Shown here: piece after piece, positions 1-64,000 of the stretch
How the letters are laid out: the number at the start of each line of letters is the position of its first letter
Position numbering within the stretch: position 1 is the first letter of the stretch
Origin: an uncultured Nitrospirota bacterium
GTDB taxonomy: Bacteria > Nitrospirota > Thermodesulfovibrionia > Thermodesulfovibrionales > JdFR-85
Reading direction: 5' to 3'
NCBI GenBank assembly: GCA_964515925.1
Contig: CAZEYP010000003.1
Coordinates: 21,628-85,627 of the forward strand
DNA: 64,000 nucleotides
Notes under the pieces: generated by a model
The model's input: the letters and a program-made list of their open reading frames with translations, nothing else
Told to the model about the DNA's origin: nothing
Databases searched by the model: none
Made by a program: the position numbers and the translations under genes

Positions 1-1
1 A

Positions 2-286
2 CCAGAGGGTATTCAGGTGGAGGATATATATATATCTTCAGATGGCATACTTTATGTGGATTTTAACAGGGCAGTTGAGAGGAACTTTAAGGGTGATATT
101 GTTGATGAATACATAATGATAAAGAGCCTTTATGAGACATTAATAAGTAATCTTGATATCCAGGATGTGGTTATACTGATAGAGCATAAAGAGGCTGAGA
201 CCATAGGTGGTCATTTTCTTGTGAACAAACCACTTAAGGAGTTTTTCTCATCAGAGCAGATAGTGATTGAGGAGGCACCACAGTAG
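2..286 (+). CDS. C-terminal part of a GerMN-like domain protein (5' end outside window)
   Basis: The frame of track ORF 17..286 stays open to the window edge. The tail ...MIKSLYETL...VVILIEHKEAETIGGHFLVNKPL resembles GerMN/germination-type domains. The family call is from memory only. Confidence 0.4.
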   Translation, partial: PEGIQVEDIYISSDGILYVDFNRAVERNFKGDIVDEYIMIKSLYETLISNLDIQDVVILIEHKEAETIGGHFLVNKPLKEFFSSEQIVIEEAPQ

Positions 287-290
287 AGCA

Positions 291-1121
291 ATGACAACCG
301 ATTCCTCAGAGGGTGCCATTGGGATTTTTGATTCAGGCATAGGCGGGCTTACAGTGGTAAGAGAGATAATGAACCTCATGCCCCATGAGGACCTGATTTA
401 TCTTGGTGATACTGCAAGGGTGCCCTACGGGATAAGGTCAAAGGAAACCGTAAGAAGATATGCGATGGAAAATACCAGATTTTTACTAAAGCAGAACATA
501 AAGATGATAGTGGTAGCCTGCAACACAGTCTCTGCTGTTGGGCTTGATGCTGTAAGAGGAGTAACCAGTGTTCCTGTGGTTGGGGTTTTAAGGCCAGGTG
601 CTCAGGCAGCTGTAAAGGCAACGGTGAACAAGAGGGTAGGGGTGATAGGCACTGAGGCAACCATCACAAGCAGTGCATACCAGAGGGCTATAAAGGAAAT
701 AGACAGTACTGTGGAGGTAAGCACAAGGGCCTGTCCACTTTTTGTTCCACTTGTTGAAGAAGGATGGCTTGATGGTGAGGTGGTAGAGGCCATAGCAAGC
801 AGATACCTTATGGAGCTGAAACAGAGCTGTATTGATACACTTGTGCTTGGCTGTACCCATTATCCATTGCTTAAAGGAACTATCAGTAAGGTTATGGGAG
901 ATGGGGTGAGGCTTATTGATTCTGCTGTTGAGACAGCAAAGGTGGTAAAAGAGCAGCTTGAGGTAGAGGGGAAGTTGAAAAAACACAGTAATTTCAGTGG
1001 CCGCAGGATTTATTTTGTAACCGACTCACCTGAGAGATTTAAAAGGATTGGCACATGGTTTCTTGGGCATGAGATAGAGGAGATATTTAAGGTGGAGATA
1101 GGGGCAGGAAGTAGAGGGTAG
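291..1121 (+). CDS. murI: glutamate racemase
   Basis: IGIFDSGIGGLTV, VVACNTVSA and LVLGCTHYP motifs carry the two catalytic Cys. ATG 291 is preferred over the TTG at 267 because it gives a typical N-terminus. Confidence 0.9.
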   Translation: MTTDSSEGAIGIFDSGIGGLTVVREIMNLMPHEDLIYLGDTARVPYGIRSKETVRRYAMENTRFLLKQNIKMIVVACNTVSAVGLDAVRGVTSVPVVGVLRPGAQAAVKATVNKRVGVIGTEATITSSAYQRAIKEIDSTVEVSTRACPLFVPLVEEGWLDGEVVEAIASRYLMELKQSCIDTLVLGCTHYPLLKGTISKVMGDGVRLIDSAVETAKVVKEQLEVEGKLKKHSNFSGRRIYFVTDSPERFKRIGTWFLGHEIEEIFKVEIGAGSRG

Positions 1122-1153
1122 GGTGTAGGGTGTAGCGTGTAGGGGATAGGGGG
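1111..1153. repeat. heptamer tandem array (GTAGGGT/GTAGCGT/GTAGGGG, 6 units)
   Basis: Reads gtagagg gtagggt gtagggt gtagcgt gtagggg atagggg. It covers the last codons and the TAG stop of murI. Confidence 0.9.
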
Positions 1154-1192
1154 ATATAAAAATAACAGGACATAAAATATCTGGAGGTCAAG

Positions 1193-1924
1193 ATGAGAAA
1201 GGACGGCAGAAGAAACGACCAATTAAGAGAGATCAAGGTCACAAGAGGGTTTATAAAACACCCCGAGGGCTCAGTACTCATTGAGATGGGTGACACCAAA
1301 GTAATATGCAATGCCTCGATAGAAGAGAGAGTGCCTCCCTTTCTTAAAGATACAGGGCAGGGCTGGGTAACCGCTGAGTACAGCATGCTTCCAAGGGCAA
1401 CATCGTCAAGAACCATGAGGGAGTCCTCAGCAGGTAAGATAGGTGGCAGAACTCAGGAGATTCAGAGACTCATTGGCCGAAGCCTTCGTTCGATAGTGGA
1501 CCTTAAAGGGCTTGGAGAAAGGACCATCTGGGTTGACTGTGATGTCATTCAGGCTGACGGTGGCACACGAACTGCTTCTATAACAGGTGGTTTCATTGCA
1601 CTTGTTGATGCGCTTCGTTATGGGGTGCAAAATGGTATATTTGAGCGAAACCCCCTCAGGGGATACCTTGCTGCAGTAAGCGTTGGGGTGGTTGACGGAG
1701 AGCCTATGCTGGATCTCTGCTATGAGGAAGACTACAGGGCTGAGGTGGATATGAATGTGGTGATGACCGATGAGGGAAGATTCGTGGAGATTCAGGGCAC
1801 GGCAGAGGGAGAACCCTTTGACAGGGATGTCTTTAACAGGCTTCTGGAGCTTGCAGAAAAGGGGATTATAGAGATAATCAACATTGAGAAGGAGCTCTTA
1901 GGTGAGGATACTTTTAGCTACTAA
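1193..1924 (+). CDS. rph: ribonuclease PH
   Basis: Full-length 243 aa with N-terminus [19 protein letters not shown] and a [11 protein letters not shown] motif. GGAGG lies 5 nt upstream of the ATG. Confidence 0.95.
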
Positions 1925-2492
1925 AAATAAAGGAAAGATAAGGGAGATGAATAGCCTCTTCCGTGGTGTTGGAGTCGAGTTTGTAGGAACAGATTCCCTT
2001 GACTCAGCACCAGAGGTGGTTGAGGATGGAAAGACATACCATGACAATGCACTTAAGAAGGCTATGACCTTTTATAAGCTAACAGGTCTTCCCACACTGG
2101 CAGAGGATTCAGGTCTTGAGGTAGATGCCCTTGGGGGTGCCCCGGGGGTTTATTCAGCCCGGTATGCTGGAGAGGATGCATCTGATGCAGAAAACAATAA
2201 AAAGCTACTTGAGGAATTAAAAGACATCAGGTCTGAAGATAGAACAGCTCGTTTTGTTTCAGTGCTTTGTCTGGTAATTGACGGTAAGATCCACTTTTTT
2301 GAAGGAGAGGTTAAGGGACGAATACTTGAAGAGCCAGAGGGAACTTCTGGCTTTGGATACGATCCTCTTTTCTGTCCCGAAGGATATGAGCACAGTTTTG
2401 CTGTGCTTGGAGAAGAGGTTAAAAACTCTATAAGTCATCGAGCAAGGGCTATTGAAAAATTAAAACAATTTCTTGAGGAGATACTTCAGTAG
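1902..2492 (+). CDS. rdgB: non-canonical purine NTP pyrophosphatase (RdgB/HAM1 family)
   Basis: [28 protein letters not shown] and SHRARA motifs. GTG start with an upstream GGAG. Follows rph, as is common. Confidence 0.9.
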
Positions 2493-2496
2493 AGAT

Positions 2497-4269
2497 ATGA
2501 ATATAAAAGAATATCTCAAGACCCATTTTCCATTAAATATATCGTTTAAGATCAAGGTTGGTACCCACACAGCACTGATTGCACTTGCAGTGGTTATTGG
2601 TGCACTCAGTGGTGGTGCCAATATGCTTTTCAGGACAACCCTGGAGTTTTGCAAGGAGATGATATTTCATAATGGCTCTGAACTGCTTGGAATAATGGAA
2701 GGTGGCTTTAACAGGGTTTTGATACCTCTTTTACCTGCATTTGGAGCCCTGCTGTTAGTGCCTCTATCCTACCGTTTTCCCGGCGAGGTAAATGGATACG
2801 GGTTTCCATCTTTTCTTGAGAAGGTAAACCTTCAAGACGGTGTCTTTAAACTAAGAACGATAATAATCAAGATCATTGCACCCAGTCTTACCATAGGCTC
2901 AGGTGGGTCTGCAGGAGTGGAAGGGCCGATTGCACAGATAGGCGGGAGCATTGGCTCTCTTATTGGACAGCTATTCAGGGTCTCTGGAAACAGGATGAAG
3001 CTATTGATTGCAGCAGGTGCTGCAGGTGGTATTGCTGCCACCTTTAATGCGCCCATTGCAGGTGTTATGTTTGCTACAGAGATAGTGTTGCTTGGTAACT
3101 TTGAGCTTACCTCCTTTGGTGTAATAGTTATCTCTGCTGGAATGGCAACGGCTGTTTCCAGGATTTATTACGGTTCGTCTCCTGTTTTTGCAGTGCCTCA
3201 ATACGACCTGAAGGGGATTTACGAGACACCCTTTTATCTGTTCCTTGGTCTCTTTGTTGGTTATGTAGCTGTCTTTTACATAAAGATATTTTATGGGATA
3301 AAGGACTGGTTTAGCTCACTGAAGATCAATCCTTATACAAAGCCAGTACTTGGTGCCCTTATGATGGGGGCAATAGGCATATTCTTTCCACAGATATTAA
3401 GCGATGGCTATGAGTATATTGAAGAGGCCTTTCGTGGAGACATGGTTTTTTCCATTATGTTTATTCTTATATTTCTGAAGATATTTGCCACCTCCATTAC
3501 CCTTGGCTCAGGTGGTGCAGGTGGTGTTTTTGCTCCTGCACTTTTTATTGGTGCCATGACTGGTGGGGCCTTTGGCGCCTTTGTCCATCACCTCTTCCCC
3601 ACTATAACCTCATCACCTGGTGCATATGCAATGGTTGGTGTTGGTGCATTTCTTTCCGCTGTTACCCATGCCCCGCTTACCGGTATGTTTCTGCTATTTG
3701 AGATGACAGGCAATTACAAGGTAATCATTCCCATTATGTTTGCAACCACTATAGGAATCTTTGTGGCCAGAAGGATGATAAAAGACTCTATTGATACCTA
3801 TGAGCTTTCCCGTAAGGGGATAGATATGCATGCTGGCCGTGAGGCAACCATACTTAGCACCATATATGTAAGAGATGTTATGAGGAGAGACTTCCTTACA
3901 GTTCGAGACAAGGTGAATCTGAAGGAATTCCTTGATCTGGTTATCAATGGAGGAGGGGGTTTTTACTATCCAGTTGTCAACTCAAAGGGCGAGATGGTGG
4001 GTATCATCTCCATGCAGGATGTACGAAAGGTGCTTTTTGAGGAGTATATTAAGGAGATAGTTACCGTTGGTGAGCTTGCTACAGAGGATGTCATGACGCT
4101 TTATCCTGATGATAATCTGATGACGGCAATGAAACTGTTTGCTGACCTTGATATAGAGGAAATTCCCGTGGTAAGCAGGGAAAACCCTAAACAGGTAATT
4201 GGAATGCTCAGAAGGGGAGATGTTATAACGGTTTACAACAGAGAGGTGTTGAGGAAACACTCTATTTAG
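2497..4269 (+). CDS. ClC-type chloride channel/transporter with C-terminal CBS pair
   Basis: GSGGSAGVEGP, FNAPIAGVMFATE and HAPLTGMFLLFEMTGNY are ClC selectivity-filter-type motifs. Two CBS-like repeats sit at the C-terminus. The start is ambiguous (ATG 2497 or TTG 2473). Confidence 0.85.
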   Translation: MNIKEYLKTHFPLNISFKIKVGTHTALIALAVVIGALSGGANMLFRTTLEFCKEMIFHNGSELLGIMEGGFNRVLIPLLPAFGALLLVPLSYRFPGEVNGYGFPSFLEKVNLQDGVFKLRTIIIKIIAPSLTIGSGGSAGVEGPIAQIGGSIGSLIGQLFRVSGNRMKLLIAAGAAGGIAATFNAPIAGVMFATEIVLLGNFELTSFGVIVISAGMATAVSRIYYGSSPVFAVPQYDLKGIYETPFYLFLGLFVGYVAVFYIKIFYGIKDWFSSLKINPYTKPVLGALMMGAIGIFFPQILSDGYEYIEEAFRGDMVFSIMFILIFLKIFATSITLGSGGAGGVFAPALFIGAMTGGAFGAFVHHLFPTITSSPGAYAMVGVGAFLSAVTHAPLTGMFLLFEMTGNYKVIIPIMFATTIGIFVARRMIKDSIDTYELSRKGIDMHAGREATILSTIYVRDVMRRDFLTVRDKVNLKEFLDLVINGGGGFYYPVVNSKGEMVGIISMQDVRKVLFEEYIKEIVTVGELATEDVMTLYPDDNLMTAMKLFADLDIEEIPVVSRENPKQVIGMLRRGDVITVYNREVLRKHSI

Positions 4270-4272
4270 GCT

Positions 4273-4362
4273 GTAGGGGGTAGCGTGTAGGGGGTAGTTT
4301 TTAGTTTTGAGTGTTTAGTGTTGAATCAACCATACCTCCCTACACCCTACACCCTAAAAATT
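4273..4362. repeat. inverted heptamer arrays (GTAGGGG-type + TAGTTTT-type ... TACACCC-type)
   Basis: Left arm gtagggg gtagcgt gtagggg gtagttt ttagttt; right arm tacctcc(c) tacaccc tacaccc taaaaat. Confidence 0.85.
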
Positions 4363-4376
4363 ACTGGGGGGTGATT

Positions 4377-5552
4377 ATGAAAGAGTTAAAAGGGATTGTG
4401 GAGATAAGGGCTGGCTCAATAGATTACTTTGGTGTTGGGGCGATTGATAAGGCTTTGGACATCATCAGGACTTACAGAGATAGAGGTGTGGAAAGGGTTG
4501 CAATAGTTACGGGCAGAAAGTCCTATCGTCTTAGTGGTGCCTGGAGTAAGGTTCAGGGAGTCTTGGAGAAGGAAAAACTGGAGTTTATCTCCTTTGACGG
4601 CATATCACCTAATCCAACGGTTGACCAGATAGATAAAGCAGTACAGCATCTCAAATCACATTCACCTCAACTTGTCATTGGCATTGGTGGCGGAAGCGTG
4701 CTTGATGCATCAAAGGTTATAGCCGTGCTTCTAAAAAATTTCGACCTCACTGCTCGTGACCTTTATATTAAAGGTAGAAGGCCCTTTGAGGCATTGCCCC
4801 TGTTTGCCATTAATCTGACCCACGGCACGGGCTCTGAGATAGACCGTTATGCTGTGGCAACGGTGCCTGAGTTGAAGGACAAGTCAGGGCTTGCCCTTGA
4901 CTGTATGTACCCGGAATATGCCATTGACGATCCCTCGCTGATGCTTACCCTTCCAAAGGAGCAGCTACTTTATACATCCCTTGATGCCCTGAACCACCTT
5001 GTTGAGGCAGCAACTACCACTCTTTCCTCTTCATACACGGTAATGCTTGCCCGTGAGGGGATAGGTGCCATTGCAAGGTGGCTGCCTGTTGCAGCAAAGG
5101 AACCTGAAGATTTAGAGGCTCGTTACTGGCTCCTTTATGCCTCTGTGCTTGGTGGAATGGCAATTGACTCTGCGGTGGTTCATCTCACCCATCCCCTTGA
5201 GCACACACTCAGTGCACTGAAGCCAGAGATTGCCCATGGTCTTGGCCTTACCGTGCTTCTACCCTCAGTTGTCAGGGCAATATACCCTGCTGTCAGCGAT
5301 ACCCTTCAGGAGATACTGATGCCCATAGTGGGTGAGTGCAACTCTTCAGATGAGATGGCCACAGGGCTGCAGAGCTGGATATCTGGACTTGGAGTGAAAG
5401 AGAAATTAAAGGACATCGGATTTTCTGAGGATGATATTGATGATATAGTTCATTATGTCATGGCTTCACAGGAGGGAGGAGGTTCCATTTGTCTTGCCCC
5501 TGTGGAGGTGGACAGTGCTCTGATTAAGAGGATATTTTTAGAGTCCCTTTAG
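4377..5552 (+). CDS. iron-containing (group III) alcohol dehydrogenase family protein
   Basis: GIGGGSVLDASK motif and His-rich metal site (HPLEHTLS). ATG 4377 is preceded by GGGGGTG. The upstream part of track ORF 4311 lies in repeat sequence. Confidence 0.8.
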   Translation: MKELKGIVEIRAGSIDYFGVGAIDKALDIIRTYRDRGVERVAIVTGRKSYRLSGAWSKVQGVLEKEKLEFISFDGISPNPTVDQIDKAVQHLKSHSPQLVIGIGGGSVLDASKVIAVLLKNFDLTARDLYIKGRRPFEALPLFAINLTHGTGSEIDRYAVATVPELKDKSGLALDCMYPEYAIDDPSLMLTLPKEQLLYTSLDALNHLVEAATTTLSSSYTVMLAREGIGAIARWLPVAAKEPEDLEARYWLLYASVLGGMAIDSAVVHLTHPLEHTLSALKPEIAHGLGLTVLLPSVVRAIYPAVSDTLQEILMPIVGECNSSDEMATGLQSWISGLGVKEKLKDIGFSEDDIDDIVHYVMASQEGGGSICLAPVEVDSALIKRIFLESL

Positions 5553-5569
5553 CCTGTTGATAGAAGCAA

Positions 5570-6253
5570 CTAACGAACATCTTTGTAATATCTCACAAGC
5601 CGCTGGGGACTAACCCCAAAGATACCGTAAGATACAGCCAGTATCCAGTCTCTCAGCACACCATACAGGATACCCTCTTTTTCAAATCTGCGTGCAGAAA
5701 CAGTAATTGGCTCTCTGAGGAACTCTATTCTTCCATGTTTTTTAGCCCGTCTTGAAAACTCTATATCCTCCATAAGTGGGATATCTTTGAAACCACCAAG
5801 CATCAGGAAGTCCTGCTTCTTGATAAACATACCCTGGTCACCATATGCAATAGAGGTGATTCTTGAGCGCAGGTTTGCTCCCCTCTCAATCAATCTGTAG
5901 CATACCCCCTCTTCTCTGTAGCTTATATCAAAGGCACCAAGTATGGTGTTTTTCTTCGTTAATGTGTTTCTTATGAGGTAAAAGGCTCTGTTGGGGGGCA
6001 CACAATCGGCATGTAGAAAAAACAGTATTTCTCCTTCTGCCCTCTCTGCCCCGTGGTTCATCTGCCTTGCCCTTCCCCGTAGTGACTGAAAGACCTTTGA
6101 AGTAAATTTTTTTGCTATTTCGACTGTGCTATCAGAGCTCCCTCCATCAACTACGATAAGTTCCTCATAGGGACCTGTATTAAGCTTTGAAAGGGTTTGA
6201 TGAAGCAGGGGGGCTTCATTCAGCACAGGCATAACAATGCTGATAGTCTCCAT
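5570..6253 (-). CDS. family 2 glycosyltransferase (resembles the rSAM/selenodomain-associated subgroup)
   Basis: SIVMPVLNE...ELIVVDGGSSDSTVEIA...RGRARQMNHGA...LFFLHADCVPP is a GT-A/GT2 signature. The subgroup assignment is from memory. Confidence 0.75.
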   Translation of the reverse strand: METISIVMPVLNEAPLLHQTLSKLNTGPYEELIVVDGGSSDSTVEIAKKFTSKVFQSLRGRARQMNHGAERAEGEILFFLHADCVPPNRAFYLIRNTLTKKNTILGAFDISYREEGVCYRLIERGANLRSRITSIAYGDQGMFIKKQDFLMLGGFKDIPLMEDIEFSRRAKKHGRIEFLREPITVSARRFEKEGILYGVLRDWILAVSYGIFGVSPQRLVRYYKDVR

Positions 6254-6280
6254 TGAAAAAGTATAACATAGGAATCGGGG

Positions 6281-6442
6281 TATAAGGTGTAGGGGGTAGG
6301 GTATAGGGGGGAGGGGGTAGTAAAAATCCCTCCCCCCTATACCCCTTGAACCCTCATCTTCAAATCCTAAATTCTAAACAATCCCAATTCACTAACTTAC
6401 TCAAGTTTCCTTTAGAATTTAGTGCTTCGTGCTTAGAATTTG
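6281..6442. repeat. two consecutive heptamer-built palindromes (G/C-rich, then TAGAATT-type)
   Basis: A perfect 14-bp inverted repeat (6302-6315 / 6328-6341) and a perfect 12-bp inverted repeat (6367-6378 / 6411-6422). Confidence 0.9.
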
Positions 6443-6462
6443 TTTTCCCTACCTCCTGATGT

Positions 6463-8439
6463 TTAGACGATTCTTTCCTTAACAAGGGCATCCACTACAG
6501 AAGGGTCTGCCAGTGTTGATGTATCGCCAAGGTCCTCAATGTCACCACGGGCAATCTTACGAAGGATCCTTCTCATGATCTTACCCGAGCGGGTCTTTGG
6601 AAGACCTGGTGCAAACTGAAGTTTATCTGGTTTTGCAATTGGCCCAATGGTTTCCCTTACATGCTGGACCAGCTCATTTTTAAGTGAGTCATCAGGATCT
6701 GTTCCATCTTTGAGCACCACATAGGCATAGATACCCTCTCCTTTAACATCATGTGGATAGCCCACCACGGCAGCCTCTGCCACTGCCTCGTGGCTTACGA
6801 GGGCAGACTCAACCTCTGCTGTGCCAATACGGTGTCCCGAGACATTAAGCACATCGTCAATACGACCCATGAGCCAGAAGTCTCCATCTTCATCCACACG
6901 GGCTCCATCTCCTGTGAAGTATCTGCCAGGGAAACGGCTGAAGTAAACTTCCTTAACCCTCTTGTTTTCAGGGTCACCATAGGTTCCACGGATCATACCA
7001 GGCCAGGGTTTTTCTATTACAAGATAACCACCCACATTTGTATCAGCAGGACTGCCGTCTTCTTTTAATACCCTTGGAAGAACACCGGGGAATGGTCTGC
7101 ATGCAGAGCCTGGTTTCAGGGTCATGGCACCAGGAAGTGGTGTTATAAGGATTCCACCTGTTTCTGTCTGCCACCAGGTATCAACGATTGGAAGCTTACC
7201 CTTTCCCACACGGGTGTGATACCACATCCACGCCTCGGGATTAATGGGTTCACCAACAGTTCCAAGGAGTTTCAGGGAGCTGAGGTCATATTTTTCAACC
7301 CACTGCTCACCTTCTCTCATGAGTGCCCTTATAACAGTAGGAGCTGTGTAAATCTGATTGACCTTATGTTTGTCAACAATATCCCAGAACCTTCCAGGGT
7401 CAGGATAGGTGGGCACACCCTCAAACATCAAAGAGGTGGCTCCTGCTGAAAGTGGGCCATATACTATATAACTGTGTCCTGTTATCCATCCGATGTCTGC
7501 TGTGCAGAAAAAGATGTCTTCTTCGTGATAATCAAAGATCCACTGGAAGGTCAGATTTGTGTAAAGCAGATACCCACCCGTGGTATGAAGGACTCCTTTT
7601 GGTTTACCTGTTGAGCCTGATGTATAGAGGATAAAAAGCGGGTCTTCAGCGTCCATCTCCTCAGGCTGACAGTATATGCCTATGTCGTCAGCACTCATCT
7701 CCTCATGCCACCACAGGTCTCTTGAGGAATCGAAGTTTACATCTCTGCCAGAGCGTTTTACAACGATGACCTTCTCTACGGTGGGACATCCCGAAAGTGC
7801 CTCATCACAGTTTGACTTAAGAGGAACAAACCTTCCCCCCCTGATTCCCTCATCAGCAGTGATAACCATCTTTGCCTCACAGTCGTTTATCCTGTCACGG
7901 AGAGACTGTGCAGAGAACCCACCGAAGACAACACTATGAATGGCACCAATCCTTGCACAGGCAAGCATGGCTATGGGAAGCTCCGGGATCATGGGGAGAT
8001 AGATGGTTACCCTGTCTCCTCTTGAAACACCGTATTTTTTCAGGACATTTGCAAACTTGTTTACCTCATAGTACAACTGCTGATAGGTATAGGTCTTATA
8101 ATTGCCATCATCTGCTTCCCATATCAAGGCAGCCTTGGTGCGTCTCGTTGAGTCAAGGTGGCGGTCAAGACAGTTGTAAGAGGCGTTTAACTTACCCCCC
8201 TGAAACCACTTAATGTAGGGCCTTTCAAAGTCATATTCAAGAACCTTATCCCATTTTTTGTACCATGTAATATTTTTTTCAGCCATTTCAGCCCAGAACC
8301 CCTCGGGGTCTTCTATTGAACGACGATAAAGCTCCTCATACTCTGCCATTGATTTGATGTGAGCCATTTTTGAAAACTCTTCAGGCGGTGGAAATACCCT
8401 TTGTTCCTCCATTAATACCGATAGTCCTTTGTCTGACAT
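6463..8439 (-). CDS. acs: acetyl-CoA synthetase (AMP-forming)
   Basis: 658 aa with [11 protein letters not shown] and WWQTETGG motifs and a C-terminal SGKIMRR. AAGGAGGT lies 4 nt upstream of the ATG. Confidence 0.95.
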
Positions 8440-8771
8440 ACTGACCTCCTTTTTTGTTTTTTGTGTTAAAAGGCTCTTTTAATTATATTTTAAAACAGGA
8501 TAAAATAAAATACTTTTTAGTATTTTGAAAAATAAGCAAAAAATATGCCACTGTACATTTTTGATGAGATTTTTATTTTTAATTTATTAAAAAAGAAGGG
8601 GTTGCTATATTTTTCAACAAAATCCATACTATGAAAGTTTTTAAAAAATAAGGATATTTCCAGATGGGATAAGCAGTTGTTACTTATCGTGACCATGGGG
8701 CAAAACAAAAAGTAACAGCCCTTCGGGTGTTAAGTTATGATTAATATCATAAAAATAACACACCCCTTTAA

Positions 8772-8780
8772 TGGTATAAT
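8772..8780 (+). promoter_or_regulatory. extended -10 promoter element (TGGTATAAT) 5 nt upstream of the ATG of the Cys-rich ORF
   Basis: TGnTATAAT matches the extended -10 consensus. No Shine-Dalgarno lies between it and ATG 8786. Confidence 0.5.
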
Positions 8781-8785
8781 AAAAC

Positions 8786-9034
8786 ATGAGCAACTTTAAA
8801 GAATCATGTCCTGGAAGCAGAGAGATCAGGAATCCCTATCCTGAGGAGATTATCTGTGTTTTCTGTGGCAGCTTAGTAGAGATATGGTCTGATGAAGTTG
8901 AGACCACCTGTCCAAAGTGTAAAAATACCATTACCCGGGATATGAAGCCTTCCTGTCTTCAGTGGTGTCCTGCTGCCAGGGAGTGTATTGGAAAGGAAAA
9001 GTACGAGAAAATACTCAAGCACATTAAGGAGTAA
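8786..9034 (+). CDS. small cysteine-rich zinc-ribbon protein (hypothetical)
   Basis: 82 aa with 8 Cys: CxxC...CxxC (C24/C27, C42/C45) plus C57-x3-C61-x5-C67. No family recognised. Confidence 0.5.
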   Translation: MSNFKESCPGSREIRNPYPEEIICVFCGSLVEIWSDEVETTCPKCKNTITRDMKPSCLQWCPAARECIGKEKYEKILKHIKE

Positions 9035-9132
9035 GGGACATTTATGGGGAGTGGCATAAAGCCACGAATTAAAAAAGCTCCTGAATTATCCTGTCCTTTA
9101 TTGTTCTGACATTTTTTCGATAACAATTTCAT

Positions 9133-9162
9133 TTGACAAACCTGTTCTGAATTTTTTATACT
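9133..9162 (+). promoter_or_regulatory. sigma70-type promoter of rplM-rpsI (TTGACA-N18-TATACT)
   Basis: TTGACA at 9133-9138 and TATACT at 9157-9162. ATG 9197 is preceded by AGGAAGGTGG. Confidence 0.5.
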
Positions 9163-9196
9163 TTCAATCTGAAAATTTTCAGGAAGGTGGTGTGGT

Positions 9197-9622
9197 ATGA
9201 CTAAATTTGCTAAGAAAGGTGAAGTTGAAAGAAAGTGGTATGTTGTGGATGCATCTGGCAAGGTGCTTGGAAGAATGGCATCCCAGATTGCCACCTATCT
9301 AAGAGGTAAGCACAAACCACAGTTCACACCAAATGTTGATACAGGGGATTTTATTGTTGTAATCAATGCTGAAAAGGTCAGACTTACAGGAAAAAAGCTT
9401 GACCAGAAGGTCTATTATCATCACACAGGATACCCGGGTGGACTTAAGGCAGAAACAGCCCGCATAAGGCTTCAGCGTAAGCCAGAGCAGGTAATAATCG
9501 ATGCTGTGAAGGGGATGCTTCCAAAGAACCGTCTTGGAAGGAAGATGCTTAAGAAGCTCAAGGTTTATAGTGGATCTGAGCATCCTCATCAGGCACAGAA
9601 GCCAGAAATTTTGAATATATAA
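9197..9622 (+). CDS. rplM: 50S ribosomal protein L13
   Basis: KWYVVDA...[20 protein letters not shown] is a canonical L13 N-terminus. Confidence 0.95.
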
Positions 9623-9635
9623 AGGGGTGCAACTT

Positions 9636-10028
9636 ATGGGTGATATCCTTTATCAGGCAACAGGAAGAAGAAAGACATCAGTGGCAAGGGTTATAATGAA
9701 ACCTGGTACAGGTAAGATTATTGTTAATAAAAAGCCGCTTGAGGAATACTTTCCAAGGGAAACCCTTCAGATGATTATACGCCAGCCTCTCAATCTCGTT
9801 GGTATGCCAAATAAATTCGATATAATGGTTAATGTAACAGGTGGAGGGCTTTCCGGACAGGCTGGTGCCATCCGTCATGGAATCTCAAGGGCCCTATTGC
9901 TGGTAGATTCTGACCTGAGACCAAAACTCAAAAAAGAGGGCTTCCTCACTCGTGACCCAAGGATGAAAGAGAGGAAAAAATACGGTCTGGCTGGGGCAAG
10001 AAAGAGATTCCAGTACTCCAAACGCTAA
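9636..10028 (+). CDS. rpsI: 30S ribosomal protein S9
   Basis: [10 protein letters not shown]...[19 protein letters not shown]...[20 protein letters not shown] 9636 is preferred over GTG 9627. Confidence 0.93.
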
Positions 10029-10043
10029 ACTTCCTTTAGTTTG

Positions 10044-11084
10044 ATGACAAAAGTAGCAATCTGTGGAGGTAGTGGATATACAGGGGCAGAGCTAATACGA
10101 CTACTTAGCAGTCATCCCCATGTAGAGCTTGTGGCAATCACCTCTGAAAGGTCAGAGGGCGAAAGGGTTGATCAGTTATTCCCACATCTTAAAGGGATAT
10201 GTGACCTTAAGTTCGTTTCCCTAAAGAAAAATAAACTCGAAGAGCAGGCAGAACTGCTTTTTCTTGCCCTCCCTCATGGTGCATCACAGGATAGGGTAGA
10301 GTATTTTGTGAAGGCAGGAAAAAGGGTAATCGACCTTTCTGCTGATTACAGATTAAGGGATCCGGAGGTTTACCGCTTCTGGTATGGTCTTGAACATAAT
10401 TATCCGAAAACCCTGAAAAAGGCTGTTTATGGACTTCCAGAGCTTTACAGAACAAAGATAAAAAGGGCACAGCTTGTGGCTAACCCAGGTTGTTATCCTA
10501 CATCTGCATTGTTGGGGCTTTATCCAGCACTAAAGGCAGGCATTATCAACACAGAGGGCATTGTAATAGATTCCAAATCTGGCACATCAGGTGCAGGCAG
10601 AAAGGCAGATGTTGCCTATAACTTCTGTGAGATAAACGAGTCCTTCAGGGCCTATGGCATTGCCACACATCGGCACACACCTGAGATAGAGCAGGAACTT
10701 TCGAAAATTGCTAAAACAGAGATTACCGTGGACTTTACACCTCATTTGCTACCAATAAACAGGGGGATTTTGACAACCATTTATGCCCCTTTAAACAATA
10801 AAGACATCACTGAAGATGAAATTTTAAGAATTTACAGAAAGCACTACAGAGGGGAGCCCTTTGTAAGAATTTTTGAGGAAACATTGCCTGATGTAAGGAA
10901 TGTTCGCGGCACAAACTATTGTGACATTGGAGTTAGAATAAATAAAAGAACCTCAACTCTGATAGTGGTTTCTGCAATTGATAATCTGCTTAAAGGTGCC
11001 TCTGGACAGGCTGTGCAGAATATGAATCTTATGCTTGGCCTTGATGAGACTACTGGATTAACCCAGATTGCGGCCCTTCCCTGA
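10044..11084 (+). CDS. argC: N-acetyl-gamma-glutamyl-phosphate reductase
   Basis: GGSGYTGAELIRLL nucleotide-binding motif, PGCYPTS catalytic Cys and C-terminal DNLLKGASGQAVQN. Confidence 0.93.
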   Translation: MTKVAICGGSGYTGAELIRLLSSHPHVELVAITSERSEGERVDQLFPHLKGICDLKFVSLKKNKLEEQAELLFLALPHGASQDRVEYFVKAGKRVIDLSADYRLRDPEVYRFWYGLEHNYPKTLKKAVYGLPELYRTKIKRAQLVANPGCYPTSALLGLYPALKAGIINTEGIVIDSKSGTSGAGRKADVAYNFCEINESFRAYGIATHRHTPEIEQELSKIAKTEITVDFTPHLLPINRGILTTIYAPLNNKDITEDEILRIYRKHYRGEPFVRIFEETLPDVRNVRGTNYCDIGVRINKRTSTLIVVSAIDNLLKGASGQAVQNMNLMLGLDETTGLTQIAALP

Positions 11085-11085
11085 T

Positions 11086-11493
11086 ATGGAACAGATAAGA
11101 ATTCCAGCCAGTATTATTGATGAGATGGTAAATCATGCCAGAGAGGGATATCCAGAAGAGGTCTGTGGGATTCTGGCTGGCTCAGAGGATGTGGTGACCA
11201 GGATTTTCAGGATGACCAATCTGGAACACTCGCCAGTGAGTTATTTTATGGACCCAAAGGAGCAGTTTCAGGTGATGAAAAAGATGCGCACAGAAGGCCT
11301 CAGAATGCTTGCCATCTACCATAGCCATCCCGACTCGCAGGCCTATCCTTCAGCAAAGGATGTCTCCCTTGCCTTTTACGATGATGTAGCATATATTATA
11401 GTTAGCCTTGCTGATGATGAACCACAGGTAAGGGCCTTTGAGATCAAGGAAGGAAAGGTTAAAGAAATGGTAATACAGGAGATTAGACAATGA
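11086..11493 (+). CDS. JAMM/MPN+ (Mov34) family metalloprotease
   Basis: EVCG (E-x2-G) plus HSHPDSQAYPSAKD, which is the JAMM motif H-x-H-x7-S-x2-D. The ATG lies 1 nt after the argC stop. Confidence 0.8.
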   Translation: MEQIRIPASIIDEMVNHAREGYPEEVCGILAGSEDVVTRIFRMTNLEHSPVSYFMDPKEQFQVMKKMRTEGLRMLAIYHSHPDSQAYPSAKDVSLAFYDDVAYIIVSLADDEPQVRAFEIKEGKVKEMVIQEIRQ

Positions 11494-12410
11494 AAAAAGT
11501 AGGTTTCATCTACGATGACATCTTTCTTAAGCATATCCCACCGGGGTGGCATCCAGAGAATCCTGACAGGTTAAGGGGAATAATAAATACCCTTGAGTCT
11601 TCCACTTTTTCAAAGGAGGTTGTTTATATAAAGCCTGTAAAGGCAACTGTTGATGAACTAACCGCTATCCACACAAAGCAGTATGTGGAAAAGGTGGCTG
11701 CAACAACTACAGGGTATCTTGACCCCGATACCTATGTGTCTGAAAAAAGTTACGAGGCAGCTCTCTACGCTGCTGGTGCTGTAGCAGAGGCTGTAAGGAG
11801 AGTAAAGGCAGGTGATATAGAAAGGGCCTTTTGTGCAGTGAGGCCACCGGGGCATCATGCAGAAAAAGACAGGGGCATGGGATTCTGTCTGTTCAACAAT
11901 ATCGCCATTGGGGCAAGGGTTGCCCAGAGCCTTGGTTATAAGAGGGTTTTAATTATTGATTTTGATGTCCATCATGGAAATGGCACAGAGCATGCCTTTG
12001 TGGATGACCCCACTGTGTTTTACTTCAGCACCCATCAATATCCTCATTACCCCGGCACAGGAGGGCGCAACGACAGGGGACGAGGTGCAGGTGAGGGCTT
12101 TACCATGAATATCCCTCTGCCCCCGGGAACAGGTGATGAGGAGATAAGGGGAATCTATAATGATGTGCTCGGGGAGGTTGCTGAAAAGTTCAGCCCTGAC
12201 ATTGTACTTGTTTCTGCAGGCTATGACATCTATATTGATGACCCGCTTGCTGACATAAGGGTTACCTATGAGGGCATAATGGAGATAGCAAGGGGGATAA
12301 ACAGGGCAGCCAGTGGTGTGCCTGTTATTTACTCTCTTGAGGGTGGTTATAACATAAATGCCCTTTCAAAGTCTGTTTTAATCACTATTGAAGAGCTTCT
12401 TTACGATTGA
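11490..12410 (+). CDS. histone deacetylase / acetoin-utilisation (AcuC/Aph) family deacetylase
   Basis: RPPGHHA, DFDVHHGNGT and EGGY motifs. ATGA overlap with the JAMM gene. Confidence 0.85.
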   Translation: MKKVGFIYDDIFLKHIPPGWHPENPDRLRGIINTLESSTFSKEVVYIKPVKATVDELTAIHTKQYVEKVAATTTGYLDPDTYVSEKSYEAALYAAGAVAEAVRRVKAGDIERAFCAVRPPGHHAEKDRGMGFCLFNNIAIGARVAQSLGYKRVLIIDFDVHHGNGTEHAFVDDPTVFYFSTHQYPHYPGTGGRNDRGRGAGEGFTMNIPLPPGTGDEEIRGIYNDVLGEVAEKFSPDIVLVSAGYDIYIDDPLADIRVTYEGIMEIARGINRAASGVPVIYSLEGGYNINALSKSVLITIEELLYD

Positions 12411-12423
12411 ACTAACAGAGGAC

Positions 12424-12486
12424 TTCTGATATAATTAATTTTAGATTTTAGATTTCTGATTTAAGATTTATAGTTTTAGATTTTAG
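12424..12486. repeat. heptamer tandem array (ATTTTAG/ATTTCTG/ATTTAAG type, about 9 units)
   Basis: Reads ttctgat ataatta attttag attttag atttctg atttaag atttata gttttag attttag. Confidence 0.8.
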
Positions 12487-12558
12487 TACAGGATTCTATA
12501 TAAGGTTAATTGTTTAATAAAAGCCTGAAAGATTTTATAAAAACCACAGGGAGTGAAA

Positions 12559-13128
12559 ATGGAAAGAAGGGTCCTATATTTTGAGAAGCCTGGGAAGGTA
12601 AACACCGGGGCCTGTTTAAAGGTTGTGATAGAGAGGCTTTCTGAGGGAGATATTAATGATGTGGTTGTTGCAACAACCGGAGGGGATACAGGATTGCTTT
12701 TTGCTGAGGCCCTGAAAGACAGAGATATTAACCTTGTAGCTGTGACCCATTCTTATGGGTTCAGAGAACCTAATACAATAGAGATTTCTTCCGAAACTGT
12801 TGAAAGGCTTAAGTCCCTCGGTGCAAAGGTTTACACAGGCACCATGATAACCCATTCACTGGAGACCGCCTTTACAATGAAGTCAGGTGGACTTTATCCC
12901 ACCATTATAGTTGCTCAGAGCCTCAGGAGATTCGGAGAGGGCCCCAAGGTCTGCTGTGAGATAGTAATGATGGCTGCTGATGCTGGCCTTATACAGGAGG
13001 GTAAGGAGGTAATAGCAGTGGCAGGCACAGGAAGGGGTGCTGATACAGTGATGGTGATCAGGGCAGCCACCTCAAAAAGATTTTTAGACCTTAAGGTATG
13101 TGAAATCTTAGCAAAACCAAGGGGATAA
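12559..13128 (+). CDS. stand-alone pyruvate-kinase alpha/beta (C-terminal) domain-like protein
   Basis: About 190 aa (VVVATTGGDTG...IAVAGTGRGADT) resembling the PK_C fold family. GGGAG lies 5 nt upstream of ATG 12559. Function unknown. Confidence 0.55.
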   Translation: MERRVLYFEKPGKVNTGACLKVVIERLSEGDINDVVVATTGGDTGLLFAEALKDRDINLVAVTHSYGFREPNTIEISSETVERLKSLGAKVYTGTMITHSLETAFTMKSGGLYPTIIVAQSLRRFGEGPKVCCEIVMMAADAGLIQEGKEVIAVAGTGRGADTVMVIRAATSKRFLDLKVCEILAKPRG

Positions 13129-13131
13129 ATT

Positions 13132-13503
13132 ATGAGGGCAAAGGAATGGATTGAGCAGGCAAAAAGAACGATCTCATCAGCAGAGCATTCAACATCAGGG
13201 GGGTTTTACGAGGATTCCTGTTTTCTTGCACACCATGGTGCCCTGCTTGCAGCAATAGCGCTTGCCACAAGGAAGGGATTGGTTGAGACAGGAATGTCTG
13301 TGTATTACATCCTGTCAAGGACCGGTGCAGAAAAGGAGCTTCTTCACAGGGCAAGGGTGCTTGATACCCTTTATCTACCATCAAGATTCCCATACTGTTT
13401 CACTAAAGGAACACCAATGGATTACTTTGACGAGGAAACCGCCAGGGAGGCAATAGGTCATGCAAAGGCCATCGTGGAACGAGTTGAAGAAGAACTGGGC
13501 TGA
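13132..13503 (+). CDS. HEPN domain protein
   Basis: A 4-helix pattern: AKEWIEQAKRTISSAE...FLAHHGALLAAIALA...LDTLYLPSRFP...EEAREAIGHAKAIVERV, typical of the PF05168-type HEPN domain. Confidence 0.65.
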   Translation: MRAKEWIEQAKRTISSAEHSTSGGFYEDSCFLAHHGALLAAIALATRKGLVETGMSVYYILSRTGAEKELLHRARVLDTLYLPSRFPYCFTKGTPMDYFDEETAREAIGHAKAIVERVEEELG

Positions 13504-13846
13504 TAAGTATTTTTTTGAGCCCCTTTCAGAGTTGATAAACAGGTTACATGAAGACAGAGGGGCACAGATAGAGCTCATTGCCCTTTTCAGCCCTGAAGCA
13601 GATAGACCGTTAACACCTGCAAGACCACCAATATATCTACTAATTCTATATAACTGCGAGATTGATTTCCTTAAAGAAAACCTCTTTCTCAGAGAGCATG
13701 ACCCTTCTGGTATATTTGAATTTTTTACTTACAGTGCTGATTCATTCAGGGAGATGCTGGGCCAGGGAAATCCGATTGCACTGATGGCAAAAAAAAGGGG
13801 GTTAATTATTTTTGAAAAAGACGGTATCGCTGATACCCTTCAGTGA
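13460..13846 (+). CDS. degenerate minimal nucleotidyltransferase-like partner of the HEPN protein (hypothetical)
   Basis: IELIALFSPEADRPLTPARPPIYLLILY aligns by eye to the hG[GS]...DhDh NTase core, but the catalytic G/D residues are replaced. The true start is uncertain (overlaps HEPN by 44 nt). Confidence 0.35.
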   Translation: MQRPSWNELKKNWADKYFFEPLSELINRLHEDRGAQIELIALFSPEADRPLTPARPPIYLLILYNCEIDFLKENLFLREHDPSGIFEFFTYSADSFREMLGQGNPIALMAKKRGLIIFEKDGIADTLQ

Positions 13847-14529
13847 AACTCTGTAGTAAGAATGACAGAATTTCCCAGTTCAAGCACTGCTTTAGCAGGA
13901 CAATGAAGTGTATCAACCTTTTCGTCAAGTATCATTGAAAGTGCCTTTCTTTTCTTTTCCCCTGACAGAATAAGGAACACCTCACGTGCAAGTCTGAAGG
14001 TTTTAATAGTGATAGTTATACGTGCTGCTAAAGGCGCCACAGGAACAGGCACAGCAAGTCTGCTGTGGTCTTTCAGTGCCCCGGCTCCCGGAAATAAAGA
14101 AGCTATATGACCATCCTGTCCGATTCCGGCTACAATAAGGTCAAGTCCATTAGGTAGTAACTCTTTTCTCAGTAATTCATCATATTTTCTGGCTGCCTTT
14201 TCTGCTCCCAGCTCACCTTCTATCGGAAATACCTGTGAGCTATTTATTCTGGCCGGTGCAAGAAGTTTTTCTTTTAGCAGCCTGTAATTGCTGAGTTCTG
14301 AGTCAGGAGGCACTGCTCGTTCATCTACAAAAAAGATATGCATATAATCCCAATCATTGGCTGCCCAGACCATCCTTTGCCACAAACCAAGAGGAGATGT
14401 TCCACCAGAGAAGCCAATTCTGAATGGCTTCTTAAACCTCGCCCGTGCATTGTATCTTTTTCTGAGTTGTTCGTATAACCAGTCAGAAAGTGACTGGTAG
14501 TCTTTGAAGCCTTTTATTTTACCCACCAC
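13840..14529 (-). CDS. pgl: 6-phosphogluconolactonase
   Basis: GFSGGTSP and GIGQDGHIASLFPG motifs. Overlaps zwf by 16 nt. Confidence 0.8.
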   Translation of the reverse strand: MVGKIKGFKDYQSLSDWLYEQLRKRYNARARFKKPFRIGFSGGTSPLGLWQRMVWAANDWDYMHIFFVDERAVPPDSELSNYRLLKEKLLAPARINSSQVFPIEGELGAEKAARKYDELLRKELLPNGLDLIVAGIGQDGHIASLFPGAGALKDHSRLAVPVPVAPLAARITITIKTFRLAREVFLILSGEKKRKALSMILDEKVDTLHCPAKAVLELGNSVILTTEFH

Positions 14530-16019
14530 TGATGACCGTCTTTCTTTATAAACTCTTCAGCTTCCCAGGGTCCCCATGTGCCTGCCTTATAGTCGTGTAT
14601 ATGAAAAAGCACCAGACGCTTACTTTTTTCTAAAAACTCCAGTATTGGCGTAAAGAACTCCCAGGCAATCTCCACTCCTTCCTGCCCAACAAATAGAAGA
14701 TGGTCACCCCTCAGGCAATCCATCAAGACCCGTTCGTAGGCATCGGGTAGCTCTGTTCCAAAATCCTTGTAAGAGAAATTCATCACCACATCTCTGAAAC
14801 AGAGCTTGGTGCCAGGGATCTTGGTCTGAAAGGTAAGCTCTATAGCCTCATCAGGTTGAATCCTGAAGACAAGCACATTGGGCTTGATATCGCCTGATAC
14901 GATGTCTTTGAATATGGAGTGTGGAACTGTCTTGAAATGAACCGATACCTCGGTTATTCTCTTTTTAAGCCTCTTTCCTGAACGCAGATAAAAGGGCACA
15001 CCCTGCCATCGCCAGTTGTCAATAAATACCTTCATGGCAGCAAAAGTGGGGGTTTTGGAGTCCTTTCTGACACCTGGTTCATCACGGTACCCGGGGATCA
15101 CCTCGCCGTCTATTTTGTTTCTTATGTACTGTCCGAAAACTGCATATTCGGGGACCTCTTTTTTTGTCATATGTCTTAATGAGCGGAAGACCTTTACCTT
15201 TTCATCTCTTATCCTTTTTGGTTCAAAAAGGGCTGGAGGCTCCATTGCCACGAAGCTCAGTAGCTGAATTATATGGTTTTGAAACATGTCACGAATAATA
15301 CCTGCCCTGTCGTAATAACCAGCCCTCTCTCTAACACCAATGGATTCAGAGGCTGTTATCTGGATATGTTCAATATGGTTTCGGTTCCAGATAGGTTCGA
15401 ATATGGAGTTTGCAAACCTGAATAGCAGTATGTCCTGGACGGTTTCCTTGCCAAGATAGTGATCAATACGAAAAACCTGCTCCTCGGTAAGATACTTAAG
15501 CAGAGTTTTATTGAGTGACCTGGCGGAATCAATGTCCCACCCAAAGGGCTTTTCAATGATTATCCTTACATCCGGGTTTTTAATAAGAGAATTTTCTCCA
15601 AGAGACATCACAATACTTTCTGTTAGAACTGGTGGAACAGCAAGATAGAACAGTCTCCGCTTCCCTGTTTTAACTTTTTTCTCTATCTTCTGAAGTGTGC
15701 TTTTAAATCTCTTATAGCTTTCAGGTTTGTTGTAATCAACAGTGCTATAATATACATGCCTGAGAAAATTGGTCTTTTCCTCCGTCTCTTTAATTGTATC
15801 AGATAGGTGTTTTCTGAAATCATCTTCTTTAAAGGGAGTGCGAGCCGCACCAAGGATAAAAAATTGCTCTGGTAACATGCCTCTGGTGTAGAGACTGAAA
15901 ATAGCAGGAATTAGTTTCTTCTTTGTAAGGTCTCCAGAGGCACCAAAGATTATAAGACCAAAGGGCTCACAAACCGGTTCGAGCAGGCATGATTTTGAAT
16001 TCTTTTTTTTTGACTTCAT
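14514..16019 (-). CDS. zwf: glucose-6-phosphate 1-dehydrogenase
   Basis: IIFGASGDLTKKKL NADP site and RIDHYLGKE active-site motif; 501 aa. Confidence 0.92.
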   Translation of the reverse strand: MKSKKKNSKSCLLEPVCEPFGLIIFGASGDLTKKKLIPAIFSLYTRGMLPEQFFILGAARTPFKEDDFRKHLSDTIKETEEKTNFLRHVYYSTVDYNKPESYKRFKSTLQKIEKKVKTGKRRLFYLAVPPVLTESIVMSLGENSLIKNPDVRIIIEKPFGWDIDSARSLNKTLLKYLTEEQVFRIDHYLGKETVQDILLFRFANSIFEPIWNRNHIEHIQITASESIGVRERAGYYDRAGIIRDMFQNHIIQLLSFVAMEPPALFEPKRIRDEKVKVFRSLRHMTKKEVPEYAVFGQYIRNKIDGEVIPGYRDEPGVRKDSKTPTFAAMKVFIDNWRWQGVPFYLRSGKRLKKRITEVSVHFKTVPHSIFKDIVSGDIKPNVLVFRIQPDEAIELTFQTKIPGTKLCFRDVVMNFSYKDFGTELPDAYERVLMDCLRGDHLLFVGQEGVEIAWEFFTPILEFLEKSKRLVLFHIHDYKAGTWGPWEAEEFIKKDGHQWWVK

Positions 16020-16061
16020 AGATACTTTTAATTTTACTACCTTTCTAACTTTTTTTCTATG

Positions 16062-18191
16062 TTAATGTGAAAGATTTAAAGAATCAATGACATTAAGCAG
16101 GGTTCCTTTTTTTATAGGTTTTTCAAGATATCTGTCAGCCTTTATAGTAGACAGTGCATCAACAAAGCCTGTCATTGCTATGGTTCTTATCTCTTTCTTT
16201 ATGCTTTTAAATCGTTTTATTAGTTCTCCACCATCCATCTGAGGCATTAAAATATCGGTTATTACAAGGTCAATGTTGTCGTTGTTTTTTCTAAAATATT
16301 CGAGGCTGATAAAGGGATTCTGAAACACCTGCACTTCAAAACCATGCTCAACCAATACATCCTTTATAAACTGTAAAACCGGGAGTTCATCATCAACGAC
16401 CATTACCTTTCCAAGGGATGCCTTTTTATCAGAGAGTTCCAAATGCTTTATAACTGGTGTTTTATTGGCTGCCGGTAGATAAATGTAAAAAGATGTGCCC
16501 TTTCCAGGAGAGCTGTTAATGGTAATATATCCTTCGTGGTCTTTGATTATTCCATACACCATTGCAAGGCCAAGTCCGGTACCTTTTCCTGCCTCTTTTG
16601 TAGTAAAAAAGGGTTCAAAGATTCTGTCTTTTATCTCTGCTGGAATACCAGTGCCTGTGTCCGATATTTCAAGTTTTACATATCTTCCAGGCTTAACATC
16701 TGCAAATATCTTTAGTTTGTTACGGTCTATGGTTTCAGTAGATGTTTTTATATGAATTATTCCGCCCTCAGGCATTGCATCTTTTGCGTTTATCAGCAAG
16801 TTTATAATAACCTGTTCTAATTGCATGATGTCACCGTTTATTATTGGAAGGCCTGGGTCCAGTTCTTTTTTTATCTCTATATCCTTTGGGATAAGCTTTG
16901 CTGTCATTGTTAAAGAGTCCTCTATAATACTGTTCAGATTGAGTGGTACCACTTCTTTGCCTTTCTTTCTGGCAAAACTAAGAAGCTTTGAGACAATGTT
17001 TGATGCCTTTCTTGCAGAAGATTCGATTACTTTAATTTTTGAGATCACATCCTGTGGAAGATGTTGATTCTCTACAAGCAAACTTGCATAACCAAGAATA
17101 GAGGTCAGAATGTTGTTAAAGTCATGCGCAATTCCACCAGCAAGAGTCCCAACAGATTCCATTTTTTGAGCATGCAGTAGTTGATTTTGTAATCGCTTCT
17201 TTTCTGTTATATCGCGCAGAAAGGACTCTATAAATATATCATCATCAAATTTAATTGCACAGGAGCTTACTTCAAGTATTATTCTTTTTCCATCCTTTCG
17301 TATATGTTGTGTTTCAAAAAGGAGTGATTCACCATTTAGAAGCCTTTGAATTCTTTCTTTGCAAAGAGGTATATTAGTTTCAGATTCTAAGATGGTGATA
17401 TTCATACCTTTAAGCTCTTCCTTGGTGTAACCATGAAGTTCACAGGCCTTATTGTTTGCATCAATAATATTTCCCTCTTTGTCAAAAATAAGTATTCCGT
17501 CGTTTGCGTGTTCATGAAGGGCCTTAAGCATGGCCTGTGACTTGGCGAGTTCCTTAGTTCGTTCTGCAACGAGATCTTCGAGCTGTTCGGAGTATTGCTT
17601 TAATCGTTCTTGCTCCAGAACTAAATCGTATTGGAGTGAGAAATTTCTTATTAGAAGTGATTGATTTAGATGCCGCCATGTTATGCCAATGAAAAAAGTT
17701 GCTATTAAGTAAAGGTTATTATTAATAAAAATATTTATATTTGTGATGTTGTCTAAAAAGAGAATCGGTAAAAGGTATATTGTATAAATAAGAAGTGCAC
17801 CTAATATAGTGAGTTTGTAAGAGATGGGCAGGAATCCGATTATAAATAAGAAAGTCAATATCATTCCTGCATAATAAGGTGATTGGTGCCCACCAGTATA
17901 AATTATCATTAATTCAACCATAGAGGCAGCAATAACTGTTGCAGCTATAGTAATTCCAATCTGTATCTTTTTGTTTCTCTTTTTCCTGTTTAATAAGAAA
18001 AGGATAACTAATAAGATAATACTAATTATTCTGATAGATAAAAAATTAATAAAAATTGTTTTTGCAACAAAATAATCAAGTATTATCAGAAATATAATTA
18101 AGAAAATTCCTGCTCCTAAAACTACAGAGCCCCAGTACTGGAAAAGATTTAGTATTTTTTCATTAATAAAATCCTGTTTTGATTGCTCCAT
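16062..18191 (-). CDS. hybrid sensor histidine kinase (multi-TM N-domain, PAS, HisKA, HATPase_c, receiver)
   Basis: About 6 TM helices in the first 190 aa, a PAS domain (ANDGILIFDKEGNIIDAN), an H-box GGIAHDFNNILTSI, a G-box GTGLGLAMV, and a C-terminal REC domain (VVDDE...ITDILMPQMDG). Confidence 0.85.
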   Translation of the reverse strand: MEQSKQDFINEKILNLFQYWGSVVLGAGIFLIIFLIILDYFVAKTIFINFLSIRIISIILLVILFLLNRKKRNKKIQIGITIAATVIAASMVELMIIYTGGHQSPYYAGMILTFLFIIGFLPISYKLTILGALLIYTIYLLPILFLDNITNINIFINNNLYLIATFFIGITWRHLNQSLLIRNFSLQYDLVLEQERLKQYSEQLEDLVAERTKELAKSQAMLKALHEHANDGILIFDKEGNIIDANNKACELHGYTKEELKGMNITILESETNIPLCKERIQRLLNGESLLFETQHIRKDGKRIILEVSSCAIKFDDDIFIESFLRDITEKKRLQNQLLHAQKMESVGTLAGGIAHDFNNILTSILGYASLLVENQHLPQDVISKIKVIESSARKASNIVSKLLSFARKKGKEVVPLNLNSIIEDSLTMTAKLIPKDIEIKKELDPGLPIINGDIMQLEQVIINLLINAKDAMPEGGIIHIKTSTETIDRNKLKIFADVKPGRYVKLEISDTGTGIPAEIKDRIFEPFFTTKEAGKGTGLGLAMVYGIIKDHEGYITINSSPGKGTSFYIYLPAANKTPVIKHLELSDKKASLGKVMVVDDELPVLQFIKDVLVEHGFEVQVFQNPFISLEYFRKNNDNIDLVITDILMPQMDGGELIKRFKSIKKEIRTIAMTGFVDALSTIKADRYLEKPIKKGTLLNVIDSLNLSH

Positions 18192-18204
18192 TAGATAAAA
18201 CTCC

Positions 18205-19617
18205 TTAAAGAATTTTCTCTCTTCTCATTATAAATCTTGAGAGATCATAACTAATATAAGTAACCCCTGGAATTCCCAAACCCTGAGTAGTCCAATGTCC
18301 TGTTAGATAAAGGTTTTTAATGAAATTAGGTTTTCTAAAGTCATTGTCGGCTAATTGATTTGTTAAACTGGCCCATCCATAAGCAGCACCTTCAGAATTA
18401 TATGTATACCTGTAAAGAGTATAAGGTGTAGCTGCCTCCTTATAAATTAAATTTTGAGTTAAACTTGGAAAATAATCAATAATTAATTCTATAAAATTAT
18501 TCATATAAGTTTTTTTAAATCTATACCAGAAATACTTTGATACAAAGGGAGCTATAACAAAAGCAATAACCGTTTTACGGTCCTGACCTATATGTAACAT
18601 GAAACTTTTTTTCTCTAATATTTTCTTTTTAAAAGAGAGATTGTAAACTTCTTCAAGATTTGCATCCGATAGTATCCATAGATTAGCACCAGCTGGGATA
18701 TCTTCAATAGGTTTTTTATATCCTAAGTAGAGTATGAACATCGAGAGGGTCTGTTTCATTTGATTAATCTTTTTTAAAAAAGTAGATGGTAAATATTCCC
18801 TCCCAATTAGATTAAAAAAAGTATGTTTTGCATCTATATTTGAGATAATATAATTTGCACGGAAAGACATAGGTTTTTTTTTCAATACAACACCAACAGC
18901 TCGGTTATTTTCAACTATAATTTTTCTTACAGATTCAGATAGGATGATATCTCCGTTGTTTTCTCTAAATATATCCAGGAGTGTATCAGGCAAGCTTTGC
19001 ATGCATCCTTCAGGATAATATCCACCATCTATTAAGAATTCCTTATATATCTTTGAACCAATAAAAGCTGACATTAATGAAGGAGGCAAGCCACCATTTC
19101 CAAGAAGAGGGTATGCGATAATAGCTTTTAATTCTTTGTTCTTAAAAAAATTATTTAAAAGACGCTCAAAGGTCCAGGTCCTAACATTAGCAAAGAAATG
19201 AGGTTCAGGGTTTATAATGGTTTTGAAAAATCTTTTAATATTATCTGCTTCATGAGGAAAGGCTTCTTGAAAATCACTAATAGTTCTCTGAATATTTGAC
19301 CAGTATGAAATCCTGTATTTATTGTAATATACTATATCAGAAGGGTCTATTTTTAATAATTTTAACCTGTTTGTTACCCCCAAATCTTTAAAAATATTAC
19401 CTACATTACCAAGTTTGAGACCACCAATAGAATGAGCTGCAGCATCAAAGGTAAAGCCCTTGCGTTTAAAGGATGTGCAGTATCCTCCTGGCTTGTTATG
19501 CTGTTCAACTATCAATACCCTAAGTCCCGCCTTAGCCAGATAACAACCACACACAAGACCGCCGATACCTGCTCCTATTATTATAACATCGTAGGTTTGC
19601 CTTGAAGAGCTCATCAT
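18205..19617 (-). CDS. FAD-dependent oxidoreductase of the phytoene desaturase (CrtI)/amine-oxidase family
   Basis: N-terminal DVIIIGAGIGGLVCGCYLAKAGLRVLIVEQ dinucleotide fold; 470 aa; CrtI-like length and C-terminal YLTGHWT. Its start abuts the ACP stop. Confidence 0.75.
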   Translation of the reverse strand: MMSSSRQTYDVIIIGAGIGGLVCGCYLAKAGLRVLIVEQHNKPGGYCTSFKRKGFTFDAAAHSIGGLKLGNVGNIFKDLGVTNRLKLLKIDPSDIVYYNKYRISYWSNIQRTISDFQEAFPHEADNIKRFFKTIINPEPHFFANVRTWTFERLLNNFFKNKELKAIIAYPLLGNGGLPPSLMSAFIGSKIYKEFLIDGGYYPEGCMQSLPDTLLDIFRENNGDIILSESVRKIIVENNRAVGVVLKKKPMSFRANYIISNIDAKHTFFNLIGREYLPSTFLKKINQMKQTLSMFILYLGYKKPIEDIPAGANLWILSDANLEEVYNLSFKKKILEKKSFMLHIGQDRKTVIAFVIAPFVSKYFWYRFKKTYMNNFIELIIDYFPSLTQNLIYKEAATPYTLYRYTYNSEGAAYGWASLTNQLADNDFRKPNFIKNLYLTGHWTTQGLGIPGVTYISYDLSRFIMRREKIL

Positions 19618-19872
19618 TTATTTCTTCTCCGCAAGCAGCTTGTTCACCATATCTACAGCGTGTCCTACAGTAGTAATGTTAGGTATCTCATCATCCCTTA
19701 CTGATACCTTGAATTTTTTTTCAATTGCAACTGCAATCTCAATTGCCTTGATTGAATCCACTTCAAGGTCTTCAAAGAAGTTTTTGTCTGCTGTAATTTC
19801 CTCTGGTTCAAAGCCTGTTACATCTGACACAATTGATATAATTTCCTGCTCTACATTGTTGCCCATGGCCAC
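19618..19872 (-). CDS. acyl carrier protein (dedicated, non-housekeeping type)
   Basis: 84 aa with the phosphopantetheine site LEVDSIKAIEI. Confidence 0.85.
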   Translation of the reverse strand: MAMGNNVEQEIISIVSDVTGFEPEEITADKNFFEDLEVDSIKAIEIAVAIEKKFKVSVRDDEIPNITTVGHAVDMVNKLLAEKK

Positions 19873-19876
19873 CTCC

Positions 19877-21088
19877 TTAAATTGTATATTTTTTTAGAAT
19901 CAAAGATGCGTTGTTACCACCAAAGGCATAGGAGTTGTTCATTGCAATATTTACATCCTGTTTTCTTGCAACATTGGGGACGCAGTCTATGTCACATTCA
20001 GGGTCAGGTGTTTCAAAATTTATTGTTGGTGGAATTTTACCGGTCTTAATTACAAGCGCACAGGCAGCAGCCTCTATTGCAGATGCAGCGCCCATTGTAT
20101 GACCAAGCATGGATTTTATTGAGCTCACTGGTATTTCTTTATACCTGCTTCCAAATACCTCTTTAATGGCTGCAACCTCTGCTCTGTCGTTGGCTACTGT
20201 GCCGGTTCCATGAGCACTGATATAATCAACATCATCTGGCGAGATTCCAGACTCCTTCAATGCCTTTTTCATGCATGACACTATCCCTTCCACTGAAGGG
20301 CTTGTCATATGTTTTGCATCGCAGCTCAGGCCGTACCCAAGTATTTCAGCATATATCTTAGCTTCTCTTTCGAGGGCATGCTCCAGAGATTCAAGTATCA
20401 AGACGCATGCACCCTCGGCAACCATCATTCCTTTACGGTTTTTATCAAAGGGCTGACATTTTTCAGGTGCCACTGCTTTGAACTGGTTAAAACCTGTGAA
20501 GGCAACCTTTGAGAATGGTTCTGCACCGCCAACGATTGCTATCTCAGCCCTTCCAAGTCTTATTAAATCAGCACCGTAGCCTATTGCATAGTTGCCAGCA
20601 GCACAGGCAGTGGAAAACATTATTGAGGGGCCGGTTATATGATTGAGTCGTGAAACAACAGAGGATGTTGAATGCGTAGGAACCTTGTAGATTATCTCTT
20701 TTTCGAAGTGTTTTACATTATGAAGAACAATCTGTTCGTTAATAAATTCTGATGCCTGAACAGAACCCATTGTGGTTCCAATACATACTGTAGTTTTTGT
20801 TAGATCTTCCTTTGATAATGCAATCTCAGAGTCTTTTATGGCAAGTCGGGCTGCCCCAATAGCAAGCAGAGAAGCCCTGCTGGAGTTATCTATAAACTCT
20901 GAAAGCCCCATCTCCTGTGGATTGAAGTTTTTAACCTGTCCGCCAAGATGGGTAAAGTGCTCTGAGGTGTCAAAGGCTGTTACCTTACTTATGCCTGAAA
21001 GACCATTTAATAGGTTTTTCCAGAATTCCTCTTTCCCTATACCAATTGATGTAACGAGACCTATGCCTGTTATTACAACTCTTTTCAT
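19877..21088 (-). CDS. beta-ketoacyl-ACP synthase (FabF-like KS, catalytically complete)
   Basis: The Cys-His-His triad is present: STACAAG, AHGTGT, GHTMGAAS. C-terminal NSYAFGGNNASL. Confidence 0.9.
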   Translation of the reverse strand: MKRVVITGIGLVTSIGIGKEEFWKNLLNGLSGISKVTAFDTSEHFTHLGGQVKNFNPQEMGLSEFIDNSSRASLLAIGAARLAIKDSEIALSKEDLTKTTVCIGTTMGSVQASEFINEQIVLHNVKHFEKEIIYKVPTHSTSSVVSRLNHITGPSIMFSTACAAGNYAIGYGADLIRLGRAEIAIVGGAEPFSKVAFTGFNQFKAVAPEKCQPFDKNRKGMMVAEGACVLILESLEHALEREAKIYAEILGYGLSCDAKHMTSPSVEGIVSCMKKALKESGISPDDVDYISAHGTGTVANDRAEVAAIKEVFGSRYKEIPVSSIKSMLGHTMGAASAIEAAACALVIKTGKIPPTINFETPDPECDIDCVPNVARKQDVNIAMNNSYAFGGNNASLILKKYTI

Positions 21089-21090
21089 AA

Positions 21091-22299
21091 TCAGATTTTC
21101 CCTATGATCAGGGCTGCGTTGTTTCCAAAGGGGTCTGAACCAATAACTAAAATATTGTTTAATTCCGGAGATTCTCTGATTGTTGTTATCAGGTTAATAT
21201 CACACTCAGGGTCTATTTCGATGTGATTAATTGTTGGTGGAATATAGTTTGTAGTCAGTGCGTTGACGGCTGAAGATAACAGAAATGCTCCCGAGGCTGA
21301 GCAGGGTTCGCCAAGTGTAGATTTAATTGCTGTGACTGGCGTGGTTTTTCCAAAGATCTCCTTGATGGCCTGAGCCTCCTGTTTATCTAGCTCCTTTGTG
21401 GAGTTTGCAGATGAGAATACAATGTCTATATTTTCAGGCCTCAGGTCAGCTGATAATAGTACCTGTTTTATAGCCTGCTTAAGCCCTGCTGATTGGTTGC
21501 TATCAGGTGAAAAGGTGTTGGCATAAGAGATTATGCGGGCAAGTATGGTGGCCTCTCTTTTTAAGGCATTTTCTTCTTTTTCAATTACAATAAGGCTGGC
21601 ACCTTCTGAAAGTACCAATCCATTCCTGTTTTTATCGAAAGGTGCCGAGCGAATGATTGTCCCATCAGTTCCAGAAAGCAGGCCACATTGATATAGCCCT
21701 GTAAATAACTCCTCGCACAACTCCTCCACACCTGCTACCAGAACTGTATCTGCCCTGTTAAGCCTGATGAAATCACAGGCATATATAAATGCATCAAAGG
21801 ATGCACAAATTCCTGTTGATACAGTAGTATTAAACCCTTTAATTTTAAACTTAATGGCAGCCTGGCTCGCTGGTGAGTTGATGACTGTATTGGGGAAAAA
21901 GGATGGATTTACATATTTAGGTCCCTCTGTAAGCCCTTCTCTATCAAATTGAAAAATACTATGTAAGCTTCCAAATGTGGTGCCAGCAACGAGTCCTATC
22001 TTCTGTGTATTATCCTCGTTAATTACAATATTAGCGTCTTCAAGAGCGAGTTGAGTAGCGGCTATAAGCAATCTTGTGCTTCTGTCAAGCGTCCTCAGAT
22101 GACGCTTTTCTATAAAGTCAAGCGGGTTGAAATCAGCTATCTCACAGGCCCTTTTCACATTGAAATCATTCGTATTGAATAATGTAATATCACGGATACA
22201 GTTTCTCCCTTCGCAAAGTCCCTTCCAGAACTCTTCATTTCCAATACCTAATGGAGAGACTATCCCTATGCCTGTGATAACCAGTTCGGTATTTTTCAT
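21091..22299 (-). CDS. KS-like partner protein lacking both catalytic His (chain-length-factor-like)
   Basis: Thiolase fold, 402 aa. The Cys position is retained (STGICAS), but AHGTGT is replaced by SSANST and GH by GEPCSAS. Confidence 0.75.
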   Translation of the reverse strand: MKNTELVITGIGIVSPLGIGNEEFWKGLCEGRNCIRDITLFNTNDFNVKRACEIADFNPLDFIEKRHLRTLDRSTRLLIAATQLALEDANIVINEDNTQKIGLVAGTTFGSLHSIFQFDREGLTEGPKYVNPSFFPNTVINSPASQAAIKFKIKGFNTTVSTGICASFDAFIYACDFIRLNRADTVLVAGVEELCEELFTGLYQCGLLSGTDGTIIRSAPFDKNRNGLVLSEGASLIVIEKEENALKREATILARIISYANTFSPDSNQSAGLKQAIKQVLLSADLRPENIDIVFSSANSTKELDKQEAQAIKEIFGKTTPVTAIKSTLGEPCSASGAFLLSSAVNALTTNYIPPTINHIEIDPECDINLITTIRESPELNNILVIGSDPFGNNAALIIGKI

Positions 22300-22308
22300 A
22301 AAAAAGAT

Positions 22309-23055
22309 TTAAATACTTAAACCACCATCAATTGTTAATACCTGTCCAGTGATGTAGGAGGCGTGAGAGCTTGCGAGGTAGACACATCCCTGTGCTACTT
22401 CATCGGTCGTCCCTAACCGTTTAAATGGAATCAATTCCAGTATCTTTTTTCTATAATTCTCATTCAGGCTGTTAACCATATCAGTTTCAATAAAGCCAGG
22501 TGCAATTGCATTTACCCTGACATTATAAGGTGCTACTTCACGAGCCAGTGCCCTGGTTAAACCTATTACACCAGACTTGGCCGAAGCATAGCTGACCTGT
22601 CCTGGCAGGGGTGATATACCGCTTACCGAGGATATGTTAATAATACAGCCCGATTTTTGTTTAAGAAAGGTGACAATGCAAGCCTTTGTAAAATTAAACA
22701 CACCGGTGAGGTCAACATCTATTACATCCTGCCAGTCCTCATGGGTCATCATGATTATGGACCTGTCTTTGTTAATGCCAGCGTTGTTGACCAGTATATG
22801 AAGCCCACCATATTCTTTTTTGACTTTCTCAACAAAATCTTTTACGCCTTCATAATCCCTCACATCCACTTGTTCATACATTACTCTTGAGCCCATTGCT
22901 TCAAGTTCCGAAGCTAATGCTTTGGCTTGTGTTGAGCTACTTGAGAAGGTGTAAGCACACAGAGCTCCTTCTTTTGCAAAGGCGTATACTATAGCCCTTC
23001 CTATACCCCTTGAACCACCAGTGATTATTGCTACTTTATCTTTTAATAGTCCCAC
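22309..23055 (-). CDS. 3-oxoacyl-ACP reductase (SDR, FabG-like)
   Basis: TGGSRGIGRAI, NNAG and S...YASAKSG motifs. GTG start. Confidence 0.9.
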   Translation of the reverse strand: MGLLKDKVAIITGGSRGIGRAIVYAFAKEGALCAYTFSSSSTQAKALASELEAMGSRVMYEQVDVRDYEGVKDFVEKVKKEYGGLHILVNNAGINKDRSIIMMTHEDWQDVIDVDLTGVFNFTKACIVTFLKQKSGCIINISSVSGISPLPGQVSYASAKSGVIGLTRALAREVAPYNVRVNAIAPGFIETDMVNSLNENYRKKILELIPFKRLGTTDEVAQGCVYLASSHASYITGQVLTIDGGLSI

Positions 23056-23058
23056 TTT

Positions 23059-24465
23059 TTATAATTTTGTAATGGTATAGAAGATTATAGCACCTGTTTC
23101 GTCTCTTTTATTGCTTACCGCCTCGTTGGGAATCTCTGACTCTTTCAGGATAGAAAGAAAGTCGTCTTCATTCCTCTGCAGGAATCCTGTCCAGTCCATA
23201 AACCAGTGGTAGGGTTGTGGCCTGTACTGACGAACATCCTTAAAGGCTGCAATCAACACACCCTTTTTATTCAGATGCCTGTAAAGGTTTCTCAGTATTT
23301 TTATAAGCATATCGGTTTGCAGGTAATCAAAGAGCCCGACACTGTAGATTATATCCTGTTTTGGGAAGTCTCTTTCAACTATTTCATAATCGAAAAGCCT
23401 TAACGCATTGTAGTAACGAAATTCTAAATTAGATATAACTTCAGGGTCATTGCTTAATCTGTTGTAAGCAAAGGAGAGGGCATCCTCATCGGTATCGAGA
23501 CAGGTTATCCTTGCCCCTGAGATTTTTATCTGGGGGATAAGGTCTAAGATTTCCCTGCAGGAACCGCAAGCAATATTCAGGACTTTTGGTTCTTTCCTCT
23601 GCTCAAGCTCTATTGTCAATAACTCTGTTAGTATCCTTAACCTGTTCCTTACTCCCTGTGCAAGGGTAGAGTTCAGGGCGTAATAATCCATGTAGTAACC
23701 AATCCCGGTGGACATAGGTGTGTTTCTGTATATGCCTTCCAGTGTCTTGAAGTCACCCTGGTATCCCTGCGGCCATGTCCTTGTCCTGTTGAAGGCATAG
23801 CTTTTGATAAATATGGGATTTGTCTTTTCGTGAAACCTTTTTCTGCATTCTTCTATTAGTGTTTTGTTGGAGATGCCTGTTTCAAAAAGTTCTGCTTTGT
23901 CTATAAATTCATTGAAGGTGTTTTTGAGTTTTAAGTAAATATCGTGGGGCGAAAATGTTTTTTTATCTATCAAATCCTCTATATATTTGCATTGTCTTAT
24001 AAACTCATCAGTAGCATTATCAATATATTTCAACCACTGTTTTGCTATCTCCTGTTCAAGCTCGTGGAATTCTTTTTCATATACATTAACGGGTAACCCA
24101 CAACTACTACATGTATTTGTATGATCCTTTCCATTGTTAGAACCGCAAAAGGGGCATTGTCCAGTTCTATCAATGTGTTCTTTGATATAATTCCAGAGAA
24201 TCTGCCTTGATGACTGGTCAATATTAAGAAATCTAACCGCTATACCACTTCTGTCTTTTCTAACAATTCTAACATCGCTCTGAAACTCTCCTGATTCAGG
24301 TATCACCGCCTTCAGTCTTATGACTTCCTTCTCAGAGAAAGGCAAAGAAGTCTTAAGAAGGGCACCCTTTAGACCTATGTTTTTTGTAGCTGTCTCTTTC
24401 AAGGTGTTGTTTGTGAGTATTGTTACTGGTATGGAGGCATTGCACCTCACATCTAATCTCCCCAT
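23059..24465 (-). CDS. PilZ domain - zinc ribbon - class I SAM-dependent methyltransferase fusion protein
   Basis: RLDVR (RxxxR) and NIGLKGALL PilZ-like motifs, a CPFCGS...CSSCG ribbon, and methyltransferase motif I VLNIACGSCREILDL. The start at 24465 (MGRLDV) has GGGAGGTG 5 nt upstream; the track start 24492 lies inside the promoter. Confidence 0.7.
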   Translation of the reverse strand: MGRLDVRCNASIPVTILTNNTLKETATKNIGLKGALLKTSLPFSEKEVIRLKAVIPESGEFQSDVRIVRKDRSGIAVRFLNIDQSSRQILWNYIKEHIDRTGQCPFCGSNNGKDHTNTCSSCGLPVNVYEKEFHELEQEIAKQWLKYIDNATDEFIRQCKYIEDLIDKKTFSPHDIYLKLKNTFNEFIDKAELFETGISNKTLIEECRKRFHEKTNPIFIKSYAFNRTRTWPQGYQGDFKTLEGIYRNTPMSTGIGYYMDYYALNSTLAQGVRNRLRILTELLTIELEQRKEPKVLNIACGSCREILDLIPQIKISGARITCLDTDEDALSFAYNRLSNDPEVISNLEFRYYNALRLFDYEIVERDFPKQDIIYSVGLFDYLQTDMLIKILRNLYRHLNKKGVLIAAFKDVRQYRPQPYHWFMDWTGFLQRNEDDFLSILKESEIPNEAVSNKRDETGAIIFYTITKL

Positions 24466-24493
24466 TCCCACACCTCCCAAAAAAATTTCCATT

Positions 24494-24522
24494 ATTATAT
24501 AAAATTTTTAATAAACTGTCTA
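24494..24522 (-). promoter_or_regulatory. sigma70-type promoter of the PilZ-MT/KS/ACP operon (TAGACA-N17-TATAAT)
   Basis: On the minus strand, TAGACA lies at 24522-24517 and TATAAT at 24499-24494. The predicted TSS is near 24487, giving a roughly 22-nt leader that contains the SD. Confidence 0.55.
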
Positions 24523-24632
24523 TTTTTGTCTTTGTCATGAGAAAATTACAAGTAATGAAAAATTTTAGGTTATAATAAAACATTGGTTTCCGTAAATTTT
24601 AACATAACCTGACATAGATATTCTATTTTTAT

Positions 24633-25406
24633 ATGAGAAGAAAACTTGGACAGCATTTTCTACTTGACCCTGTTATCCTCAGAAGAATAGTCGATGCTTC
24701 TGGTCTTACACCTGATGACCTGGTAGTTGAGATAGGCCCAGGCAAGGGAAGGCTTACAGAGATATTAACAGAGATAGCAAGGGAAGTAATAGCCATTGAA
24801 CTTGACGAGCATTTGTGTGAGATTCTTAAGGAGAGTGAGCTTAAAAGAAAGACTAACTTTTACCTGGAATGTACAGATGTGCTTAAATTCAATTTTGCAA
24901 AGTTACCACCCTTTAAGGTTGTAGCAAATATACCTTACTACATAACCACTCCCATTATATTTAAGCTGCTTGAAAGAGATGTTAAGCTTCTAACCGCTAC
25001 TTTAACCATACAGAAAGAGGTGGCTGAAAGAATAATTTCCTCACCAGGTGGAAAAAGCTACGGAGTACTATCGTTAATGGTACAGTATTATACAGAGCCA
25101 TCCATTCTCTTTTACATTCCACGAGGAGCTTTTGTACCACCACCAAAGGTTGATTCAGCGGTGCTACATCTGAAAAGAAGAAGATCGCCTCCGGTAACAG
25201 TGGAAGATGAAGGTCTCTTTTTCAGGATCATAAAAAAGGCTTTTTCACAAAGAAGGAAGACTATTGCCAATTCATTAAAGTCTGTCTCTGAAGACATAAA
25301 GACTGCACTTGACAGGGCAGGCATAGATTACCGCAGAAGACCTGAGACATTAAGCATGGAAGAGTTTGCAAGACTTTCAAGGTCTGTAAGGGATTTATCG
25401 GTTTGA
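24633..25406 (+). CDS. rsmA: 16S rRNA (adenine1518/1519-N6)-dimethyltransferase
   Basis: LGQHFL, VVEIGPGKGRLT and ANIPYYITTPI motifs. Confidence 0.9.
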   Translation: MRRKLGQHFLLDPVILRRIVDASGLTPDDLVVEIGPGKGRLTEILTEIAREVIAIELDEHLCEILKESELKRKTNFYLECTDVLKFNFAKLPPFKVVANIPYYITTPIIFKLLERDVKLLTATLTIQKEVAERIISSPGGKSYGVLSLMVQYYTEPSILFYIPRGAFVPPPKVDSAVLHLKRRRSPPVTVEDEGLFFRIIKKAFSQRRKTIANSLKSVSEDIKTALDRAGIDYRRRPETLSMEEFARLSRSVRDLSV

Positions 25407-25441
25407 CATGAGAAGTGCTAAATGCTATTATTTAATTAACG

Positions 25442-25861
25442 ATGGATAAGGACTTTGAGATTCTTGATATCTCTGGCGATGTGGGTATAAGAGTATTTGG
25501 TGAGAATCTTGAAAAGCTTTTTATAAATGCTGCCAGAGGGTTATACCATTTAATAACTGAAAACAGTAATATAAACTCCTCAAAGACTGTTGATGTCAAC
25601 GTTTATGCAGAAAACCTTGATGGTTTGCTTGTTGGCTGGCTGAATGAACTGATTTTCCAGTTTGATACATACGGGTTCCTGGGCAGGGAGATTGAGATAA
25701 AAAATCTTTCAGAAAACAGGATTGAGGCAACCATTTTTGGTGAGGACTTTGACCCTCAAAGACACGAAAAGGGCCTTCTTCTTAAGGCAGCGACCTACCA
25801 TAACCTTAAAATAGAAAAACAAAACGGTCTCTGGAGTGTAGAGGTTATTTTTGATATATAA
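25442..25861 (+). CDS. archease (RtcB activator/chaperone)
   Basis: 139 aa with N-terminal FEILDISGDVGIRVFG and C-terminal KAATYHNLKI. Located directly upstream of rtcB. Confidence 0.85.
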   Translation: MDKDFEILDISGDVGIRVFGENLEKLFINAARGLYHLITENSNINSSKTVDVNVYAENLDGLLVGWLNELIFQFDTYGFLGREIEIKNLSENRIEATIFGEDFDPQRHEKGLLLKAATYHNLKIEKQNGLWSVEVIFDI

Positions 25862-26047
25862 ATTGCGTTTATTGCGTTGATAGCGTTAATTGCGTTTATC
25901 GAGTTCATTGCGTTCTTTGCGTTAATAGCGTTAGTTGAGTGTAGGGATTCTGGTTTTACTACACCCTACACGCTACTCCCTACACCCTGTTTTTTTACAC
26001 CCTGAAGTGTTTAGAATTTAGAATTTAGAAATTAGGATTTGAAAATT
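25861..26047 (+). repeat. composite element: nonamer array (NNTTGCGTT x8-9) + TACACCC-type heptamers + TAGAATT-type heptamers
   Basis: 9-nt periodicity over 25861-25941; tacaccc tacacgc tactccc tacaccc over 25960-25987; tttagaa x3, attagga, tttgaaa over 26010-26044. Confidence 0.9.
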
Positions 26048-26061
26048 ATGGGGGGTGCATT

Positions 26062-27510
26062 ATGTCAGGGCAGGTTACCATAGAAAGGATTGATGAAACA
26101 AGACTCAAGGTGCCCATGGGTTATGTTCAGGGAATGAGGGTTGAAGGTATTGTGTATGTTGACAGAGTGCTCCAGCAGTATTTAGAGCCAGATGCCATCA
26201 AACAGGTTGCCAATGTTGCCACACTGCCAGGCATAGTTGGCCACTCTTTTGCAATGCCTGATGTTCACACAGGTTATGGTTTTTCTATTGGAGGGGTAGC
26301 TGCCTTTGATGTCAACGATGGGATAATTTCACCAGGTGGTGTTGGCTACGACATTAACTGAGGGGTAAGGCTCCTGAGGAGCAACCTCACACGTTCTGAG
26401 GTGCTCCCCAGGATAAGGGACCTCGTGGAGGTCCTGTTTAAAGAGATACCCTCTGGGGTTGGTTCAAAAGGAAGGCTGAAGCTCTCAAGAAAAGACCATG
26501 AGAGGCTCCTTCAAAAGGGTGCCCGCTGGGCAGTAGAGCAGGGTTATGGAACAGCAGATGACTTACAGTATATTGAATCTGGCGGTGCCATAGAAGGTGC
26601 TGAGCCTTCATTGATTAGCGAAAAGGCCTACGAACGGGGAAGAGCCCAACAGGGAACCCTTGGCTCTGGAAATCACTTTCTTGAGATACAGTATGTGGAA
26701 GAGGTTTACGACGAGAAGGCTGCCAGCATATTTGGTCTTTTCCCGGAGCAGATAACCCTGATGATTCACACTGGCTCAAGGGGATTTGGACATCAGGTAT
26801 GTACTGACTTTTTACAGATTATGGAAAGGGCTGTCAGGAAATACGGGATAAGTCTTCCTGATAGAGAACTTGCCTGCGCACCCTTTAACTGCCAGGAGGC
26901 ACAGGATTATTTTGCTGCAATGAAGGCAGCAGCGAATTACGCATGGGCAAACCGTCAGTGCATAATGCATTGGTGTAGAGTTGCCTTTATGAAGGTTTTG
27001 AGTGTTTCTGAGGGTGAACTTGGTATGCAGATTGTTTATGATGTTGCTCATAATATTGCAAAAGTGGAAGAGCATACTGTGGACGGTAAGAAAACTAAAC
27101 TTATAGTGCACCGTAAAGGTGCAACAAGGGCATTTTCTGCAGGACATCCCGAGATATCGGAAAAATACAGAGATATTGGTCAACCAGTGTTAATACCTGG
27201 AGATATGGGCAGGGCATCCTATGTTCTGGTAGGTACTGAAAAGGCAATGAAGGAGACCTTTGGCTCTACATGCCATGGTGCAGGAAGAGTGCTTTCAAGA
27301 CATCAGGCCATTAAAAGGGCAAAGGGTAGGGCTATCTGGAGAGAGATGGAGGATGCAGGTATACTGGTAAGAAGTGCTGGAAAGAAGACCCTTGCAGAGG
27401 AGATGTCGGAAGCTTACAAGGATATTTCAAATGTGGTAGATGTGGTAGAGAAGGCAGGCATATCAAAGAAGGTTGCAAGGTTGCGTCCTCTGGGGGTTGT
27501 AAAAGGTTAA
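26062..27510 (+). CDS. rtcB: RNA-splicing ligase RtcB with an in-frame TGA (codon 100) at the conserved active-site Cys: candidate selenoprotein
   Basis: Track ORFs 26062..26361 and 26401..27510 share one frame, with a single TGA at 26359-26361. The sequence GGVGYDIN[TGA]GVRLLRSNL matches the RtcB motif [10 protein letters not shown]. Downstream His motifs are intact ([23 protein letters not shown]). The RtcB call is confident; the Sec interpretation carries about 0.55. Confidence 0.8.
26378..26407 (+). promoter_or_regulatory. candidate SECIS-like hairpin downstream of the rtcB UGA
   Basis: GGAGC-A-ACCUCA [CACGUUC] UGAGGU-GCUCC forms 11 bp with one bulged A. The stem starts 17 nt after the UGA. 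The loop lacks the classical leading G, so the call is tentative. Confidence 0.4.
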
Positions 27511-27513
27511 TGT

Positions 27514-28734
27514 ATGAGTCAAACAATCCTTAACATCATTGTCGTCCTCATACCTCTTCTGCTTTTAATCCTTTTTCTTTACAGCTTCCGATACCTTAAA
27601 AGGGCAAGCAAACTGAAGGAGGAGATGAAACAATCAGAAGTGGGGTTTGTTGTTGATACATTTCACGAGCTTGTTGCAAAGTTAAAGGAAAAGGAAAAGG
27701 AGCTTGAGGAGTTAAGAAAAAAGGCAGAGGAGAGGGCAGACGATGTAGTAAGCTACAGTGACAACATAATAGAAAGTGTGCCAAGCGGTGTGGTGAGTTT
27801 TAATAATGAGCTTATAATAACCAGTGTTAACTCTTCTGCATTGAAGATACTTGGGCTTGAGGGGAAGGAGATAGAGAGGAAAAGGTATTCAGAGGTATTT
27901 TATGAACCTGTGAAGGGATTAATAGAGAAACAGGATATAGTTAAGCGTGCAGAGTATCTTTATGAGACTGGTAAAGGAAAGAGATGGCTTGGTCTTACTA
28001 TTTCGCCGCTTTATAACAGAAAGAAAGAAAAGATAGGAAAGGTGCTGATATTTAGTGACCTTACCGAACTTAAAACCCTTGAAAGGCAGGTCAGGTTAAG
28101 AGAGTGGCTTTCTTCTCTTGGAGAGGTCTCCCTTGGTATTGCTCATGAGTTGAGAAACCCGATGGCAGTAATTTCAGGCTACAGTAAGCTTCTTAAAAAG
28201 GATGCATCTGAAAGACAGCAGGCAATAGTTGATGCTATAGCAGAGGAAATCAATGCCATGGACCGCATAATTAATGACTTCCTTTCATTTGCGAAACCTG
28301 TTGTGCCTCAGACAGAGATGGTGAATCTTAGAGAAATTGTTACAGAGATTTTACAGGGACAACTTGATGGGAAAAGTTCAATAGACTGTGATGAAAGGCT
28401 TGGAGATTGTGTGATTAAGACTGATCCCGTACTTTTTAAACAGGCTGTTTCAAACATCATAAGAAATGCAATTGAAGCTATGCCAACAGGGGGGAGGCTC
28501 TTGGTTGAACTTAAATGTTCTGAAAGTAGGGCAATTTTTATAGTAGAGGATACTGGAAGCGGTATCCCTGACGAGATAAGGGAAAAGATATTTTTGCCCT
28601 TTTTTACAACTAAAGACAGAGGTACTGGCCTGGGTCTTTCGATTGTGCATAAAAACATTACTACCCTTGGCGGAAACATCAGGGTTGAGAGTAAAAAGGG
28701 TATGACCCGTTTTATTGTTGAGATACCCGGTTGA
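27514..28734 (+). CDS. membrane-anchored PAS sensor histidine kinase
   Basis: N-terminal TM helix, coiled coil, PAS ([19 protein letters not shown]), H-box [13 protein letters not shown] and G-box GTGLGLSIV. Starts 3 nt after the rtcB stop. Confidence 0.85.
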
Positions 28735-28774
28735 TTTCGGATATAAGATTTCAGATTTATGATGTCAGATTTGG
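28733..28774. repeat. heptamer tandem array (GATTTNN, 6 units)
   Basis: Reads gatttcg gatataa gatttca gatttat gatgtca gatttgg. It starts inside the TGA stop of the kinase gene. Confidence 0.8.
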
Positions 28775-28796
28775 TAGTAGAGTGATGCTCAGGTGT

Positions 28797-29495
28797 TCAG
28801 TAGAATATCAGAAATAGCACAAAGGTGGTGATAGCGCCTAAGAGCCCTCCTAATATGACTTCCCATGGTGTGTGTGCCCTGACAGCAACCCTGCTCTGGG
28901 CGATAACCAGGGCAGCAATAAATGTTAGTATTGAAACGATGTAATTATGGCTGATAAATGTGGTAGAGACCCATATTGAAAAGGCAAGGGCTGCATGTCC
29001 ACTGGGTAGCCCTCCTCTTAGGGGTTTTCCCATACCGAAATGTGACTTGGTAATGATAACAAGTATAAGAACAATAACCAGTGAAACGATTGCGGTATCT
29101 TCGCCTGCATGTTTGGCTATCCTGAATCCATCCTGAAATGCCTTCATTATATAGGGCGACAGTATTATGTAACCAATAACAAGTGAGCCAAATGCAGTAA
29201 CAAGCACTGCTCCAGCAGCTATGTCTTTTGCCAGTTTTGCAATCTCATTTTTTTCAGGACTAAGAAGGTCAACAACATGCTCTATTGATGTGTTCAGGAG
29301 TTCAGCACATATCACAATTACAGCAATTGTTGATATAAGCAGGAACTCTGTTCTGCTTACACCAAGAAGAAAGCTTATTATCAGAACACCGCTTGCTGCA
29401 TAAAAGTGATACCTGAGATGTCTTTCTGTTTTTGCTGCATGAAGCACACCCTCAATTGCATAATTGGCTGATTCAACCCACTTTCTTAATGGCAT
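28797..29495 (-). CDS. fusion of prokaryotic diacylglycerol/undecaprenol kinase (DgkA) and PAP2 phosphatase domains
   Basis: The N-terminal half (ANYAIEGVLHA...ELLNTSIEHVVD...AKDIAAGAVL) is DgkA-like. The C-terminal half (PSGHAALAF...SRVAVRAHTPWEV) has the PAP2 C2/C3 motifs. ATG 29495 with an upstream GGAG is preferred over the track start 29630. Confidence 0.7.
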   Translation of the reverse strand: MPLRKWVESANYAIEGVLHAAKTERHLRYHFYAASGVLIISFLLGVSRTEFLLISTIAVIVICAELLNTSIEHVVDLLSPEKNEIAKLAKDIAAGAVLVTAFGSLVIGYIILSPYIMKAFQDGFRIAKHAGEDTAIVSLVIVLILVIITKSHFGMGKPLRGGLPSGHAALAFSIWVSTTFISHNYIVSILTFIAALVIAQSRVAVRAHTPWEVILGGLLGAITTFVLFLIFY

Positions 29496-29940
29496 CAAGG
29501 AGCTCCTTTTGTTTCGTAAACATCCTTTTTTCCTGTTTTTTTGATACCTCGTGGTCATAGCCGCAGAGATGGAGTACCCCATGTACGATGAGACGGAGTA
29601 CCTCTTCATGAAGCTCAACATCGTATTCAATGGCCTGGCGCTCGGCCTGATGTAGATTTATTACCACATCACCGATGGGCAGATCTTCTTCATAGGGTGA
29701 GTCTTTAACCGTTTTTTTTATCTCTTTTATTGAATGAAACATCGGAAAGGAGATTACATCTGTGGGACTGTCCTTTCCCCTGTATGCCCTGTTAAGCTCT
29801 TTTGATCTAAAATCGTTTACAAACAGAATGCCTATTTCTGTTTTTTCAAGTTTAAGTTTCTTTAAAACAATCTCAAGGCAGCGTTGAATGTGCTCTTTGT
29901 CTATCTTTACCTTTCTTTGGAGGTTTCTTATTATAATCAC
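29473..29940 (-). CDS. ybeY: rRNA maturation endoribonuclease YbeY
   Basis: HGVLHLCGYDH zinc motif; 155 aa. Confidence 0.9.
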   Translation of the reverse strand: MIIIRNLQRKVKIDKEHIQRCLEIVLKKLKLEKTEIGILFVNDFRSKELNRAYRGKDSPTDVISFPMFHSIKEIKKTVKDSPYEEDLPIGDVVINLHQAERQAIEYDVELHEEVLRLIVHGVLHLCGYDHEVSKKQEKRMFTKQKELLDAIKKVG

Positions 29941-31474
29941 TACCTCTTTTTATCCCCTTCCTGATAGGTGTAACCTTTTCAGTTAATACCGGTCTCTCTG
30001 ATTTTTCTGATTTTTCTTCACGGGTTTTTTCAAAGTCGAATCCTGGATAATCAACCCTTTTGTGAAGTATTCCAGTAAGTATGTAGGTGAACTTTTTCTT
30101 TATAATGGATATGTCCTTAAGGGTCAGCTCACATTCCTCAAGCTGACCATCTATGAAGATATGGTTAACGATTTTGTCCACAAGAGACTCAATGCGGGCA
30201 GGGGTTGGGTCTTTAAGCACCCTTGACGCTGCCTCTACTGCATCGGCAATCATTACAAGTGCTGCCATTCTGCTTTGAGGTTTTGGCCCCTGATAACGAT
30301 AGTCCTCTTCAGGGGGTTCACCATTACCAAGGTCCTTTGCCTTTTGATAAAAGTAGGTCATAAGACAGGTGCCATGATGCTGCTGGATTATGTCGATTAT
30401 TGGCTCCGGGAGCCTGTATTCGCGGGCAAGCTCTACACCTTCTTTGACATGAGAAGATAGTATTATACTGCTCATGTGAGGGGTGAGCAGTTCGTGTTTG
30501 CTTACTGCACCTGATTGGTTTTCTACAAAATACTCTGGCATCTTTATCTTGCCAATGTCGTGGTAATAGGCACTTACCCTTGCCATAAGCGGATTTACCC
30601 CTATGTCCTCTGCAACTGATTCCACAAGATTGCCAACAATTATACTGTGATGATAGGTGCCAGGAGCTGTAATCATGAGGTTTTTCATCAAAGGTTGATT
30701 CAGGTCTAAAAGTTCTAATAATGTAATATCAGTGGTAACTTTGAACACCATCTCTATTGCAGGTAAAAACAGAGATACGACAGAGGAGACAATGACACCA
30801 GAAGATATGGCAAAAATATAGGCAACAGGTGCGAAGTCCTGTGTAAACCTGCCTGTGTAAAGTAAAAGACCGGTAAGTGTAAATATGTTTGCAGCGCTCA
30901 CATAAAGCCCACTTTTAAGGATATCAGAGCGTTTTTTACACCTTAACACACTGAAGGCACCAACCAGACTCCCCACAAAGGCATAAATTGGATATAGTGG
31001 TTGAATGACCCACAAACCAGTAAGAAGACTGATAGTAAAGGAAAATATAATTGCCGTATGAAAATCGAATATAAGCGTTATAAGGATGGCTCCAGCAGGG
31101 ATAGGCATTCCGTAGATTATACTGTCTAAGGCACTGATGCCAAGTCCCTGAGAAAACTTGAGGAAGAAATACTGAAAGGTGCGTGCTGTGATTATGGTGA
31201 ATATGACCAGAATACCCAGAAGCAAAACCATACGGGTCTTTTTTATATAGTCAGGTTTGTAACGGATTATATCTCTGTAGAATATGAGAAAGAGAAGTGC
31301 AGAGATCAGGAAACCACCAAGTACAAACTCCACGCTCCATCCACTTTCTACAGTGATGGATGTTATGAGCCCAAAGAGTAAAACCGAGGCTATCTCTATA
31401 AGAGTGCGGCGGTTAAACCTGCTGTTGCTGCTCGATTGTTTCTGTATCTTCTTTCCGTTTTTCAGCTCTTTCAT
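29873..31474 (-). CDS. 7TM-receptor HD-GYP-like/HDIG phosphohydrolase (PgpH/YqfF family)
   Basis: Multi-TM central region, then HHSIIVGNL...YYHDIGKI (HD domain). Conserved phoH-pgpH-ybeY-dgkA gene order. Confidence 0.8.
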
Positions 31475-32411
31475 AGGCCTTTATTATCTCCTGAACAAGT
31501 CTGTGACGAACAACATCTCGCTCAGTAAAATATACAAACTTTATCCCCTCAATTAAAGCCAGTATCTGTTCTGCCTCTATGAGTCCTGATGTCTTACCCA
31601 CAGGAAGGTCAACCTGGGTAATGTCTCCAGTGATTACAGTTTTGGAATTGAATCCCAATCTGGTAAGATACATCTTCATCTGTTCCGAGGTCGTGTTCTG
31701 TGCCTCGTCAAGTATCACAAAGGCATCATTAAGGGTTCTGCCTCGCATATAGGCAAGAGGTGCTATTTCTATAATGCCCTTTTCAATCAGCCGCATGGCC
31801 TTTTCAAACTCTACCATATCGTATAACGCATCATACAGTGGCCTGAGGTAGGGGTGGACCTTCTCGTACATATCACCTGGCAGGTATCCGAGTTTCTCAC
31901 CAGCTTCTACAGCAGGCCTTGCAAGCACTATACGGCTTACCTTTTTTTTGATAAGGGCATTTACTGCCATTGCCATGGCAAGATAGGTCTTACCTGTGCC
32001 AGCAGGACCGATGCCAAAGACAATGTCGTACTTCTTTATAGCCTCTATGTATTTTTTCTGTGTTTCAGTTTTTGGTATTATAAATCTCTTCTTTGATGAT
32101 ACCGGTATTTGATTGGCAAAGAGGTCCTTCAAAGAGGTGCTTTCTCCTTTGTTTACTGAAGAAAGCGCAAACCTTATGTCATCAGGGCCTAAGAGGTAGC
32201 CTTTACGATTTATCTCTCTTATTTCATCAATTAGCCGTTCTGCCTTAGCTGCTTTTTCTTCAGGACCCTTTATGAAAAGTTTTTCACCTCGAGTACTTAT
32301 TACAACGCCAAGCTCATCCTCAATGAGCTTCAGGCTTTTCTGGAGCCCTGAGAAGAAAAAGCTTTCATAGTCAGACTCTGATATAATCTTTTCAAGTATT
32401 ATATCCTTCAT
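31413..32411 (-). CDS. phoH: PhoH-like ATPase (YbeZ)
   Basis: Walker [19 protein letters not shown], and an N-terminal KH-like extension. Confidence 0.9.
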
Positions 32412-32974
32412 TTTGAGTTGTTCACCGTTACTATAAAGGTCTTGAGCTTTTCGTTTATCTTAAGCTTCAATGCTACTTTTTCCGCATCTGTTCTTTTAAT
32501 AAATCTGCCAACTCGAACTCTATATAATATTTTACCTCTTTTTGAGGTATTTATAAACACCGTATAACCCTTCCTGGAAAGCCTCTTCTTAAGCGTTTGT
32601 GCTTCCTTTTTTGAGCTGAAGGCACCAACCTGGATTGTGAAGTAGTTTATACTGTTACGCTGTATGGGAAAGGGCCTTTCCTTAAGGGTAGGTTCTTCAG
32701 ACTTTTTCGTTGCTTTCTTTTTTTCAGCTACTGGAGGCTTAACAGGTGTTGACTTTGCCTCCTTGACAGAGGACGTTCCTTTTTTAGAGGGCTTTGGACT
32801 TTTAGATTCATGAATGATAATTTCTTTTTCAGGAACCACCCCGGATGGCTGATGTGCTGACTTGCCAACAAAATAGCCAAGGATAAAGCTTATCGAGCAT
32901 ATAAGCACAGCGAACACAATTAAAGGTGTTTTACCGTACAAAAGGGCGAATCTGTCTATCTTTCTATGTTTCAT
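32408..32974 (-). CDS. SPOR domain membrane protein
   Basis: N-terminal TM helix, a Lys/Pro-rich linker, and a C-terminal SPOR domain ([22 protein letters not shown]...YRVRVGRF). Confidence 0.7.
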
Positions 32975-33991
32975 TCAGTCCCCCTTTCTGAAGATAAGCA
33001 TAGCATCACCGTAAGAGAAAAATCTATACTGCCTTTTTATTGCCTCTTGATAGGCATCTAATATGGTATCCCTTCCAGCAAAGGCTGAAACAAGCAAAAG
33101 AGGAGTGGACCGGGGTAAATGAAAGTTTGTAAGCAGTATATCAACCGCTTTGAATTTATAGCCAGGGTAGATAAACAGGTCGGTGCTTCCCTGAATAATA
33201 CCATTTGCGGTTGTCTTTATATAGTGTCCAGAAAAAATCGCTTCAAGGGTCCTTGTAACCGTTGTCCCAACGGCTACTACCCTGCCACCCTGTTTTTTTA
33301 CTTCTTTTATTTCGTTAACGAGAGAGTTCTCCACCTCAAAAACCTCTTTTCCCATCATGTGCTCTTCTATCGTTTCTGTTTTTACAGGCATGAATGTGCC
33401 TAAACCAACATGAAGTGTGATGTAGCGGATTTTTACTCCTCTTTTCTGTAAATCAGATAGTATCTGCTTTGTGAAATGAAGCCCTGCCGTTGGTGCTGCA
33501 ATAGAGCCTTCCTTTTCAGCGTACACGGTCTGATACCAGTTGCGGTCTTCAGGTAGTGGCTCTCTTTTTATGTATGGGGGAAGTGGCATTAGGCCGTGTC
33601 TCCATAAATAGTCGCTTATGTCCTCTTTGTCAAACTCCACTATTTTACCCTCAGTGATTCTTGCTGTTAGACCACCTTCAAAAATAGCTGTGCCCGAGTA
33701 TCTTCCCTTTGAAAGAACCGTGAAACGACCCTGTCCAAGAGGTTTTACCAGAAGGATTTCAATCTTCCCGCCGGTTTCTTTTTTGCCCTTAAGACGGGCA
33801 GGTATCACCTTTGTGTTGTTCAGTATAAGCAGATCTCCAGCACTCAGGTATTCTGCGATGTCTCTGAAGACCCTGTGCTCTATAAGGCCATGCCCTTTCA
33901 AAACCATTAATCTTGAGGCATCTCGCCTTTTTTCAGGAAAAGAGGCTATTAGCTCTCTGGGGAGTTCAAAATCAAAATAGCTAATCTTCAT
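32975..33991 (-). CDS. queA: S-adenosylmethionine:tRNA ribosyltransferase-isomerase
   Basis: FDFELPRELIA, SIAAPTAGLHFT and FFSYGDAMLI motifs. Confidence 0.95.
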   Translation of the reverse strand: MKISYFDFELPRELIASFPEKRRDASRLMVLKGHGLIEHRVFRDIAEYLSAGDLLILNNTKVIPARLKGKKETGGKIEILLVKPLGQGRFTVLSKGRYSGTAIFEGGLTARITEGKIVEFDKEDISDYLWRHGLMPLPPYIKREPLPEDRNWYQTVYAEKEGSIAAPTAGLHFTKQILSDLQKRGVKIRYITLHVGLGTFMPVKTETIEEHMMGKEVFEVENSLVNEIKEVKKQGGRVVAVGTTVTRTLEAIFSGHYIKTTANGIIQGSTDLFIYPGYKFKAVDILLTNFHLPRSTPLLLVSAFAGRDTILDAYQEAIKRQYRFFSYGDAMLIFRKGD

Positions 33992-34961
33992 GGTATCTTT
34001 CTATTTTTGTGCCCGGGTAATAGTAACCAAGTATGTATTTGAAGTCGTATCCTTTCAGTGCCATTTCAAGGGCGCCCCACTGACAGAGCCCAACCCCATG
34101 ACCATAACCTCTGCCGTCAAATACAAAGGAATTGCCCTCTTTTGATATTTTAAACCATGTACTTGGAAGATGTTTCCATCCAAGTATTCTTCTGAGGTCT
34201 TTTGCCGTAATTTCGAGTGTTCTGGACTCTGTAATTATTTTTAACTCTTTAACCCTTCCACTTTTTGTATGACTCACTATCTTCAGGTCCTTCAGATTTT
34301 CTATTTTGAGTGCCCTTTCAATCTCCCTCTTACCGATCCTTTTTCGCCATCTCCAGTATGGTGAGATGGAGCAGTCATTTTTAACAGAGCGAAGATAGGG
34401 CTCTTTTTTACTAAAGACCTCTTCGGCATACTCTGTTCTGCCACCACAGGTTGAGTGATAAAGGGCCTCAATTGGTTTTCCTTTATAGGTGACTATAAGC
34501 CCCTTTGTTTCATTAACCGCCTGCTCTATGAGCCTGTCCTTCTGGTTTCCCCTGTATAACTGGTGTAGGGTGGAGGAGCTAAGGTGGTAGAGCTTATCTC
34601 TGTTTTTCATTATCTGTCTGACGGCATAGGTTCTTGCCACGATTGCCTGAACCTTCAGTGCCTCCAAAGGCCAGTCGTCGGTTGTCTCTGAATAAACCAC
34701 ACTCTTAACATACTCTTCAAGTGGCAGTTCATTTATAACATAGAGCCCCTTTTGTCCCTTCCATACCTCTATTTTCCCCTTGTAGTTTATGCCCCTGAGG
34801 AGCAGTTCACCTTTGATGTTGCCTATCTGCTTTAAAGATTTTTCGTTGTCAGGTAACACAGGGAACCTCTTATCCAGTATCAATACCCTGATGTTTTGTG
34901 GGTAAGACACCACAGGCAGTATAAGCATCAGCAAAAGAAAGACAATGCATTTTTTTATCAT
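33981..34961 (-). CDS. SpoIID/LytB domain protein
   Basis: EALKVQAIVARTY, YHSTCGGRTE and GHGVGLCQWGA motifs, with a signal peptide. Confidence 0.8.
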   Translation of the reverse strand: MIKKCIVFLLLMLILPVVSYPQNIRVLILDKRFPVLPDNEKSLKQIGNIKGELLLRGINYKGKIEVWKGQKGLYVINELPLEEYVKSVVYSETTDDWPLEALKVQAIVARTYAVRQIMKNRDKLYHLSSSTLHQLYRGNQKDRLIEQAVNETKGLIVTYKGKPIEALYHSTCGGRTEYAEEVFSKKEPYLRSVKNDCSISPYWRWRKRIGKREIERALKIENLKDLKIVSHTKSGRVKELKIITESRTLEITAKDLRRILGWKHLPSTWFKISKEGNSFVFDGRGYGHGVGLCQWGALEMALKGYDFKYILGYYYPGTKIERYHED

Positions 34962-34963
34962 TA

Positions 34964-35188
34964 TTATCTCCTGTTAATAAGCCAGAGTATAAGACTGAGA
35001 ATTATACTTAGCAGTATACTTGTACCCAGGGGGAAATAAAAGGTAAAGTTCTTTTTTCTTATTATTATGTCCCCGGGCAGCTTTCCTAACATGGGCAGTT
35101 TGCCACCCAGTAGCAAAAGCCCACCAATCAGCACAATAAACAGACCGAATATTATTAATAGCCTTCCTATTTCTTCAAGAGGCGACAT
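34964..35188 (-). CDS. DUF2905-type small membrane protein
   Basis: 74 aa with two TM helices flanking LGKLPGDIIIRKKNFTFYFP. Confidence 0.6.
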   Translation of the reverse strand: MSPLEEIGRLLIIFGLFIVLIGGLLLLGGKLPMLGKLPGDIIIRKKNFTFYFPLGTSILLSIILSLILWLINRR

Positions 35189-35200
35189 AGTTATATGATA

Positions 35201-35460
35201 AATCCTAAATTCTAAGCACCAATTTCTAAACCCTTAAGGGTGTAGGGGGTAGGGTGTAGTAAAAACTCCCCTACTTTCTTAAAACCCCAAACACTTATCT
35301 TCAAATTCTAAATTTCTAATATCTAAATCCTAAACAAATCCCAAGCTCTAAATTTCAAACTACAAACTCACTTATTTTCATTCAATCGTAACTTTTAACA
35401 AAAACTAACGCAATCAACGCAATGAACGCGATAAACGCAATTAACGCAATCAACGCAATA
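35201..35460 (-). repeat. composite element (same architecture as 25861-26047, opposite strand)
   Basis: On the plus strand: AATTCTA-type heptamers, GTAGGGG-type heptamers, more AATTCTA-type units, then AACGCAANN nonamers x6 (35403-35460). Confidence 0.9.
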
Positions 35461-35466
35461 TACCAA

Positions 35467-36009
35467 TTACTTGGTTTTCTTTGTTTTTAAGAATCTTTCC
35501 ATTTCAGAATATATGCATCCGCAGTAGTTTTGCCTGTAGAAATCAAGCTCCCTTGACATCCTCATGCCATCTCGAAAACCCTCTCTGAAGTCTTCAAAGT
35601 AAAACTCCACATCGAATTCTTCCTGAATCTCCTTGCCTATAGCCTTAATGAGATCTATCTTCTGATAGGGGCTTACCAGAAGTGTGGTAGAGAAGGCATC
35701 CATGCCAAGCTCTTTTGCAACCCTTGCAGCCTCTCTGAGTCTTACCCTGTAGCAAAAACTGCACCTGTTTTTTTCATCGTATACAACAGCCCTCAGGAAT
35801 TCCTTCAGTCCATAATGATCCTTAAAGGTTATATCAAACTTCCAGAGGTTCTGGAGTTGTTTAAGGGTCTCCAGTCTCTTTTTGTATTCCCTATAGGGGT
35901 GTATATTGGGATTAAACCACAATCCATGGTAGTTAATACCCCTTTCTTTAAGCGTTTTTAGTGGAAAAAGTGCACAGTTGGCACAGCAGATATGCATAAG
36001 AAGCTTCAT
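35467..36009 (-). CDS. queH: epoxyqueuosine reductase QueH (DUF208)
   Basis: MHICCANC...CSFCYRVRL...NYCGCIYSE cysteine pattern of QueH. Confidence 0.8.
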   Translation of the reverse strand: MKLLMHICCANCALFPLKTLKERGINYHGLWFNPNIHPYREYKKRLETLKQLQNLWKFDITFKDHYGLKEFLRAVVYDEKNRCSFCYRVRLREAARVAKELGMDAFSTTLLVSPYQKIDLIKAIGKEIQEEFDVEFYFEDFREGFRDGMRMSRELDFYRQNYCGCIYSEMERFLKTKKTK

Positions 36010-36012
36010 TTT

Positions 36013-37713
36013 TCACAACCTGCCTGAACGGATAATTGATATCAGGAGCCAGAATCCCATAAAAAAGGCAACCACAAACCCTGCAAGACCAAGAAGTGGG
36101 ATATCAAACACGGTACCACCTGTACCTGTCAGGGTAAGTATGGCTGAACTTAATATTATAGCAGCTACAACTATGCTGAAGGCAATACGATTGGTTGATT
36201 TGTCTATATCACGAATAAGTCGTTCAAGGCCATCAAGCTTCATGTTCAGGTGTAGTTCGTCTTTAATGGCCTTTCTTAAGAGCAGGTTCAACTGCTTTGG
36301 TGTATTGACGGCAATGTTAGAGAGGTCTGTCATCTGTTTTTGCATTCTCTCGTAGAGCCGCTTTGGATGATATCGACTCCTTATAAGCCTTGAGGCATAG
36401 GGTTCGGCGACTGAAATAAAGTTGAAGTTAGGGTCAAGCTCTCTGCCAATATTATCGAGGATAAGCATGCACTTGTTAAGAAGAAGCAGGTCTGATGGGA
36501 TCTTTAATTTGTGTTTTAGTGCCATGTGGATAAGTGTGTCGAGGTATTTTGCAATATTTATTTCAGAAATGGTCATATCATAAAGAGGAATCAGGAAATC
36601 AATTATATCTGCCTTGAACTCTCTTCTGAATGTCTCGAGATCAACCTCCTCGGTGACCAGTCCAAGTGCTATATACTGGTCGATCAGGCTATCGAAGTCT
36701 TTTTTTACGAGGGCAATTAGTGCCTGGGCAATACTCTCCATAATGTCAGGTGTAAGCCAGCCCACGATACCGAAATCCACAAGACCTATTCTTCCGTCGG
36801 GCATTACAAATATGTTGCCAGGATGAGGGTCGGCATGAAAGAAGCCATCAACCAAAAACATCTTGAAGTAGGCGTCTACTCCTTTGCGTGCAAGCTCGGT
36901 TCTGTCTATTCCCATTTCAGTGATTGCCTCAATGTTGTCAATCCTGACACCCTCGATTCTTTCCATTACAATCATCCTCTTTGACAGTAAATGTGGATAT
37001 AACTGAGGGATGTATATATCTGGATGGTTTGCAAAGTTTCTCCTGAACCGGCACATATTTTTTGCCTCTTCAGTGAAATCAAGCTCCTTTCTGATAGTAC
37101 GGGCAAACTCCTCAACTATGCCGGTAGGGTTGAAGAGCTCTGTTTCAGGGATGTATCGGACTAAAAGAGAGGCGATTGCCTTCATTATGGTTATATCTGT
37201 TTCTATCTGTTCCTTGATTCTGGGCCTCTGCACTTTTATTACAACAGGCGTTTCATCTTTCAATACTGCGTAATGCACCTGTGCAATGGAGGCGGCAGCA
37301 ACTGGTTCAGGCTCGATATAACTGAATAGATTTTCCGGCTCTGTTCCCATCTCTTCTTTTATTATCTTTTTGGCCTCTTCAAAGGGAAAGGGTGGAACTT
37401 CATCCTGAAGCTTTTTGAACTCATCTGCAAAGGTAGCGGTTATAAGGTCAGGCCTTGAAGAAAGCAGTTGTGCTAACTTAATGAAGGATGGTCCCAGTTC
37501 TCCAAAGGCAATCCTCAGCCTTTCTGCAGCAGCCTGCCCCAGTGTAGGACGGGAGCCCAGGATTTTAAGTCGCTTTCTGAATGGTAAAACCCTGTGGAGG
37601 TTTATCTGTTCAATTATCTGCCCAAAGCCGTGTTTTAAAAAGACATTAACTATCTGCCTGAGCCTGTTTATGTTGCGGTAGGTTCTCTTGAGCCTGAGAA
37701 ATTCTAAAAGCAT
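36013..37713 (-). CDS. ubiB: ABC1/UbiB family atypical kinase
   Basis: AAASIAQVHYAVL, VIKVQRP and HADPHPGNIFV motifs, with two C-terminal TM helices. Confidence 0.85.
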   Translation of the reverse strand: MLLEFLRLKRTYRNINRLRQIVNVFLKHGFGQIIEQINLHRVLPFRKRLKILGSRPTLGQAAAERLRIAFGELGPSFIKLAQLLSSRPDLITATFADEFKKLQDEVPPFPFEEAKKIIKEEMGTEPENLFSYIEPEPVAAASIAQVHYAVLKDETPVVIKVQRPRIKEQIETDITIMKAIASLLVRYIPETELFNPTGIVEEFARTIRKELDFTEEAKNMCRFRRNFANHPDIYIPQLYPHLLSKRMIVMERIEGVRIDNIEAITEMGIDRTELARKGVDAYFKMFLVDGFFHADPHPGNIFVMPDGRIGLVDFGIVGWLTPDIMESIAQALIALVKKDFDSLIDQYIALGLVTEEVDLETFRREFKADIIDFLIPLYDMTISEINIAKYLDTLIHMALKHKLKIPSDLLLLNKCMLILDNIGRELDPNFNFISVAEPYASRLIRSRYHPKRLYERMQKQMTDLSNIAVNTPKQLNLLLRKAIKDELHLNMKLDGLERLIRDIDKSTNRIAFSIVVAAIILSSAILTLTGTGGTVFDIPLLGLAGFVVAFFMGFWLLISIIRSGRL

Positions 37714-38042
37714 CAGCTATCCTGCTCTGTGCTCTTTGCAGTAGTCTCCTCTAACTTCTTAATCCTCTGTGAGAGGGTTTTTATCTTTTTGTTTAATGCA
37801 TCAATGTCCTCTTTAGTGGGGATGTTCATCTTCTCAAGAGCCTTCTGTATGGCATCTGTCAGGGTCTTTGAAAACTCATCAGAGCTCTTTTCAGCCTTTT
37901 CCGTGAACTCCTTGACCAGCTTTGCACCCTGAGATTCGCTAAGCTCACCCTTTTTTACAAGCTCATCAATAAACTCCTTTGCCTTCTGCTGTGCTCCAAA
38001 TCCGGCAAGCATTGCATTTCTGATAATCTCAAATACACTCAT
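37713..38042 (-). CDS. phasin-like small coiled-coil protein
   Basis: 109 aa, all-helical (ELVKKGELSESQGAKLVKEF...LSQRIKKLE). Its stop overlaps the ubiB start by 1 nt. Family call is weak. Confidence 0.45.
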   Translation of the reverse strand: MSVFEIIRNAMLAGFGAQQKAKEFIDELVKKGELSESQGAKLVKEFTEKAEKSSDEFSKTLTDAIQKALEKMNIPTKEDIDALNKKIKTLSQRIKKLEETTAKSTEQDS

Positions 38043-38063
38043 ATGCCCTCCTCCTTTCTAATT

Positions 38064-38189
38064 ATAGGGTGTAGGGGGTAGGGGGTAGTTATTAGTTTTA
38101 GTTTTGAATGCTTAATAAATGACCTTAACTTATCACTCAAAACTCAAAATTCACTACACCCTACACGCTACCCCCTATTCCCTATCTTT
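38064..38189. repeat. large imperfect palindrome built from heptamer arrays
   Basis: Left arm atagggt gtagggg gtagggg gtagtta ttagttt tagtttt; right arm aaactca aaactca ... tacaccc tacacgc taccccc tattccc tatcttt. Confidence 0.88.
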
Positions 38190-38238
38190 ATTATATCAGA
38201 AAAGGGTTTTATTTACTTTTCTCTGGTCGGAGATTCAC

Positions 38239-38628
38239 CTATTCAATCTCAAAGTGAAGGCTTTTAAGTAAAAGTCCATCGCTGTCGGTTATATCCACTC
38301 GCCAGGGACCCTTCCATGAAGGAAGTATCCTTTTGCTGCTGTATGTCCTCCAGTCAGGTGACTTCACAGGCAGTTCAACCTGAGCCATAAATCTGTCTTT
38401 ATAAAACCAGAGGTGTTTAATCTTTGTAACATCCTTTGCCCCTGTAATTCTGGTAAAGCAATAGACTCTGCCAATATCAGAGCTGAATCGGTTTGCGGGG
38501 GCAATGGGTTTTAGTTCAACCACCCCCTTTGCAATATAGGCCTCTTTAACTTCTATAGAGAAACCGGTTGAGGCCGAAAGGATTGCCAGAAAAATGACAG
38601 TTAGAGAAAAAAACAACTTACCCTTCAT
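38239..38628 (-). CDS. DUF2914-like secreted protein
   Basis: Signal peptide plus RVYCFTRI...IKHLWFYKDR...WRTYSSK...GPWRVDI, the pattern of DUF2914. Confidence 0.55.
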   Translation of the reverse strand: MKGKLFFSLTVIFLAILSASTGFSIEVKEAYIAKGVVELKPIAPANRFSSDIGRVYCFTRITGAKDVTKIKHLWFYKDRFMAQVELPVKSPDWRTYSSKRILPSWKGPWRVDITDSDGLLLKSLHFEIE

Positions 38629-41252
38629 CCCTCCTTAAACACCTCCTCAATATTTTGAATTACCTCTTTAAACCTCCTGCCGTCTTTGGTGCCACCCTGA
38701 GCAAGCACATCTCTACCACCGCCCTTACCATTTGTCAGCTGGGCTATCCTTTTTATAATCTTACCTGCATTGAAGCGGTCTGTAGTGTCCTTTGTGATCA
38801 TACATACCATTGAAGCCTCACCATTGTTTATGGAACCGGCAATGATTACACCAGAGCCAAGACGGTCCTTTATCCTGTCTGCCAGAAGGCGAAGCTCCTT
38901 ATGGTTGAGACCATCTTTTAAGACCGTAACCACTCTGGTGCCGTCTATTTCTATAGCCTGCTCAATGGCCTCTCCTATTATATCTGATGCCCCTGAGGTC
39001 TTTAGTTTCTCAACCTCCATCTGAAGCTCTTTAACATCTCTGAGTAGTTTTTCTACTCTCTGAAGGGGGGAGTCGGTCCTTAGAATTTCCTTAATACGGT
39101 TAAGCTCCTCATCTCTTTTTCTGATATACTCTATTACTGCCTCGCCTGTTATTGCCTCTATTCTTCTGATGCCTGATGCAACACTTCCCTCTGTAAGGAT
39201 AATAAAGGAGCCTATCTCTCCTGTAGAGTTACAATGGGTACCACCGCATAGTTCTTTGCTGAACTCCCCTGCTGAGACAACTCTCACCATGTCGCCGTAT
39301 TTCTCATCAAAAAGTGCCATGGCACCAGAGTTTATTGCCTCCTCCACATCCATTATATCGGTTTTTACTTTCAGGTCTTCCATTATCCTTTGATTAACAA
39401 TGTCTTCAATCTCCTTAATCTCTTCTGACTTCAGGGAATCATAGTGGGTAAAGTCAAACCTTAACCTTTCTGGCTCAACCAGTGAGCCTGCCTGTTTTAC
39501 ATGCTCACCTAACACCATACGGAGGGCCTTATGTAGCAGATGGGTAGCTGTATGATTTCTCATGATTGCCCTTCTTCTGTCTTTATCTACGGTGGCGGTA
39601 ACAGGGTCGCCAGTTTTTACCTCTCCCCTTAAAACCTTTACACTGTGCACATGAATGCCCTGAATGGGTTTTACCGTGTCAGTGACCTCCATGTGTACAG
39701 CATCTGAGTGGATAATGCCCCTGTCGCCAACCTGGCCACCGGATTCAGCATAAAAAGGGGTTACATCAAGTATAAGCTCCCCTTCTTCTCCTTTGCAAAG
39801 TGCATCTACGGTCTTTCCGTCTTTAAGTATGGCCTTTACCGTTGCGCCAGTAGAGAGTGTTTCATAACCCACAAATTGAGTTTGACCTGTCTGCTCCAGT
39901 ATCTTTGAGTATATAAGATTTCCCCTCTGATCACCGGTTTCCCTTGATGCCCTTGCCCTGCTTCTTTGCTGTTCAAGTGCCTTTCTGAATCCATCTTCAT
40001 CAATCTTCAGGTCTTCGTCGTTGGCAATATCCCTTGCAAGGTCAAGGGGAAAGCCAAAGGTATCGTAAAGGCGGAACACCTCTTCACCCGGAATGGTATC
40101 AGAGCCTTTTAACTTTACTTCCCTCAGGATTTCATCAAATATCTGAAGTCCCTTCTCAACGGTCCTTATGAATCTTTCCTCCTCTATCCTGAGAAGTTTG
40201 GTTACCCGCTCCTTCTCGTCAATGATTTCCGGATAGACATCACCCATTGCCTCTGTAACTGCATCTACTATTTTGTGTAAGAAGGGCTCCTCTGAGCCAA
40301 GCAGTCTTGCATGGCGAGATGCCCTGCGGATGATTCTTCTTAAAACATAACCCCTTCCCTCATTAGAAGGCACAAGACCCTCGGAAAGCAGAAAAACAGA
40401 TGCCCTGATATGGTCTGCAATAACCCTGACAGATGCATCAGTACGGGTGTCCTTTTTATAGGTGATGCCTTTAAGTGAGGTTATTCGAGAGATAATTGGT
40501 GCAAAGAGGTCTGTATCAAAGTTATTGAGTTTACCCTGAAGTACGGCAGAGATCCTTTCAAGCCCCATTCCTGTATCAATGCTTGGTTTCGGAAGGGGGG
40601 TCAGGGTGCCCTGTTCATCACGGTTGTACTGCATGAAGACCAGGTTCCAGAGCTCAAGGTAACGGTCACAGTCACATTCTATGTTACAATCAGGCCTGCC
40701 GCAGCCTGCCTCCTCTCCCTGGTCAATAATAATCTCTGAGCAGGGGCCACAGGGACCTGTGTCTCCCATCTGCCAGAAATTGTCCTTTGCACCCAGTCTT
40801 ACTATGTGGGCGGGATTTACATCTGTTAACTCCTTCCATAGCTTTTCTGCTTCATCATCTTCCTCAAATACACTCACCCATAGTTTATCCTTGGGCAGCC
40901 TGAACCAGTCTGTAAGTAATTCCCATGCAAAGGCGATGGCATCCTGCTTGAAGTAGTCACCAAATGAAAAATTACCAAGCATCTCAAAGAATGTGTGATG
41001 TCTTGCGGTATGTCCTACATTTTCAAGGTCACTGTGTTTACCACCAGCCCGCATACACTTCTGACAGCTTGTGGCTCTACTGTACGAACGCCTTTCAAGC
41101 CCCAGAAAGACCCCTTTAAACTGAACCATGCCCGCGTTTGTGAAAAGAAGCGTGGGGTCGTCGTGGGGCAGAAGTGGTGAGCTCTTAACCACCTCGTGGC
41201 CCTTCTGTCTGAAAAACTCAAGAAACTGTCTCCGTATCTCTTTGCTTTCCAT
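38625..41252 (-). CDS. alaS: alanine--tRNA ligase
   Basis: 875 aa with FTNAGM, HHTFFEMLGNFSFGDYFK, editing-domain HTATHLLH...CGGTHC, and a DHHA1 tail GKGGGRD. Confidence 0.96.
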   Translation of the reverse strand: MESKEIRRQFLEFFRQKGHEVVKSSPLLPHDDPTLLFTNAGMVQFKGVFLGLERRSYSRATSCQKCMRAGGKHSDLENVGHTARHHTFFEMLGNFSFGDYFKQDAIAFAWELLTDWFRLPKDKLWVSVFEEDDEAEKLWKELTDVNPAHIVRLGAKDNFWQMGDTGPCGPCSEIIIDQGEEAGCGRPDCNIECDCDRYLELWNLVFMQYNRDEQGTLTPLPKPSIDTGMGLERISAVLQGKLNNFDTDLFAPIISRITSLKGITYKKDTRTDASVRVIADHIRASVFLLSEGLVPSNEGRGYVLRRIIRRASRHARLLGSEEPFLHKIVDAVTEAMGDVYPEIIDEKERVTKLLRIEEERFIRTVEKGLQIFDEILREVKLKGSDTIPGEEVFRLYDTFGFPLDLARDIANDEDLKIDEDGFRKALEQQRSRARASRETGDQRGNLIYSKILEQTGQTQFVGYETLSTGATVKAILKDGKTVDALCKGEEGELILDVTPFYAESGGQVGDRGIIHSDAVHMEVTDTVKPIQGIHVHSVKVLRGEVKTGDPVTATVDKDRRRAIMRNHTATHLLHKALRMVLGEHVKQAGSLVEPERLRFDFTHYDSLKSEEIKEIEDIVNQRIMEDLKVKTDIMDVEEAINSGAMALFDEKYGDMVRVVSAGEFSKELCGGTHCNSTGEIGSFIILTEGSVASGIRRIEAITGEAVIEYIRKRDEELNRIKEILRTDSPLQRVEKLLRDVKELQMEVEKLKTSGASDIIGEAIEQAIEIDGTRVVTVLKDGLNHKELRLLADRIKDRLGSGVIIAGSINNGEASMVCMITKDTTDRFNAGKIIKRIAQLTNGKGGGRDVLAQGGTKDGRRFKEVIQNIEEVFKEG

Positions 41253-41282
41253 ATCGACCTCAATGATGAATTGTTAATTTGT

Positions 41283-41337
41283 GTATTGGTTATTGGTGTA
41301 TTAGTTACTACACCCTACACGCTACCCCTTACCCCCT
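41283..41337. repeat. heptamer arrays (GTATTGG-type followed by TACACCC-type)
   Basis: Reads gtattgg ttattgg tgtatta gttac tacaccc tacacgc tacccct taccccc. Confidence 0.85.
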
Positions 41338-41342
41338 AATAT

Positions 41343-41693
41343 TTATTTGGCTATTCCAGGCTCTGTGCTTATTATCTCTGTTAATACACCATCGGTGAAT
41401 CTCAGATAGGTCTTAAAGGCACCGAGCATACGGCTGTAGGTCCATTGAACACGCTCTTTTCCTTCAGAGGTTGAGGGAAGTGCCCTTATTTCACTTGGTG
41501 CTCCCCAGGCATAGCGAACCTGTTGCATGGTCATGCCGGTTACTACTTCGCCTTTTTTGATATGCTCCTGAATCTGCGGAGGAAAGGTGGAGATCTCCTC
41601 GTTTGTGTACCTCATTTCCTTGGTACATGAGATTACCGATAGCATTGAAAGTGCTATAAATAGTATTATCACCGTCCTTTTCATACGATCCAC
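41343..41693 (-). CDS. BamE/SmpA-OmlA-like lipoprotein
   Basis: Lipobox LSVISC and a GMTMQQVRYAWGAP motif. Confidence 0.5.
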   Translation of the reverse strand: MDRMKRTVIILFIALSMLSVISCTKEMRYTNEEISTFPPQIQEHIKKGEVVTGMTMQQVRYAWGAPSEIRALPSTSEGKERVQWTYSRMLGAFKTYLRFTDGVLTEIISTEPGIAK

Positions 41694-41763
41694 CTCCTTA
41701 TTTTATGGGTGTTCAAAAGCTTGCAATTTAGGGATTTATTAAACAGGCTCTCATAGTTAGATA

Positions 41764-42246
41764 TTATAGCAGATGCAATCTTTTTAAAACCTCATGAATA
41801 GTACTATAGTGATACCCCCTCCTGAGCAGGTAGCCATGAAGTCTCCTCTGTAGTATATGTGATGGTTTTTCTTTATTGTTATCATAATATCTTCTGGCAA
41901 CCTCTAATGCAGCCTCTACATCTTCCTGCAGGTCTGAAGTGAGTTCCTCTATAATATGGTTTTCTATACCCCGTTTCCTTAGAAATTCTCTCACCCCTCT
42001 TGACCCATATCCTTTAACTGCCTGGCTGTAATAGACAAGCTCTCTTGCAAGTGCCCTGTCGTCTAAAAGACCTCTTTCTATGAGATAGTTAATAGTATCT
42101 TCGGTTTGTTTTTCACTGAACCCCTTCTTTTTCAGCCTGAACCTCAGTTCTCTGATGCTTCTCCCCCTTATACTCAGGAGCTTCAGAGCATACTGCAGGG
42201 GGTCATTTCTGGAACCGCTCGATGGGGATGTCATCAGAGCCACCAC
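41764..42246 (-). CDS. recX: recombination regulator RecX
   Basis: Three-repeat helical pattern (ALKLLSIRGRSIRELRFRLKKKGF...YLIERGLLDD...). Located in the recA neighbourhood. Confidence 0.8.
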   Translation of the reverse strand: MVALMTSPSSGSRNDPLQYALKLLSIRGRSIRELRFRLKKKGFSEKQTEDTINYLIERGLLDDRALARELVYYSQAVKGYGSRGVREFLRKRGIENHIIEELTSDLQEDVEAALEVARRYYDNNKEKPSHILQRRLHGYLLRRGYHYSTIHEVLKRLHLL

Positions 42247-43351
42247 TCATTTCATTCTGCTCAAAAGTAAGGTCAGAGGTTGACTGGATTCCTTTAACCT
42301 TAAGGGCGAAATCATCAGGATTGGTTGCCCTCCTTAACGCCTCTTCATAGGTAATTAACCCTGATTTATACAGGTCGTATAATGACTGGTCAAAGGTTTG
42401 CATACCGTAATGGAGTTTGCTTTTTGCAATAATATCAGGAATGAGTTTAGTCTTGTCAGGGTCAATGATGCAGTCTCTAATGGTTTCTGTAGCCACCAGC
42501 ACCTCTACTGCTGGAACACGACCCTGTCCATCAGCCCTTGGGACCAGTCTCATGGAGATGATACCTTTGAGTATGGATGCAAGCTGGATTCGAACCTGTT
42601 TGTGCTGATAGGGTGGAAAGACGGTGATTATTCGGTTGATGGTCTCAGTGGCATCGGTGGTATGGAGGGTGCTTAGCACCAGATGGCCTGTTTCTGCAGC
42701 AGTAAGTGCTGTTTGAATAGTCTCAAAGTCCCTCATCTCACCAACCAGTATGACATCGGGGTCCTGCCTGAGTGCTGCTCTCAGCGCCTTTGAGAAACTC
42801 TCTGTATCAGAACCGACCTCACGCTGGTTAATGATGCTCTTTTTGTCTCTGTGAAGATACTCGATAGGGTCTTCAATGGTGATGATATTGTATGTACGGT
42901 TTGCATTGATATGGTCTATCATGGCAGCCAGGGTGGTTGACTTACCACTTCCTGTTGTTCCAGTAACAAGTATTAGTCCTCTTGGTTCCAGTGCTATCTT
43001 TTTCAATACCTCTGGTAGATTCAGTTCATCAATTGCAGGCACCTTCATCGGGATTACCCTTAAAACCAGACCAACCGTGCCCCTTTGAACAAAGATATTA
43101 CATCGAAACCTTCCAAGCCCTGTTACACTGTATGCAAGGTCAATGTCCTGCTTCCTCTTGAATATTTCACGCTGTGACTGGTTCATGATCTGGAAGGCCA
43201 TCTTGAGGGACTGCTCACCTGTCACACGGCCCTCTTCTGACATTGGCACCAGCTCACCATGAATTCGCATTATAGGTGGTGAGCCAACCTTGATGTGCAG
43301 GTCTGAGGCTTCCCTGCTGTAAGCCTTTTTCAGGAGTTCATTTATCTCCAT
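42203..43351 (-). CDS. pilT: type IV pilus retraction ATPase PilT
   Basis: [12 protein letters not shown], Walker [10 protein letters not shown], and the PilT signature [14 protein letters not shown]. Confidence 0.9.
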
Positions 43352-44348
43352 CTTGCCTCCTCAGATTGTACTTTTCAAGTATCCTGTTTTCGATTTCCTC
43401 TGCCATCTCAGGATGTTCGCGGAGGTATTGTTTTGCATTTTCTCTGCCCTGACCAATACGGGTTCCACCATAACTATACCAGGCACCGGATTTTTCTATT
43501 ATATTTGAGGAAACCCCAAGGTCTATAAGTTCACCCTCTCTGGATATTCCCTGATTAAAATAGATATCAAATTCTGCCTGTCTGAAAGGTGGGGCTACCT
43601 TGTTTTTTACAATCTTTACCCTTACTCTGCCTCCAATCATCTCCTGACCACTCTTTATGTTATCAATCTTTCGGATGTCAAGACGCATTGAAGAGTAAAA
43701 CTTAAGTGCTGTTCCGCCAGTTGTGGTCTCTGGATTTCCAAACATAACCCCTATCTTCATCCTTATCTGGTTTATGAAGATAACCGTTGTCTGCGACCTT
43801 GATATGGCTGCGGTGAGCTTACGAAGGGCCTGACTCATCAGACGGGCATGGAGCCCTGGCAGACTGTCACCCATATCACCCTCAATTTCGGCCTTTGGAA
43901 CCAGTGCTGCCACTGAGTCTATCACCACTATGTCAACTGCCCCGCTTCTTACCAGTGACTCGGTTATCTCAAGTGCCTGCTCACCGGTGTCAGGCTGAGA
44001 CACAAGAAGGTCCTCTATGTTAACGCCGAGCCGGGAGGCATAGTTGATATCAAGGGCATGCTCAGCATCTATAAATGCTGCTATGCCACCTGCCTTCTGA
44101 GCCTGAGCTATGGCGCTCAGGGCAAGGGTGGTCTTTCCAGAGGATTCAGGCCCGTAGATCTCTATTACCCTGCCACGTGGGAATCCACCCACGCCTGTGG
44201 CAATATCCAGTGTGAGTGAGCCGGTGGAGATGGCCTGTATGCCTTCAAAGCCTCCCCTGTCACCAAGGCGCATGATAGTGCCCTTGCCAAAGTTGCGTTC
44301 AATCTGCGTGATAGCCATTTCAAGGGCCTTGAGTTTGTCTTTATTCAT
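43338..44348 (-). CDS. recA: recombinase RecA
   Basis: [21 protein letters not shown] and the canonical L1/L2 loops. Confidence 0.97.
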
Positions 44349-44911
44349 AAATCCTCCTTCCTTAAAGGGGCACTGTAGAGTATCTCATACTCTGCCCCTG
44401 CTGGTTTTAGTGTGCTTTTTACAAGCAGGAGTTTATCAACTGTTATTTTACCAAACTCTCTGTCCATATATCCTCTTAAATCTTTCAGTAACGGATTCAG
44501 GCCAACAGGTGATTTTACCCTTCCAATGGTTAGATGTGGATGAAAATCCCTGTCTTCAGGTTCGAAACCAAGGGGTTTTAATTCATTGTTTATATCGTTA
44601 TGTATTTTTTCAAGACCACTGTCTTTGTTTATTCCCACCCATAGAACCCTTGGACGGGCGAAATTGGGGAAAACGCCTGTGCCTCTTGCATGAAGTACAA
44701 AGAAACTGTGTCTTGAGGCCACAAGGGATATTGCCTTTTCAATATTTATTACTATATCACTGCTGACTTCGCCAAGAAATTTTATTGTGATATGGATGTT
44801 TTCGGGTTTTACCCACTTGATGTTTGTATCATGGGTGCGGAGTTTATCTATCAGAGAGGCTATATCTCTTTTTACCTCCTCTCCGATATCAATGGCTATG
44901 AAGAGTCTCAA
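44345..44911 (-). CDS. thpR: RNA 2',3'-cyclic phosphodiesterase (2H family, ThpR/LigT)
   Basis: Two HxT/S motifs, HITIKFLG and HLTIGR. Confidence 0.85.
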
Positions 44912-45396
44912 ATGAGCATCTCCTCCAGTTTTTCTATAAGAAAATCAACGGCTTTTATGGTTGCTTCCGTTTTATTTTCCCGTCTCTGACCATTAAGTCT
45001 TAGCATTTTTACATGACTACCATCAGGCATAGAAAGTCCAATAAATATAAGCCCCACCTCTTTTCCCTCAAGGGCTTCTGGCCCAAGATTTCCAGTGGTT
45101 GAAAGACCTATATCTGTGCTTAAGAGCCTGCTTACACCTTTTGCCATCTCAAGGGCAGTCTCGGGACTAACAACACCGTGGCTTTTAATGGTCTCTTTGC
45201 CTACCCCAAGTACTCTGACCTTTACATCTTTATGATAGGCTACCACAGAGCCAATGAAAAATCTGCTTGCCCCTCCAACCTCGGTTATCATATCAGCCAC
45301 CTTCCCTCCTGTGCAACTTTCTGCTGTGGAAAGTGTAAAACCCCTCTGCATTAATAACTGGTGCAGTATCCTTATCCTCTCTATAACCTCATCCAC
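44908..45396 (-). CDS. pncC: CinA C-terminal domain / nicotinamide-nucleotide amidohydrolase
   Basis: STAESCTGG motif; 162 aa; sits upstream of thpR-recA. Confidence 0.85.
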   Translation of the reverse strand: MDEVIERIRILHQLLMQRGFTLSTAESCTGGKVADMITEVGGASRFFIGSVVAYHKDVKVRVLGVGKETIKSHGVVSPETALEMAKGVSRLLSTDIGLSTTGNLGPEALEGKEVGLIFIGLSMPDGSHVKMLRLNGQRRENKTEATIKAVDFLIEKLEEMLI

Positions 45397-45428
45397 CTTC
45401 GTCCCTCAAAACCAGATCTACCAATACA

Positions 45429-45884
45429 CTATCTCATTAAATTATACACTATATGAACCACAATATTAGCATAGACTGCTGCGAGGACATCATCCAGCAT
45501 CACCGAAAGCCCACCTGAAAAGGCGCCTTCAATTTGTCTGATGGGAAAGGGTTTAAGTATATCAAAGAACCTGAAGGCAAAAAACCCCAGAGTAATGCTG
45601 AGCGGTGTTTTCTCAATAAAAACAAGACAAAGGGGTAGGGCAACAAACTCATCTATGATAATCTTTGAGCTATCCTTTTGCCCGAAAAAAACTTCTGCGG
45701 TATTAGCGGCATAAACTCCTGCAATAAAAAGTATAGAGCAGGAGAAAATAATAACAAAATCAGAGGGTTTTATAAACAATAGCAGTAGAGCCGAAACTGC
45801 TGAACCCATAGTGCCAGGGGCAAAGGGTATGTGCCCAACTGGGCCCAGGGTGGCAATGCTGGATAAGAATTTTTCTTTATTCAC
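45429..45884 (-). CDS. pgpA: phosphatidylglycerophosphatase A
   Basis: LGPVGHIPFAPGTMGS...DEF...DILKPFP...DDVLAAVYA. Confidence 0.85.
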   Translation of the reverse strand: MNKEKFLSSIATLGPVGHIPFAPGTMGSAVSALLLLFIKPSDFVIIFSCSILFIAGVYAANTAEVFFGQKDSSKIIIDEFVALPLCLVFIEKTPLSITLGFFAFRFFDILKPFPIRQIEGAFSGGLSVMLDDVLAAVYANIVVHIVYNLMR

Positions 45885-45909
45885 AATTAGTTAGTAAAAT
45901 AATTGATTG

Positions 45910-45984
45910 TGGCTGGGGCGGGAGGACTCGAACCTCCAAATGGGAGAGCCAAAATCTCCTGCCTTGCCGTTTGGCTACGCCCCA
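45910..45984 (-). tRNA. tRNA-Gln (anticodon UUG), CCA encoded
   Basis: Hand-folded cloverleaf: acceptor UGGGGCG/CGCCCCA, a 3-bp D stem, anticodon arm GGAGA-UUUUGGC-UCUCC, and T arm GGAGG-UUCGAGU-CCUCC. Confidence 0.88.
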
Positions 45985-45990
45985 GTGTGT

Positions 45991-46019
45991 ATAATAAATT
46001 TTCTGATAAATGGTGTCTA
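45991..46019 (-). promoter_or_regulatory. promoter of tRNA-Gln (TAGACA-N17-TATTAT), -10 ends 6 nt before tRNA nucleotide 1
   Basis: On the minus strand, TAGACA lies at 46019-46014 and TATTAT at 45996-45991. Confidence 0.5.
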
Positions 46020-46055
46020 TAAGTCAAGGTGAAAAAATTTTTTATAATTAAATAC

Positions 46056-46084
46056 TTGACAATACCATGTCTAATAAATATAAT
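46056..46084 (+). promoter_or_regulatory. perfect consensus sigma70 promoter (TTGACA-N17-TATAAT) of ihfA; -10 ends 6 nt before the ATG
   Basis: TTGACA at 46056-46061 and TATAAT at 46079-46084, with ATG at 46091 and no SD in between. Confidence 0.65.
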
Positions 46085-46090
46085 TAATTT

Positions 46091-46372
46091 ATGACTCGGG
46101 CAGATCTTGTAAAGGCAATCTTCGACAAGGTAGGGCTTCCCAAAAAGGAAGCTCAGGACATCATTGAGCTCATCCTTGAGACCATAAAGAAGACCCTTGC
46201 CGAGGGTGAAAATGTAAAAATTACAGGTTTTGGCACCTTTCATGTGAGAAAGAAGACGGCCCGCCGTGGCAGAAATCCCCAGACCGGTGAGGAACTTGAA
46301 ATCACTCCGAGGAGGGTGGTTACATTTAAACCAAGCAATATTCTCAAGGAACGGGTAGAAAAGGTTAAATGA
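46091..46372 (+). CDS. ihfA: integration host factor alpha-like DNA-bending protein (HU/IHF family)
   Basis: GFGTFHVRKKTARRGRNPQTGEELEITPRRVVTFKPSNILKERVE closely follows the IHF-alpha pattern. Confidence 0.85.
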   Translation: MTRADLVKAIFDKVGLPKKEAQDIIELILETIKKTLAEGENVKITGFGTFHVRKKTARRGRNPQTGEELEITPRRVVTFKPSNILKERVEKVK

Positions 46373-46755
46373 TCAGGGCGAAGCAAAAAAAACAGAACTC
46401 ACCAGAGGTAAAAATACCTGAAAAACTCTTTTACAAGATAGGAGAGGTAGGTCGCATCACGGGTGTGGAGCCCTATGTACTCAGGTACTGGGAAAGTGAA
46501 TTTCCCTTCCTTAAGCCAAGAAAAAGCAGATCAGGACAGAGGCTTTATGTAAAAAAGGACATAGAAACCATTTTAGAGATAAAAAGGCTTCTTTATGAAG
46601 AGCGATACACAATAGAGGGTGTAAAGAAGTGTTTTGCCGAGCCTGCACTCAGGATTGTCCCAAATGAAGAGATAGAAAACCCTGAGAACGACTCTCTCAA
46701 GGAAAGGCTTGAGCATATAAAGACCCGTCTTAGAGAGATTATTAATCAACTCTGA
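46369..46755 (+). CDS. MerR family transcriptional regulator
   Basis: HTH motif YKIGEVGRITGVEPYVLRYWESEF. ATGA overlap with ihfA. Confidence 0.75.
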   Translation: MIRAKQKKQNSPEVKIPEKLFYKIGEVGRITGVEPYVLRYWESEFPFLKPRKSRSGQRLYVKKDIETILEIKRLLYEERYTIEGVKKCFAEPALRIVPNEEIENPENDSLKERLEHIKTRLREIINQL

Positions 46756-46770
46756 TAATTTTTCCCAGTT

Positions 46771-46848
46771 CGGGGCGTGGCGCAGTCTGGTTAGCGCACT
46801 CGCTTGGGGTGCGAGAGGTCGGCCGTTCGAATCGGCTCGCCCCGACCA
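46771..46848 (+). tRNA. tRNA-Pro (anticodon GGG), CCA encoded
   Basis: Acceptor CGGGGCG/CGCCCCG, anticodon arm CUCGC-UUGGGGU-GCGAG, and T arm GGCCG-UUCGAAU-CGGCU. Confidence 0.9.
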
Positions 46849-47015
46849 TAATACCTTGATTTTTAAAGATTTTCACACAATATCCCCTGTCATATGCCCT
46901 TTTTGGGGCATTGAGGGCTGTATATTTTGTAGAAATAAAAAGAAATAAAAATTTACATAGCTTTTTTAAAAGCATTAAACTAAACATAAAAGGACTTCTG
47001 AAAGGGGAATTTTTT

Positions 47016-47978
47016 ATGAAACAAAGCGACATTAAAGAGGAATTTCAGGCGATAAGGCAGCTCTGGACTGGTTTTATGCCTGCAAGGGTGCTATTGACTG
47101 CCAACAACCTGGAGGTTTTTGAACACCTTAAGTCATGGAGGAGCCTTACGGAGGTTGCCTCAACACTGAAGACAGACAAAAGGGGCACTGAGTTGCTGCT
47201 TAATGCACTGGTCTCACTTGGACTTTTGCAGAAACGGGCCAACAAATATAAAAACACCCCTTTAGCAAGGAAATATCTCACCAGAGAAAGTCCCTACTAT
47301 CAGGGTAACATTATAAAACACGCTGATTCACTGTGGAGGAGCTGGTCTGAGCTTGATATTGCAGTCCGTACGGGAAGACCCACTGCCAGTGACAGAGACT
47401 TTGAGTCATTCATCTTAGGGATGCATGATATTGCAAAGATAAGGTGTAAGGAGGTTGTTGATAATCTGCCCCTTAAGGGAGTGGCCAGGGCACTTGACCT
47501 TGGAGGTGGCCCTGGAACCTATTCAATGGAGCTTGCAAAAAGGGGTATAAGTGTTACCCTTATTGACAGGGCTGAGACTCTGAAGATAGCAAATGGGCTT
47601 ATAAATGAAAGTGGTATTGAGGGCATTGAGTTCATGGTAGGGGATTTCATGAATGACCCGATTGGCAGGGGCTATGACCTTGTGTTTGTAAGCCAGATAC
47701 TACATGCCTACTCAGAAAAGGACAGCCTCCTCATTCTTAAAAAGGTAAAGAAGGCCCTTAATAAGGGTGGTAAGGTGGTGGTGCAGGAGTTTTTTGTGAA
47801 CCCGGCTCATACCTCTCCTCTGTGGGGAGCCATTTTTGCAATAAACATGCTGGTAAATACAACAGGTGGAATGACCTATAGCCCCACAGAGATAAAAGGC
47901 TGGCTTAAAAAGGCGGGTTTTAAGTCTGCTACATCAAAACGAATAAACGAGACTGTGCTTATAATTGGCAGGCTCTAA
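47016..47978 (+). CDS. O-methyltransferase (winged-helix dimerisation domain + class I SAM methyltransferase, COMT/CrtF-like)
   Basis: ALDLGGGPGTYSMELA is motif I; YDLVFVSQILHAY and GGKVVVQEF also present. ATG 47016 has AAAGGGGA upstream; the track start 46911 is rejected. Confidence 0.75.
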   Translation: MKQSDIKEEFQAIRQLWTGFMPARVLLTANNLEVFEHLKSWRSLTEVASTLKTDKRGTELLLNALVSLGLLQKRANKYKNTPLARKYLTRESPYYQGNIIKHADSLWRSWSELDIAVRTGRPTASDRDFESFILGMHDIAKIRCKEVVDNLPLKGVARALDLGGGPGTYSMELAKRGISVTLIDRAETLKIANGLINESGIEGIEFMVGDFMNDPIGRGYDLVFVSQILHAYSEKDSLLILKKVKKALNKGGKVVVQEFFVNPAHTSPLWGAIFAINMLVNTTGGMTYSPTEIKGWLKKAGFKSATSKRINETVLIIGRL

Positions 47979-48024
47979 CCTGTAAAAAAACATTCAATCA
48001 TGCCTCTTTGTTATAATATCTTTC

Positions 48025-48990
48025 ATGTTACCCCGGTGGATTAAACGCATCTCAGTGGTAATACCTCTTTACAATGAAGAGGAAAATGTAGAGGAACTCC
48101 ACAGCAGGCTGAGCTCTGTGCTCACTACACAGTCCTTCGACTACGAGATAATCTATGTGGACGACGGTAGCACTGACCGAACACTTGAACTCTTAAAAGG
48201 GATTGCCAGTGAGGATAGTCATGTTCTGATTTTAAGCCTTAGAAGAAACTTTGGTCAGACAGCAGCCTTTGCAGCAGGTTTTGATTTTGCACGGGGCGAT
48301 GTGATTGTAACGATGGACGGAGACCTGCAGAACGATCCAAAGGACATCCCCAGACTGCTTGAAGAGATAGATGGCTGCGACCTTGTAAGCGGATGGCGTA
48401 AAGACCGTAAGGACCCTTTTCTGACAAGGAGACTTCCCTCCATGATTGCCAACTGGCTGATAAGCAAGGTAACAGGGGTGGAGCTTCATGACTATGGATG
48501 CTCCCTTAAGGCCTATCGCAGGGATGTAGTAAAAAACCTCAACCTCTACGGAGAGATGCACCGATTTATACCTGCAGTGGCAAGCTGGTATGGTGTCAGG
48601 GTTAAAGAGGTTGTCACTACACATCATCCGAGGCTCAGGGGTAAGTCCAAATACGGTATGTCAAGGACAGTGAAGGTGCTACTTGACCTGATAACCGTTA
48701 AGTTTCTGCAGAGTTTTTCAACAAAACCGATACAGTTTTTTGGTCCCTTCGGGCTGGCATCAGGCGGACTCGGTATTTTAATTTCAGCCTATCTAACATT
48801 AAGAAAGCTTTTCTTTGGTGAACATATTGGTGGTAGGCCACTTCTGCTTCTTGGGGTATTACTGATAATCGTAGGAATTCAGCTTATCGGGATGGGACTT
48901 ATCGGTGAAATGCTTGTTAGGGTGTATCATGAAAGCCAGAAAAAACCAATCTATGTAATCAAAGGTATCATTGGAAAAAAAGAAAAATAA
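48025..48990 (+). CDS. polyprenyl-phosphate glycosyltransferase (GT2, GtrB/ArnC-like, two C-terminal TM helices)
   Basis: VVIPLYNEEENV, YVDDGSTDRT and DGDLQNDP motifs. Confidence 0.85.
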   Translation: MLPRWIKRISVVIPLYNEEENVEELHSRLSSVLTTQSFDYEIIYVDDGSTDRTLELLKGIASEDSHVLILSLRRNFGQTAAFAAGFDFARGDVIVTMDGDLQNDPKDIPRLLEEIDGCDLVSGWRKDRKDPFLTRRLPSMIANWLISKVTGVELHDYGCSLKAYRRDVVKNLNLYGEMHRFIPAVASWYGVRVKEVVTTHHPRLRGKSKYGMSRTVKVLLDLITVKFLQSFSTKPIQFFGPFGLASGGLGILISAYLTLRKLFFGEHIGGRPLLLLGVLLIIVGIQLIGMGLIGEMLVRVYHESQKKPIYVIKGIIGKKEK

Positions 48991-49921
48991 CTCCCTTTAT
49001 TTTGCAATTAAGGCTATTGTAAGCCTCGCACTTTTGTTGTTAATATTCAAAAAAGCAGGCATTAACAGGGTAGCTGCTGTTATAGGAACGGTTAATCCCC
49101 TGTACTTCCTTTTCGCTTCACTAACCTATCTGTTTGGCCAGTTTATATCTTCCATAAGGTGGTGGGTACTGCTTCCAGATGAGATGAAACCTCCGGGATT
49201 GAGCATTTTCAGACTATATGGACTTTATCTTATGGGCTCCTTCTTCAATAATCTACTTCCAGGTATTGTTGGTGGTGATGCAATCAGGGTCTACTATCTT
49301 TATAAAGACGATATCAGAGGTGCAAATGCCTTTGGCTCTGTTTTTGCCGACCGTTATATTGGCTACTGTGCACTTATTACATTGGGTATTGTATCCATTC
49401 CCTTTGTTTATGATAGGCTCAGAGAGCCAGAAGTGGTAATGGCAATACCGGCTGTGGCATTGGCCTTTATCATAGCAAGTATCCTGCTGTTTGGTTTCAG
49501 GTGGGGGCAGAGGTTTAAATCTATCAGGGGTTTTTATAGCTATATCTTCACTTTAAAAAGTGCCCCACGCAGACTTTTATATGCATATCTTTTATCTATT
49601 GCTATTCAGATGGCTGCAATCACATCAGTGTTTTTTGTGGTGCAGGCACTGAGGGTGAATGTAAACATGATGGAGCTATTGTTTTTCATGCCACTTGTTA
49701 TAACATTTTCTTCTATTCCTGTTTCTATCTCAGGACTAGGACTCAGAGAGGGCTCTTTTGTTTTATTGCTATCAATGGTTGGAATCAGTTCGGATGTGGC
49801 AACAGCCATCTCACTGCTCTGGTTTCTCTCCTATCTGGTGGGCTCACTGCCAGGTTTACCAATATATCTCAAGTGGTCGTCTATAGGAGGTAGAACAGAT
49901 GAAACGAGTTTCATCAGGTGA
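48971..49921 (+). CDS. flippase-like / lysylphosphatidylglycerol-synthase TM-region family membrane protein (UPF0104)
   Basis: About 8 TM helices and an LPGIVGGDAIRVYYL motif. Overlaps the GT2 gene by 20 nt. Confidence 0.7.
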   Translation: MEKKKNNSLYFAIKAIVSLALLLLIFKKAGINRVAAVIGTVNPLYFLFASLTYLFGQFISSIRWWVLLPDEMKPPGLSIFRLYGLYLMGSFFNNLLPGIVGGDAIRVYYLYKDDIRGANAFGSVFADRYIGYCALITLGIVSIPFVYDRLREPEVVMAIPAVALAFIIASILLFGFRWGQRFKSIRGFYSYIFTLKSAPRRLLYAYLLSIAIQMAAITSVFFVVQALRVNVNMMELLFFMPLVITFSSIPVSISGLGLREGSFVLLLSMVGISSDVATAISLLWFLSYLVGSLPGLPIYLKWSSIGGRTDETSFIR

Positions 49922-50708
49922 AAACCCAACGGTCAAGAGATTACTAAAGGTCATAAACAAACCAGAGAGGTTTGCCCCTCGTTATGGCGTGCAAGAAGGA
50001 GAGGTAATTGTAGAGGGCCCAAGGGTCATTGAGATGGCACTTCAGGCAGGGATAAAGATTACCCATGTGGCGGTTACAGAGGAGTTTATTGGAAGCAATG
50101 AAAGCACTATCCTTCTTGACAGATTGCTTGGACTGGGTGTTTACACAGTGGTACTTGAAAAGAATGCCCTGAAGAGGCTTTCACAAACCGTCACTCCACA
50201 GGGCATAATAGCTCTGTGCAGGGTAGGGGCATCGGAGATGTCGGAACTCCCGCATGAGCCTGTGGTGGTTGTTGACAGGATTCAGGACCCGGGCAACATG
50301 GGAACCCTCATTAGAACCACAGATGCAGCAGGGTTTAAGATGGCTGTTGTGCTGAAGGGCTCTGTGTCTCCCTATAATCCCAAGTCAATAAGGGCAAGTG
50401 CCGGGAGTGTGTTTAATCTGAAAATAGCCTTTGCAACCGCTGAGGAACTCCTCTTGCTTGCCTCTTCAGAGAATCGGAGGGTTGTTGGGACTGACCTGAA
50501 GGGAGATGTAGGTCTTTACGATTATAAACCTCAGGGAAAAGAGCTTGTGGTCTTTGGAAACGAAACCAGAGGTATAAGCGAAGAGATAAAAAGGGCCTCA
50601 GAGGTGCTCGTAAGGATTCCTATTTACGGGAAGGCTGAAAGCCTCAATGTAGGCTGCTCTGCAGCTGTGTTTCTCTATGAGCTTAGACAAAGGCTTTCTT
50701 TGGGTTAG
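49899..50708 (+). CDS. SpoU/TrmH family RNA 2'-O-methyltransferase (RlmB-like)
   Basis: DRIQDPGNMGTLIRT, VFGNETRGIS and ESLNVGCSAAVFLYE motifs. Confidence 0.8.
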   Translation: MKRVSSGENPTVKRLLKVINKPERFAPRYGVQEGEVIVEGPRVIEMALQAGIKITHVAVTEEFIGSNESTILLDRLLGLGVYTVVLEKNALKRLSQTVTPQGIIALCRVGASEMSELPHEPVVVVDRIQDPGNMGTLIRTTDAAGFKMAVVLKGSVSPYNPKSIRASAGSVFNLKIAFATAEELLLLASSENRRVVGTDLKGDVGLYDYKPQGKELVVFGNETRGISEEIKRASEVLVRIPIYGKAESLNVGCSAAVFLYELRQRLSLG

Positions 50709-50932
50709 TCTGTCATTGTCTTTTCTTCTCTCCAGACTTCAATGGCAACATCAGGGCATATCTCTGCACAGAGGGCACATCCTGTGCACTGCTGTGGGGT
50801 TACTGCCTCTGCTATAAAGTAACCCGAGGCACTGAGGGTCTCCCCGAGTTTGAGCACACCCTTAGGGCAGGTCAAAACGCAGTAACCACAGCCCTTGCAT
50901 CTGGTTATGTCTATTTCTACTTTACCTTTCAT
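50705..50932 (-). CDS. 2x[4Fe-4S] ferredoxin
   Basis: CKGCGYCVLTCP and CTGCALCAEICP motifs. Confidence 0.8.
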   Translation of the reverse strand: MKGKVEIDITRCKGCGYCVLTCPKGVLKLGETLSASGYFIAEAVTPQQCTGCALCAEICPDVAIEVWREEKTMTD

Positions 50933-50944
50933 TAGTATTCTATT

Positions 50945-52594
50945 CTAACATATCTGCCTCTTCTGTAGCAGTTCCTCTGCATGTTTCAGGGATGTCTCTG
51001 TCACCGAGCCGCTGAGCATTCTTGCAATCTCTCTTGTTCTCTCTTCTTCAGATAAGACATCTATGCTAAAGTGGGTGCTCTGCTTTTTTTCCTTCTTTGT
51101 TACACGAAGGTGATGGTCAGCCAGAGAGGCAATCTGGGCGAGATGGGTAATGCAGATAACCTGATGCAGCCTGGAGATATCAAGAAGTTTTGCACCCAGG
51201 GCTTCTGCAGTTTTCCCCCCAATTCCAGCATCTACCTCATCGAAGACCAGCACGGGCACCCCTTCTGAAGATGCAAAGATGCCTTTAATGGCAAGCATTA
51301 CCCTTGATAGCTCACCTCCGGAGGCAACCCTGTTGAGTGGCTTTACAGGCTGGCCAGGATTGGCAGAAAAGACAAACTCCACACCCTCAAGCCCGTGCTC
51401 TGAAATGCCCGTATCTTTCAGACTTACGCTGAAACGGGCATTCTTCATTGCAAGGTCCTTCAGGGTTTCAGTAACCAGCCTTTCTATTTCCTTTGCGGCT
51501 CTTTTTCTCTCCTCACTTAAAAGCTTTGCCCTGTCCATAAGATGTTTTTCTGTTTCTTCTATATCTTCTGCAAGATGACCCTCTGTTTCTTCCATACCAA
51601 GAAGCTCATCAAGTTCCTTTTTTGCAGTATCCCTGTACTGGAGTATCTCCTCAATGGTGTCACCGTATTTTCTTTTCAGCTTTTCAATCTGCTCAAGCCT
51701 GTTTTCAATCTGCTCAAGCCTCAAAGAGTCAGCCTCGTAGGTATCCCTCAGCCCTCTAAGTTCGTGGGCTGCTTCATATAAGAGTGCCTCTGCATCATCT
51801 ATCATCTTCAGCACTGAAGAGGCAGAGTCATCAATCTTTAATATATCCTCTATGGATTGTTTTATTACAGACAGGGTGTCAAGCACCGAGTCTTCCTGCT
51901 CCTTGAGCCTGTTAAGTGAGCCCTCTGTTAGTTGCACAAGATGAGTAAGGTTTCTCTGAACCTCTCGCTCTTTAATGAGCTCATCTAATTCCTCGACACT
52001 CAGGTCTGCCTGATCAATCTCCGCTATCTGGTACTGAAGGAGGTCAATCCGCTGGCTTCGCTCTCTTGCCCTTTGTTTCAGCTCATAAAGGGTCTTTTTA
52101 AGGCTTCTAAGCTTCAGATAAAGCCCTCTTACCTCCTCTGCAAGCTCAGTAAGCCCACCAAAGCTGTCTAATAGATACTGTTGAACAGCAGGTTTAAGAA
52201 GGCTCTGGTGTTCATGCTGGCCATGGATGTCTATTAACTGTTCACCCACTGCTGACAGGCTTTTGAGGGAGATGGCCCTGTCGTTTATATATGCCCTGCC
52301 TTTACCGTTTTTTGAGATTATCCTTCTAATTATAAGCAGGTCCTCATCGGTTGAGATACTTTCAGGAAGGCTTACTCCATCAGGCAGTTCAAAGACTGCC
52401 TCTATTTCTGCCTCCTCTGCCAGGGGATGAATAAACTCTGCCCTTGCCCTTCCGCCAAGAACCAGCTCAAGGGCATTTATGATTAATGACTTTCCAGCAC
52501 CGGTCTCACCGGTAATTACATTAAGCCCCCTGTCGAAGGGAATCCTGGCTCTTTCAACGATTGCAAAGTTTCTGATAGAAAGTTCTCGAAGCAT
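50945..52594 (-). CDS. recN: DNA repair protein RecN
   Basis: Walker A GETGAGKS, a long coiled coil, the signature ASGGELSRVMLA, and VLVFDEVDAGIGG. Confidence 0.92.
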   Translation of the reverse strand: MLRELSIRNFAIVERARIPFDRGLNVITGETGAGKSLIINALELVLGGRARAEFIHPLAEEAEIEAVFELPDGVSLPESISTDEDLLIIRRIISKNGKGRAYINDRAISLKSLSAVGEQLIDIHGQHEHQSLLKPAVQQYLLDSFGGLTELAEEVRGLYLKLRSLKKTLYELKQRARERSQRIDLLQYQIAEIDQADLSVEELDELIKEREVQRNLTHLVQLTEGSLNRLKEQEDSVLDTLSVIKQSIEDILKIDDSASSVLKMIDDAEALLYEAAHELRGLRDTYEADSLRLEQIENRLEQIEKLKRKYGDTIEEILQYRDTAKKELDELLGMEETEGHLAEDIEETEKHLMDRAKLLSEERKRAAKEIERLVTETLKDLAMKNARFSVSLKDTGISEHGLEGVEFVFSANPGQPVKPLNRVASGGELSRVMLAIKGIFASSEGVPVLVFDEVDAGIGGKTAEALGAKLLDISRLHQVICITHLAQIASLADHHLRVTKKEKKQSTHFSIDVLSEEERTREIARMLSGSVTETSLKHAEELLQKRQIC

Positions 52595-52680
52595 TTTTTA
52601 ACTTCATTAAATTATTTTTATTTGTTTAATTATGATAAAATATCTTGGATTTTAAGTAAAAGGGGGAGATATAAAATAAT

Positions 52681-52821
52681 ATTGCGTTCATTGCGTTTAT
52701 TGCGTTAATTGTGTTTATCGGGTTCATTGCGTTCATTGAGTTTATCGCGTTAAATGGGTTTATTGGGATTGTGGTGGAGTGTTTTTACTACTCCCTACAC
52801 GCTACACCCTACACCCTGAAG
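52681..52821 (+). repeat. composite element: nonamer array (ATTGCGTTN x about 10) + TACACCC-type heptamers
   Basis: attgcgttc attgcgttt attgcgtta attgtgttt atcgggttc attgcgttc attgagttt atcgcgtta aatgggttt, then tactccc tacacgc tacaccc tacaccc tgaag. Confidence 0.9.
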
Positions 52822-52833
52822 TTATTTTAAGCT

Positions 52834-53526
52834 ATGCTTCTTGATAATATCAGCACCGTATACAAACGTATCTCCCATGCAGCCATGAGGGCAGGCCGTG
52901 ACCCCTCTGAGGTGGAGCTTATTGCTGTTACAAAGACGGTTCCTGCTGAAAAGATAAAAGAAGCCATAGACCTTGGTGTGAGACTGATTGGAGAAAACAG
53001 GGTTCAGGAGGCAAAGGAAAAGATTGAGGAGTTAAGAGATAAGATACCCGAGACTGTTCAATGGCACATGATAGGACATCTACAGAAAAATAAAGTTCGA
53101 CCAGCGGTGATGCTTTTTGATATGATACAGTCTGTAGATAGCCTTTCTCTTGCTGAGAGAATAAACCGTATAGCGACAGAATACGGGAAGGTACAGAGGG
53201 TGCTTGTTCAGGTAAAACTCTCGGAGGAAGAGACGAAACACGGAATTGAAGAAAGGGAGCTTGAGCACTTACTTGCTGAAATAAGGGGTATGGAAAACCT
53301 GCTGGTTGAGGGGCTTATGACCATTCCTCCCTATTTTGAAGACCCTGAGCTGGTAAGAACCTACTTCAGGAGATTAAGGCAGTTAAAGGAACAGATGAAC
53401 CAGCGGGGATTTAACCTCAGGCACCTTTCAATGGGCATGTCTGGAGATTATGAGGTTGCCATTGAAGAGGGTGCAACTATGGTAAGAGTGGGAACAGCAA
53501 TCTTTGGAAGGAGGATTTATAAATGA
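52834..53526 (+). CDS. yggS: YggS family pyridoxal-phosphate homeostasis protein
   Basis: LIAVTKT (PLP Lys), IGHLQKNK and LSMGMSGDYEVAIEEGATMVRVGTAIFG. Confidence 0.87.
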   Translation: MLLDNISTVYKRISHAAMRAGRDPSEVELIAVTKTVPAEKIKEAIDLGVRLIGENRVQEAKEKIEELRDKIPETVQWHMIGHLQKNKVRPAVMLFDMIQSVDSLSLAERINRIATEYGKVQRVLVQVKLSEEETKHGIEERELEHLLAEIRGMENLLVEGLMTIPPYFEDPELVRTYFRRLRQLKEQMNQRGFNLRHLSMGMSGDYEVAIEEGATMVRVGTAIFGRRIYK

Positions 53527-54308
53527 TCGGTTTTATTGGTGGGGGTAACATGGCAGAGGCCATAATAAGGGGCCTCGTGAATGCAGAAAGAAGGGAGATT
53601 GTAGTTTCTGACCGGAGGGCCGATAGACTCAGGTATCTAAAAAAGAACTATTCTGTGGCCACCACAAAATCAAATAGTGAAGTTGTGAAGAGGTCGGAAA
53701 TAATCATACTTGCAGTAAAGCCTCAAAACATCGGTGAGGTAATGACAGAGATTGCACCTCTGGTAGATAATACAAAGCTTATAGTCTCAATTGCTGCAGG
53801 CATCAGGCTTTCGATGCTTACAGAGGAGCTTGGTACAGAGCGTGTTGTCAGGGTGATGCCAAATACACCTGCCTTTGTGGGTGAGGCAATGAGTGTGCTG
53901 TCTGCTGCTAAGGGTATAAAAAAGACCGACCTCAACAGGGTACTGGAGATCTTCAAGCTGATAGGCACTGCTGTGGTTCTTGATGAAGAGAAGATGGATG
54001 TGGTTACTGCCCTTAGTGGTAGTGGACCTGCCTTTGTTTCCTACTTCATTGAGTGCATGGCTGAGGCAGGTGTCAGGATGGGCCTGTCATTTGATGACGC
54101 CCTGAACCTGACGATAAAGACCTTTATCGGCACCTGCAGGATGATCGAAGAGGGAACATCTGTCTGGGAGCTCAAAAAGATGGTGACCTCTCCTGGTGGC
54201 ACCACTGCAGAGGGACTTTATGCAATGGAGGCCTCAGGGCTTAAAGGTATAATAAAATCTGCCATAGAGGCCGCTACCCTGAGGGCAGAGGAACTAAGCA
54301 GGAGGTAA
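53523..54308 (+). CDS. proC: pyrroline-5-carboxylate reductase
   Basis: IGFIGGGNMAEA, RVMPNTPA and VTSPGGTT motifs. Confidence 0.92.
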   Translation: MIGFIGGGNMAEAIIRGLVNAERREIVVSDRRADRLRYLKKNYSVATTKSNSEVVKRSEIIILAVKPQNIGEVMTEIAPLVDNTKLIVSIAAGIRLSMLTEELGTERVVRVMPNTPAFVGEAMSVLSAAKGIKKTDLNRVLEIFKLIGTAVVLDEEKMDVVTALSGSGPAFVSYFIECMAEAGVRMGLSFDDALNLTIKTFIGTCRMIEEGTSVWELKKMVTSPGGTTAEGLYAMEASGLKGIIKSAIEAATLRAEELSRR

Positions 54309-54313
54309 GTGAG

Positions 54314-54622
54314 ATGTTTGTGCTTGGAAATCTTTTTATAGCACTGGGCAATGTTTTAGACATTCTGCTTAACATATACATGTGGGTGCTGATTATTTCT
54401 GCCCTGATAAGCTGGGTAAATCCAGACCCCTACAATCCCATAGTGCGTTTACTTTATGGTATAACCGAGCCGGTTTTAAGGCCCATAAGGAGGCGTCTCG
54501 GTGTCTTTGGGGGTATTGACTTCTCGCCTCTTATTGCCATACTGGTGATAGTGTTTTTAAGGTCCTTTATTGTAAGCAGTTTGATAGAACTTGGTTATAA
54601 ACTGAAAGGAGGTCCACTATGA
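54314..54622 (+). CDS. yggT: YggT family membrane protein
   Basis: ISALISWVNPDPYNP...TEPVLRPIRR...GIDFSP pattern. Confidence 0.78.
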   Translation: MFVLGNLFIALGNVLDILLNIYMWVLIISALISWVNPDPYNPIVRLLYGITEPVLRPIRRRLGVFGGIDFSPLIAILVIVFLRSFIVSSLIELGYKLKGGPL

Positions 54623-55161
54623 GAATTACCCCCATGGATATTCAGCAAAAGCAGTTTCCAATAAAGTTCCGGGGGTTTGATGTGGAGGAGGTTTATGCCT
54701 TCTTAGAGGTGGTGCGTGAGGAGATGGAAGACCTTCTCAGAGAAAATGCCACCCTGAAGGAAAAGCTGCACAAAACAGAGGCGCAACTTCAGGAATACAG
54801 AGACATGGAAAACACCCTCAGAGAGACCCTTATGACAGCACAGCAGATGGTAGAGGATTACAAAAACAATGCCCGTAAAGAGGCTGAGCTTATCATAAGG
54901 GAGGCAGAACTAAAGGCTGATGCTATAATCAAGGAAGCTCAGGAAAAGATGGTAAAGATACACGAGGATATTGTTGACCTGAAGGGAATCCGTACACACT
55001 TCAAGGAAGAACTGAGGCGGCTTATAGAGAGCCATCTCAGGATGCTGGAGTTTGATGATGTAAGGGAATCTGAAGAGGCCGGTGAGCCCGAAGAGGTAGC
55101 AACAGAGACAGAGTCTTTTGAGGAGGAGTTAGAAGGAGAGGATGAAGTACAGGAGTATTAA
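54619..55161 (+). CDS. DivIVA domain protein
   Basis: MRITPMDIQQKQFPIKFRGFDVEEV N-terminal DivIVA motif followed by a coiled coil. Confidence 0.8.
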   Translation: MRITPMDIQQKQFPIKFRGFDVEEVYAFLEVVREEMEDLLRENATLKEKLHKTEAQLQEYRDMENTLRETLMTAQQMVEDYKNNARKEAELIIREAELKADAIIKEAQEKMVKIHEDIVDLKGIRTHFKEELRRLIESHLRMLEFDDVRESEEAGEPEEVATETESFEEELEGEDEVQEY

Positions 55162-56407
55162 GGGAGTTCAGGATATACTGCCTCCAGAGACCTTTCTATG
55201 GCAGTTTGTTGAACAGTCAGCAAAAGAGGTGTTTTCACTCTACGGGTTTAAGGAGATAAGGACACCCATACTTGAGTTTACGGAGCTTTTTATTCGTGGC
55301 ATTGGTGAGACCACTGACATTGTTGAAAAGGAGATGTACACCTTCTCCGACAGGGCTGGAAGAAGCCTTACCATGAGGCCTGAGGGGACTGCATCTGTTG
55401 TGAGGGCCTACATACAGCACAACCTCAACCAGCTTCCAGCACCGCAGAAGTTCTATTACATGGGGCCAATGTTCCGTTATGAGAGACCACAGAAGGGCAG
55501 ATTGAGGCAGTTTCACCAGATCGGTGTGGAGGTCTTCGGAGCCTCCTCACCCGAGGTAGATGCTGAGCTGATAGAGATGCTGGTTATGTTCCTTGAAAGG
55601 GTAGGGCTTGAGGGGCTCAGTGTCGAGGTAAACTCTATTGGCTGCAGTAGCTGCAGGCCAGGCTATAGAGAAAAACTAATTGCATACCTTAAGAAGGGGA
55701 TTGATGGGCTCTGTTCTGACTGTCAGCGCAGATATAATCAGAACCCACTAAGAGTGCTTGACTGTAAGGTGCCTTCTTGCAAGGAATATGTAAAAGGGGC
55801 TCCAGAAATTCTGGATTTCATCTGCGATGAATGTAAAGCACATTTTATGGGTTTCCAGGAGGCATTAAAAAAACTGGGCATTTCATACAGGGTAAATCCA
55901 GAGATGGTGCGTGGGCTTGATTACTACACAAGGACCACCTTTGAAGTGACCTCCACCTCTCTGGGTGCACAGAATGCGGTTGCAGCAGGAGGACGTTATG
56001 ATAGACTGGTTGAGGAGTTTGGCGGGCCATCAACGCCTGCTGTGGGATTTGCCATTGGAATAGAAAGACTCATAGCACTTCTTAAAGACAGTAAAGAGGT
56101 GACCGACATTGGTCCGCAGGTTACCTTTGTCAGCATTGGTGACGATGCCAGAGATATTGCCTTTCAGTTGCTTTCAAAGGTAAGGAAAGAGGGGATAAGG
56201 GCAGACATGGACCTTCGAGGAGCCTCTGTTAAAAGCCAGATGCGTCGGGCTGATAAGTTAGGCTCCAGGGCAGTTGTTATAATAGGCGAGGATGAGTTGA
56301 AACGCAGGATGTTTAAATTCAAGGATATGAAGGACTCAGAGGAAAGGGAGATTGCACAGGAAGAGTTAATTGGATTTCTCAAGCACTTCTTTGGTGGTAA
56401 TGGTTAG
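55142..56407 (+). CDS. hisS: histidine--tRNA ligase
   Basis: GVQDILP, MRPEGTASVVR, FRYERPQKGRLRQFHQ and GGRYD motifs. Confidence 0.95.
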   Translation: MKYRSIKGVQDILPPETFLWQFVEQSAKEVFSLYGFKEIRTPILEFTELFIRGIGETTDIVEKEMYTFSDRAGRSLTMRPEGTASVVRAYIQHNLNQLPAPQKFYYMGPMFRYERPQKGRLRQFHQIGVEVFGASSPEVDAELIEMLVMFLERVGLEGLSVEVNSIGCSSCRPGYREKLIAYLKKGIDGLCSDCQRRYNQNPLRVLDCKVPSCKEYVKGAPEILDFICDECKAHFMGFQEALKKLGISYRVNPEMVRGLDYYTRTTFEVTSTSLGAQNAVAAGGRYDRLVEEFGGPSTPAVGFAIGIERLIALLKDSKEVTDIGPQVTFVSIGDDARDIAFQLLSKVRKEGIRADMDLRGASVKSQMRRADKLGSRAVVIIGEDELKRRMFKFKDMKDSEEREIAQEELIGFLKHFFGGNG

Positions 56408-57082
56408 TGTCCATTTTCCTCTTCTGGTTTTATATTGAAGCGACTCTTGTAATAACCTTAAAAATTCAGTTCTTCTGACCTCCCTGGCACCGAAGCGTTT
56501 CAGGTGCTCTGTGGTTACCTGACAGTCTATCAATCGAAATCCCCACTTCTTGAACTGTTTTACTGCAAAAACAAAGGCCACCTTTGAGGCATTGGATACC
56601 CTTGTAAACATGGACTCACCAAAAAAGGCACTCCCAAGAGAGACTCCGTATAGCCCTCCTGCCAGTTCACCTCCATACCAGGCCTCCACTGAGTGGGCAT
56701 ATCCAAGCTCATGAAGCCTGATATAGGCATCAATCATGGAAGTGGTTATCCAGGTGTCGCCGTCTCTGGAGCTGTGAACTTCAGCACATGCCCTGATTAC
56801 TTCTGAAAAGGCTTTATCAAGTGTGATGTTGAAGCTCGCTTTTTTAATGGTCTGTCGCAAGCTCCTTGATACCCTGAGTTCATCAGGAAGAAGTATTAGC
56901 CTGGGGTCAGGTGACCACCAGAGTATCTCTGTGTCCTCAGTAAACCAGGGGAATATGCCCTCTCTGTAGGCAAGCAGTAATCTTTCCGGGCTCAGGTCAC
57001 CTCCAACAGCAAGCAGCCCATCGTACTCTGCTAACTCCACAGGCGGAAATATCAGCTCTTCTGACAAAAGAAATACAGGCAT
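56366..57082 (-). CDS. aat: leucyl/phenylalanyl-tRNA--protein transferase
   Basis: LLLAYREGIFPWF, WWSPDPR and GESMFTRVSNASKVA motifs. ATG 57082 gives the normal N-terminus; the track extension to 57295 is rejected. Confidence 0.85.
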   Translation of the reverse strand: MPVFLLSEELIFPPVELAEYDGLLAVGGDLSPERLLLAYREGIFPWFTEDTEILWWSPDPRLILLPDELRVSRSLRQTIKKASFNITLDKAFSEVIRACAEVHSSRDGDTWITTSMIDAYIRLHELGYAHSVEAWYGGELAGGLYGVSLGSAFFGESMFTRVSNASKVAFVFAVKQFKKWGFRLIDCQVTTEHLKRFGAREVRRTEFLRLLQESLQYKTRRGKWTLTITTKEVLEKSN

Positions 57083-57106
57083 AACTACACTCTGCCCCCT
57101 GCCTTT

Positions 57107-57115
57107 TGATATAAT
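57107..57115 (+). promoter_or_regulatory. extended -10 element (TGATATAAT) 9 nt upstream of ATG 57125
   Basis: Matches TGnTATAAT. No SD before the start codon. Confidence 0.45.
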
Positions 57116-57124
57116 TTCACTGTT

Positions 57125-58345
57125 ATGAAAAGGACAATATTTATTATAACGGTTTTTCTTTTCCTTGTTCCCGCCTACTGCTTTGCGAAGACCTACAGTG
57201 TGCAGACAGCAACCTATGCCCTTTTGGCAAGAACCTATGCCTTCAGGCATTTTGATTACATGGAAAAGTTTATCAAAGACTCTCCAGGGCTTCATGTAAG
57301 ATTACTTAAGGGAAAAAAGTACCTCGTTGTAAGGGTTGGAGACTTTAACAGTTACAAAGAAGCTCTGGTATTTATAAAAAAGTTATGGGGTGTGGTCAAA
57401 GACCCCTTTGTCCTTGACAACACAAAGGAAAATGAGATGGAGGTACTAAAGGAGAAAGGCATTGAGAAAGTAGAGACTGTAAAGAATAAAGGGTTAAAAA
57501 AGTCTTCCACTGAGAGAGTTTTAAATAAGCCTGAGAAATCAAAAAGCAGGATTGAAGAACGAGTCGTATACACCATTGAGCTTCAGACTTATAAGAAGTT
57601 AAGGCGGGCAATAAAAGAGTATAAAAGGGTAGAGAAAATCCTGCGTAAAGACGACCTTAAAACATTAAGACTGGAGCGACACGGCGACCACTATAGCCTT
57701 CGTGTTGGAGCCTTCAATACATACGGGGAGGCAAGAAGTTTTCTCAAAGACTATAAAGACAAACTCAACGGATTAATAATTCAGGCTAAATATGGTCCAA
57801 AAGGGGTGGTGCTTTCCTATAAGGATACTGAAACAATTGAAGAAAGTGAAAATAAATCTGAAAAGGGCAAGCAGAAAGAGGTAGAGCAGATAATCGCCAC
57901 TGTAGAGAGCCAGCTTGATGACGAGGACTTTGGCAGGGCAGCATCAGTGCTCCGTGAGGCTGTCATGCGGTGGCCAGACAATCCTGAACTTCATGCCCTT
58001 TATGGAGAGACCTTGCTAAACATGGGGTTTACAACCAATGCCTACAGGGAATATAAAAAGGCCATTGAGATCTCTCCAGATGTAAGCGAATATCACTCAG
58101 GGCTTGGCTACAGTTTGCTTAACATCTATATGGAAAAGGCTCAGCAGGCAATTGATGCATTTAAGAAGGCACTTGAGATTGACCCCGACAATGTGGATGC
58201 CCTGGAGGGACTTGGCACTGTATATGTGAGTATAGACAGGCGAGACCTGGCTGAAGAGATATATCAGCGACTGAAGGAGCTTGACCCGGTTGCAGCAAGA
58301 AGGCTGAGAGATGTTATAGACTCAGGCCTGCAGATAGGGAGATGA
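57125..58345 (+). CDS. secreted protein with two SPOR-like domains and C-terminal TPR repeats
   Basis: Signal peptide. Two repeats of the type YSVQTATY...VVRVGDFNSYKEA and YTIELQTY...SLRVGAFNTYGEA. TPR-like ...AYREYKKAIEISPD... / ...AIDAFKKALEIDPDN... Confidence 0.65.
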   Translation: MKRTIFIITVFLFLVPAYCFAKTYSVQTATYALLARTYAFRHFDYMEKFIKDSPGLHVRLLKGKKYLVVRVGDFNSYKEALVFIKKLWGVVKDPFVLDNTKENEMEVLKEKGIEKVETVKNKGLKKSSTERVLNKPEKSKSRIEERVVYTIELQTYKKLRRAIKEYKRVEKILRKDDLKTLRLERHGDHYSLRVGAFNTYGEARSFLKDYKDKLNGLIIQAKYGPKGVVLSYKDTETIEESENKSEKGKQKEVEQIIATVESQLDDEDFGRAASVLREAVMRWPDNPELHALYGETLLNMGFTTNAYREYKKAIEISPDVSEYHSGLGYSLLNIYMEKAQQAIDAFKKALEIDPDNVDALEGLGTVYVSIDRRDLAEEIYQRLKELDPVAARRLRDVIDSGLQIGR

Positions 58346-58347
58346 AC

Positions 58348-58389
58348 TGATTTATGATTTTAGATTTTAGATTTATGATTTATGATTTA
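58348..58389. repeat. heptamer tandem array (TGATTTA/AGATTTT, 6 units)
   Basis: Reads tgattta tgatttt agatttt agattta tgattta tgattta. On the minus strand it encodes the last 5 codons and the stop of clpA. Confidence 0.85.
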
Positions 58390-60631
58390 TGGTCTTCAAA
58401 AATATTCCTTTTTCCCCAGAATAGTCAACCTCCACAGTGCCGCCTTTTCGTAGTTTTCCAAAAAGTATCTCATCGGATAGTCTGTCTTTTATTTCATCCT
58501 GAATCACCCTTGCAAGGGGTCTTGCGCCAAATCGAGGGTCAAAACCCTTACGGGCAAGAAAGTTCCGTGCTGAATCTGAGAGTCTTAATATGATTCGTTT
58601 CTGATTTAGCTGCCCCTGAAGCTCTTTTATGAATTTATCTACCACGCTGAGCATTATTTCGTGATTCAGTGGCCTGAAGTTGATAATTGCATCCAGTCTG
58701 TTTCTGAACTCCGGGCTGAACAGACGGTTTATCTCTTCCTTCGACCTTGAAAGGGCATCGTGGTTTCTGTTTCCAAACCCTATTGGGCTTTGCTGCATAA
58801 GCTGAGCCCCTGCGTTGGAGGTCATGATCAGTATTACATTTCTGAAGTCAGCCTTTTTACCGTTGTTGTCAGTCAAAGAGGCATAATCCATCACCTGAAG
58901 CAGTATGTTGAATACATCGGGATGGGCCTTTTCAATCTCATCAAGAAGCAGTACTGCATAGGGGTATCTCCTGATGGCATCAGTAAGGAGCCCTCCCTGG
59001 TCAAATCCAACATAACCTGGCGGTGCACCAATGAGGCGGGCTACCGAGTGCTTTTCCATGTATTCACTCATATCAAACCTGATAAACTGCACACCAAGGG
59101 TGATTGCGAGCTGACGGGCTACTTCTGTTTTCCCAACTCCTGTTGGGCCTGTGAAAAGAAAAGAACCAATTGGCTTTTGAGGCTCTCTCAGGCCTGCCCG
59201 TGCCCTTTTTATGCTGGATACCAGTTTGTGTATGGCCTCATCCTGTCCAAAGACCACAGATTTCAGATCCTCCTCCAGTTTCCGAAGCCGCTCGGTCTCA
59301 GTGGTAGAAATAGTTCGAGCAGGGATACGTGCTATCCTTGAGACGATTCTCTCTATGTCCTTTATACCAACTACCTTTCTCTGCCCCTTTAGTTTGACCT
59401 CTGCAGCAGCCTCGTCAATCACATCTATCGCCTTGTCAGGAAGGAATTTATCGCTGATATGTTTTGCTGACAGTTCGGCCGCTGCTTTTAATGCACCCTC
59501 TGTATAACGGATACCGTGAAACTCCTCGTAATAGTTTCTTAATCCCTTGAGTATCTTTACAGTTTCCTCTATAGTGGGCTCCTGTAACTCAACCTTTTGA
59601 AACCTTCTTGACAGAGCACGGTCTTTTTCAAAGTACTTTTTGTATTCCTCAAAGGTGCTTGCACCTATGCATCTTATTTTTCCAGAGGCAAGAAAGGGCT
59701 TAAGGATATTGGAGGCATCCAGTGAGCCACCACTTGTTGCCCCTGCACCAACCACAGTGTGAATCTCGTCAATGAACATAATGGCACCTTCTATCTGCTG
59801 AAGCCTCTTTATTGTTGCCTTCAGTCTTGCCTCGAACTCTCCCCGATACTTGGTGCCTGCAATCATACCACCAAGGTCAATGGCAAATATCTTTGCATCC
59901 TTCAGTATATCTGGCACATCGCCGGAGGCAATCTTTATTGCAAGCCCCTCAACAAGGGCTGTCTTTCCTACACCTGGCTCTCCCACAAAGACTACATTGT
60001 TTTTTCTTCTTCTGGCAAGTATTTGGATCGTCCTTTTCAGCTCTTCCTGCCTGCCAACAATAGGGTCTAACTCTCCCTTTCTTGCCTTCTCAACAAGCTC
60101 TGTGGTGTATAGCTCCAGAGGGTCTGCCTTCTGTTTTCCCCTTTCTCTGCGATGTGGCTGCTCATCGGGCTCTCCGAATTCATAATCCTCTGCCTCCTGC
60201 CTTTTAGAGACACCATGGGAGATATAATCAAGTATGTCAAGCCTGCTGATTCCCTCGGCATCAAGGAGGTCAACTGCGTAGGAGTCTTCCTCGTAAAATA
60301 TAAAGGCGAGCAGGTCTCCAGCATCTGCCTCCTGTCTTTCAGCAGCCCTTACATGCTCTATAGCCCTTGATATTACGCGCTGGAAGGCCACTGTGGGTTG
60401 TGGCTGCTCATCAGGTCTCAACCTTTTAGTAGGTATGTAATTTTCAAAATACTCCTCAAGTGACTGCCTTAAAAACTCAAGATCAGCGCCACAGTTATGG
60501 AGTATCTCTCTACCCCATTCATCCTCCAGTATTGCGGAAAGCAGATGCTCCACAGTTACATATTCATGCCCTTTCTGTTTTGCCCTTTTTATAATCCTTT
60601 GAATAGATGTCTCTATATCTTTACTTAACAT
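58373..60631 (-). CDS. clpA: ATP-dependent Clp protease ATP-binding subunit ClpA
   Basis: N-domain, two AAA+ modules ([16 protein letters not shown]) and an IGF loop. Follows clpS. ATG 60631 is preferred over the track start 60685. Confidence 0.9.
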   Translation of the reverse strand: MLSKDIETSIQRIIKRAKQKGHEYVTVEHLLSAILEDEWGREILHNCGADLEFLRQSLEEYFENYIPTKRLRPDEQPQPTVAFQRVISRAIEHVRAAERQEADAGDLLAFIFYEEDSYAVDLLDAEGISRLDILDYISHGVSKRQEAEDYEFGEPDEQPHRRERGKQKADPLELYTTELVEKARKGELDPIVGRQEELKRTIQILARRRKNNVVFVGEPGVGKTALVEGLAIKIASGDVPDILKDAKIFAIDLGGMIAGTKYRGEFEARLKATIKRLQQIEGAIMFIDEIHTVVGAGATSGGSLDASNILKPFLASGKIRCIGASTFEEYKKYFEKDRALSRRFQKVELQEPTIEETVKILKGLRNYYEEFHGIRYTEGALKAAAELSAKHISDKFLPDKAIDVIDEAAAEVKLKGQRKVVGIKDIERIVSRIARIPARTISTTETERLRKLEEDLKSVVFGQDEAIHKLVSSIKRARAGLREPQKPIGSFLFTGPTGVGKTEVARQLAITLGVQFIRFDMSEYMEKHSVARLIGAPPGYVGFDQGGLLTDAIRRYPYAVLLLDEIEKAHPDVFNILLQVMDYASLTDNNGKKADFRNVILIMTSNAGAQLMQQSPIGFGNRNHDALSRSKEEINRLFSPEFRNRLDAIINFRPLNHEIMLSVVDKFIKELQGQLNQKRIILRLSDSARNFLARKGFDPRFGARPLARVIQDEIKDRLSDEILFGKLRKGGTVEVDYSGEKGIFLKTINHKS

Positions 60632-60635
60632 AGCT

Positions 60636-60944
60636 TTACTCCCTTTCCATATAGCATTTAAGGGGAAACTGGTTAGCCCGTGCAAGACGATGCACGGTGT
60701 CCACCTTTGTCTCGGCTATCTCCTTTGTGTAGACCCCGCAAAGTCCCATTCCCCTTCTATGCACATGAAGCATAATCTGTACAGCCTCTTCATAGGGCTT
60801 GCCGAAGACCTCCTGAAGCACAAACACAACAAAGTCCATGGTGGTATAGTCGTCGTTCAGGAGATAGACCCTGTACATGGGTGGTTTTTTTGTTTTTTTC
60901 CTTGTTCTGGTTTTTTTTACGGTTTCCGTTAAACCCTCTGACAT
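60636..60944 (-). CDS. clpS: ATP-dependent Clp protease adaptor ClpS
   Basis: [24 protein letters not shown]...[13 protein letters not shown], a canonical ClpS core. Confidence 0.9.
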
Positions 60945-61120
60945 GACAAATTACTGTCTCCTGTTTATGTTTTTTGTCAATTCTTCAACTTTAACAATTA
61001 TATTTTACCTTAAATCTACCAAAAACTGTCCTGCCTTTGAGAGGTGATTTGAATCATGGATAATCTGGCATGTATTTTGTATAAATAAATGTAGTGTTGT
61101 TTAAGGAAGTTTTGTTCAAG

Positions 61121-61150
61121 TTGACAACCTGCATGAAAAACAATTATTAT
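61121..61150 (+). promoter_or_regulatory. putative promoter of clpC (TTGACA-N18-TATTAT)
   Basis: TTGACA at 61121-61126 and TATTAT at 61145-61150, giving a roughly 40-nt leader with AAAGGAG before ATG 61196. Confidence 0.45.
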
Positions 61151-61195
61151 GAAATTAAGGAGAATACACCAAAAGGGTGAAACAAAGGAGATTTT

Positions 61196-63640
61196 ATGTT
61201 TGAGAAATTTACAGAAAGGGGAAGAAAGGTAATAATATATGCCAAGGAAGAGGCAGAGAGAAGACAGAATGACTACCTGGGTACTGAACATCTTCTCCTT
61301 GGTCTGATAAGAGAGCAGGATGGTCTTCCAGTTGTAATACTGAAAAAGATGGGTATCTCCATTGAAGACCTGAGGATGGAGATTGAGAGAAACCTGCCTG
61401 CACCCACAAATCTGCTTACCTTTGGTGACATACCCTTCACACCCCGCGCCAAAAAGGTTCTTGAGCTTGCTATAGAGGAAGCAAGGCTGCTTGGGCACAA
61501 TTATATTGGAAGTGAGCACTTGCTATTAGGTTTGATTCGAGAGGATGAGGGCATTGGTGGTAAGATTCTGAGAAACCATGGCGCCAATCTGCTTGGTGCA
61601 AGACAGCTTGCCATAAATCTCTCAATGAAGACCCATCCCCATGTGCGTGAGCGTAGGACCCACACTCCAGCACTTGACGAGTTCGGAAAAGACCTCACTA
61701 CACTTGCCAAGAAGGGAAAACTTGACCCTGTCATTGGCAGGGAAAAGGAGATTGAGAGGGTACTGCAGATACTTGGTCGTAGAATCAAAAATAACCCTGC
61801 CATTATCGGTGAGCCAGGGGTTGGTAAAACAGCGATAGTTGAAGGGCTTGCCCAGAGGATTGTTACTGGAGATGTTCCTGATCAGATGCTTGGAAAGAGG
61901 ATTGTCTCTCTTGACCTTGGCGCCCTCATTGCCGGAACAAAATACAGAGGGCAGTTTGAGGAGAGGCTCAAGGTGGTGATGAAGGAGATCGTCCAGTCTG
62001 ACAATATCATACTGTTTATAGATGAGCTGCATACACTGATTGGTGCAGGTGCAGCAGAGGGCTCGGTGGATGCATCGAATATGCTGAAGCCTGCACTTTC
62101 AAGAGGAGAAATACAGTGTATTGGCGCAACCACTGTTGATGAATATCGCAAATACATTGAAAAAGATGGTGCCCTTGAGAGGCGTTTTCAACCAATATAC
62201 ATAGAGCCACCAACGGTTGAAGAGACCATAGAGATTTTAAATGGCCTGAAGCAGAAATACGAGGCTCATCACAGAGTAAAATACAGTGAAGAGGCAATCG
62301 AGGCAGCAGCAAAGCTTTCAGACCGTTACATTGCAGACAGAAATCTACCAGATAAGGCAATAGATGTTATAGATGAAACCGGCTCAAGGATAAAACTGAA
62401 GAGATACACCCCGCCGCATGAACTGAAGGAGATTGAGCAGGACCTTGAAAGACTTTCAAAGGAAAAGACACTTTACATCAAGCTTCAGGATATAGAGAAG
62501 GCAGCGGCAATCAGAGGCGAGGAAGAAAAACTGAGAAGGCTTCATGAACAGGTTCACAAACAGTGGCGTGACAACCTTACAAAGGAAATACCGGTCATCA
62601 GTGCTGAAGACATTGCCTATACGGTATCAAAGATGACAGGTGTGCCTTTGCTGAAACTGGAGCAGGAAGAGAGCGAAAAACTACTTCACATGGAAGAGGA
62701 ACTGCACAAGAGAATCATTGCACAGGACGATGCAATAAAGGCTGTCTGCAGGGCAATCAGGCGCTCACGCACAGGTATTAAAAACAGAAAGAAGCCGATT
62801 GGTTCTTTTCTGTTTCTCGGGCCAACAGGTGTTGGAAAAACAGAGCTTGCCAAGGCACTTGCAGAGTTTCTGTTTGACGATGAAAACTCACTTATCAAGA
62901 TTGATATGTCAGAGTACATGGAGCGGTTTAATGTCTCAAGGCTTACAGGTGCGCCTCCTGGTTATGTGGGTTATGAGGAAGGTGGACAGCTTACAGAGCA
63001 GGTGCGTAAAAAACCCTATTCAGTTATACTCTTTGATGAGATAGAAAAGGCACATCCTGATGTCTTCAACATCCTGCTACAGGTGCTTGACGAAGGTGTG
63101 CTTACCGATAGCTTTGGACGAAAGGTTGATTTCAAAAACACGGTGATAATCATGACATCAAACATCGGGGCAAGACTTATCGAGAAGGCAACGCCACTTG
63201 GTTTCCACAGAACAAGCTCAGAGGACATCTACGACAAGATAAAGACCAATGTTATGAATGAGCTCAAGAAGACCTTTAATCCAGAGTTTCTTAACAGGAT
63301 AGACGAGATGGTGGTATTTCATCCTCTTGAAAAGGAGCATCTGTTCTCCATTATAGACCTGCTCATAGATGAGACAAACAAACAGCTTATAGAGCAGGAA
63401 CTGGTTCTTGAGCTCACTGATGAGGTAAAGGAATGGCTCGTGGAGAAGTACTATCAGCCAATTTACGGTGCAAGGCCCATGCGGAGGGCAATCCAGAAGG
63501 AGATAGAAGACTACCTGTCTGAGGAGATTCTAAAGGGCAGGTTTGCCGGGGCAAACAAGATAATCGTGGTGCTTCAGGATGGTGCTCCGGCATTCAAAAC
63601 TGCCGAACCTCAGGAGCTGATCACAGCAAGCGTAAATTAA
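61196..63640 (+). CDS. clpC: ATP-dependent Clp protease ATP-binding subunit ClpC (Clp_N repeats, UVR-like linker, two AAA+ modules)
   Basis: FTERGRKVI and [10 protein letters not shown] appear twice. GEPGVGKT and GPTGVGKT Walker A motifs. A UVR-like segment [15 protein letters not shown]...[13 protein letters not shown] loop. Confidence 0.9.
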
Positions 63641-63668
63641 GATTTTCACAATTTCTTCAAATTTTTCT

Positions 63669-63713
63669 GATAACCTTAAAGGGTCTAAGGCTCTTTAAGG
63701 TTATCTTTTGTTT
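63669..63713 (+). terminator. rho-independent terminator after clpC
   Basis: Perfect 13-bp stem GATAACCTTAAAG / CTTTAAGGTTATC (63669-63681 and 63693-63705) with an 11-nt loop, followed by TTTTGTTT. Confidence 0.6.
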
Positions 63714-63776
63714 ACATAAACATACCGAAGTCTTTTGCGGAGACTGAAGGATAAAAACTCTGGCGGAGATTTTTAA

Positions 63777-64000
63777 ATGAAAAGCAAAGCGCTGATTCTT
63801 GTTGTATTGTTGGGGCTGGGAGTTTTTTTTGTAATATATACTCAGAGGATAAAACCACCACAAAGAGCACAGGCAATTGTTGGACTTGATGCTCCAGATT
63901 TCAAGGTGGTTGACAAAAATGGAAAACAGATCACCCTGAAGGACCTCCGTGGTAAGACCGTCTTTGTTCACTTCTGGGCATCATGGTGTGGTGAGTGCAG
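63777..64000 (+). CDS. TlpA/ResA-like thiol:disulfide oxidoreductase, 5' part (runs off the window)
   Basis: ATG 63777, signal/TM anchor, then APDFKVVDKNGKQITLKDLRGKTVFVHFWASWCGEC (WCxxC thioredoxin motif). Not in the ORF track because there is no stop in the window. Confidence 0.7.
   Translation, partial: MKSKALILVVLLGLGVFFVIYTQRIKPPQRAQAIVGLDAPDFKVVDKNGKQITLKDLRGKTVFVHFWASWCGEC

Follow-up and report, generated by a model that had tools for sequence, protein, structure and literature searches.

Short-unit tandem arrays form recurrent intergenic composites in an uncultured Nitrospirota genome

The intergenic spacers of an uncultured Thermodesulfovibrionales-like Nitrospirota bacterium carry tandem arrays of 7- and 9-nt units that are joined into ordered composites, and copies of these composites are found both at unlinked loci and in the genomes of relatives. 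The stretch of DNA analysed here, a 64-kb window, is part of a 93.8-kb metagenome contig. We favour, with a probability of roughly 0.6, the reading that these are short-unit satellites of the STRR/LSSR type which have been assembled into mosaic elements resembling REP/BIME and BOX, and which reside in mRNA leaders and trailers.

Tandem arrays in the window

Tandem Repeats Finder and a reading of the raw sequence recovered tandem arrays at 11 of 11 loci, in agreement with the modular micro-tandem arrays described by the first-pass annotation. Array periods are 7 or 9, with higher orders of 14, 21, 18 and 27, and copy numbers per array range from 2.7 to 8.6. This abundance is far above chance expectation: TACMCSCTACMCSCTAC has 10 matches (0.00 expected), TTGCGTTNNTTGCGTT seven (0 expected) and TAGAATTTAGRATTT three (0 expected). 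The arrays and composites are as follows.

1111..1153, plus strand: GTAGGGN heptamer array of ~6 units (Tandem Repeats Finder: 1118-1144, period 7; 1111-1151, period 21); G-rich on the coding strand; overlaps the stop of the Asp/Glu racemase gene (267-1121); followed 3' by a -10-like GATATAAA (1153-1160, a GATATAAW match) and, at 1193, the start of RNase PH.
4273..4362, plus strand: hairpin composite flanked by the stop of the CLC channel gene (4269) and the start of the Fe-ADH gene (4377); GTAGGGG x3.6 (4273-4297), TAGTTTT/GAGTGTT x4 (4295-4324), loop, CCCTACA x2.7 (4338-4356); arms 4274-4292 and 4338-4356 are 89% complementary; MFE -37 kcal/mol.
6281..6442, minus strand (the sense strand): composite downstream of the acetyl-CoA synthetase stop (6463); in minus-strand order, AAATTCT-type arm (6410-6442), TTTAGAA arm (6354-6378), perfect 17-bp hairpin (6299-6315 and 6328-6344, 100% complementary, loop ATTTTTACTAC) and CTACCCC array, which stops 28 nt short of the glycosyltransferase start (6253); MFE -78.6 kcal/mol, z -5.05.
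12424..12486, plus strand: ATTTTAG/ATTTCTG/ATTTAAG array x7 upstream of a gene starting at 12553, immediately preceded by a -10-like TGATATAAT (12427-12435).
25861..26047, plus strand: composite between archease and rtcB; NATTGCGTT nonamers x8.6 (25861-25937), short G-arm, TTTTACTAC, CTACACC x4.3 (25959-25988), T7 run and TTTAGAA x4.4 (26010-26047), which stops 15 nt before the rtcB start (26062).
28733..28774, no strand: GATTTCA/GATTTAT-type array x5.7, filling the spacer between the convergent histidine kinase (ends 28734) and DAGK/PAP2 (ends 28797) genes.
35201..35460, minus strand: 278-nt composite upstream of the DUF2905 start (35188); in minus-strand order, nonamers x6 (35407-35460), linker, TTTAGRA array (35303-35336), G-arm, TTTTTACTAC, CTACNCC (35237-35259) and TTTAGAA (35201-35232), which stops 13 nt before the start.
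38064..38198, minus strand: hairpin composite that begins with a -10-like TGATATAAT (38190-38198, minus strand), conserved in four genomes; 5' arms GTAGGGN (38152-38183) and GAGTTTT (38135-38153), loop, 3' arms AAAACTA (38086-38105) and CTACCCC (38064-38088), then RBS and start at 38042; MFE -64.4 kcal/mol, z -5.96.
41283..41338, minus strand: G-arm and CCAATAC-type array upstream of alaS (start 41252); the G-arm GGGGGTAAGGGGTAGCGTGTAGGGTGTAG (41308-41338) begins 5 nt past the stop of a 113-aa gene and is followed on the minus strand by the CCAATAC-type array (41283-41307).
52668..52821, plus strand: composite in the divergent spacer common to recN and a yggS-like gene; -10-like GATATAAA (52668-52675), nonamers x8 (52681-52765), linker AAATGGGTTTATTGGGATTGTGGTGGAGTGTTTTTACTAC and CTACNCC x4.3 (52788-52817), which stops 17 nt before the yggS-like start (52834).
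58348..58391, no strand: TGATTTA/AGATTTT array x6.3, filling the spacer between the convergent TPR and clpA-like genes and overlapping the stop of the latter.

Spacers make up only ~5% of the window, the genome being otherwise extremely compact, and arrays occupy ~1.2 kb of the ~3 kb of intergenic DNA (~40%). They are present in 10 of the 18 spacers of at least 60 nt. Array and gene-call positions bear out that the arrays are strictly intergenic apart from the last codons of genes: all period-7 arrays with at least 2.7 copies lie in spacers, or intrude into a gene by no more than its stop or last codons. A GTG-start ORF at 4311 that overlaps the second array is an over-extension; the JGI gene call begins at window position 4377. 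The earlier judgement that the arrays are neither CRISPR nor coding was right.

The arrays are no assembly artefact, because the sequence is identical, with 0 indels, in five independent assemblies of one strain (JGI samples 3300009408, 3300023503 and 3300023507; Logan runs SRR5189948 and SRR5189949). Moreover, two further array loci are found within the next 7 kb of the contig, and the unit families of the window recur in the related genomes L242, L244, L254, L276 and L277. In some relatives the unit length is 8. The families intergrade via point changes, as from GTATTGG through TATAGTG to TGTAGGG in L244.

Dispersed composites and their turnover in relatives

The modular concatenation proposed by the first-pass annotation stands, though it understates the organisation, as order and orientation of the modules are fixed with respect to the neighbouring genes and whole composites recur together with their linkers. 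Three composite types recur both at unlinked loci and in relatives, some with common non-tandem linkers: [GTAGGGN]n[TAGTTTT]n-loop-[AAAACTA]n[NCCCTAC]n, [NATTGCGTT]n-linker-TTTTTACTAC-[NCCCTAC]n and [AAATTCT]n...[TTTAGAA]n. Nhmmer searches with composites gave E-values of 6e-27, 7e-20 and 6e-18 for three seed copies and of 6e-6 for the composite at 35201, and L277 carries one hairpin composite twice. Because order, orientation and linkers are kept at unlinked loci, the composites are dispersed elements and not independent slippage products.

At orthologous spacers of relatives, composites have been inserted, lost or replaced, and some arrays are conserved. The 278-nt composite (35201..35460) is missing in L242, L244 and L245, where queH and the DUF2905 gene abut. 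Arrays occupy the yggS/recN spacer in the window, L276 and L277, and none is present in L275. Upstream of alaS we found five different states, and the G-arm of the window is almost identical in L277. The L242 spacer corresponding to 28733..28774 is just 10 nt long and array-free; the L277 spacer orthologous to 58348..58391 holds the same TGATTTA/AGATTTT unit family in the same orientation. Some orthologous spacers still keep their arrays in genomes with a RecN identity as low as 72%, and the unit families persist to about the same level (~72%) as individual arrays come and go.

Could the composites be non-autonomous mobile elements of the MITE or REPIN kind, transposed by an enzyme encoded elsewhere, with the arrays as their internal structure? 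Recurrence of the same composites with common linkers at unlinked loci, clean filled and empty sites at queH/DUF2905 and yggS/recN and a palindromic architecture argue for it, and dispersed non-coding satellites are reported to be rare in prokaryotes, which has been taken to imply a transposition mechanism. However, the one comparable insertion (queH/DUF2905) shows neither terminal inverted repeats nor a target-site duplication, the elements lack sharp boundaries and their module content varies among copies. The 71 kb examined contain no gene for a transposase, RAYT or reverse transcriptase, and ectopic recombination between arrays could yield the same pattern. We therefore consider this explanation rather unlikely.

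Orientation, leader position and folding

Mapping the arrays against gene starts, ends and strand revealed a constrained orientation. Directly past stops the coding strand is the G-rich one, and directly ahead of starts it is the C-rich one; this rule holds in 14/14 G/C-rich arrays from 10 spacers and has also been published for GGGNATC repeats. AU-rich TTTAGRA arrays adjoining starts are in the sense orientation in 9/9 cases, and their conserved head TGTTTAGRATTTAG is found at six loci in three genomes. Beside alaS, nonamer arrays occur in both orientations (L254, L277), and thus not all families are orientation-fixed.

At three loci (12424, 38064 and 52681) the arrays start directly 3' of a -10-like box. 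The motif GATATAAW has 21 matches in place of five expected, and a -10-like box, T(T/A)(C/G)TGATATAATAAA, is kept in four genomes; between this box and the RBS, arrays are found in three of the four and none in the fourth. This placement immediately behind -10-like boxes, one of which is conserved across four genomes, makes it probable that the arrays at these three loci are transcribed as leaders.

Inverted pairs are frequent, as the first-pass annotation had noted (4273/4338, 6299/6328, 6367/6411, 38064/38153 and 38096/38125). They fold as long hairpins with z-scores of about -5 to -6 (-5.05 and -5.96), and the paired arms allow multiple pairing registers. In six of the 10 array spacers folded the folding excess is absent (z ~0), so a role of hairpins cannot be general.

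The strict orientation bias and the position of TTTAGRA and C-rich arrays directly upstream of RBS or start codon would also be expected if the arrays were binding sites of a global nucleic-acid-binding factor that maintains unit sequence and orientation. Such a factor could be an RNA-binding protein (ribosomal protein S1, Csp- or CsrA-type, as proposed for the TAACTGA repeats) or a DNA-binding regulator. Eight of the nine nonamer positions are conserved and one is free, and the unit families outlast individual arrays, both of which fit binding sites; a similar proposal has been made for TAACTGA and for Nostoc heptamers. On the other hand, at least five unit families of unrelated sequence would need several readers, the downstream genes share no common function, orthologues in close relatives tolerate a wholly different array or none, and no candidate protein was found. 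The idea thus remains a doubtful one. The TAACTGA direct repeats lie upstream of starts in marine Beggiatoaceae, some cyanobacteria and Bacteroidetes (MacGregor 2015, PMC4679880). Like the present arrays, they are heptamers directly repeated 2-6 times in forward orientation, close ahead (a few nucleotides) of the starts of functionally unrelated genes, and a translational or leader role has been proposed for both. In contrast, BOGUAY has one unit family in 169 sets, of a sequence unlike those here, whereas the present genome has at least five families, inverted pairs and composites.

It is improbable that the G-rich arrays are G-quadruplex regulatory repeats (with i-motifs on the opposite strand), as described for the GGGNATC/GGGGA(C/T)T repeats of Xanthomonas and Nostoc (Rehm et al. 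2015, PMC4692102). Units of the (TGTAGGG)n type have the form G3N4, and the published positional rule is alike, the G-rich strand being the coding one within 50 nt past a stop and the non-coding one within 50 nt ahead of a start (PMC4692102). Both systems are G-rich heptamer SSRs, ~90% intergenic, with frequent convergent inverted pairs, functionally incoherent associated genes and wide variation in length and sequence at given spacers between close relatives. However, the published repeats favour four units and form G4 in vitro, whereas here four units are not preferred and four G3 tracts with loops of at most 7 nt occur in only 3/14 arrays; three tracts are the mode, and in many arrays a GTAGCGT unit interrupts one. 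The interleaved AT-rich and nonamer families would be left unexplained. Array density is ~5 times higher here (~14 G/C-rich arrays in 71 kb, compared to 186 in a genome of ~5 Mb).

Least probable are neutral slippage junk or an assembly artefact without organisation: array-free syntenic regions in L245 and L246 (77% and 69% AlaRS relatives) and the replacement of many arrays in close relatives agree with the former, but the compact genome, the strict orientation, the conserved junctions and linkers and the arrays kept at orthologous spacers speak against it, and the five identical assemblies largely refute the latter.

Proposed origin and closest known systems

For the preferred reading of satellites assembled into mosaic elements, we propose that slipped-strand mispairing or unequal exchange creates the units and alters their copy number, that re-amplification of point-mutated units would give the graded families and the 14-, 21- and 27-nt higher-order periods, and that template switching would give the inverted partner arrays. 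The slippage polymorphism between strains envisaged by the first-pass annotation was not seen; no copy number differs among the five assemblies, all of one strain. Composites are copied between spacers, for which ectopic recombination, gene conversion or another mobilisation are candidate routes. The arrays are positioned past stops, in what would be the transcribed trailer, and between -10-like box and ribosome-binding site, in the putative leader; that they are transcribed is suggested by these boxes, including the one conserved across genomes. Selection on transcript or template may then set their orientation. Paired arms would form long, register-flexible hairpins, whose effect may be akin to that of REP/BIME/BOX elements and of the Haemophilus influenzae hmw leader, as structured intergene elements that are possibly cleavable by RNase III, insulating or mRNA-stabilising. 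The AU-rich or C-rich parts could act as unstructured leaders for the tuning of translation. Over evolutionary time, single copies are dispensable, and their rapid replacement in many spacers is as compatible with neutral or selfish DNA as with function.

REP/BIME of Enterobacteria and BOX of Streptococcus pneumoniae are dispersed, intergenic, transcribed and palindromic and consist of few module types in defined order; BOX includes a tandemly repeated internal module. The composites share this architecture, with transcription as a probable feature, and differ in their modules (7-9 nt micro-tandem arrays and not 35-50 nt units), in having no known sequence similarity and in lacking a RAYT-like gene in the 71 kb examined. 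The earlier statement that the arrays are not REP/BIME-like therefore holds for single palindromes only, since composite hairpin elements are conceptually near BIME/BOX mosaics.

The likeness to the STRR heptamers of heterocystous cyanobacteria, reportedly described by Mazel and co-workers in 1990, also stands: these too are intergenic tandem heptanucleotide arrays with several unit families per genome. They belong to cyanobacteria, not Nitrospirota, their unit sequences are unlike, and here a nonamer family and non-tandem linkers join the heptamers in recurrent composites of fixed order and orientation. The repeats of this Nitrospirota genome are a dense form of the STRR type, organised as small dispersed elements. 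STRR, the only analogue known to the first-pass annotation, is not the sole one, given the published GGGNATC, TAACTGA and hmw repeats and long SSRs; in numerous prokaryotes heptanucleotides dominate the latter (Mrazek 2007, as summarised in PMC4679880).

The (ATCTTTC)n repeat of H. influenzae hmw1A/hmw2A is transcribed in the 5'-UTR and forms a long hairpin that is cut by RNase III, and its copy-number change requires both transcription and hairpin (PMC12721329). It is likewise a heptamer SSR between promoter and start, and it hairpins with a complementary G-rich arm. The hmw case provides a tested mechanism, RNase III processing and copy-number-tuned expression, for what the hairpin composites may do. 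It concerns one contingency locus with copy-number variation in populations, whereas here many housekeeping loci are involved, with none among the five one-strain assemblies. Finally, in our own scan GTAGGGT-type arrays were also found in MAGs labelled with many phyla.

Arrays in the window and its assemblies

Tandem Repeats Finder calls head-to-tail arrays at all 11 intergenic loci that the first-pass annotation had listed as micro-tandem repeats, and the unit families described there are present in the raw sequence read at these loci. In the window the arrays have periods of 7 and 9 nt, with 2.7–8.6 copies per array, and show higher-order periods of 14, 21, 18 and 27 nt. The unit is 7 nt long in most arrays and 9 nt at three loci.

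Unit families read from the raw sequence and nonamer arrays called by Tandem Repeats Finder
GTAGGGN / complement NCCCTAC: unit family
TTTAGAA / TTTAGGA: unit family
TGATTTA / AGATTTN: unit family
TAGTTTT / GAGTGTT: unit family
GTATTGG: unit family
NATTGCGTT: unit family (nonamer)
25861-25937: nonamer array
35407-35460: nonamer array
52681-52765: nonamer array

Degenerate patterns of three unit families match the window 10, 7 and 3 times, compared to 0 matches in dinucleotide-preserving shuffles. The families intergrade within single arrays (GTATTGG to TATAGTG to TGTAGGG; GTAGGGG to GTAGTTT to TTAGTTT), a gradation that mutation followed by re-amplification would produce.

We built a gene map from ORFs and JGI gene calls, which reveals a very compact genome. 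Spacers account for ~5% of the window (~3 kb of 64 kb) and arrays for ~1.2 kb of the intergenic DNA (~40%); arrays are found in 10 of the 18 spacers of at least 60 nt. As claimed in the first-pass annotation, the period-7 arrays all lie in spacers or touch only the stop-proximal last few codons of a gene. They show the non-coding bias of units whose length is not a multiple of three, and the arrays are longer than chance predicts for such short units, as in long simple-sequence repeats (long SSRs) and STRR-type repeats. CRISPR arrays consist of direct repeats of ~24–48 nt with unique spacers of similar length; the units here are 7–9 nt long and contiguous, with no spacers between them, which upholds the earlier statement that the arrays are not CRISPR. 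A coding function of the nonamer arrays was rejected: their frames give IAF/IAL or Cys-Val-X repeats and, read from the sequence, no start codon or frame is conserved across the four copies. Rfam finds no family at the gathering score in the array spacers, nor a known RNA family or riboswitch in the array leaders, and yields a single tRNA match in the whole window. This match is tRNA-Gln; ARAGORN calls both tRNA-Gln (45910-45984) and tRNA-Pro (46771-46848).

The window DNA is part of the JGI metagenome contig Ga0117756_1000052 (93,844 bp). It recurs in two other JGI samples and two Logan assemblies, with 99.96–100% identity and no gap in any array. Since the arrays are gap-free across five independent assemblies, an assembly artefact is ruled out. 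The comparison of array lengths between strains that had been proposed finds 0 indels among the five assemblies, which are all one strain. Syntenic loci were fetched from relatives (among them L242, L244, L245, L246, L254, L275, L276 and L277) that form a graded series from 96% down to 69% identity in flanking proteins, with steps at 91, 89, 81, 77 and 72%, and array differences between these more distant relatives consist of whole-module replacement and of changes in unit number. Homologues of AlaRS and RecN are named Nitrospirae, Nitrospirota, Thermodesulfovibrionales or Dissulfurispira, which indicates that the host is an uncultured Nitrospirota and not a cyanobacterium.

Two further array loci are found in 7 kb of contig right of the window. 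In the list, G-arm and C-arm denote GTAGGGN-type arrays and their complement.

Array loci right of the window
ahead of ferritin gene: nonamer, linker and CTACNCC composite
filling a convergent spacer: G-arm/C-arm inverted pair

The same side of the contig (L251) carries a defence-type gene cluster at L251 16681-19405 (window-equivalent ~67.9–70.6 kb), with VapB/PIN pairs, Csx3 and a CARF-Card1 nuclease. These genes are CRISPR-ancillary, and no CRISPR array is visible in the fetched stretch.

Composites are copied between spacers and follow orientation rules

The arrays are joined into composites, and their modular organisation is stronger than the first-pass annotation had stated. Read in the sense direction of the downstream gene, the modules follow the order nonamers, (TTTAGRA array), short G-arm, TTTTTACTAC, [NCCCTAC], (TTTAGAA array), RBS and start codon; in the nonamer composites TTTAGRA before the G-arm and TTTAGAA after [NCCCTAC] are optional. 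The long-hairpin composite has the structure [GTAGGGN][TAGTTTT/GAGTGTT]-loop-[AACACTC/AAAACTA][NCCCTAC].

Composites in the host genome and a relative
25861: nonamer composite
35201 (minus strand): nonamer composite
52681: nonamer composite
L251:13601, right of window: nonamer composite
4273: long-hairpin composite
38064: long-hairpin composite
L277, relative: long-hairpin composite, twice

Composites 52681 and L251:13601 have in common a non-tandem linker of ~60 nt (AAATGGGTTTRTTGGGRTTG..GGAGTGTTTTTACTAC), and a profile of the linker region gives high-scoring matches only to copies in the host genome. Moreover, TTTAGRA arrays share the head TGTTTAGRATTTAG at six loci in three genomes. The recurrence of composites, linkers and heads shows that the modules are copied elements, and not products of independent local slippage. 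Thus, composites have been copied between spacers.

The arrays occupy leaders and trailers according to orientation rules. For 14 of 14 G/C-rich arrays, in 10 spacers, the G-rich strand is the coding strand after a stop codon and the C-rich strand is the coding strand before a start codon. Most of these arrays lie within 50 nt of the stop or start, and several of the post-stop arrays begin 0–5 nt from the stop. TTTAGRA near start codons is in sense orientation in 9/9 cases (window, L242, L244 and L277), and the complement form AAATTCT is confined to the distal position after a stop. In the host genome all four nonamer copies are sense and distal, but upstream of alaS in L254 and L277 nonamers are antisense and close to the RBS, indicating that this family is not strictly oriented.

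Annotators should be aware that gene and ORF callers have extended coding regions through arrays (L277 21297-21650; window 4311-5552), since all frames of the C-rich strand (CTACACC)n are free of stop codons. In L277, AlaRS was given 925 aa instead of ~875 aa, and the ORF in the window has a GTG start at 4311, with the JGI start call at 4377.

Syntenic loci, leaders and hairpins

The syntenic loci show gain, replacement and conservation of arrays. In L242, L244 and L245 queH directly adjoins or overlaps the DUF2905 gene, and in the window a 278-nt composite separates the two; compared to these three loci, no target duplication is recognisable at the composite. In the yggS/recN spacer, the recN promoter half is conserved in four of four genomes, and the yggS-side arrays are present in the window, L276 (91% RecN identity) and L277 (72%), and absent in L275 (74%). 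Upstream of alaS, the window and its relatives display five array states.

Array states upstream of alaS
window: G-arm and CCAATAC array
L254 (96%): reverse nonamers
L242, L244: AAATCCT/TTTAGAA pair
L277: full hairpin composite and reverse nonamers
L245, L246: no arrays

The alaS G-arm ATATTAGGGGGTA.GGGGTAGCGTGTAGGG.GTAG is nearly identical between the window and L277, suggesting that some arrays are old. The AGATTTN family occupies the convergent spacer between the TPR and clpA-like genes both in the window and in L277, with unchanged orientation. No arrays were found in 36 kb of syntenic DNA of L245 and L246.

Two other kinds of repeat were seen at these loci. The recN-like gene (50945-52594, minus strand) contains a perfect 21-nt tandem duplication, TTTTCAATCTGCTCAAGCCTG x2 (51681-51721, 100% match), which is an in-frame 7-aa duplication in RecN; recN of the 91% identical L276 carries a related two-copy 21-nt repeat (reverse complement) at about the same place (L276:1004-1045). 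In relatives (L244 6264-6543; L242 9413-9512) the spacer between recX and the next gene carries palindromes of another, non-tandem type. In L244 an assembly gap is flanked by two copies of CAAAGGGGCTCTGCCCCTTTGAAACCCC, L242 carries CCTGCGGCAGGCCGCAGGG, and CCTGCGGAAAGCCGCAGGG-type hairpins are found in L277. These palindromes form a separate REP-like family of the clade.

Several arrays lie downstream of putative promoter boxes. The spacer that separates the DUF2914 gene from its neighbour retains a T(T/A)(C/G)TGATATAATAAA box in each of four genomes. In the window, L242 and L244 arrays lie between this box and the RBS, and the L245 leader has no array. A box of the same sequence is located directly 5' of the 12424 array, and an GATATAAA box precedes the 52681 arrays. 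GATATAAW is four-fold enriched in the window (21 sites versus 5 expected) and probably represents the lineage's (extended) -10 promoter consensus. The GATATAAW sites, often TGATATAAT, include 12428, 38190 (minus), 52668 and 57108; four genomes retain the motif upstream of one gene, and many of its copies fall within upstream genes. Many arrays would be mRNA leaders, as we infer from their positions. A consensus scan for sigma-70 promoters and terminators was uninformative, with counts no higher than in shuffles. Intrinsic terminators (GC-rich hairpin and U-run) were not found within array spacers in the 25.3–42 kb scanned, where their total is not above shuffles either; a T7 run occurs only in the 25861 composite, where no stem directly adjoins it. 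Leaderless transcription starting at the TATAAC/TATACT boxes by the ATG at 35188 and 6253 is doubtful, the spacing being wrong or unprovable.

The inverted pairs noted previously are real, and spacers with inverted partners fold far better than shuffles on either strand: the minimum free energy (MFE) is -78.6 kcal/mol for 6254-6462 (z -5.1) and -64.4 kcal/mol for 38043-38238 (z -6.0). The hairpin arms pair in several registers. No excess folding is seen in six of the ten array spacers that were folded. The folds do not support an occlusion of the SD by the C-rich array, since they pair the C-arm with the G-arm and leave the SD free.

Distribution of the units and interpretation

A scan of a genome collection (one genome per species) with the exact pattern CTACMCSCTACMCSCTAC, which informs on distribution only and not on taxonomy, recovered tandem GTAGGGT, GTAGGGG or GTAGCGG arrays in genomes and MAGs labelled as at least eight phyla among the matches listed (L004-L121). 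The labels among these matches include Cyanobacteria, Nitrospirae, Planctomycetota, Acidobacteriota, Gemmatimonadales, Verrucomicrobia, Bacteroidota and several proteobacterial classes; the host's own species is not among the matches listed. Some listed arrays are joined to other heptamers (L034, L098, L028) or form inverted pairs (L008, L014), and L121 has plant-telomere-type TTTAGGG units. Even denser in heptamer arrays is L047 (DYJL01000008.1), with at least eight arrays of different families in 8 kb (1-8000). It belongs to a MAG submitted as 'Nitrospira japonica', but its GC content of 42% is far below the ~59% that we assume for this species, so that the label looks doubtful. A metagenome scan for three consecutive nonamers found 120 unrelated contigs, some matches being coding and some intergenic. 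None of these contigs has the heptamer families or DNA similarity to the window, and none adds more of the host genome. Arrays of NNTTGCGTT on unrelated contigs indicate that they arise repeatedly. In viral contigs CTACACCCTACACGCTAC has no match, and nonamer matches in viral contigs from the same samples are an unrelated coding repeat on a phage contig of 52% GC. The combination of modules seen in the window is found in none of the loci listed from the genome collection or of the metagenome-contig loci. Heptamer satellites appear to be much more widespread than the STRR literature suggests.

We consider the arrays to be a dense, multi-family, mosaic variant of the STRR/long-SSR phenomenon, copied between spacers and sited in leaders and trailers (probability roughly 0.6). 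They are not STRR in the strict sense: the host belongs to the Nitrospirota, and no unit family of the window equals STRR1-3 of heterocystous cyanobacteria (CCCCAGT, TTGGTCA and CAACAGT). Our literature search found no paper on such STRR- or long-SSR-like arrays in Nitrospirota. Prokaryotic long SSRs have units of 5–11 nt, and heptanucleotides are their commonest class in most repeat-rich genomes, possibly due to polymerase slippage (Mrazek et al., 2007, as cited in PMC4679880). TAACTGA heptamers lie immediately upstream of start codons (MacGregor, 2015, PMC4679880), and dispersed non-coding satellite families are rare in prokaryotes (Subirana and Messeguer, 2019). The arrays described here would likely have been generated by slippage and template switching. 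Experimentally, the hmw heptamer repeat was found to be transcribed in a 5'-UTR and to form a long hairpin cut by RNase III, and changes in its repeat number need both transcription and the hairpin (Rapun-Araiz et al., 2025, PMC12721329). By analogy to hmw, REP/BIME and BOX, the arrays may function in hairpin processing or stabilisation and in leader tuning of translation.

The G-rich arrays might instead be G-quadruplex regulatory repeats. Published G-rich heptamers occupy the coding strand within ~50 nt downstream of stops and the non-coding strand within ~50 nt upstream of starts, often form convergent pairs and vary strongly between close relatives; they prefer four units and form G4 (Rehm et al., 2015, PMC4692102). 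The 14/14 orientation found here matches this positional rule exactly, and inverted pairs are present as well. However, the arrays here lack the four-unit preference and, for the most part, the at least four G3 tracts with short loops. G3+N1-7 x4 fits only 3 of the 14 G/C-rich arrays, which could form G4; most have three tracts, and many carry a tract-breaking GTAGCGT unit. These tract counts weaken the G-quadruplex reading.

It is unlikely that the composites are actively transposed elements. The filled and empty sites at queH/DUF2905 and yggS/recN would fit transposition, but neither a target-site duplication nor terminal inverted repeats are recognisable at the one insertion compared, and no transposase was found in the 71 kb examined. 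MITEs and REPINs are bounded by terminal inverted repeats at defined ends, are accompanied by a target-site duplication and have a cognate transposase or RAYT in the genome. We are similarly doubtful that the arrays are a protein-binding code. Still less probable is a self-propagating, non-autonomous class of 'satellite cassettes', built entirely of heptamer and nonamer arrays and devoid of terminal repeats or target duplications. Were it to exist, such cassettes would be inserted as copies between a stop codon and the following RBS by a transcription- or hairpin-dependent mechanism, which could resemble the RNase III/transcription dependence of hmw or rely on a dedicated polymerase or reverse transcriptase. 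The cassettes would supply their own leader or trailer signals, as in the 278-nt insert that splits the formerly abutting queH and DUF2905, and would provide a lineage-wide operon 'punctuation code' where intergenic DNA is otherwise almost lacking.

For the mosaic STRR/long-SSR reading, the wider setting is that bacterial heptanucleotide repeats (STRR, long SSRs, GGGNATC, TAACTGA) have been noted for 35 years without an accepted function, and that the spread of the same units to hundreds of spacers has no accepted explanation. The lineage offers an unusually clean natural test case: its several unit families obey orientation rules that are strict and testable, its composites can be recognised by their linker, and its graded relatives display filled and empty sites, replacement and conservation. 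The system separates slippage in place from copying between sites and could therefore be used to test selfish DNA, RNA-level punctuation and protein-binding codes against each other.

Finally, rtcB (26062-27510, plus strand) is one reading frame with a single in-frame TGA (26359-26361), at what we take to be the position of the conserved metal-binding Cys of RtcB. A hairpin at 26372-26413 (MFE -26 kcal/mol, z -3.0) begins 11 nt downstream of the TGA, a SECIS-like placement. The gene probably encodes a selenocysteine-containing RtcB, rather than being a split gene or pseudogene.

Follow-up and report, generated by a model that had tools for sequence, protein, structure and literature searches.

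A seven-gene operon in an uncultured Nitrospirota bacterium closely matches the fatty acid synthase cluster to which the ladderane lipids of anammox bacteria are attributed

[quoted passage not shown] The ketosynthase pair is active only as a heterodimer; it decarboxylates malonyl-ACP and favours C6–C8 probes (bioRxiv 10.64898/2026.05.19.726425). In the tunnel of amxFabZ an Ile in place of Gly (Ile69) restricts the substrate, and the enzyme failed to dehydrate substrates carried on canonical ACP (PMC10139942). FAS II clusters in which divergent FabF paralogues stand together with amine-oxidase or 'phytoene dehydrogenase' genes have also been described in Desulfotalea psychrophila, Geobacter and Pelobacter. 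Lipids were analysed for D. psychrophila alone among these organisms, and the analysis detected no ladderanes (Rattray 2009, PMC2649909). In Ralstonia, the gene for the signal synthase PhcB is followed in the same operon by that for the sensor kinase PhcS, and the Phc substrate is a 3-hydroxy fatty-acyl chain (PMC11960443, PMC6989110). Type II polyketide synthases (PKS) such as those for actinorhodin and ishigamide (Iga11/Iga12) pair an active ketosynthase with an inactive homologue encoded alongside it; priming is by malonyl-ACP decarboxylation, and the partner sets the chain length. In the Bacillus des-desK-desR system, phospholipids are desaturated by Des, a di-iron membrane enzyme that depends on O2, and DesK is a multi-TM membrane-fluidity kinase.

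The operon described here lies in an uncultured Nitrospirota bacterium, within a 64-kb stretch of DNA that was analysed as a whole (the window). Domain calls were made by Pfam and NCBIfam profile searches. The features of the locus, in the direction of transcription, are the following.

24494..24522, minus strand: sigma-70-like promoter, TAGACA-N17-TATAAT (top match in 11.5 kb, 11/12 positions)
23059..24465, minus strand: PilZ, zinc-ribbon, helical linker and class I SAM methyltransferase, 468 aa (Pfam)
22309..23055, minus strand: ketoreductase (KR) of the SDR family, FabG-like 3-oxoacyl-ACP reductase, 248 aa (Pfam adh_short and KR)
21091..22299, minus strand: KS', inactive ketosynthase partner, chain-length-factor-like, 402 aa (orthologue of amxFabFmut)
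19877..21088, minus strand: KS, active ketosynthase with Cys-His-His, 403 aa (orthologue of amxFabF2)
19618..19872, minus strand: dedicated ACP, 82–84 aa, DSIKAIE (Pfam PP-binding)
18205..19617, minus strand: FAD oxidoreductase of the Kuste3607 ('phytoene-dehydrogenase-like', PDH) family, 470 aa (Pfam amine-oxidase/CrtI family)
16062..18191, minus strand: hybrid sensor histidine kinase, 709 aa, with MASE8-like multi-TM N-terminus, PAS, HisKA, HATPase and REC (Pfam)
13823..16019, minus strand: zwf and pgl (Pfam/NCBIfam searches), then a terminator-like hairpin

An earlier account of this DNA, made from the letters alone (the sequence-only reading), had described the first six genes, their tight packing and the promoter, and all of these were confirmed, with intergenic gaps of 0–9 nt. 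The first open reading frame runs from 24492 or 24465 to 23059; the start assigned earlier, the ATG at 24465, is upheld, and GGAGGTGTGGGAATGGGGAGATTAGATGTGAGGTG is identical in three genomes. A near-identical promoter motif stands upstream of the orthologous gene in two related loci (L001 and L044), and the promoter ahead of the operon is conserved. The earlier account was also right that housekeeping genes are missing, as no genes for a dehydratase (DH), enoyl reductase, acyltransferase or thioesterase, and no fabH, fabD, fabZ, fabI or plsX, were found in the 64-kb window. However, it had missed the hybrid histidine kinase gene, which begins 13 nt past the FAD gene and makes the operon one of seven genes.

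The gene order methyltransferase–(KR)–KS'–(DH)–KS–ACP–flavoenzyme–kinase is found in some 40 Nitrospirota species genomes, and variants of the set occur in Omnitrophota and Planctomycetota. KS is present in 38 of 39 Nitrospirota loci, KS' and ACP in 37 each, the methyltransferase in 34, DH in 31 (the window locus has none) and KR in 22. The patchy occurrence of KR and DH points to reliance on other FAS genes. Of 49 Nitrospirota loci, 48 have an orthologous kinase gene directly 3' of that for the flavoenzyme. Conservation in relatives, which had been proposed earlier as a check, is thus strong; the set turns up in dozens of genomes and is more than a chance arrangement, and the operon is one of a family with hundreds of members. 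The description of the locus as an 'orphan' with an unrecognised gene set did not hold, as it is homologous part by part to anammox Cluster I.

Both KS and KS' are identified as ketoacyl synthases by Pfam, and each forms a reciprocal best-hit pair with one chain of the anammox heterodimer structure 9S5H. The best PDB match of KS is 9s5h_B (473 bits, 54% identity), followed by Iga11 (337 bits) and FabF (315), while that of KS' is 9s5h_C (324 bits), compared with 198 for the best match outside the anammox pair. Identity to the anammox proteins is 54% for KS and 43% for KS', against about 40% and 33% to FabF. In a tree containing a single PKS-type ketosynthase, Iga11, KS and amxFabF2 form a clade that excludes Iga11 (bootstrap 77/100), and KS' groups with amxFabFmut (100/100). 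The nearest relatives of KS and KS' are amxFabF2 and amxFabFmut. By PDB matches, alignment and tree both proteins fall outside ordinary FabF, in agreement with the sequence-only reading. In the alignment of KS' with KS the whole triad is lost, with Cys replaced by Ile, the first His by Ser and the second by Glu; the Cys in the KS' motif STGICAS sits one residue past the catalytic position. The loss of the catalytic His had been recognised before, but the defect is wider than that and includes the Cys. In the KS' family, Glu occupies the second His position in 22 of 23 aligned sequences, the tunnel residues Phe135 and Val139 are kept, and the tunnel motif FPNTV is conserved.

The top PDB matches of the ACP are AcpM (58 bits) and the amxACP chains (55 bits), so that the anammox chains score no better. 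The dehydratase of the relatives is nearer to amxFabZ (126 bits) than to canonical FabZ (104), and its signature, the substrate-restricting Ile, is found in 39 of 44 sequences. As the window has no dehydratase, extension past one round would need cross-talk with housekeeping enzymes; given that amxFabZ is inactive with canonical ACP, such cross-talk between two ACP systems is not assured.

Over about 325 residues the flavoenzyme shares 36.7% identity with Kuste3607, compared with 29.8% for Kuste3336 and 22.2% for Pantoea CrtI, and the bit scores are 204 for Kuste3607 and 87 for CrtI; its best PDB match is CrtI (4dgk). Its identification as a CrtI phytoene desaturase was considered and rejected, since it scores 126 against crtI_fam (cut-off 238) and the anammox homologue Kuste3607 showed no CrtI activity on phytoene in vivo (PMC4790861).

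The methyltransferase carries the Pfam domains PilZ (E 1e-9) and Methyltransf_12/25/20, with the PilZ motifs RLDVR ... NIGLKG, and its AlphaFold model has a pLDDT of 85. At least 12 homologues, about 50–55% identical over the C-terminal 70%, bear the automatic JGI name 'extracellular factor 3-hydroxypalmitic acid methyl ester biosynthesis protein', which denotes PhcB; this name had escaped the sequence-only reading. Input domains of the PilZ or REC type are a feature of the methyltransferase family. In three phyla the gene after that for the FAD enzyme encodes a membrane kinase, and in Omnitrophota a CheY-like gene occupies this place; the sensor domains of the Nitrospirota kinases showed no detectable homology to those from Omnitrophota.

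Compared with anammox Cluster I, the window shares the position of KS' directly upstream of KS, the loss of the triad, the conserved Glu, the tunnel Phe and Val, a dedicated ACP and a Kuste3607-type flavoenzyme, and its relatives also share an amxFabZ-type dehydratase with Ile69. Unlike Cluster I, the window contains no dehydratase and no Kuste3608-like B12 radical-SAM gene, although a radical-SAM gene 30% identical to Kuste3608 is present in two Nitrospirota relatives (L057 and L061). It adds a FabG-like KR, the PilZ-methyltransferase and the MASE8 hybrid kinase; the Cys position of KS' holds Ile, in contrast to Val or Thr in the anammox protein; and the host belongs to a group without known ladderanes. 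The occurrence in Nitrospirota of a version with methyltransferase and kinase indicates that the anammox-type cluster is not specific to ladderane makers.

The clusters of Rattray 2009, likened here by description alone, bear out the link to discussions of ladderane or polyunsaturated-hydrocarbon synthesis that the sequence-only reading had made (PMC2649909); they differ in having radical-SAM enzymes, an acyl-CoA ligase and a membrane protein, and neither a kinase nor a PilZ-methyltransferase is mentioned for them. The likeness to Ralstonia phcBSRQ lies in the PhcB name given by JGI to the methyltransferase relatives and in the membrane sensor kinase within the operon. However, Phc draws on intermediates of the housekeeping FAS and lacks a KS, ACP and flavoenzyme of its own, and the operon contains no PhcR- or PhcQ-like genes, its kinase bearing its own REC domain. 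With the Bacillus des system the operon shares the placement of a gene for an acyl-chain dehydrogenase (putative here) immediately before one for a multi-TM kinase, but here a soluble-type flavoenzyme stands in an ACP-based module and there is no sequence relationship.

Based on these comparisons, the operon may be an auxiliary FAS II branch that is restricted to short chains, belongs with anammox Cluster I in type and is linked to a sensor kinase; this reading is given a probability of roughly 45%. KS would pair with the inactive KS', which would shape the acyl tunnel in the manner of a chain-length factor, and the pair, primed by malonyl-ACP decarboxylation, would build with ACP and KR a beta-keto or beta-hydroxy acyl chain of about C6–C8. 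The Kuste3607-type flavoenzyme could then dehydrogenate or isomerise the ACP-bound chain, and the PilZ-methyltransferase could add a methyl group under the control of c-di-GMP. The dehydratase, enoyl reductase and malonyl transferase steps would be borrowed from the housekeeping synthase. The product might serve as a precursor of membrane lipids or act as a signal derived from lipid, with entry of the tailored chain into membrane-lipid synthesis the most likely fate. In 12–14 loci fabH, plsX and yceD lie convergent beside the cluster, which accords with a lipid context. By analogy with DesK for des, the co-transcribed MASE8 kinase might make the pathway responsive to a cue from the membrane or from a ligand.

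Several observations count against this explanation. Among them are the doubtful cross-talk between two ACP systems and the kinase sensor domains, for which no homology was detectable between Nitrospirota and Omnitrophota. The operon encodes no release enzyme, either thioesterase or acyltransferase. In addition, a methyltransferase with PhcB-named relatives and an always-adjacent kinase would suit a signalling molecule no less than a bulk lipid.

The operon may alternatively be a self-contained lipid-signal system of the Phc/Cqs/Rpf kind, in which a short 3-hydroxy or unsaturated acyl chain is made, the methyltransferase converts it to a volatile methyl ester, the kinase is the receptor and c-di-GMP gates the pathway via PilZ. 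This is rather doubtful, at clearly lower odds than the auxiliary FAS branch. The presence of KR without DH in the window would make 3-hydroxyacyl-ACP a natural end point, the signature residues indicate short chains, and the JGI name, the shared operon of phcB and phcS, the PilZ or REC input domains and the kinase or CheY-like gene behind the FAD gene all accord with signalling. However, the PhcB name is an automatic annotation and not a sequence comparison with PhcB or PhcS, and the methyltransferase is missing in most Omnitrophota, Planctomycetota and anammox versions and so cannot define the function of the family. A SAM methyltransferase would require a free carboxylate, yet a thioesterase is absent, and a fold search with the methyltransferase gave no separation of O- from C-methylation. 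The anammox cluster, moreover, is highly expressed, as for a bulk lipid (PMC4790861). Unlikely, and more so than a signal system, is a line resembling a highly reducing type II PKS, whose product would be a polyene or a cyclised chain like those of aryl polyenes, cinnamoyl lipids or ladderanes and whose flavoenzyme would act on the polyene as isomerase or dehydrogenase. A KS with a dead KS and KR, DH in relatives and no enoyl reductase would suit such a line, as would the rank of Iga11 as second-best structural relative of KS, the Kuste3608-like radical-SAM gene in two relatives and the antiSMASH 'ladderane' calls reported from non-anammox phyla. Against it, the window lacks both a dehydratase and a radical-SAM gene, chains of at most C8 are favoured by the tunnel residues and by the Ile of the relatives' dehydratase, KS clusters with amxFabF2 away from Iga11, and ladderanes are known from anammox bacteria only. 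Nor did a Pfam scan of the whole window find ApeI/ApeP dehydratases, an aryl-starter enzyme, a LolA/MMPL-type export set, or the cyclase or aromatase genes of type II PKS, and transporters for such a product are likewise missing from it. The type II PKS or aryl-polyene label of the sequence-only reading is not supported, given these absences, the grouping of the KS pair with amxFabF2/amxFabFmut and the Ile of KS' at the Cys position, where classical chain-length factors have Gln.

That the genes form a rearranged housekeeping fabG-fabF-acpP set is very improbable. In its favour, the cluster lies in core-genome synteny; in 12–14 relatives it adjoins convergent yceD, plsX and fabH, with no fabD-fabG-acpP-fabF after fabH; and KS clears the broad PRK07314 subfamily cut-off (398.5 vs 387). 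By contrast, KS, ACP and KR all fall under their equivalog cut-offs, at 415 vs 493.75 for FabF (TIGR03150), 57.7 vs 70.45 for AcpP and, just under it, 291.7 vs 297.75 for FabG (TIGR01830). The nearest relatives are a specialised pair whose anammox host also has canonical FabF, and since KR is absent in 17 and DH in 8 of the 39 loci, other FAS genes must exist elsewhere. A dead KS partner, flavoenzyme, methyltransferase and kinase lie outside any known housekeeping set, and no cultured isolate is among the best 80 genome loci. The sequence-only reading was thus sound in seeing a dedicated KS, inactive KS, ACP and KR with a CrtI-family flavoenzyme rather than a canonical fab operon. A cofactor-precursor line, supplying either pimeloyl-ACP for biotin by way of a BioC-like methyl ester or dedicated octanoyl-ACP for lipoate, is equally remote. 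The human mitochondrial ketosynthase serves lipoate synthesis. The chain restriction to about C6–C8 and a candidate carboxyl methyltransferase beside a small FAS module would fit such a line, as would a KS' tunnel residue, which has been likened to the chain-limiting one of the human enzyme (bioRxiv 10.64898/2026.05.19.726425). However, no bioF, bioH, lipA or lipB lies nearby in the window, and such a pathway would leave the flavoenzyme, sensor kinase and PilZ control without a role. The methyltransferase, moreover, we take to be unrelated to BioC in size and architecture.

Downstream of the kinase gene, after a gap of 42 nt, lie zwf and pgl, followed by the terminator-like site at 13837..13823. 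The order of kinase gene and zwf/pgl is matched in locus L001, and in close relatives only, zwf and pgl are possibly the tail of the operon transcript.

The operon comprises seven minus-strand open reading frames, running from 24465 down to 16062 with intergenic gaps of 0–13 nt. The six-gene set described in the sequence-only reading is real and was well described, but the seventh gene, which encodes a kinase, had been left out of it. The genes are as follows.

24465..23059, minus strand: PilZ domain and class I methyltransferase (MT); PilZ E-value 1e-9, Methyltransf_12/25/20
23055..22309, minus strand: FabG-like reductase (KR); TIGR01830 at 291.7 bits against a cut-off of 297.75
22299..21091, minus strand: inactive ketosynthase partner (KS'); ketoacyl-synt N and C domains
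21088..19877, minus strand: active ketosynthase (KS); ketoacyl-synt N and C domains
19872..19618, minus strand: ACP; PP-binding
19617..18205, minus strand: FAD enzyme; Amino_oxidase, crtI_fam at 126 bits against a cut-off of 238
18191..16062, minus strand: hybrid histidine kinase (HK); multi-TM N-terminus, PAS, HisKA, HATPase and REC

Three genomes share an identical block of ribosome-binding site and start, which fixes the start of MT at 24465. Within the region, the top-scoring promoter match is TAGACA-N17-TATAAT (24522..24494), and the operon has a 5' UTR of ~20 nt. Near-identical promoter-like motifs lie upstream of the orthologues in two relatives' loci, L001 and L044. No riboswitch or other RNA was found upstream of the operon, and an Rfam search over the window returned one tRNA only. 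Downstream of the kinase gene are zwf and pgl, with a terminator-like hairpin at 13837..13823. The remainder of the 64-kb window contains ordinary housekeeping genes, and no fabH, fabD, fabZ, fabI, plsX, acpP, thioesterase or acyltransferase gene was found elsewhere in it. The G+C content is 0.33–0.35 across the kinase and FAD genes (16001..20000), compared to ~0.43 for the whole window, and 0.40–0.43 in the KS, KS' and KR genes.

Aligned with KS, KS' has Ile in place of the catalytic Cys (its own Cys falls one position later), Ser in place of the first His and Glu in place of the second, while KS retains Cys-His-His and the gate Phe. Among solved structures, KS best matches chain B of 9S5H/9S5I (473 bits), followed by Iga11 (337 bits) and B. 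subtilis FabF (315 bits). KS' best matches chain C of the same entries (324 bits, against 198 for the best match outside the anammox pair). These entries are taken to be the anammox amxFabF2/amxFabFmut heterodimer of bioRxiv 10.64898/2026.05.19.726425, a preprint whose text contains no PDB code, because two ketosynthase chains are present (plus ACP in 9S5I), the triad positions of chain C are occupied by Val, Asn and Glu, as described for amxFabFmut, and F134 and V138 of this chain fit the Phe135 and Val139 of the paper with an offset of one residue. In a ketosynthase tree of 53 sequences with 100 bootstraps, the KS' sequences form a clade with amxFabFmut (100/100), and the cluster KS sequences form one with amxFabF2 (77/100) that leaves out Iga11 and the Bacillus and Staphylococcus FabF proteins. 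KS is 54% identical to amxFabF2 and KS' 43% identical to amxFabFmut, compared to ~40% and ~33% to FabF. The Glu at the second His position is conserved in 22 of 23 KS' and amxFabFmut sequences. Common to both groups is the motif VNPxxFPNTVxNSPAS, which includes Phe135 and Val139, the tunnel residues mutated in the same preprint.

The FAD enzyme, compared over ~325 residues, is 36.7% identical to Kuste3607, the phytoene-dehydrogenase homologue of the anammox cluster, 29.8% to Kuste3336 and 22.2% to Pantoea CrtI (reference sequences from Table S6 of PMC4790861). The anammox homologue has been reported to lack phytoene desaturation (PMC4790861). A FabZ-like dehydratase (DH) found in relatives of the operon has amxFabZ as its best structure match (126 bits versus 104). 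At the position of the Gly in canonical FabZ it carries Ile in 39 of 44 sequences, a signature of amxFabZ that blocks substrates longer than ~C6 (PMC10139942). In two Nitrospirota loci, L057 and L061, a B12-type radical-SAM gene adjoining the FAD gene encodes a protein 30% identical to Kuste3608. This gene is situated between the ACP and FAD genes (L061:8683-9987, L057:8632-10014) and has a CxxxCxxC motif; the 30% identity covers ~376 aa. In L061, each of the six anammox Cluster I genes has a counterpart, alongside MT, KR and HK, and no DH was detected in the L057 cluster.

Based on the KS and KS' clades, the signature residues and the matches of the FAD enzyme, dehydratase and radical-SAM protein, the family is the counterpart of anammox Cluster I (kuste3603-3608). 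The sequence-only reading was partly right, but the cluster is not the orphan it was called: it is a newly seen form, from Nitrospirota, of a family that is known but functionally unsolved. Four of the six Cluster I components have clear counterparts bearing residue-level signatures of the anammox proteins (KS, KS', the flavoenzyme of the Kuste3607 type and an amxFabZ-type dehydratase seen in relatives), and the operon has a dedicated ACP as well. The radical-SAM gene joins the Nitrospirota operon in a few genomes, and MT and HK are parts outside the anammox cluster. According to bioRxiv 10.64898/2026.05.19.726425, Cluster I occurs in ladderane producers alone and has a central part in making ladderanes. 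Similar clusters were earlier called 'rare but not unique', with examples in Desulfotalea, Geobacter and Pelobacter (Rattray 2009, PMC2649909), and antiSMASH surveys list 'ladderane' clusters, as yet unexplained, in several phyla outside the anammox bacteria. The Nitrospirota form was not found described in the literature, and searches for phcB in Nitrospirota, or for Nitrospirota with this gene set, returned nothing relevant.

Proteins 100% identical to the FAD protein and to MT occur on public metagenome or MAG contigs (P0121, P0241). The nearest genomes, GCA_027071435.1 and WFMM01000124, are also uncultured Nitrospirota, with protein identities of 72–77% and full synteny with the window, including rsmA, archease, rtcB, zwf and pgl. 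Scanning genomes with an FAD-enzyme profile picked out 364 species genomes with relatives. Of these, the best 80, every one a MAG or SAG, belong to Nitrospirota (Thermodesulfovibrionia and Nitrospiria), then to Omnitrophota and Planctomycetota. Loci were annotated with phmmer and gene co-occurrence was counted over the Nitrospirota loci with enough flanking sequence.

Co-occurrence of operon genes in Nitrospirota loci
KS: 38/39
KS': 37/39
ACP: 37/39
MT: 34/39
FabZ-like DH: 31/39
KR: 22/39
Kinase immediately 3' of the FAD gene: 48/49

The window cluster belongs to a sub-type that lacks the dehydratase. In Omnitrophota and Planctomycetota, the variants have an extra, very divergent third KS and frequently a second FAD paralogue in tandem, and the FAD gene is followed by a 7TM-GAF (HisKA_7TM) histidine kinase and then a CheY-like gene. 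The third KS is ~430–445 aa long, with the motifs NNACASG and PHGVG and Cys-His-His intact; such variants occur at L050, L052, L060, L064, L076, L078, L079 and other Omnitrophota and Planctomycetota loci. In 12–14 relatives plsX-fabH adjoins the cluster. The order yceD-plsX-fabH, convergent to the cluster, is found at L003:17475-20165 and in 12–14 further loci, among them L036:13580-14560 and L065:14603-15631. At this site fabH is not followed by fabD-fabG-acpP-fabF, which is unusual for a fab operon, and the cluster may have replaced or displaced that segment in those relatives. The KS and ACP genes of L003 are separated by an inserted PhdYeFM/PIN toxin-antitoxin pair (L003:12981-13603).

In the AlphaFold model of MT (pLDDT 85), a PilZ barrel at the N-terminus is followed by a ribbon with four Cys, a long stretch of helices and a methyltransferase domain of Rossmann type. 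Its PilZ motifs read RLDVR and NIGLKG, and relatives have the canonical RxxxR and [DN]xSxxG. In a full HMMER scan the family numbers 168 representatives at E<=1e-30, rising to 1289 at E<=1e-10. PilZ is present in most full-length members and gives way to REC in a few, suggesting that the family is generally signal-gated; P0481 and P0486 are two members in which an N-terminal response-regulator receiver domain replaces PilZ. At least 12 homologues bear the automatic JGI name '3-hydroxypalmitic acid methyl ester biosynthesis protein', i.e. PhcB of the Ralstonia phc system, in which phcS, a sensor kinase gene, comes after phcB (PMC11960443, PMC6989110). The name was absent from cluster look-ups of 20 family representatives. 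The top fold-search matches of the model are 3ocj, the alpha-keto-acid C-methyltransferases SgvM, MrsA and MppJ, and the CurJ C-methyltransferase. At 11–16% identity these matches do not separate O- from C-methylation, and the sequence profile likewise gives no choice between the two. Kinship to AmxMT1, a solved anammox methyltransferase, was considered and rejected; PDB searches with MT itself and with a 27-sequence profile did not match AmxMT1, and the fold search gave no link to it. A tblastn search of plasmids with MT brought up a methyltransferase domain of a PKS and a methyltransferase from a cyanobacterium, and nothing else. The sole match of note among 72,556 plasmids, NZ_CP134637.1:46665-47549 of Enterobacter ludwigii, aligns with the C-terminal 300 residues at 25% identity and is a domain within an annotated type I polyketide synthase.

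Of 20 members of the kinase family, 14 have a MASE8-like N-terminus (best E-value 1.4e-6). A single origin for the sensor domains of the kinases in different phyla is unsupported, as hhalign against the Omnitrophota HisKA_7TM gave a probability of 0.2%. An FAD gene followed by a multi-TM kinase gene resembles the order of des-desK.

Judging from their characterised anammox homologues, KS and KS' would form an obligate heterodimer in which KS' lines the acyl tunnel, and the pair would prime through malonyl-ACP decarboxylation and prefer short chains of ~C6–C8. With the dedicated ACP and KR, this heterodimer would yield an acyl-ACP with a short beta-keto or beta-hydroxy chain. From its family membership alone, the flavoenzyme would then probably dehydrogenate or isomerise the chain, and MT would methylate the product under c-di-GMP control. 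Since KR and DH are patchy among relatives and ER and AT are always absent, the module must lean on housekeeping FAS enzymes. That the operon is itself housekeeping FAS has a low probability: its proteins score under equivalog cut-offs, its gene content is patchy and its closest relatives are specialised. A polyene, aryl-polyene or ladderane product is also rated low, because the window has neither a DH nor a radical-SAM gene, the signatures indicate short chains and accessory genes are absent. The same is true of a cofactor-precursor line, for which bio or lip genes are absent nearby and in which the flavoenzyme and kinase would have no role. The conservation of the core module in dozens of Nitrospirota species, compared to the few with the radical-SAM gene, argues for a product of a more general kind than ladderanes, with a short, tailored acyl chain as the likeliest candidate, and points to the radical-SAM and other enzymes as the site of ladderane-specific chemistry.

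Two fates of this product are about equally defensible. In one, to which we assign a probability of roughly 45%, it is passed on to membrane-lipid synthesis, a fate favoured by what is known from anammox bacteria, by plsX-fabH adjoining the cluster in relatives and by the des-desK-like gene order. In the other, which we hold to be possible but doubtful, it is released as a small ester signal sensed by the operon's kinase. The PhcB-like name of MT homologues, the PilZ or REC inputs on the MT family, the short chain length and the kinase as constant partner of the operon all favour release. In an unlikely extension, the operon would by itself both make and sense a bacterial signal of a new class: the chain-length-limited KS/KS' pair and its own ACP would provide a short 3-hydroxy or unsaturated acyl chain, the c-di-GMP-gated, PhcB-like MT would release this chain as a methyl ester and the MASE8 kinase would detect it. 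If so, the core of the anammox 'ladderane' cluster would be shared with a signalling or lipid-sensing system of Nitrospirota, Omnitrophota and Planctomycetota.

The core of the 'ladderane cluster' is widespread beyond anammox bacteria, and there it is wired to second-messenger and two-component signalling. Such a module coupled to a PilZ-methyltransferase and to a sensor kinase of its own was previously unreported. The main value of these clusters is comparative, as they provide many new sequences for comparative and heterologous study of an unsolved pathway, and the lineages of L057 and L061 merit screening for ladderane-like lipids.

Two lipid- or membrane-related genes are neighbours of the operon by position, ~4–7 kb upstream: a diacylglycerol-kinase/PAP2 fusion gene (28797..29630, minus strand) and a 7TM-HD membrane receptor gene (29873..31474, minus strand), with synteny kept in L001. 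The rtcB RNA-ligase gene (26062..27510, plus strand), with an archease gene immediately upstream, is split by a single in-frame TGA at 26359-26361, exactly at the conserved metal-binding Cys of 'DINCGVR' (…GYDIN-TGA-GVRLL…). The gene is a candidate natural selenocysteine RtcB; the sole paper found on selenocysteine RtcB concerns an engineered Sec98 RtcB. Two hairpins are predicted just 3' of the TGA (z = -2.1), and rtcB is split likewise in L001.

Follow-up and report, generated by a model that had tools for sequence, protein, structure and literature searches.

Bacterial spacers contain long-unit tandem repeats such as the STRR, GGGNATC and TAACTGA families; decades after their discovery, no function is established for them. 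The short tandemly repeated repetitive (STRR) sequences of cyanobacteria are heptanucleotide repeats, reportedly described by Mazel and colleagues in 1990; we know of no description of STRR arrays as ordered composites with nonamers. BIMEs, found in enterobacteria, consist of REP palindromes of ~35 nt and linkers; they are associated with a RAYT transposase and bind IHF and gyrase. In the GGGNATC and GGGGA(C/T)T heptamers of Xanthomonas and Nostoc, the G-rich strand is the non-coding one where the repeats lie up to 50 bp 5' of an ORF, and the coding one at or over a stop codon (Rehm et al. 2015, PMC4692102). TAACTGA direct repeats occur in marine Beggiatoaceae, cyanobacteria and Bacteroidetes, where a post-transcriptional role via S1, Csp or CsrA-type proteins is a proposal only (MacGregor 2015, PMC4679880). 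For the repeats analyzed here, our literature searches found no description in the Nitrospirota.

Our analysis concerns three composite repeat loci in a 64-kb stretch of Nitrospirota DNA (hereafter the window), which lie upstream of rtcB (locus 1, plus strand), yggS (locus 2, plus strand) and a DUF2905 gene (locus 3, minus strand) and are read here on the strand of the downstream gene. The window is part of a 93.8-kb JGI metagenome contig, and its encoded proteins assign it to the Nitrospirota. These gene names, given in the original prediction, were confirmed by Pfam domains (PF01139 for rtcB and PF01168 for yggS; DUF2905 likewise), and Pfam also identified QueH. The upstream neighbors are archease for rtcB, a divergent recN-like gene with SMC_N/AAA_23 domains for yggS, and queH for DUF2905. 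Inspection and TRF bore out that the three copies share one module order: nonamers lead, a short G-rich segment and a (G/T)TTTTAC loop come next, and TACNCNC heptamers follow in 3-4 units (4 units at 25960-25987, 4 at 52789-52816 and 3 at 35238-35258). At every locus, TRF reported a period of 9 with 5.9-8.6 copies and a period of 7 with 3.3-4.4 copies, which places all three among tandem repeat arrays, taken as at least three head-to-tail copies of a unit of 5-11 nt. The C-rich heptamers end in ACACCCTGAAGT at two loci and in ACACCCTTAAGG at the third, as had been described, and the TAGAATT-type arrays noted in two copies are the TTTAGAA/TTAGGAT-type arrays that come after these heptamers in loci 1 and 3. 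In loci 1 and 3 the centroid folds contain the hairpin proposed to form between GTAGGG and CCCTAC, but locus 2 has no GTAGGG and carries a GGAGU/ACUCC version instead. Locus 3 contains an additional A/T-rich array of the TAGAAT type, and ~90 nt separate its nonamers from the hairpin. The module order is common to the three loci; their content is not identical.

The loci are clearly not a product of chance. Allowing at most 2 mismatches, TTGCGTTNNTTGCGTT (two adjacent TTGCGTT cores) has 19 matches in the 64-kb window vs 0.21 expected, and 18 of the 19 fall inside the three composite loci, to which [NNTTGCGTT] arrays are confined within the window. This excess, along with the strand orientation seen in the clade, upholds the original view that the elements are non-random. 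A fixed distance to the start codon does not survive. The arithmetic behind the proposed 14, 12 and 12 nt is right, but the distances were taken from non-homologous end points (whichever repeat comes last) and their constancy is an artefact of that choice; from the homologous ACACCCTGAAGT landmark the distances are ~53, 11 and 43 nt. At the variable nonamer positions, the rtcB and DUF2905 arrays are the closest pair (similarity 0.83). That the three arrays were recently copied and pasted, or evolve in concert, was rejected, as mean similarities within and between genomes are equal (0.63 vs 0.64). We consider it an evenly balanced proposition that the three loci belong to a set of modular short-tandem-repeat mosaics, specific to the lineage and spread genome-wide, in transcribed leaders and intercistronic spacers of a Nitrospirota (Thermodesulfovibrionia-like) clade. 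Coordinates are collected in Table 1.

Table 1. Positions in the window of the modules of the three composite loci, of related arrays and of neighboring signals.
Feature	Position	Strand	Context
Locus 1 nonamer array, 9 units of [NNTTGCGTT]	25861..25941	+	Starts on archease TAA stop
Locus 1 small hairpin: GTGTAGGG, loop with GGTTTTAC, then CCCTACAC	25939..25971	+	MFE and centroid
Locus 1 [TACNCNC]x4, T7 run, then ACACCCTGAAGT	25960..26008	+	
Locus 1 TTTAGAA/TTAGGAT-type heptamer array	26010..26047	+	
Shine-Dalgarno GGGGGGTG 3' of locus 1	26050-26057	+	rtcB ATG at 26062
Extended -10 promoter-like TGATAAAAT	52633..52641	+	Conserved in four genomes; 39 nt upstream of yggS element
Locus 2 nonamer array, 10 units, 3' end degenerating to TTGGGTT/TTGGGAT	52680..52769	+	
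Locus 2 hairpin GGAGT, TTTTTAC loop, ACTCC, then [TACNCNC]x4 ending ACACCCTGAAGT	52776..52822	+	
yggS ATG	52834	+	No adjacent Shine-Dalgarno
Locus 3 nonamer array, 6 units	35407..35460	-	Starts 6 nt past queH stop (35467-35469)
Locus 3 first TTTGAAA/TTTAGGA/TTTAGAA-type array	35300..35365	-	
Locus 3 GTAGGGG-AG-TTTTTAC, [TACNCCC]x3, then TTAAGG	35232..35274	-	
Locus 3 second TTTAGAA/TTAGGAT array	35201..35230	-	
DUF2905 ATG	35188	-	No Shine-Dalgarno
G-rich arm only, [GTAGGGT]n	1111..1151	+	Overlaps upstream stop codon
[GTAGGGG]n, [TAGTTTT/TAGTGTT]n, [CCCTACA]n palindrome	4266..4357	+	Between stop and Shine-Dalgarno plus ATG
TTCTAAA/TTTAGAA arrays and 17-bp G/C hairpin, TTTTTAC loop	6278..6460	-	Upstream of gene starting at 6253
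[ATTTTAG]7	12438..12486	+	3 nt after extended -10 TGATATAAT (12427-12435)
[GATTTCA]n	28733..28772	+	At gene 3' end
Palindromic GTAGGG/GAGTTTT...AAAACTA/CCCTAC element	38064..38190	-	Directly 3' of TGATATAAT (38198-38190); upstream of Shine-Dalgarno and ATG at 38042
Sense-strand G-rich heptamers, then AATACCA-type array	41277..41340	-	G-rich heptamers 4 nt past stop
[TGATTTA]n	58348..58391	+	In convergent spacer; copy number different in a relative

The three loci are the largest examples of a wider family and not a separate class of element. The CCCTACN/GTAGGGN pattern has 31 matches in the window vs 1.0 expected, at ~9 intergenic sites, and is accompanied by the heptamers TAGTTTT, TAGTGTT, ACTCAAA, TTTAGAA, ATTTTAG, GATTTCA and TGATTTA. 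By our own rough gene calls, arrays of 7- or 9-mers occupy 10 of the ~21 spacers of at least 40 nt in the window. A TRF census was performed on 259 kb of clade DNA, comprising the window, loci of the Nitrospirae MAG S009_28 and the syntenic regions of relatives. Periods of 7 and 9 and their multiples dominate it, and all 71 arrays are intergenic, none lying inside a called gene. For the flanking genes of the MAG loci we relied on a crude home-made gene caller; most of these flanking ORFs exceed 200 aa. When one genome per species was scanned for three nonamer units, matches were obtained in many phyla, mostly as perfect 9-mers or coding repeats. Heterogeneous nonamer arrays with the same partner modules were concentrated in S009_28 (~14 loci), and metagenome contigs contained many further heterogeneous arrays with other partner modules. 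A universal nonamer was rejected, since the homogeneous TTGCGTT-core arrays found across phyla are mostly perfect 9-mers or coding repeats unrelated to the family. For the CCCTAC pattern, carriage by phages was also rejected: the viral-contig matches inspected for this pattern come from an unrelated virophage-like contig (L279).

Conserved polarity was a central element of the original prediction, which had set the orientation of further copies relative to the downstream gene as one test. Across the 259-kb clade census this polarity held. Of 10 co-directional spacers with nonamers, 9 independent ones have TTGCGTT on the coding strand; the sole exception (L038) is doubtful on account of weak flanking gene calls. 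Arrays of the TTTAGAA/TTTAGGA type run in the sense direction in 7 of 7 co-directional spacers. In divergent spacers, arrays of the latter type point toward the nearest start. Outside the clade the polarity is lost; in other lineages, nonamers in co-directional spacers are antisense in 33 cases vs sense in 14, many of them clustered. This indicates that polarity belongs to the elements of this lineage and not to the motif. Nonamer arrays begin -9 to +13 nt relative to the upstream stop codon, and the TAA of archease supplies the first two bases of the first nonamer unit in three genomes. Single-arm G-rich arrays lie on the coding strand at stop codons and C-rich arrays lie near starts: G is on the sense strand of the single-arm arrays at 1118 and 41308, which lie -4 and +4 nt from the stop, and in the three composites the sense strand carries C at 16-73 nt from the start. 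The informative sample is only ~5, because complete G...C palindromes obey this rule automatically. Strand-specific constraint in DNA that is probably transcribed favors recognition of RNA or of the non-template strand, or else selection against one orientation.

The nonamer itself is constrained position by position. The profile of 216 units reads N-A-T-[T/A/C, never G]-G-[C>A>G>T]-G-T-T, with A at 71% in position 2, T/A/C at 70/16/14% in position 4 and C/A/G/T at 79/12/6/3% in position 6, and T.G.GTT is essentially invariant across the units. Two positions account for 110 of the 127 core substitutions, and other metagenome lineages keep the same invariant positions in another 905 units. Slippage products in neutral decay would not give such a pattern; the constraint fits recognition by some putative factor. 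A coding explanation was also considered. The frame ATT-GCG-TTN is always open, giving ORFs of 23-42 aa and hydrophobic (I-A-F/L)n peptides. Hidden small ORFs were nevertheless rejected: position 7 of the unit is a four-fold-degenerate third position in the open frame, but 213 of 216 units have G there. Start codons, and the frame counted from the upstream stop, also vary from one nonamer ORF to the next, and these ORFs share no regular Shine-Dalgarno.

No structural rationale emerged from the folding analyses. Compared with shuffled sequences, whole-element folding had z-scores of -0.9, 0.05 and 0.44, and a stable overall RNA structure was rejected on these values near zero. Accessibility of the start region, calculated by partition function, was 0.40 for the native sequence, 0.50 with the element reverse-complemented and 0.38 after shuffling (native higher in 6 of 16). 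The idea that the native orientation keeps the ribosome-binding region unpaired was rejected because its accessibility is not above that of the reverse complement. The canonical G-quadruplex expression (G3+N1-7 x4) matches once in the window, at 6292-6353, because GCG units interrupt the arrays; a G-quadruplex as the purpose of the CCCTAC arrays was discarded, as none of the three composites contains a canonical motif. At gathering score, Rfam found only one tRNA in the window, and an E-value Rfam scan of two of the elements returned one spurious sub-threshold match; membership of a known RNA family was rejected on these results.

Relatives whose YggS or archease is 80-91% identical supplied syntenic 20-kb blocks for comparison. 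The archease-rtcB spacer is 200 nt in the window, 189 nt in GCA_027071435 (nonamers with TAGTGTT and TAGAAAT arrays, the CCCTAC module absent), 202 nt in GCA_964539375 (module order identical to the window) and 60 nt in GCA_054013935, where there are no repeats and the Shine-Dalgarno is retained. The queH-DUF2905 spacer measures 278 nt in the window and 134 nt in GCA_027071435, with only decayed nonamers and TAGAAT arrays; in GCA_054013935 it is 1 nt, the genes abutting. Between recN and yggS there are 239 nt in the window and 302 nt in GCA_027071435, which adds a GAGTGTT hairpin and TTTAGGA arrays; the 118-nt version in GCA_054013935 and the 83-nt version in GCA_054046125 have no element. Other spacers in the same syntenic blocks have gained or lost heptamer arrays in the same manner. 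Relatives with 87-91% protein identity can therefore be wholly missing the element from orthologous spacers, and a gene-specific regulator does not agree with these 60-nt, abutting and 83-118-nt spacers. Between filled and empty sites the whole spacer is replaced, with no duplication and no common termini, so that a MITE or other transposon-derived repeat, for which a clean insertion was sought, was rejected. Across 3-20 kb that include the arrays, three more assemblies from this population match at 99.97-100% identity with 0 gaps, and a hypermutable or phase-variable contingency repeat was rejected in view of this absence of length variation within the population. Over short time scales the elements are therefore stable; between relatives of this divergence their turnover is complete, and the genes can dispense with them.

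These comparisons make a purely neutral or selfish satellite a serious rival, one that we regard as possible but not probable. The arrays would then be products of slippage and recombination that expand up to a constrained stop, Shine-Dalgarno or promoter without host benefit, and their polarity and unit constraint would come from purifying selection against harmful orientations or from sequence preferences of the generating process. The presence, absence and swapping of modules at orthologous sites of close relatives agree with this, as do the functionally unrelated downstream genes, the filling of spacers from stop codon to ribosome-binding site and the lack of any folding or accessibility signal. 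Against it, 5 of the 9 positions of the nonamer hardly vary at all among more than 1100 units in several lineages, which is unlike neutral decay; each of the three module types keeps a strict polarity, and the arrays are stable within the population.

The same invariant positions also admit a more ambitious reading, which we think unlikely: that the nonamer (N-A-U-H-G-N-G-U-U, with a period of 9 nt) and the heptamers constitute a cis-regulatory grammar shared across the lineage. A putative Nitrospirota factor would read it on the transcript, or on the non-template strand, and would set transcriptional read-through or translation of the downstream gene. Candidates for such a factor include a single-strand nucleic-acid-binding protein and a NusG- or sigma-type partner of the elongation complex. 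If true, the grammar would amount to a genome-scale layer of post-initiation control built on rapidly evolving repeats.

The original prediction of a 5'-regulatory or promoter-bearing cassette was right in placing the elements in 5' leaders and intercistronic spacers, but no promoter match was found inside them. Scans of 25861-26047, 52681-52821 and 35201-35467 gave no sigma-70 -35/-10 pair (16-18 nt spacing) and no extended -10, and a consensus scan of the three spacers gave no intrinsic terminator (GC-rich hairpin plus T run). TGnTAnAAT matches 24 times in the window vs 13.3 expected, with 0 matches inside the three elements. The promoters that can be recognized in this organism come close to the consensus, as with TTGACA-17-TATAAT ahead of the HU gene and TGATATAAT ahead of several genes. 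The yggS element parts an old AAAGGG(GGA) sequence from the ATG, and in S009_28 (L088) a terminator and then TGATATAAT lie upstream of a 260-nt leader of nonamers, hairpin and CCCTAC repeats. The arrays thus lie downstream of recognizable promoters, as inferred from consensus and conservation only, and are probably transcribed leaders or intercistronic spacers.

A promoter-bearing or terminator-plus-promoter cassette, by which the downstream gene gains its own transcription start once the element splits an operon, is quite unlikely in our estimation. Its source would be the TTTAGAA/TTAGGAT arrays, which give phased -10-like TAGAAT/TAGGAT hexamers with a -35-like TTTAGA three units upstream. 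TAGAAT agrees with TATAAT at 5 of 6 positions, A2 and T6 being kept, and the 7-nt phasing yields TTTAGA-N17-TAGGAT in loci 1 and 3, readable by eye with 8 of 12 matches; longer arrays in the related MAG carry promoter-like sequences with 9 of 12 matches in sense orientation, and the strict sense polarity of the TTTAGAA module is what a promoter would require. However, the three elements contain no scan match and no TGnTAnAAT although promoters of this host are near consensus, promoter-like match counts in array-rich loci are not above those of shuffled sequences, the yggS copy has no TAGAAT module and yet stands between a conserved promoter and the ATG, and relatives express the same genes from spacers of 1-60 nt. 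The TAGAAT-type module may contain a weak internal promoter. Because close relatives gain and lose the mosaics, a role as gene-specific switches or as promoter cassettes is unlikely.

Least probable of all is a double-stranded-DNA array whose 9-bp repeats are coated cooperatively by a putative regulator or nucleoid-associated protein, in the style of iterons, plasmid-centromere heptads or MetJ boxes: direct repeats with a conserved core and variable spacer dinucleotides, in arrays of 6-17 units, would suit such a protein, but with a 9-bp period successive sites do not stay on the same face of the helix, the arrays are found within operons and downstream, not upstream, of promoters, their orientation tracks transcription, which points to a reading at the single-strand or RNA level, and the sites are missing in close relatives having the same genes.

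Returning to transcribed leader and intercistronic mosaics, the reading that we prefer, a general layout is seen on the coding strand. A G/U-rich 5' part, made of [NNTTGCGTT]n and/or [GTAGGGN]n plus [TAGTGTT]n, starts a few nt from the upstream stop or just past a promoter; a short hairpin and a C/A-rich [CCCTACN]n array follow, and often an A/U-rich [TTTAGAA/TTTAGGA]n array that stops just before the Shine-Dalgarno or the start codon. RNA polymerase would read through the mosaics, and any action would take place at the RNA level. Their likely role is that of a generic cis-acting leader sequence, in which the constrained U.G.GUU nonamers could serve as a reiterated single-strand binding platform. 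The A/U-rich run, with its AGGA/AGAA motifs, might act as a Shine-Dalgarno-like or S1-type initiation region, and because yggS and DUF2905 have no adjacent Shine-Dalgarno, it could substitute for one there. We predict that the mosaics arise and turn over by whole-unit slippage and recombination and not by cut-and-paste transposition. Several observations run against the leader-mosaic reading. The pattern of presence and absence among relatives fits elements that do nothing for the host equally well, folding is no better than shuffled, there is no gain in start accessibility, and polarity disappears in distant lineages.

What is new here is the ordered, polar mixture of unit types, together with a 9-mer in which the invariant positions speak for recognition of a specific sequence. 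The filled and empty orthologous spacers of close relatives are natural constructs for the effect of the elements on downstream expression. For annotation, such arrays matter in that they break assemblies, create spurious small ORFs and part genes from their old Shine-Dalgarno sequences.

Several known systems share features with the mosaics. Like the STRR sequences of cyanobacteria, they comprise families of different tandem heptamers dispersed in the intergenic DNA of one lineage; there is no sequence similarity between the two. Similar to REP/BIME elements, they are intergenic, often located between co-transcribed genes, and combine short motifs in set orders with imperfect palindromes; they are also strain-variable and, presumably in the present case, transcribed. 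In contrast to the REP palindromes and linkers of BIMEs, the mosaics here consist of tandem 7- and 9-mers. The resemblance to GGGNATC repeats (PMC4692102) extends to genome-wide intergenic heptamers with a G3 tract, over-representation between co-directional ORFs, mosaics tied to no particular gene function, and the stop/start strand rule, which the single-arm GTAGGGN/CCCTACN arrays obey. The unit is different here, however, and none of the three composites contains a four-tract G-quadruplex motif; nonamer and A/T-rich arrays are added in a fixed order, and the G- and C-rich arms often pair. As with TAACTGA repeats (PMC4679880), heptamers stand a few nt upstream of the starts of unrelated genes, also within operons, and two of the three downstream genes (yggS and DUF2905) have no Shine-Dalgarno, as is the case for TAACTGA genes. 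Unlike those repeats, the elements described here are built on another unit in another phylum, and they form a polar mosaic of up to ~280 nt that includes a 9-mer.

The rtcB gene of the window contains an in-frame TGA codon at the exact position of the metal-binding active-site cysteine (GYDIN*GVRL), corresponding to Cys98 of P. horikoshii RtcB. In three relatives (L243-L245), rtcB was broken by gene callers at this same residue. Two hairpins are predicted 3′ of the TGA, with a fold z of -2.1. The encoded RNA ligase is probably a naturally occurring RtcB that contains selenocysteine. A literature search returned a single match, an engineered Sec98 RtcB (PMC4150793).

In other assemblies of the window population (L305-L307), gene-calling pipelines make yggS 17 codons too short, giving a protein of 213 aa; one of these, L307, ends within the yggS repeat element, at 52789. 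The N-terminus MLLDNIS, read from position 52834, is kept in relatives. The true start is probably 52834, its adjacent Shine-Dalgarno sequence having been displaced by the repeat element, and this loss probably accounts for the short calls.

Two tRNA genes lie in the window, one reported by Rfam and the other seen in the alignment of the MerR-methyltransferase spacer and kept in all relatives. Neither of the two tRNA-bearing window spacers holds repeat arrays; in the relative L239, heptamer arrays occur downstream of the second tRNA (the plus-strand gene of the table).

Coordinates of the genes and repeat arrays discussed
Feature	Source	Position	Strand	Remark
rtcB	window	26062-27510		in-frame TGA at 26359-26361
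tRNA gene	window	45913-45984	(-)	
tRNA gene	window	about 46780-46860	(+)	
GTAGCGT-variant G-strand arrays	window	1125-1140, 4280-4292, 41313-41325 (minus strand)		
GCGTT nonamer/octamer arrays and ~105-nt units	L146 (metagenome contig Ga0315298_1001008)	2850-5130		

Related repeats were seen elsewhere. A search of genome contigs yielded [CTTTGCGTT]n arrays whose 7-14 units are all identical (L003, L028, L035, L037, L040, L044 and L090), and whose hosts belong to several unrelated phyla (Actinomycetota, Chloroflexota, Bacteroidota and Gammaproteobacteria); where the TTGCGTT core recurs in homogeneous arrays, the spacer is CT far more often than any other. On L146, from a different Nitrospirae lineage, the GCGTT arrays are interleaved with three tandem copies of the ~105-nt unit, and close to them lies a MITE-like element with inverted ends of ~28 bp (GGCAATAACTCAATTTATGAAACAAAAT), which recurs in MAG L.E.N.5_1 (loci L009, L066, L098 and L114).

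Each ~105-nt unit comprises four small hairpins, every one followed by GGAAT(T), a makeup that recalls the GGA decoy RNAs of the CsrB/Rsm type. About 10 IMG/VR contigs that resemble L279 (L267, L277 and L283 among them) are, like L279 itself, virophage-like, with Sputnik V18/19 minor capsid and phage tail-collar domains, and carry every 2-3 kb a ~120-nt intergenic element in which inverted [GTAGGGT]3 and [ACCCTAC]3 arrays border an identical core. Their heptamer is identical to that of the window, although the biological context is unrelated. Lastly, the recurrent variant unit GTAGCGT makes the G-strand arrays read GGGGGTAGCGTG, on the non-template strand and immediately 3′ of stop codons, with the consensus-pause features G-11 G-10 ... 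G-2 T-1 G+1. GGGGGTAGCGTG agrees with the E. coli ops/RfaH pause element, GGCGGTAGCGTG, in 11 of 12 positions, a resemblance that may be due to coincidence.

Follow-up and report, generated by a model that had tools for sequence, protein, structure and literature searches.

A probable selenocysteine form of the RNA ligase RtcB, with UGA at the codon of its metal-bridging cysteine, in Nitrospirota and other bacteria

The RtcB RNA ligases of Pyrococcus horikoshii (PH1602), Thermus thermophilus (TTHA1785), Escherichia coli and human (RTCB) carry a cysteine at the metal site (Cys98, Cys78 or Cys122, depending on the species), which in the P. horikoshii enzyme is the ligand bridging both Mn ions, and RtcB mutants with this cysteine changed to alanine are ligase-dead (PMC10630183). 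Archease is a known activator of RtcB guanylylation. The metal-binding cysteine has been termed the "Achilles heel" of the enzyme, since its oxidation inactivates animal tRNA splicing and XBP1 splicing, and PYROXD1 and thioredoxin have evolved as protection (PMC13247085, PMC12263435, PMC10653391). Replacement of a Cys ligand of a catalytic metal by selenocysteine (Sec), with Cys/Sec alternation in anaerobe-rich lineages, is found in formate dehydrogenase FdhA (Mo/W) and in [NiFeSe] hydrogenase (Ni), for which protection from irreversible over-oxidation has been proposed as the benefit (PMC13188914). Unlike these enzymes, RtcB has a binuclear Mn(II)-type centre, and its reaction is not a redox one: it transfers a nucleotidyl group and ligates RNA. 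Sec has been placed artificially at Cys98 of P. horikoshii RtcB, the residue considered here, by means of UAG and EF-Tu and with no SECIS, and the resulting U98 protein cleaved itself near the Sec residue (Haruna et al. 2014, PMC4150793).

The gene described here was found in a window of 64,000 nucleotides (the whole stretch of DNA that was analysed) from an uncultured Nitrospirota bacterium. Two forward-strand ORFs, 26062-26361 and 26401-27510, lie in one common frame with their starts 339 nt apart and with no stop codon in the intervening 39 nt; read through the single in-frame TGA at codon 100 (26359-26361), they constitute an rtcB gene (26062-27510) of 482 codons plus a TAA stop, both pieces of which match PF01139. 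These coordinates and this frame are those of an earlier, sequence-only reading of the locus, which had also taken the read-through product for an RtcB of normal length, as the 482-aa alignment bears out: residues 5-482 align to residues 3-481 of P. horikoshii RtcB (E=1.2e-189, phmmer against PDB), and the E values against archaeal, Thermus and human structures are 1e-189, 1e-169 and 1e-146, respectively. The intein-containing RtcB model NF038162 was matched by its extein parts alone (788 bits, cutoff 1150), with no inserted sequence. Directly 5' of rtcB and on the same strand lies a gene for a 139-aa archease (25442-25861, PF01951), and a G-rich run, GGGGGGT (26050-26056, forward strand), which might act as a Shine-Dalgarno sequence, is located 5-11 nt 5' of the rtcB ATG. 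Beyond the window ends the flanking contig encodes a TlpA-like CxxC protein, of the Cys form, as well as housekeeping genes.

The window gene is like the Cys-type RtcB genes in full-length homology, in the motifs around Asp95, His203, His234, His329 and His404 (P. horikoshii numbering) and in its archease partner. Its own residues at these positions are Asp97, His205, His236, His330 and His405, the last two within the motifs DVAHN and STCHGAG, and Asp97, His205 and His236, which were tabulated, are invariant in 82 of 82 TGA forms. The gene is, by homology, a member of the RtcB family (PF01139) of 3'-phosphate/5'-OH RNA ligases, for which GTP- and Mn-dependent activity is predicted. Unlike in Cys-type RtcB, the codon of the metal-bridging residue is UGA here, and a SECIS-type hairpin comes after it. 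That the TGA falls on the invariant metal-ligand Cys, as had been proposed by comparison with the archaeal protein, is borne out by alignment: codon 100 occupies the column of P. horikoshii Cys98 (human Cys122), within the SPGG(I/V)... motif, and this column holds Cys in all 120 of the closest full-length homologues. As judged from the alignment, the set of metal and guanylylation residues would be complete only with Sec or Cys as the product of UGA decoding.

The in-frame TGA is not a peculiarity of this genome. The pattern GG.G[YF]DIN-TGA-G[VIM] is matched in at least 120 species-representative genomes of Nitrospirota, Desulfobacterota, Acidobacteriota and other groups, and alternation between TGA and TGY is extensive among relatives: at least 12 state changes are required on a neighbour-joining tree built from 82 TGA forms and 195 Cys forms.

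A stem-loop of 16 bp within the coding sequence (26372-26413, forward strand), identified by folding and covariation, is a candidate bacterial SECIS (bSECIS). Like the E. coli fdhF-type and consensus bSECIS, it is placed directly 3' of the UGA inside the ORF, beginning 10 nt past it. Its upper 11 bp (26378-26389, with A26384 bulged, paired to 26397-26407) are the hairpin that had been pointed out before, now extended by five further pairs in the lower stem (26372-26376 with 26409-26413); besides the bulged A, the stem carries one A/C mismatch. The apical loop, CACGUUC (26390-26396), is separated from the UGA by 28 nt, and the minimum free energy (MFE) is -25.7 kcal/mol for the 63 nt starting at the UGA (26359-26421). 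Published criteria for bSECIS are a loop of 3-9 nt, an upper stem of 4-16 bp, a G at loop position 1 or 2, a distance of 16-37 nt from the UGA and an MFE of -7.5 kcal/mol or lower (PMC13188914 Fig. 2). The window hairpin agrees with them in loop length (7 nt), stem, spacing and energy and lacks the loop G (three of four criteria); the earlier placement of the loop in the bSECIS zone agrees with its spacing. A search of the whole window against Rfam at the gathering threshold gave a single tRNA and no match to a SECIS family.

Comparison with relatives indicates that the hairpin goes with the TGA. In a constrained-fold scan (counting ungapped stems alone under-calls the elements), all four criteria were found at 103 of 119 TGA loci, versus 40 of 116 Cys controls, and the 66 nt that follow the TGA fold better than those that follow TGY within the same motif (z of -1.59 versus -0.07; Mann-Whitney p=4e-10). 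Among 29 Nitrospirota sequences with the window type of stem, 83% of the cells are paired, versus 43-54% in slid controls, and compensatory changes occur at six pairs, a covariation reached by none of 500 shuffles. The MFE of the hairpin zone lies between -17.0 and -29.7 kcal/mol for 28 TGA forms and between -8.6 and -17.6 for six close Cys relatives whose encoded peptide is identical or almost so; some Cys relatives retain a weaker version of the hairpin, and part of the structure is therefore due to conservation of the peptide LLRSNL...EV.PRI. When the codon alignment was folded with RNAalifold, the stem was recovered only in part, because members use registers one base apart. The hairpins at this codon fall into at least three sequence classes in different phyla, with a spacing between UGA and loop of 27-30 nt in the Nitrospirota class and 21 nt in the Desulfobacterota/Acidobacteriota class. 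The 90 TGA loci outside the Nitrospirota give the consensus UGCGCUCA-GGUC/GGUU-UGAGCCGCA, whose loop lies 21 nt past the UGA; their commonest form (39 of 90 loci) combines, at that distance, an apical GGUC/GGUU loop with a stem that contains a bulged base.

Since the same UGA and an insertion hairpin recur in at least 120 bacterial species, the UGA at codon 100 most likely encodes Sec, and the gene very probably specifies a functional, full-length RtcB ligase in which the metal-bridging Cys98 is replaced by Sec under the direction of a bSECIS. This reading, first put forward as a Cys-to-Sec replacement, is supported by the alignment column, the codon alternation, the hairpin, the intact relatives and the independent assemblies described below; the actual insertion of selenium at codon 100 is what we infer from them. 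During translation, the stem-loop would act as a SECIS, recruiting SelB-GTP-Sec-tRNA(Sec) to a ribosome paused at UGA-100, so that Sec would be inserted without termination and 382 further codons translated. In the folded protein a selenolate, not a thiolate, would then lie between the two metal sites, which would position GTP for guanylylation of His405 (His404 in P. horikoshii), with the adjacent archease assisting.

The alternative that survives best is that the UGA is read as Cys or another standard amino acid, either by a Cys-charged tRNA-Sec-like tRNA or through near-cognate suppression that the hairpin stimulates. Descriptions exist of bacterial tRNA-Sec-like tRNAs that have Cys identity; moreover, the site needs a ligand of thiol or selenol type, Cys is the ancestral residue, and no Sec machinery was seen in the window or the flanking contig. 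Neither selA, selB or selD nor any other selenoprotein gene was annotated (Pfam/NCBIfam) among 60 ORFs of the window, sel genes are absent from the ca. 12 kb of flanking contig beyond its ends, and ARAGORN detected no tRNA-Sec in the 64-kb window or in 120 related 8-kb loci. On the other hand, a single-base change to TGY, which many relatives have made, would suffice to give Cys, and SelB-dependent decoding has as its signature just such a retention of UGA plus a SECIS-type hairpin, here in at least 120 species. The lineages concerned are, in addition, known users of Sec, which is documented for Thermodesulfovibrio, Acidobacteria and Deltaproteobacteria (PMC5029168 Tables S1/S2). Decoding as a standard residue is, in our judgement, improbable, and SelB and tRNA-Sec are presumably present in this genome.

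Much less credit can be given to the possibility that rtcB has been inactivated by a nonsense mutation. One base separates TGC or TGT from TGA, and gene callers do cut the gene into pieces of 99 and 369 aa, as the sequence-only reading had foreseen for annotation pipelines; these split products are present in NCBI, JGI, Logan and ENA data, and a homology search with the Ca. Magnetobacterium casense protein gave only a C-terminal fragment of 361 aa (100% identity) and no full-length form. However, a TGA at the same codon in species of several phyla is not accompanied by decay of the flanking sequence. Where a locus includes enough DNA 5' of the TGA, at least 95 codons are open ahead of it, and nearly all of the loci that reach the gene end have 381-383 open codons after the TGA (378-379 in two cases). 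Frameshifts or runs of N affect only three of ca. 85 complete TGA loci and look like assembly faults, the catalytic residues are invariant, and linkage to archease is maintained, the two genes being adjacent in 101 of 120 related loci as well as in the window. The pseudogene reading is effectively refuted.

It is comparably unlikely that RtcB is made as two polypeptides of 99 and ca. 369 aa that assemble non-covalently, with the hairpin serving for translational coupling or re-initiation. A GTG at 26401, within the hairpin, can indeed start an ORF, but the 39 nt from the TGA to this GTG encode a conserved in-frame segment, neither a start codon nor a ribosome-binding site is conserved there across the three hairpin classes, and such a protein would be missing the metal-bridging residue that the alanine mutants show to be essential. 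A sequencing or assembly error, or a reassigned code in which TGA has sense (tables 4/25), has nothing in its favour apart from the in-frame stop itself and is refuted, since the TGA and its flanks are identical in the independently assembled JGI 3300023503 and Logan SRR5189949 (no mismatch in 1449 nt), which excludes a read or assembly error, the split products come from four data sources, and TGA is the terminator of about 27 of the 64 long ORFs in the window, including, as had been noted, argC (11082-11084), a deacetylase gene (12408-12410) and an IHF/HU-like gene (46370-46372).

Two considerations of chemistry count against a Sec-containing RtcB. Selenolate, a soft ligand, is chemically unusual on Mn(II), and Sec at the Cys98 site is not trivially tolerated, as the self-cleavage of the engineered U98 enzyme illustrates; the natural TGA-rtcB genes are conserved, so that their products, unlike U98, presumably tolerate it. 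As to the role of Sec, our preferred reading, which follows the parallel of [NiFeSe] hydrogenase and of Sec formate dehydrogenase, is that it would make an oxidation-prone metal site easier to re-reduce or would change its metal affinity.

The May-2026 catalogue, with its 119 families of prokaryotic selenoproteins, does not include RtcB, in agreement with the sequence-only reading, and the 2023 and 2026 reviews of RtcB mention no natural Sec form. From this comparative sequence evidence we regard Sec-RtcB as very probably genuine and as a new selenoprotein family missing from that catalogue. A broader proposition, which we hold to be slightly favoured over its denial when taken as a whole, is that Sec-RtcB is a widespread uncatalogued family (at least 120 species in at least five phyla), the first selenoprotein acting on nucleic acids and the first non-redox enzyme in which selenium bridges a binuclear Mn-type centre, that it has been gained or lost on at least 12 occasions, with SECIS elements that differ by lineage, and that it exists because selenium either shields the oxidation-sensitive site, for which eukaryotes employ PYROXD1 and thioredoxin as guards, or retunes the metal preference of that site. 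A natural Sec at the RtcB Cys site in many anaerobic and soil bacteria would provide a ready-made test of what chalcogen replacement does to metal affinity, guanylylation chemistry and resistance to oxidative inactivation. For selenium biology, an RNA-repair enzyme would join a catalogue dominated by thiol oxidoreductases and would add a further case of Sec as a metal ligand; for annotation, the result bears on hundreds of rtcB genes that are now split in two or labelled as pseudogenes.

A Sec-specific partner cysteine was also sought, and none was found in the hairpin class to which the window gene belongs. Cys329 is universal in the other TGA-rtcB classes, which may be a lineage effect.

The rtcB gene of the window (26062-27510, + strand) consists of a 5' ORF of 99 codons that ends in TGA (26062-26361) and a 3' ORF of 369 codons in the same frame (26401-27510). 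The sequence bears out the earlier proposal that these are a single frame interrupted by one TGA (26359-26361), with 39 stop-free nt between the ORFs and a read-through product of 482 residues. This product was matched over about its whole length by phmmer, run on all PDB chains, to RtcB of Pyrococcus horikoshii (E=1.2e-189), its T. thermophilus homologue (E=8e-169) and human RTCB (E=5e-146). Codon 100, the TGA, aligns with Pyrococcus Cys98 in the motif beginning SPGG(I/V), confirming that it falls on the metal-ligand Cys, and the window protein keeps the motifs of the remaining ligands along with the His that is guanylylated (GSGNHF, HTGSRG, DVAHN, STCHGAG). Cys98 binds both Mn ions, one together with His234 and His329 and the other with Asp95 and His203, and Ala in place of the equivalent Cys leaves the E. 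coli, P. aerophilum and human enzymes dead as ligases (PMC10630183). The comparisons presented here indicate that the in-frame TGA is real and support its reading as selenocysteine (Sec).

A scan of a genome collection with the pattern GG.G[YF]DIN-TGA-G[VIM] detected TGA-containing rtcB in at least 120 species-representative genomes. Tallied by record label, the matches listed include ca. 28 Nitrospirota (Thermodesulfovibrionia, Ca. Magnetobacterium casense, Ca. Magnetocorallium, Dissulfurispiraceae, Ca. Sulfobium), ca. 54 Desulfobacterota/"delta proteobacteria" (Syntrophaceae, Syntrophorhabdus, Desulfarculaceae, Desulfobacterales) and ca. 24 Acidobacteriota (Vicinamibacterales and others), as well as one or a few each labelled Binatia, Eisenbacteria, Gemmatimonadales, Planctomycetota and Polyangiaceae. 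In almost all listed loci spanning the gene end, 381-383 open codons follow the TGA before a true stop (378-379 in loci L070 and L106), and at least 95 precede it wherever there is enough upstream DNA. Asp97, His205 and His236 are invariant in all 82 complete TGA forms from the matches listed, as aligned with 195 Cys forms, and 101 of the 120 listed TGA loci (8 kb each) contain a homologue of the window archease.

A pseudogene would be expected to show decayed flanks. Frames 3' of the TGA are intact in almost all relatives, the exceptions being three MAG loci (L039, L065 and L067) with frameshifts or an N-run; since their RtcB frame is recognisable past the lesion, these are probably assembly errors rather than decay. 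A pseudogene cannot explain a TGA shared across species with open downstream frames, invariant ligands and archease nearby. A sequencing or assembly error as the source of the TGA is ruled out by two further copies of the locus, traced through the neighbouring histidine-kinase protein to a JGI metagenome contig and the Logan assembly of SRR5189949, both of which match the window exactly across the 1449 nt of the gene and share its TGA; as exact sequences, the fragments of 99 and 369 aa occur in NCBI, JGI and Logan data, with close cluster members in ENA. A reassigned code is ruled out because TGA is an ordinary stop in the window, as previously claimed, terminating ca. 27 of 64 long ORFs, among them argC, the deacetylase gene and the IHF/HU-like gene.

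All of the best 120 full-length database matches to the window protein (74-77% identity, mostly Thermodesulfovibrionales/Nitrospirota) carry Cys at the TGA column; among the matches listed, the closest relative of the window RtcB is a TGA form (L061, 80.5%). On a rough neighbour-joining tree of 82 TGA and 195 Cys forms, both states are interleaved, with 15 pure-TGA clades and at least 12 Cys/TGA changes needed. Such interleaving is the pattern of established selenoprotein families.

The sequence-only reading had also placed a hairpin in the zone of bacterial SECIS (bSECIS) elements. Its stem and spacing are real: the candidate bSECIS (26372-26413, + strand) has a 16-bp stem with a bulged A26384 and one A/C mismatch, the loop lies 28 nt from the UGA, the 63 nt starting at the UGA have an MFE of -25.7 kcal/mol, and the 81-nt stretch 26350-26430 folds with z=-2.76 against dinucleotide shuffles. 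Neither of the first two positions of the 7-nt loop (CACGUUC) is a G, and the hairpin therefore agrees with the bSECIS model of PMC13188914 in three of its four criteria; some genuine bSECIS elements do not conform to this model (PMC13188914).

The hairpins of 119 TGA loci among the matches listed form at least three sequence classes that track taxonomy: class A in Nitrospirota, including the window (CCUNAGGAGCAACCUC, a 7-9 nt loop, GAGGUNNNUCCNNAGG); class B in Desulfobacterota and many Acidobacteriota (UGCGCUCA-GGUC/GGUU-UGAGCCGCA, loop 21 nt 3' of the UGA); and class C in Binatia and other Acidobacteriota (GAAGACC-AGUUU/GGUCU-GGUCUUC). Loops of classes B and C begin with the G[G/U] of consensus bSECIS and are similar to the apical loop of E. 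coli fdhF. Family-wide, all four criteria were found in 103 of these 119 TGA loci vs 40 of 116 Cys loci. Compared with a control set from a metagenome scan for the same motif with TGY for TGA, the 66 nt downstream gave a mean fold z of -1.59 after TGA vs -0.07 after TGY (Mann-Whitney p=4e-10), TGA loci being 4 kcal/mol more stable after regression on GC.

Covariation was also found, in an ungapped alignment of 29 class-A sequences with the window's structure as reference: 83.4% of cells are paired, vs 43-54% with the 3' strand slid 1-3 nt, six pairs show compensatory double changes (e.g. at one pair, C-G in 18 sequences vs G-C in 8), and the observed score was reached by none of 500 shuffles. 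The mid-stem has poorer scores, as the register of many members differs from the window's by one base. In six matched Cys-type genes of close relatives (L243-L248), whose peptide is the same or nearly the same, the hairpin zone has -8.6 to -17.6 kcal/mol, vs -17.0 to -29.7 (mean -23.2) in 28 class-A TGA genes. Their class-A stem is recognisable and eroded, with an 11-bp stem still formed in L244 (-17.6 kcal/mol); part of the pairing potential therefore stems from the conserved peptide. To judge from their sequences, these stems look like fossil SECIS elements after recent Sec-to-Cys reversion. In several class-A loci, e.g. L018, L026, L046 and L113, the UGA itself can pair with a downstream CUCCUCA (UGAGGNGU...GCUCCUCA), an alternative 5' hairpin within the first 19 nt from the UGA that rivals the lower SECIS stem; in the window, G at position 18 weakens it.

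Genes for selA, selB and selD were found neither among the 60 annotated window ORFs nor in extra DNA at both contig ends, nor was tRNA-Sec in the 64-kb window or the 120 related 8-kb loci listed; a thioredoxin-fold gene just beyond the window end is of the CxxC form. The SelA+/SelB+/SelD+ Sec users in PMC5029168 include Thermodesulfovibrio, several Acidobacteria and Deltaproteobacteria. The hairpin would recruit SelB-GTP-Sec-tRNA(Sec) while the ribosome is at UGA-100, Sec would be inserted and translation would proceed; a selenolate would then replace the thiolate bridging the two metal ions for GTP binding and His405 guanylylation, the latter assisted by the co-encoded archease (25442-25861, + strand). 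Since its oxidation abolishes metal binding, the metal-binding Cys has been called the "Achilles heel" of the enzyme (2026 RTCB review), and protection from irreversible over-oxidation is the proposed advantage of Sec in [NiFeSe] hydrogenase (PMC13188914). By analogy, our preferred hypothesis is that Sec in RtcB would confer such protection or shift which metal is preferred.

Engineered P. horikoshii RtcB U98 self-cleaved near Sec (PMC4150793), so natural Sec-RtcBs must cope with a reactive Asn-Sec junction. The P. horikoshii intein is inserted immediately before Cys98, and the intein-RtcB model NF038162 matches the window protein in two extein blocks joining at residue 99; the same Asn-Cys junction would thus be an intein site in archaea and a Sec site in bacteria. 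At window residue 329, which immediately precedes the metal ligand His330 (DVCHN), Cys is present in 58/58 Sec-RtcBs outside class A among the matches listed, in 13/75 diverse Cys-RtcBs and in 0/24 of class A; it could be a selenenylsulfide partner of Sec or only a lineage marker.

RtcB/PF01139 is absent, in line with the sequence-only reading, from the May 2026 compilation of 119 prokaryotic selenoprotein families, both known and predicted (PMC13188914), and from the supplements of deep-Sep and the 2016 ISME survey; NCBIfam holds no selenoprotein-type RtcB model, and RtcB reviews (PMC10630183; 2026 RTCB review) do not mention selenium. A full-text search for RtcB, UPF0027, splicing ligase or archease with selenium, with some recent papers and GenBank transl_except outside its scope, rendered only the engineered U98. 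The protein collection holds Ca. Magnetobacterium casense RtcB only as a 361-aa fragment. Sec-RtcB represents recoding of a well-established type in a family not catalogued for it, of high interest to the selenoprotein and RNA-ligase fields.

The 200-nt archease-rtcB spacer (25853-26037) is highly repetitive, with ca. 10 tandem copies of the 9-nt unit ATTGCGTTN (25853-25943), then repeats of the CTACACCCT type along with an inverted repeat formed by GTGTAGGGA (25939-25947) and TCCCTACAC (25977-25985), and four TTTAGAA units directly 5' of the ribosome-binding site (26010-26037); these may be a regulator-binding array. A second RNA-end-processing enzyme of the window, a LigT/ThpR-type 2',3'-cyclic phosphodiesterase (2'-5' RNA ligase superfamily), is encoded at 44348-44911 (- strand) in a cinA-thpR-recA-recX-alaS cluster. 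On the source contig (L249, 16681-19405), 3-6 kb past the window 3' end, there are genes for CARF-Card1 endonuclease and Csx3, type III CRISPR accessory proteins, bordered by VapB/PIN and Phd/PIN toxin-antitoxin pairs.
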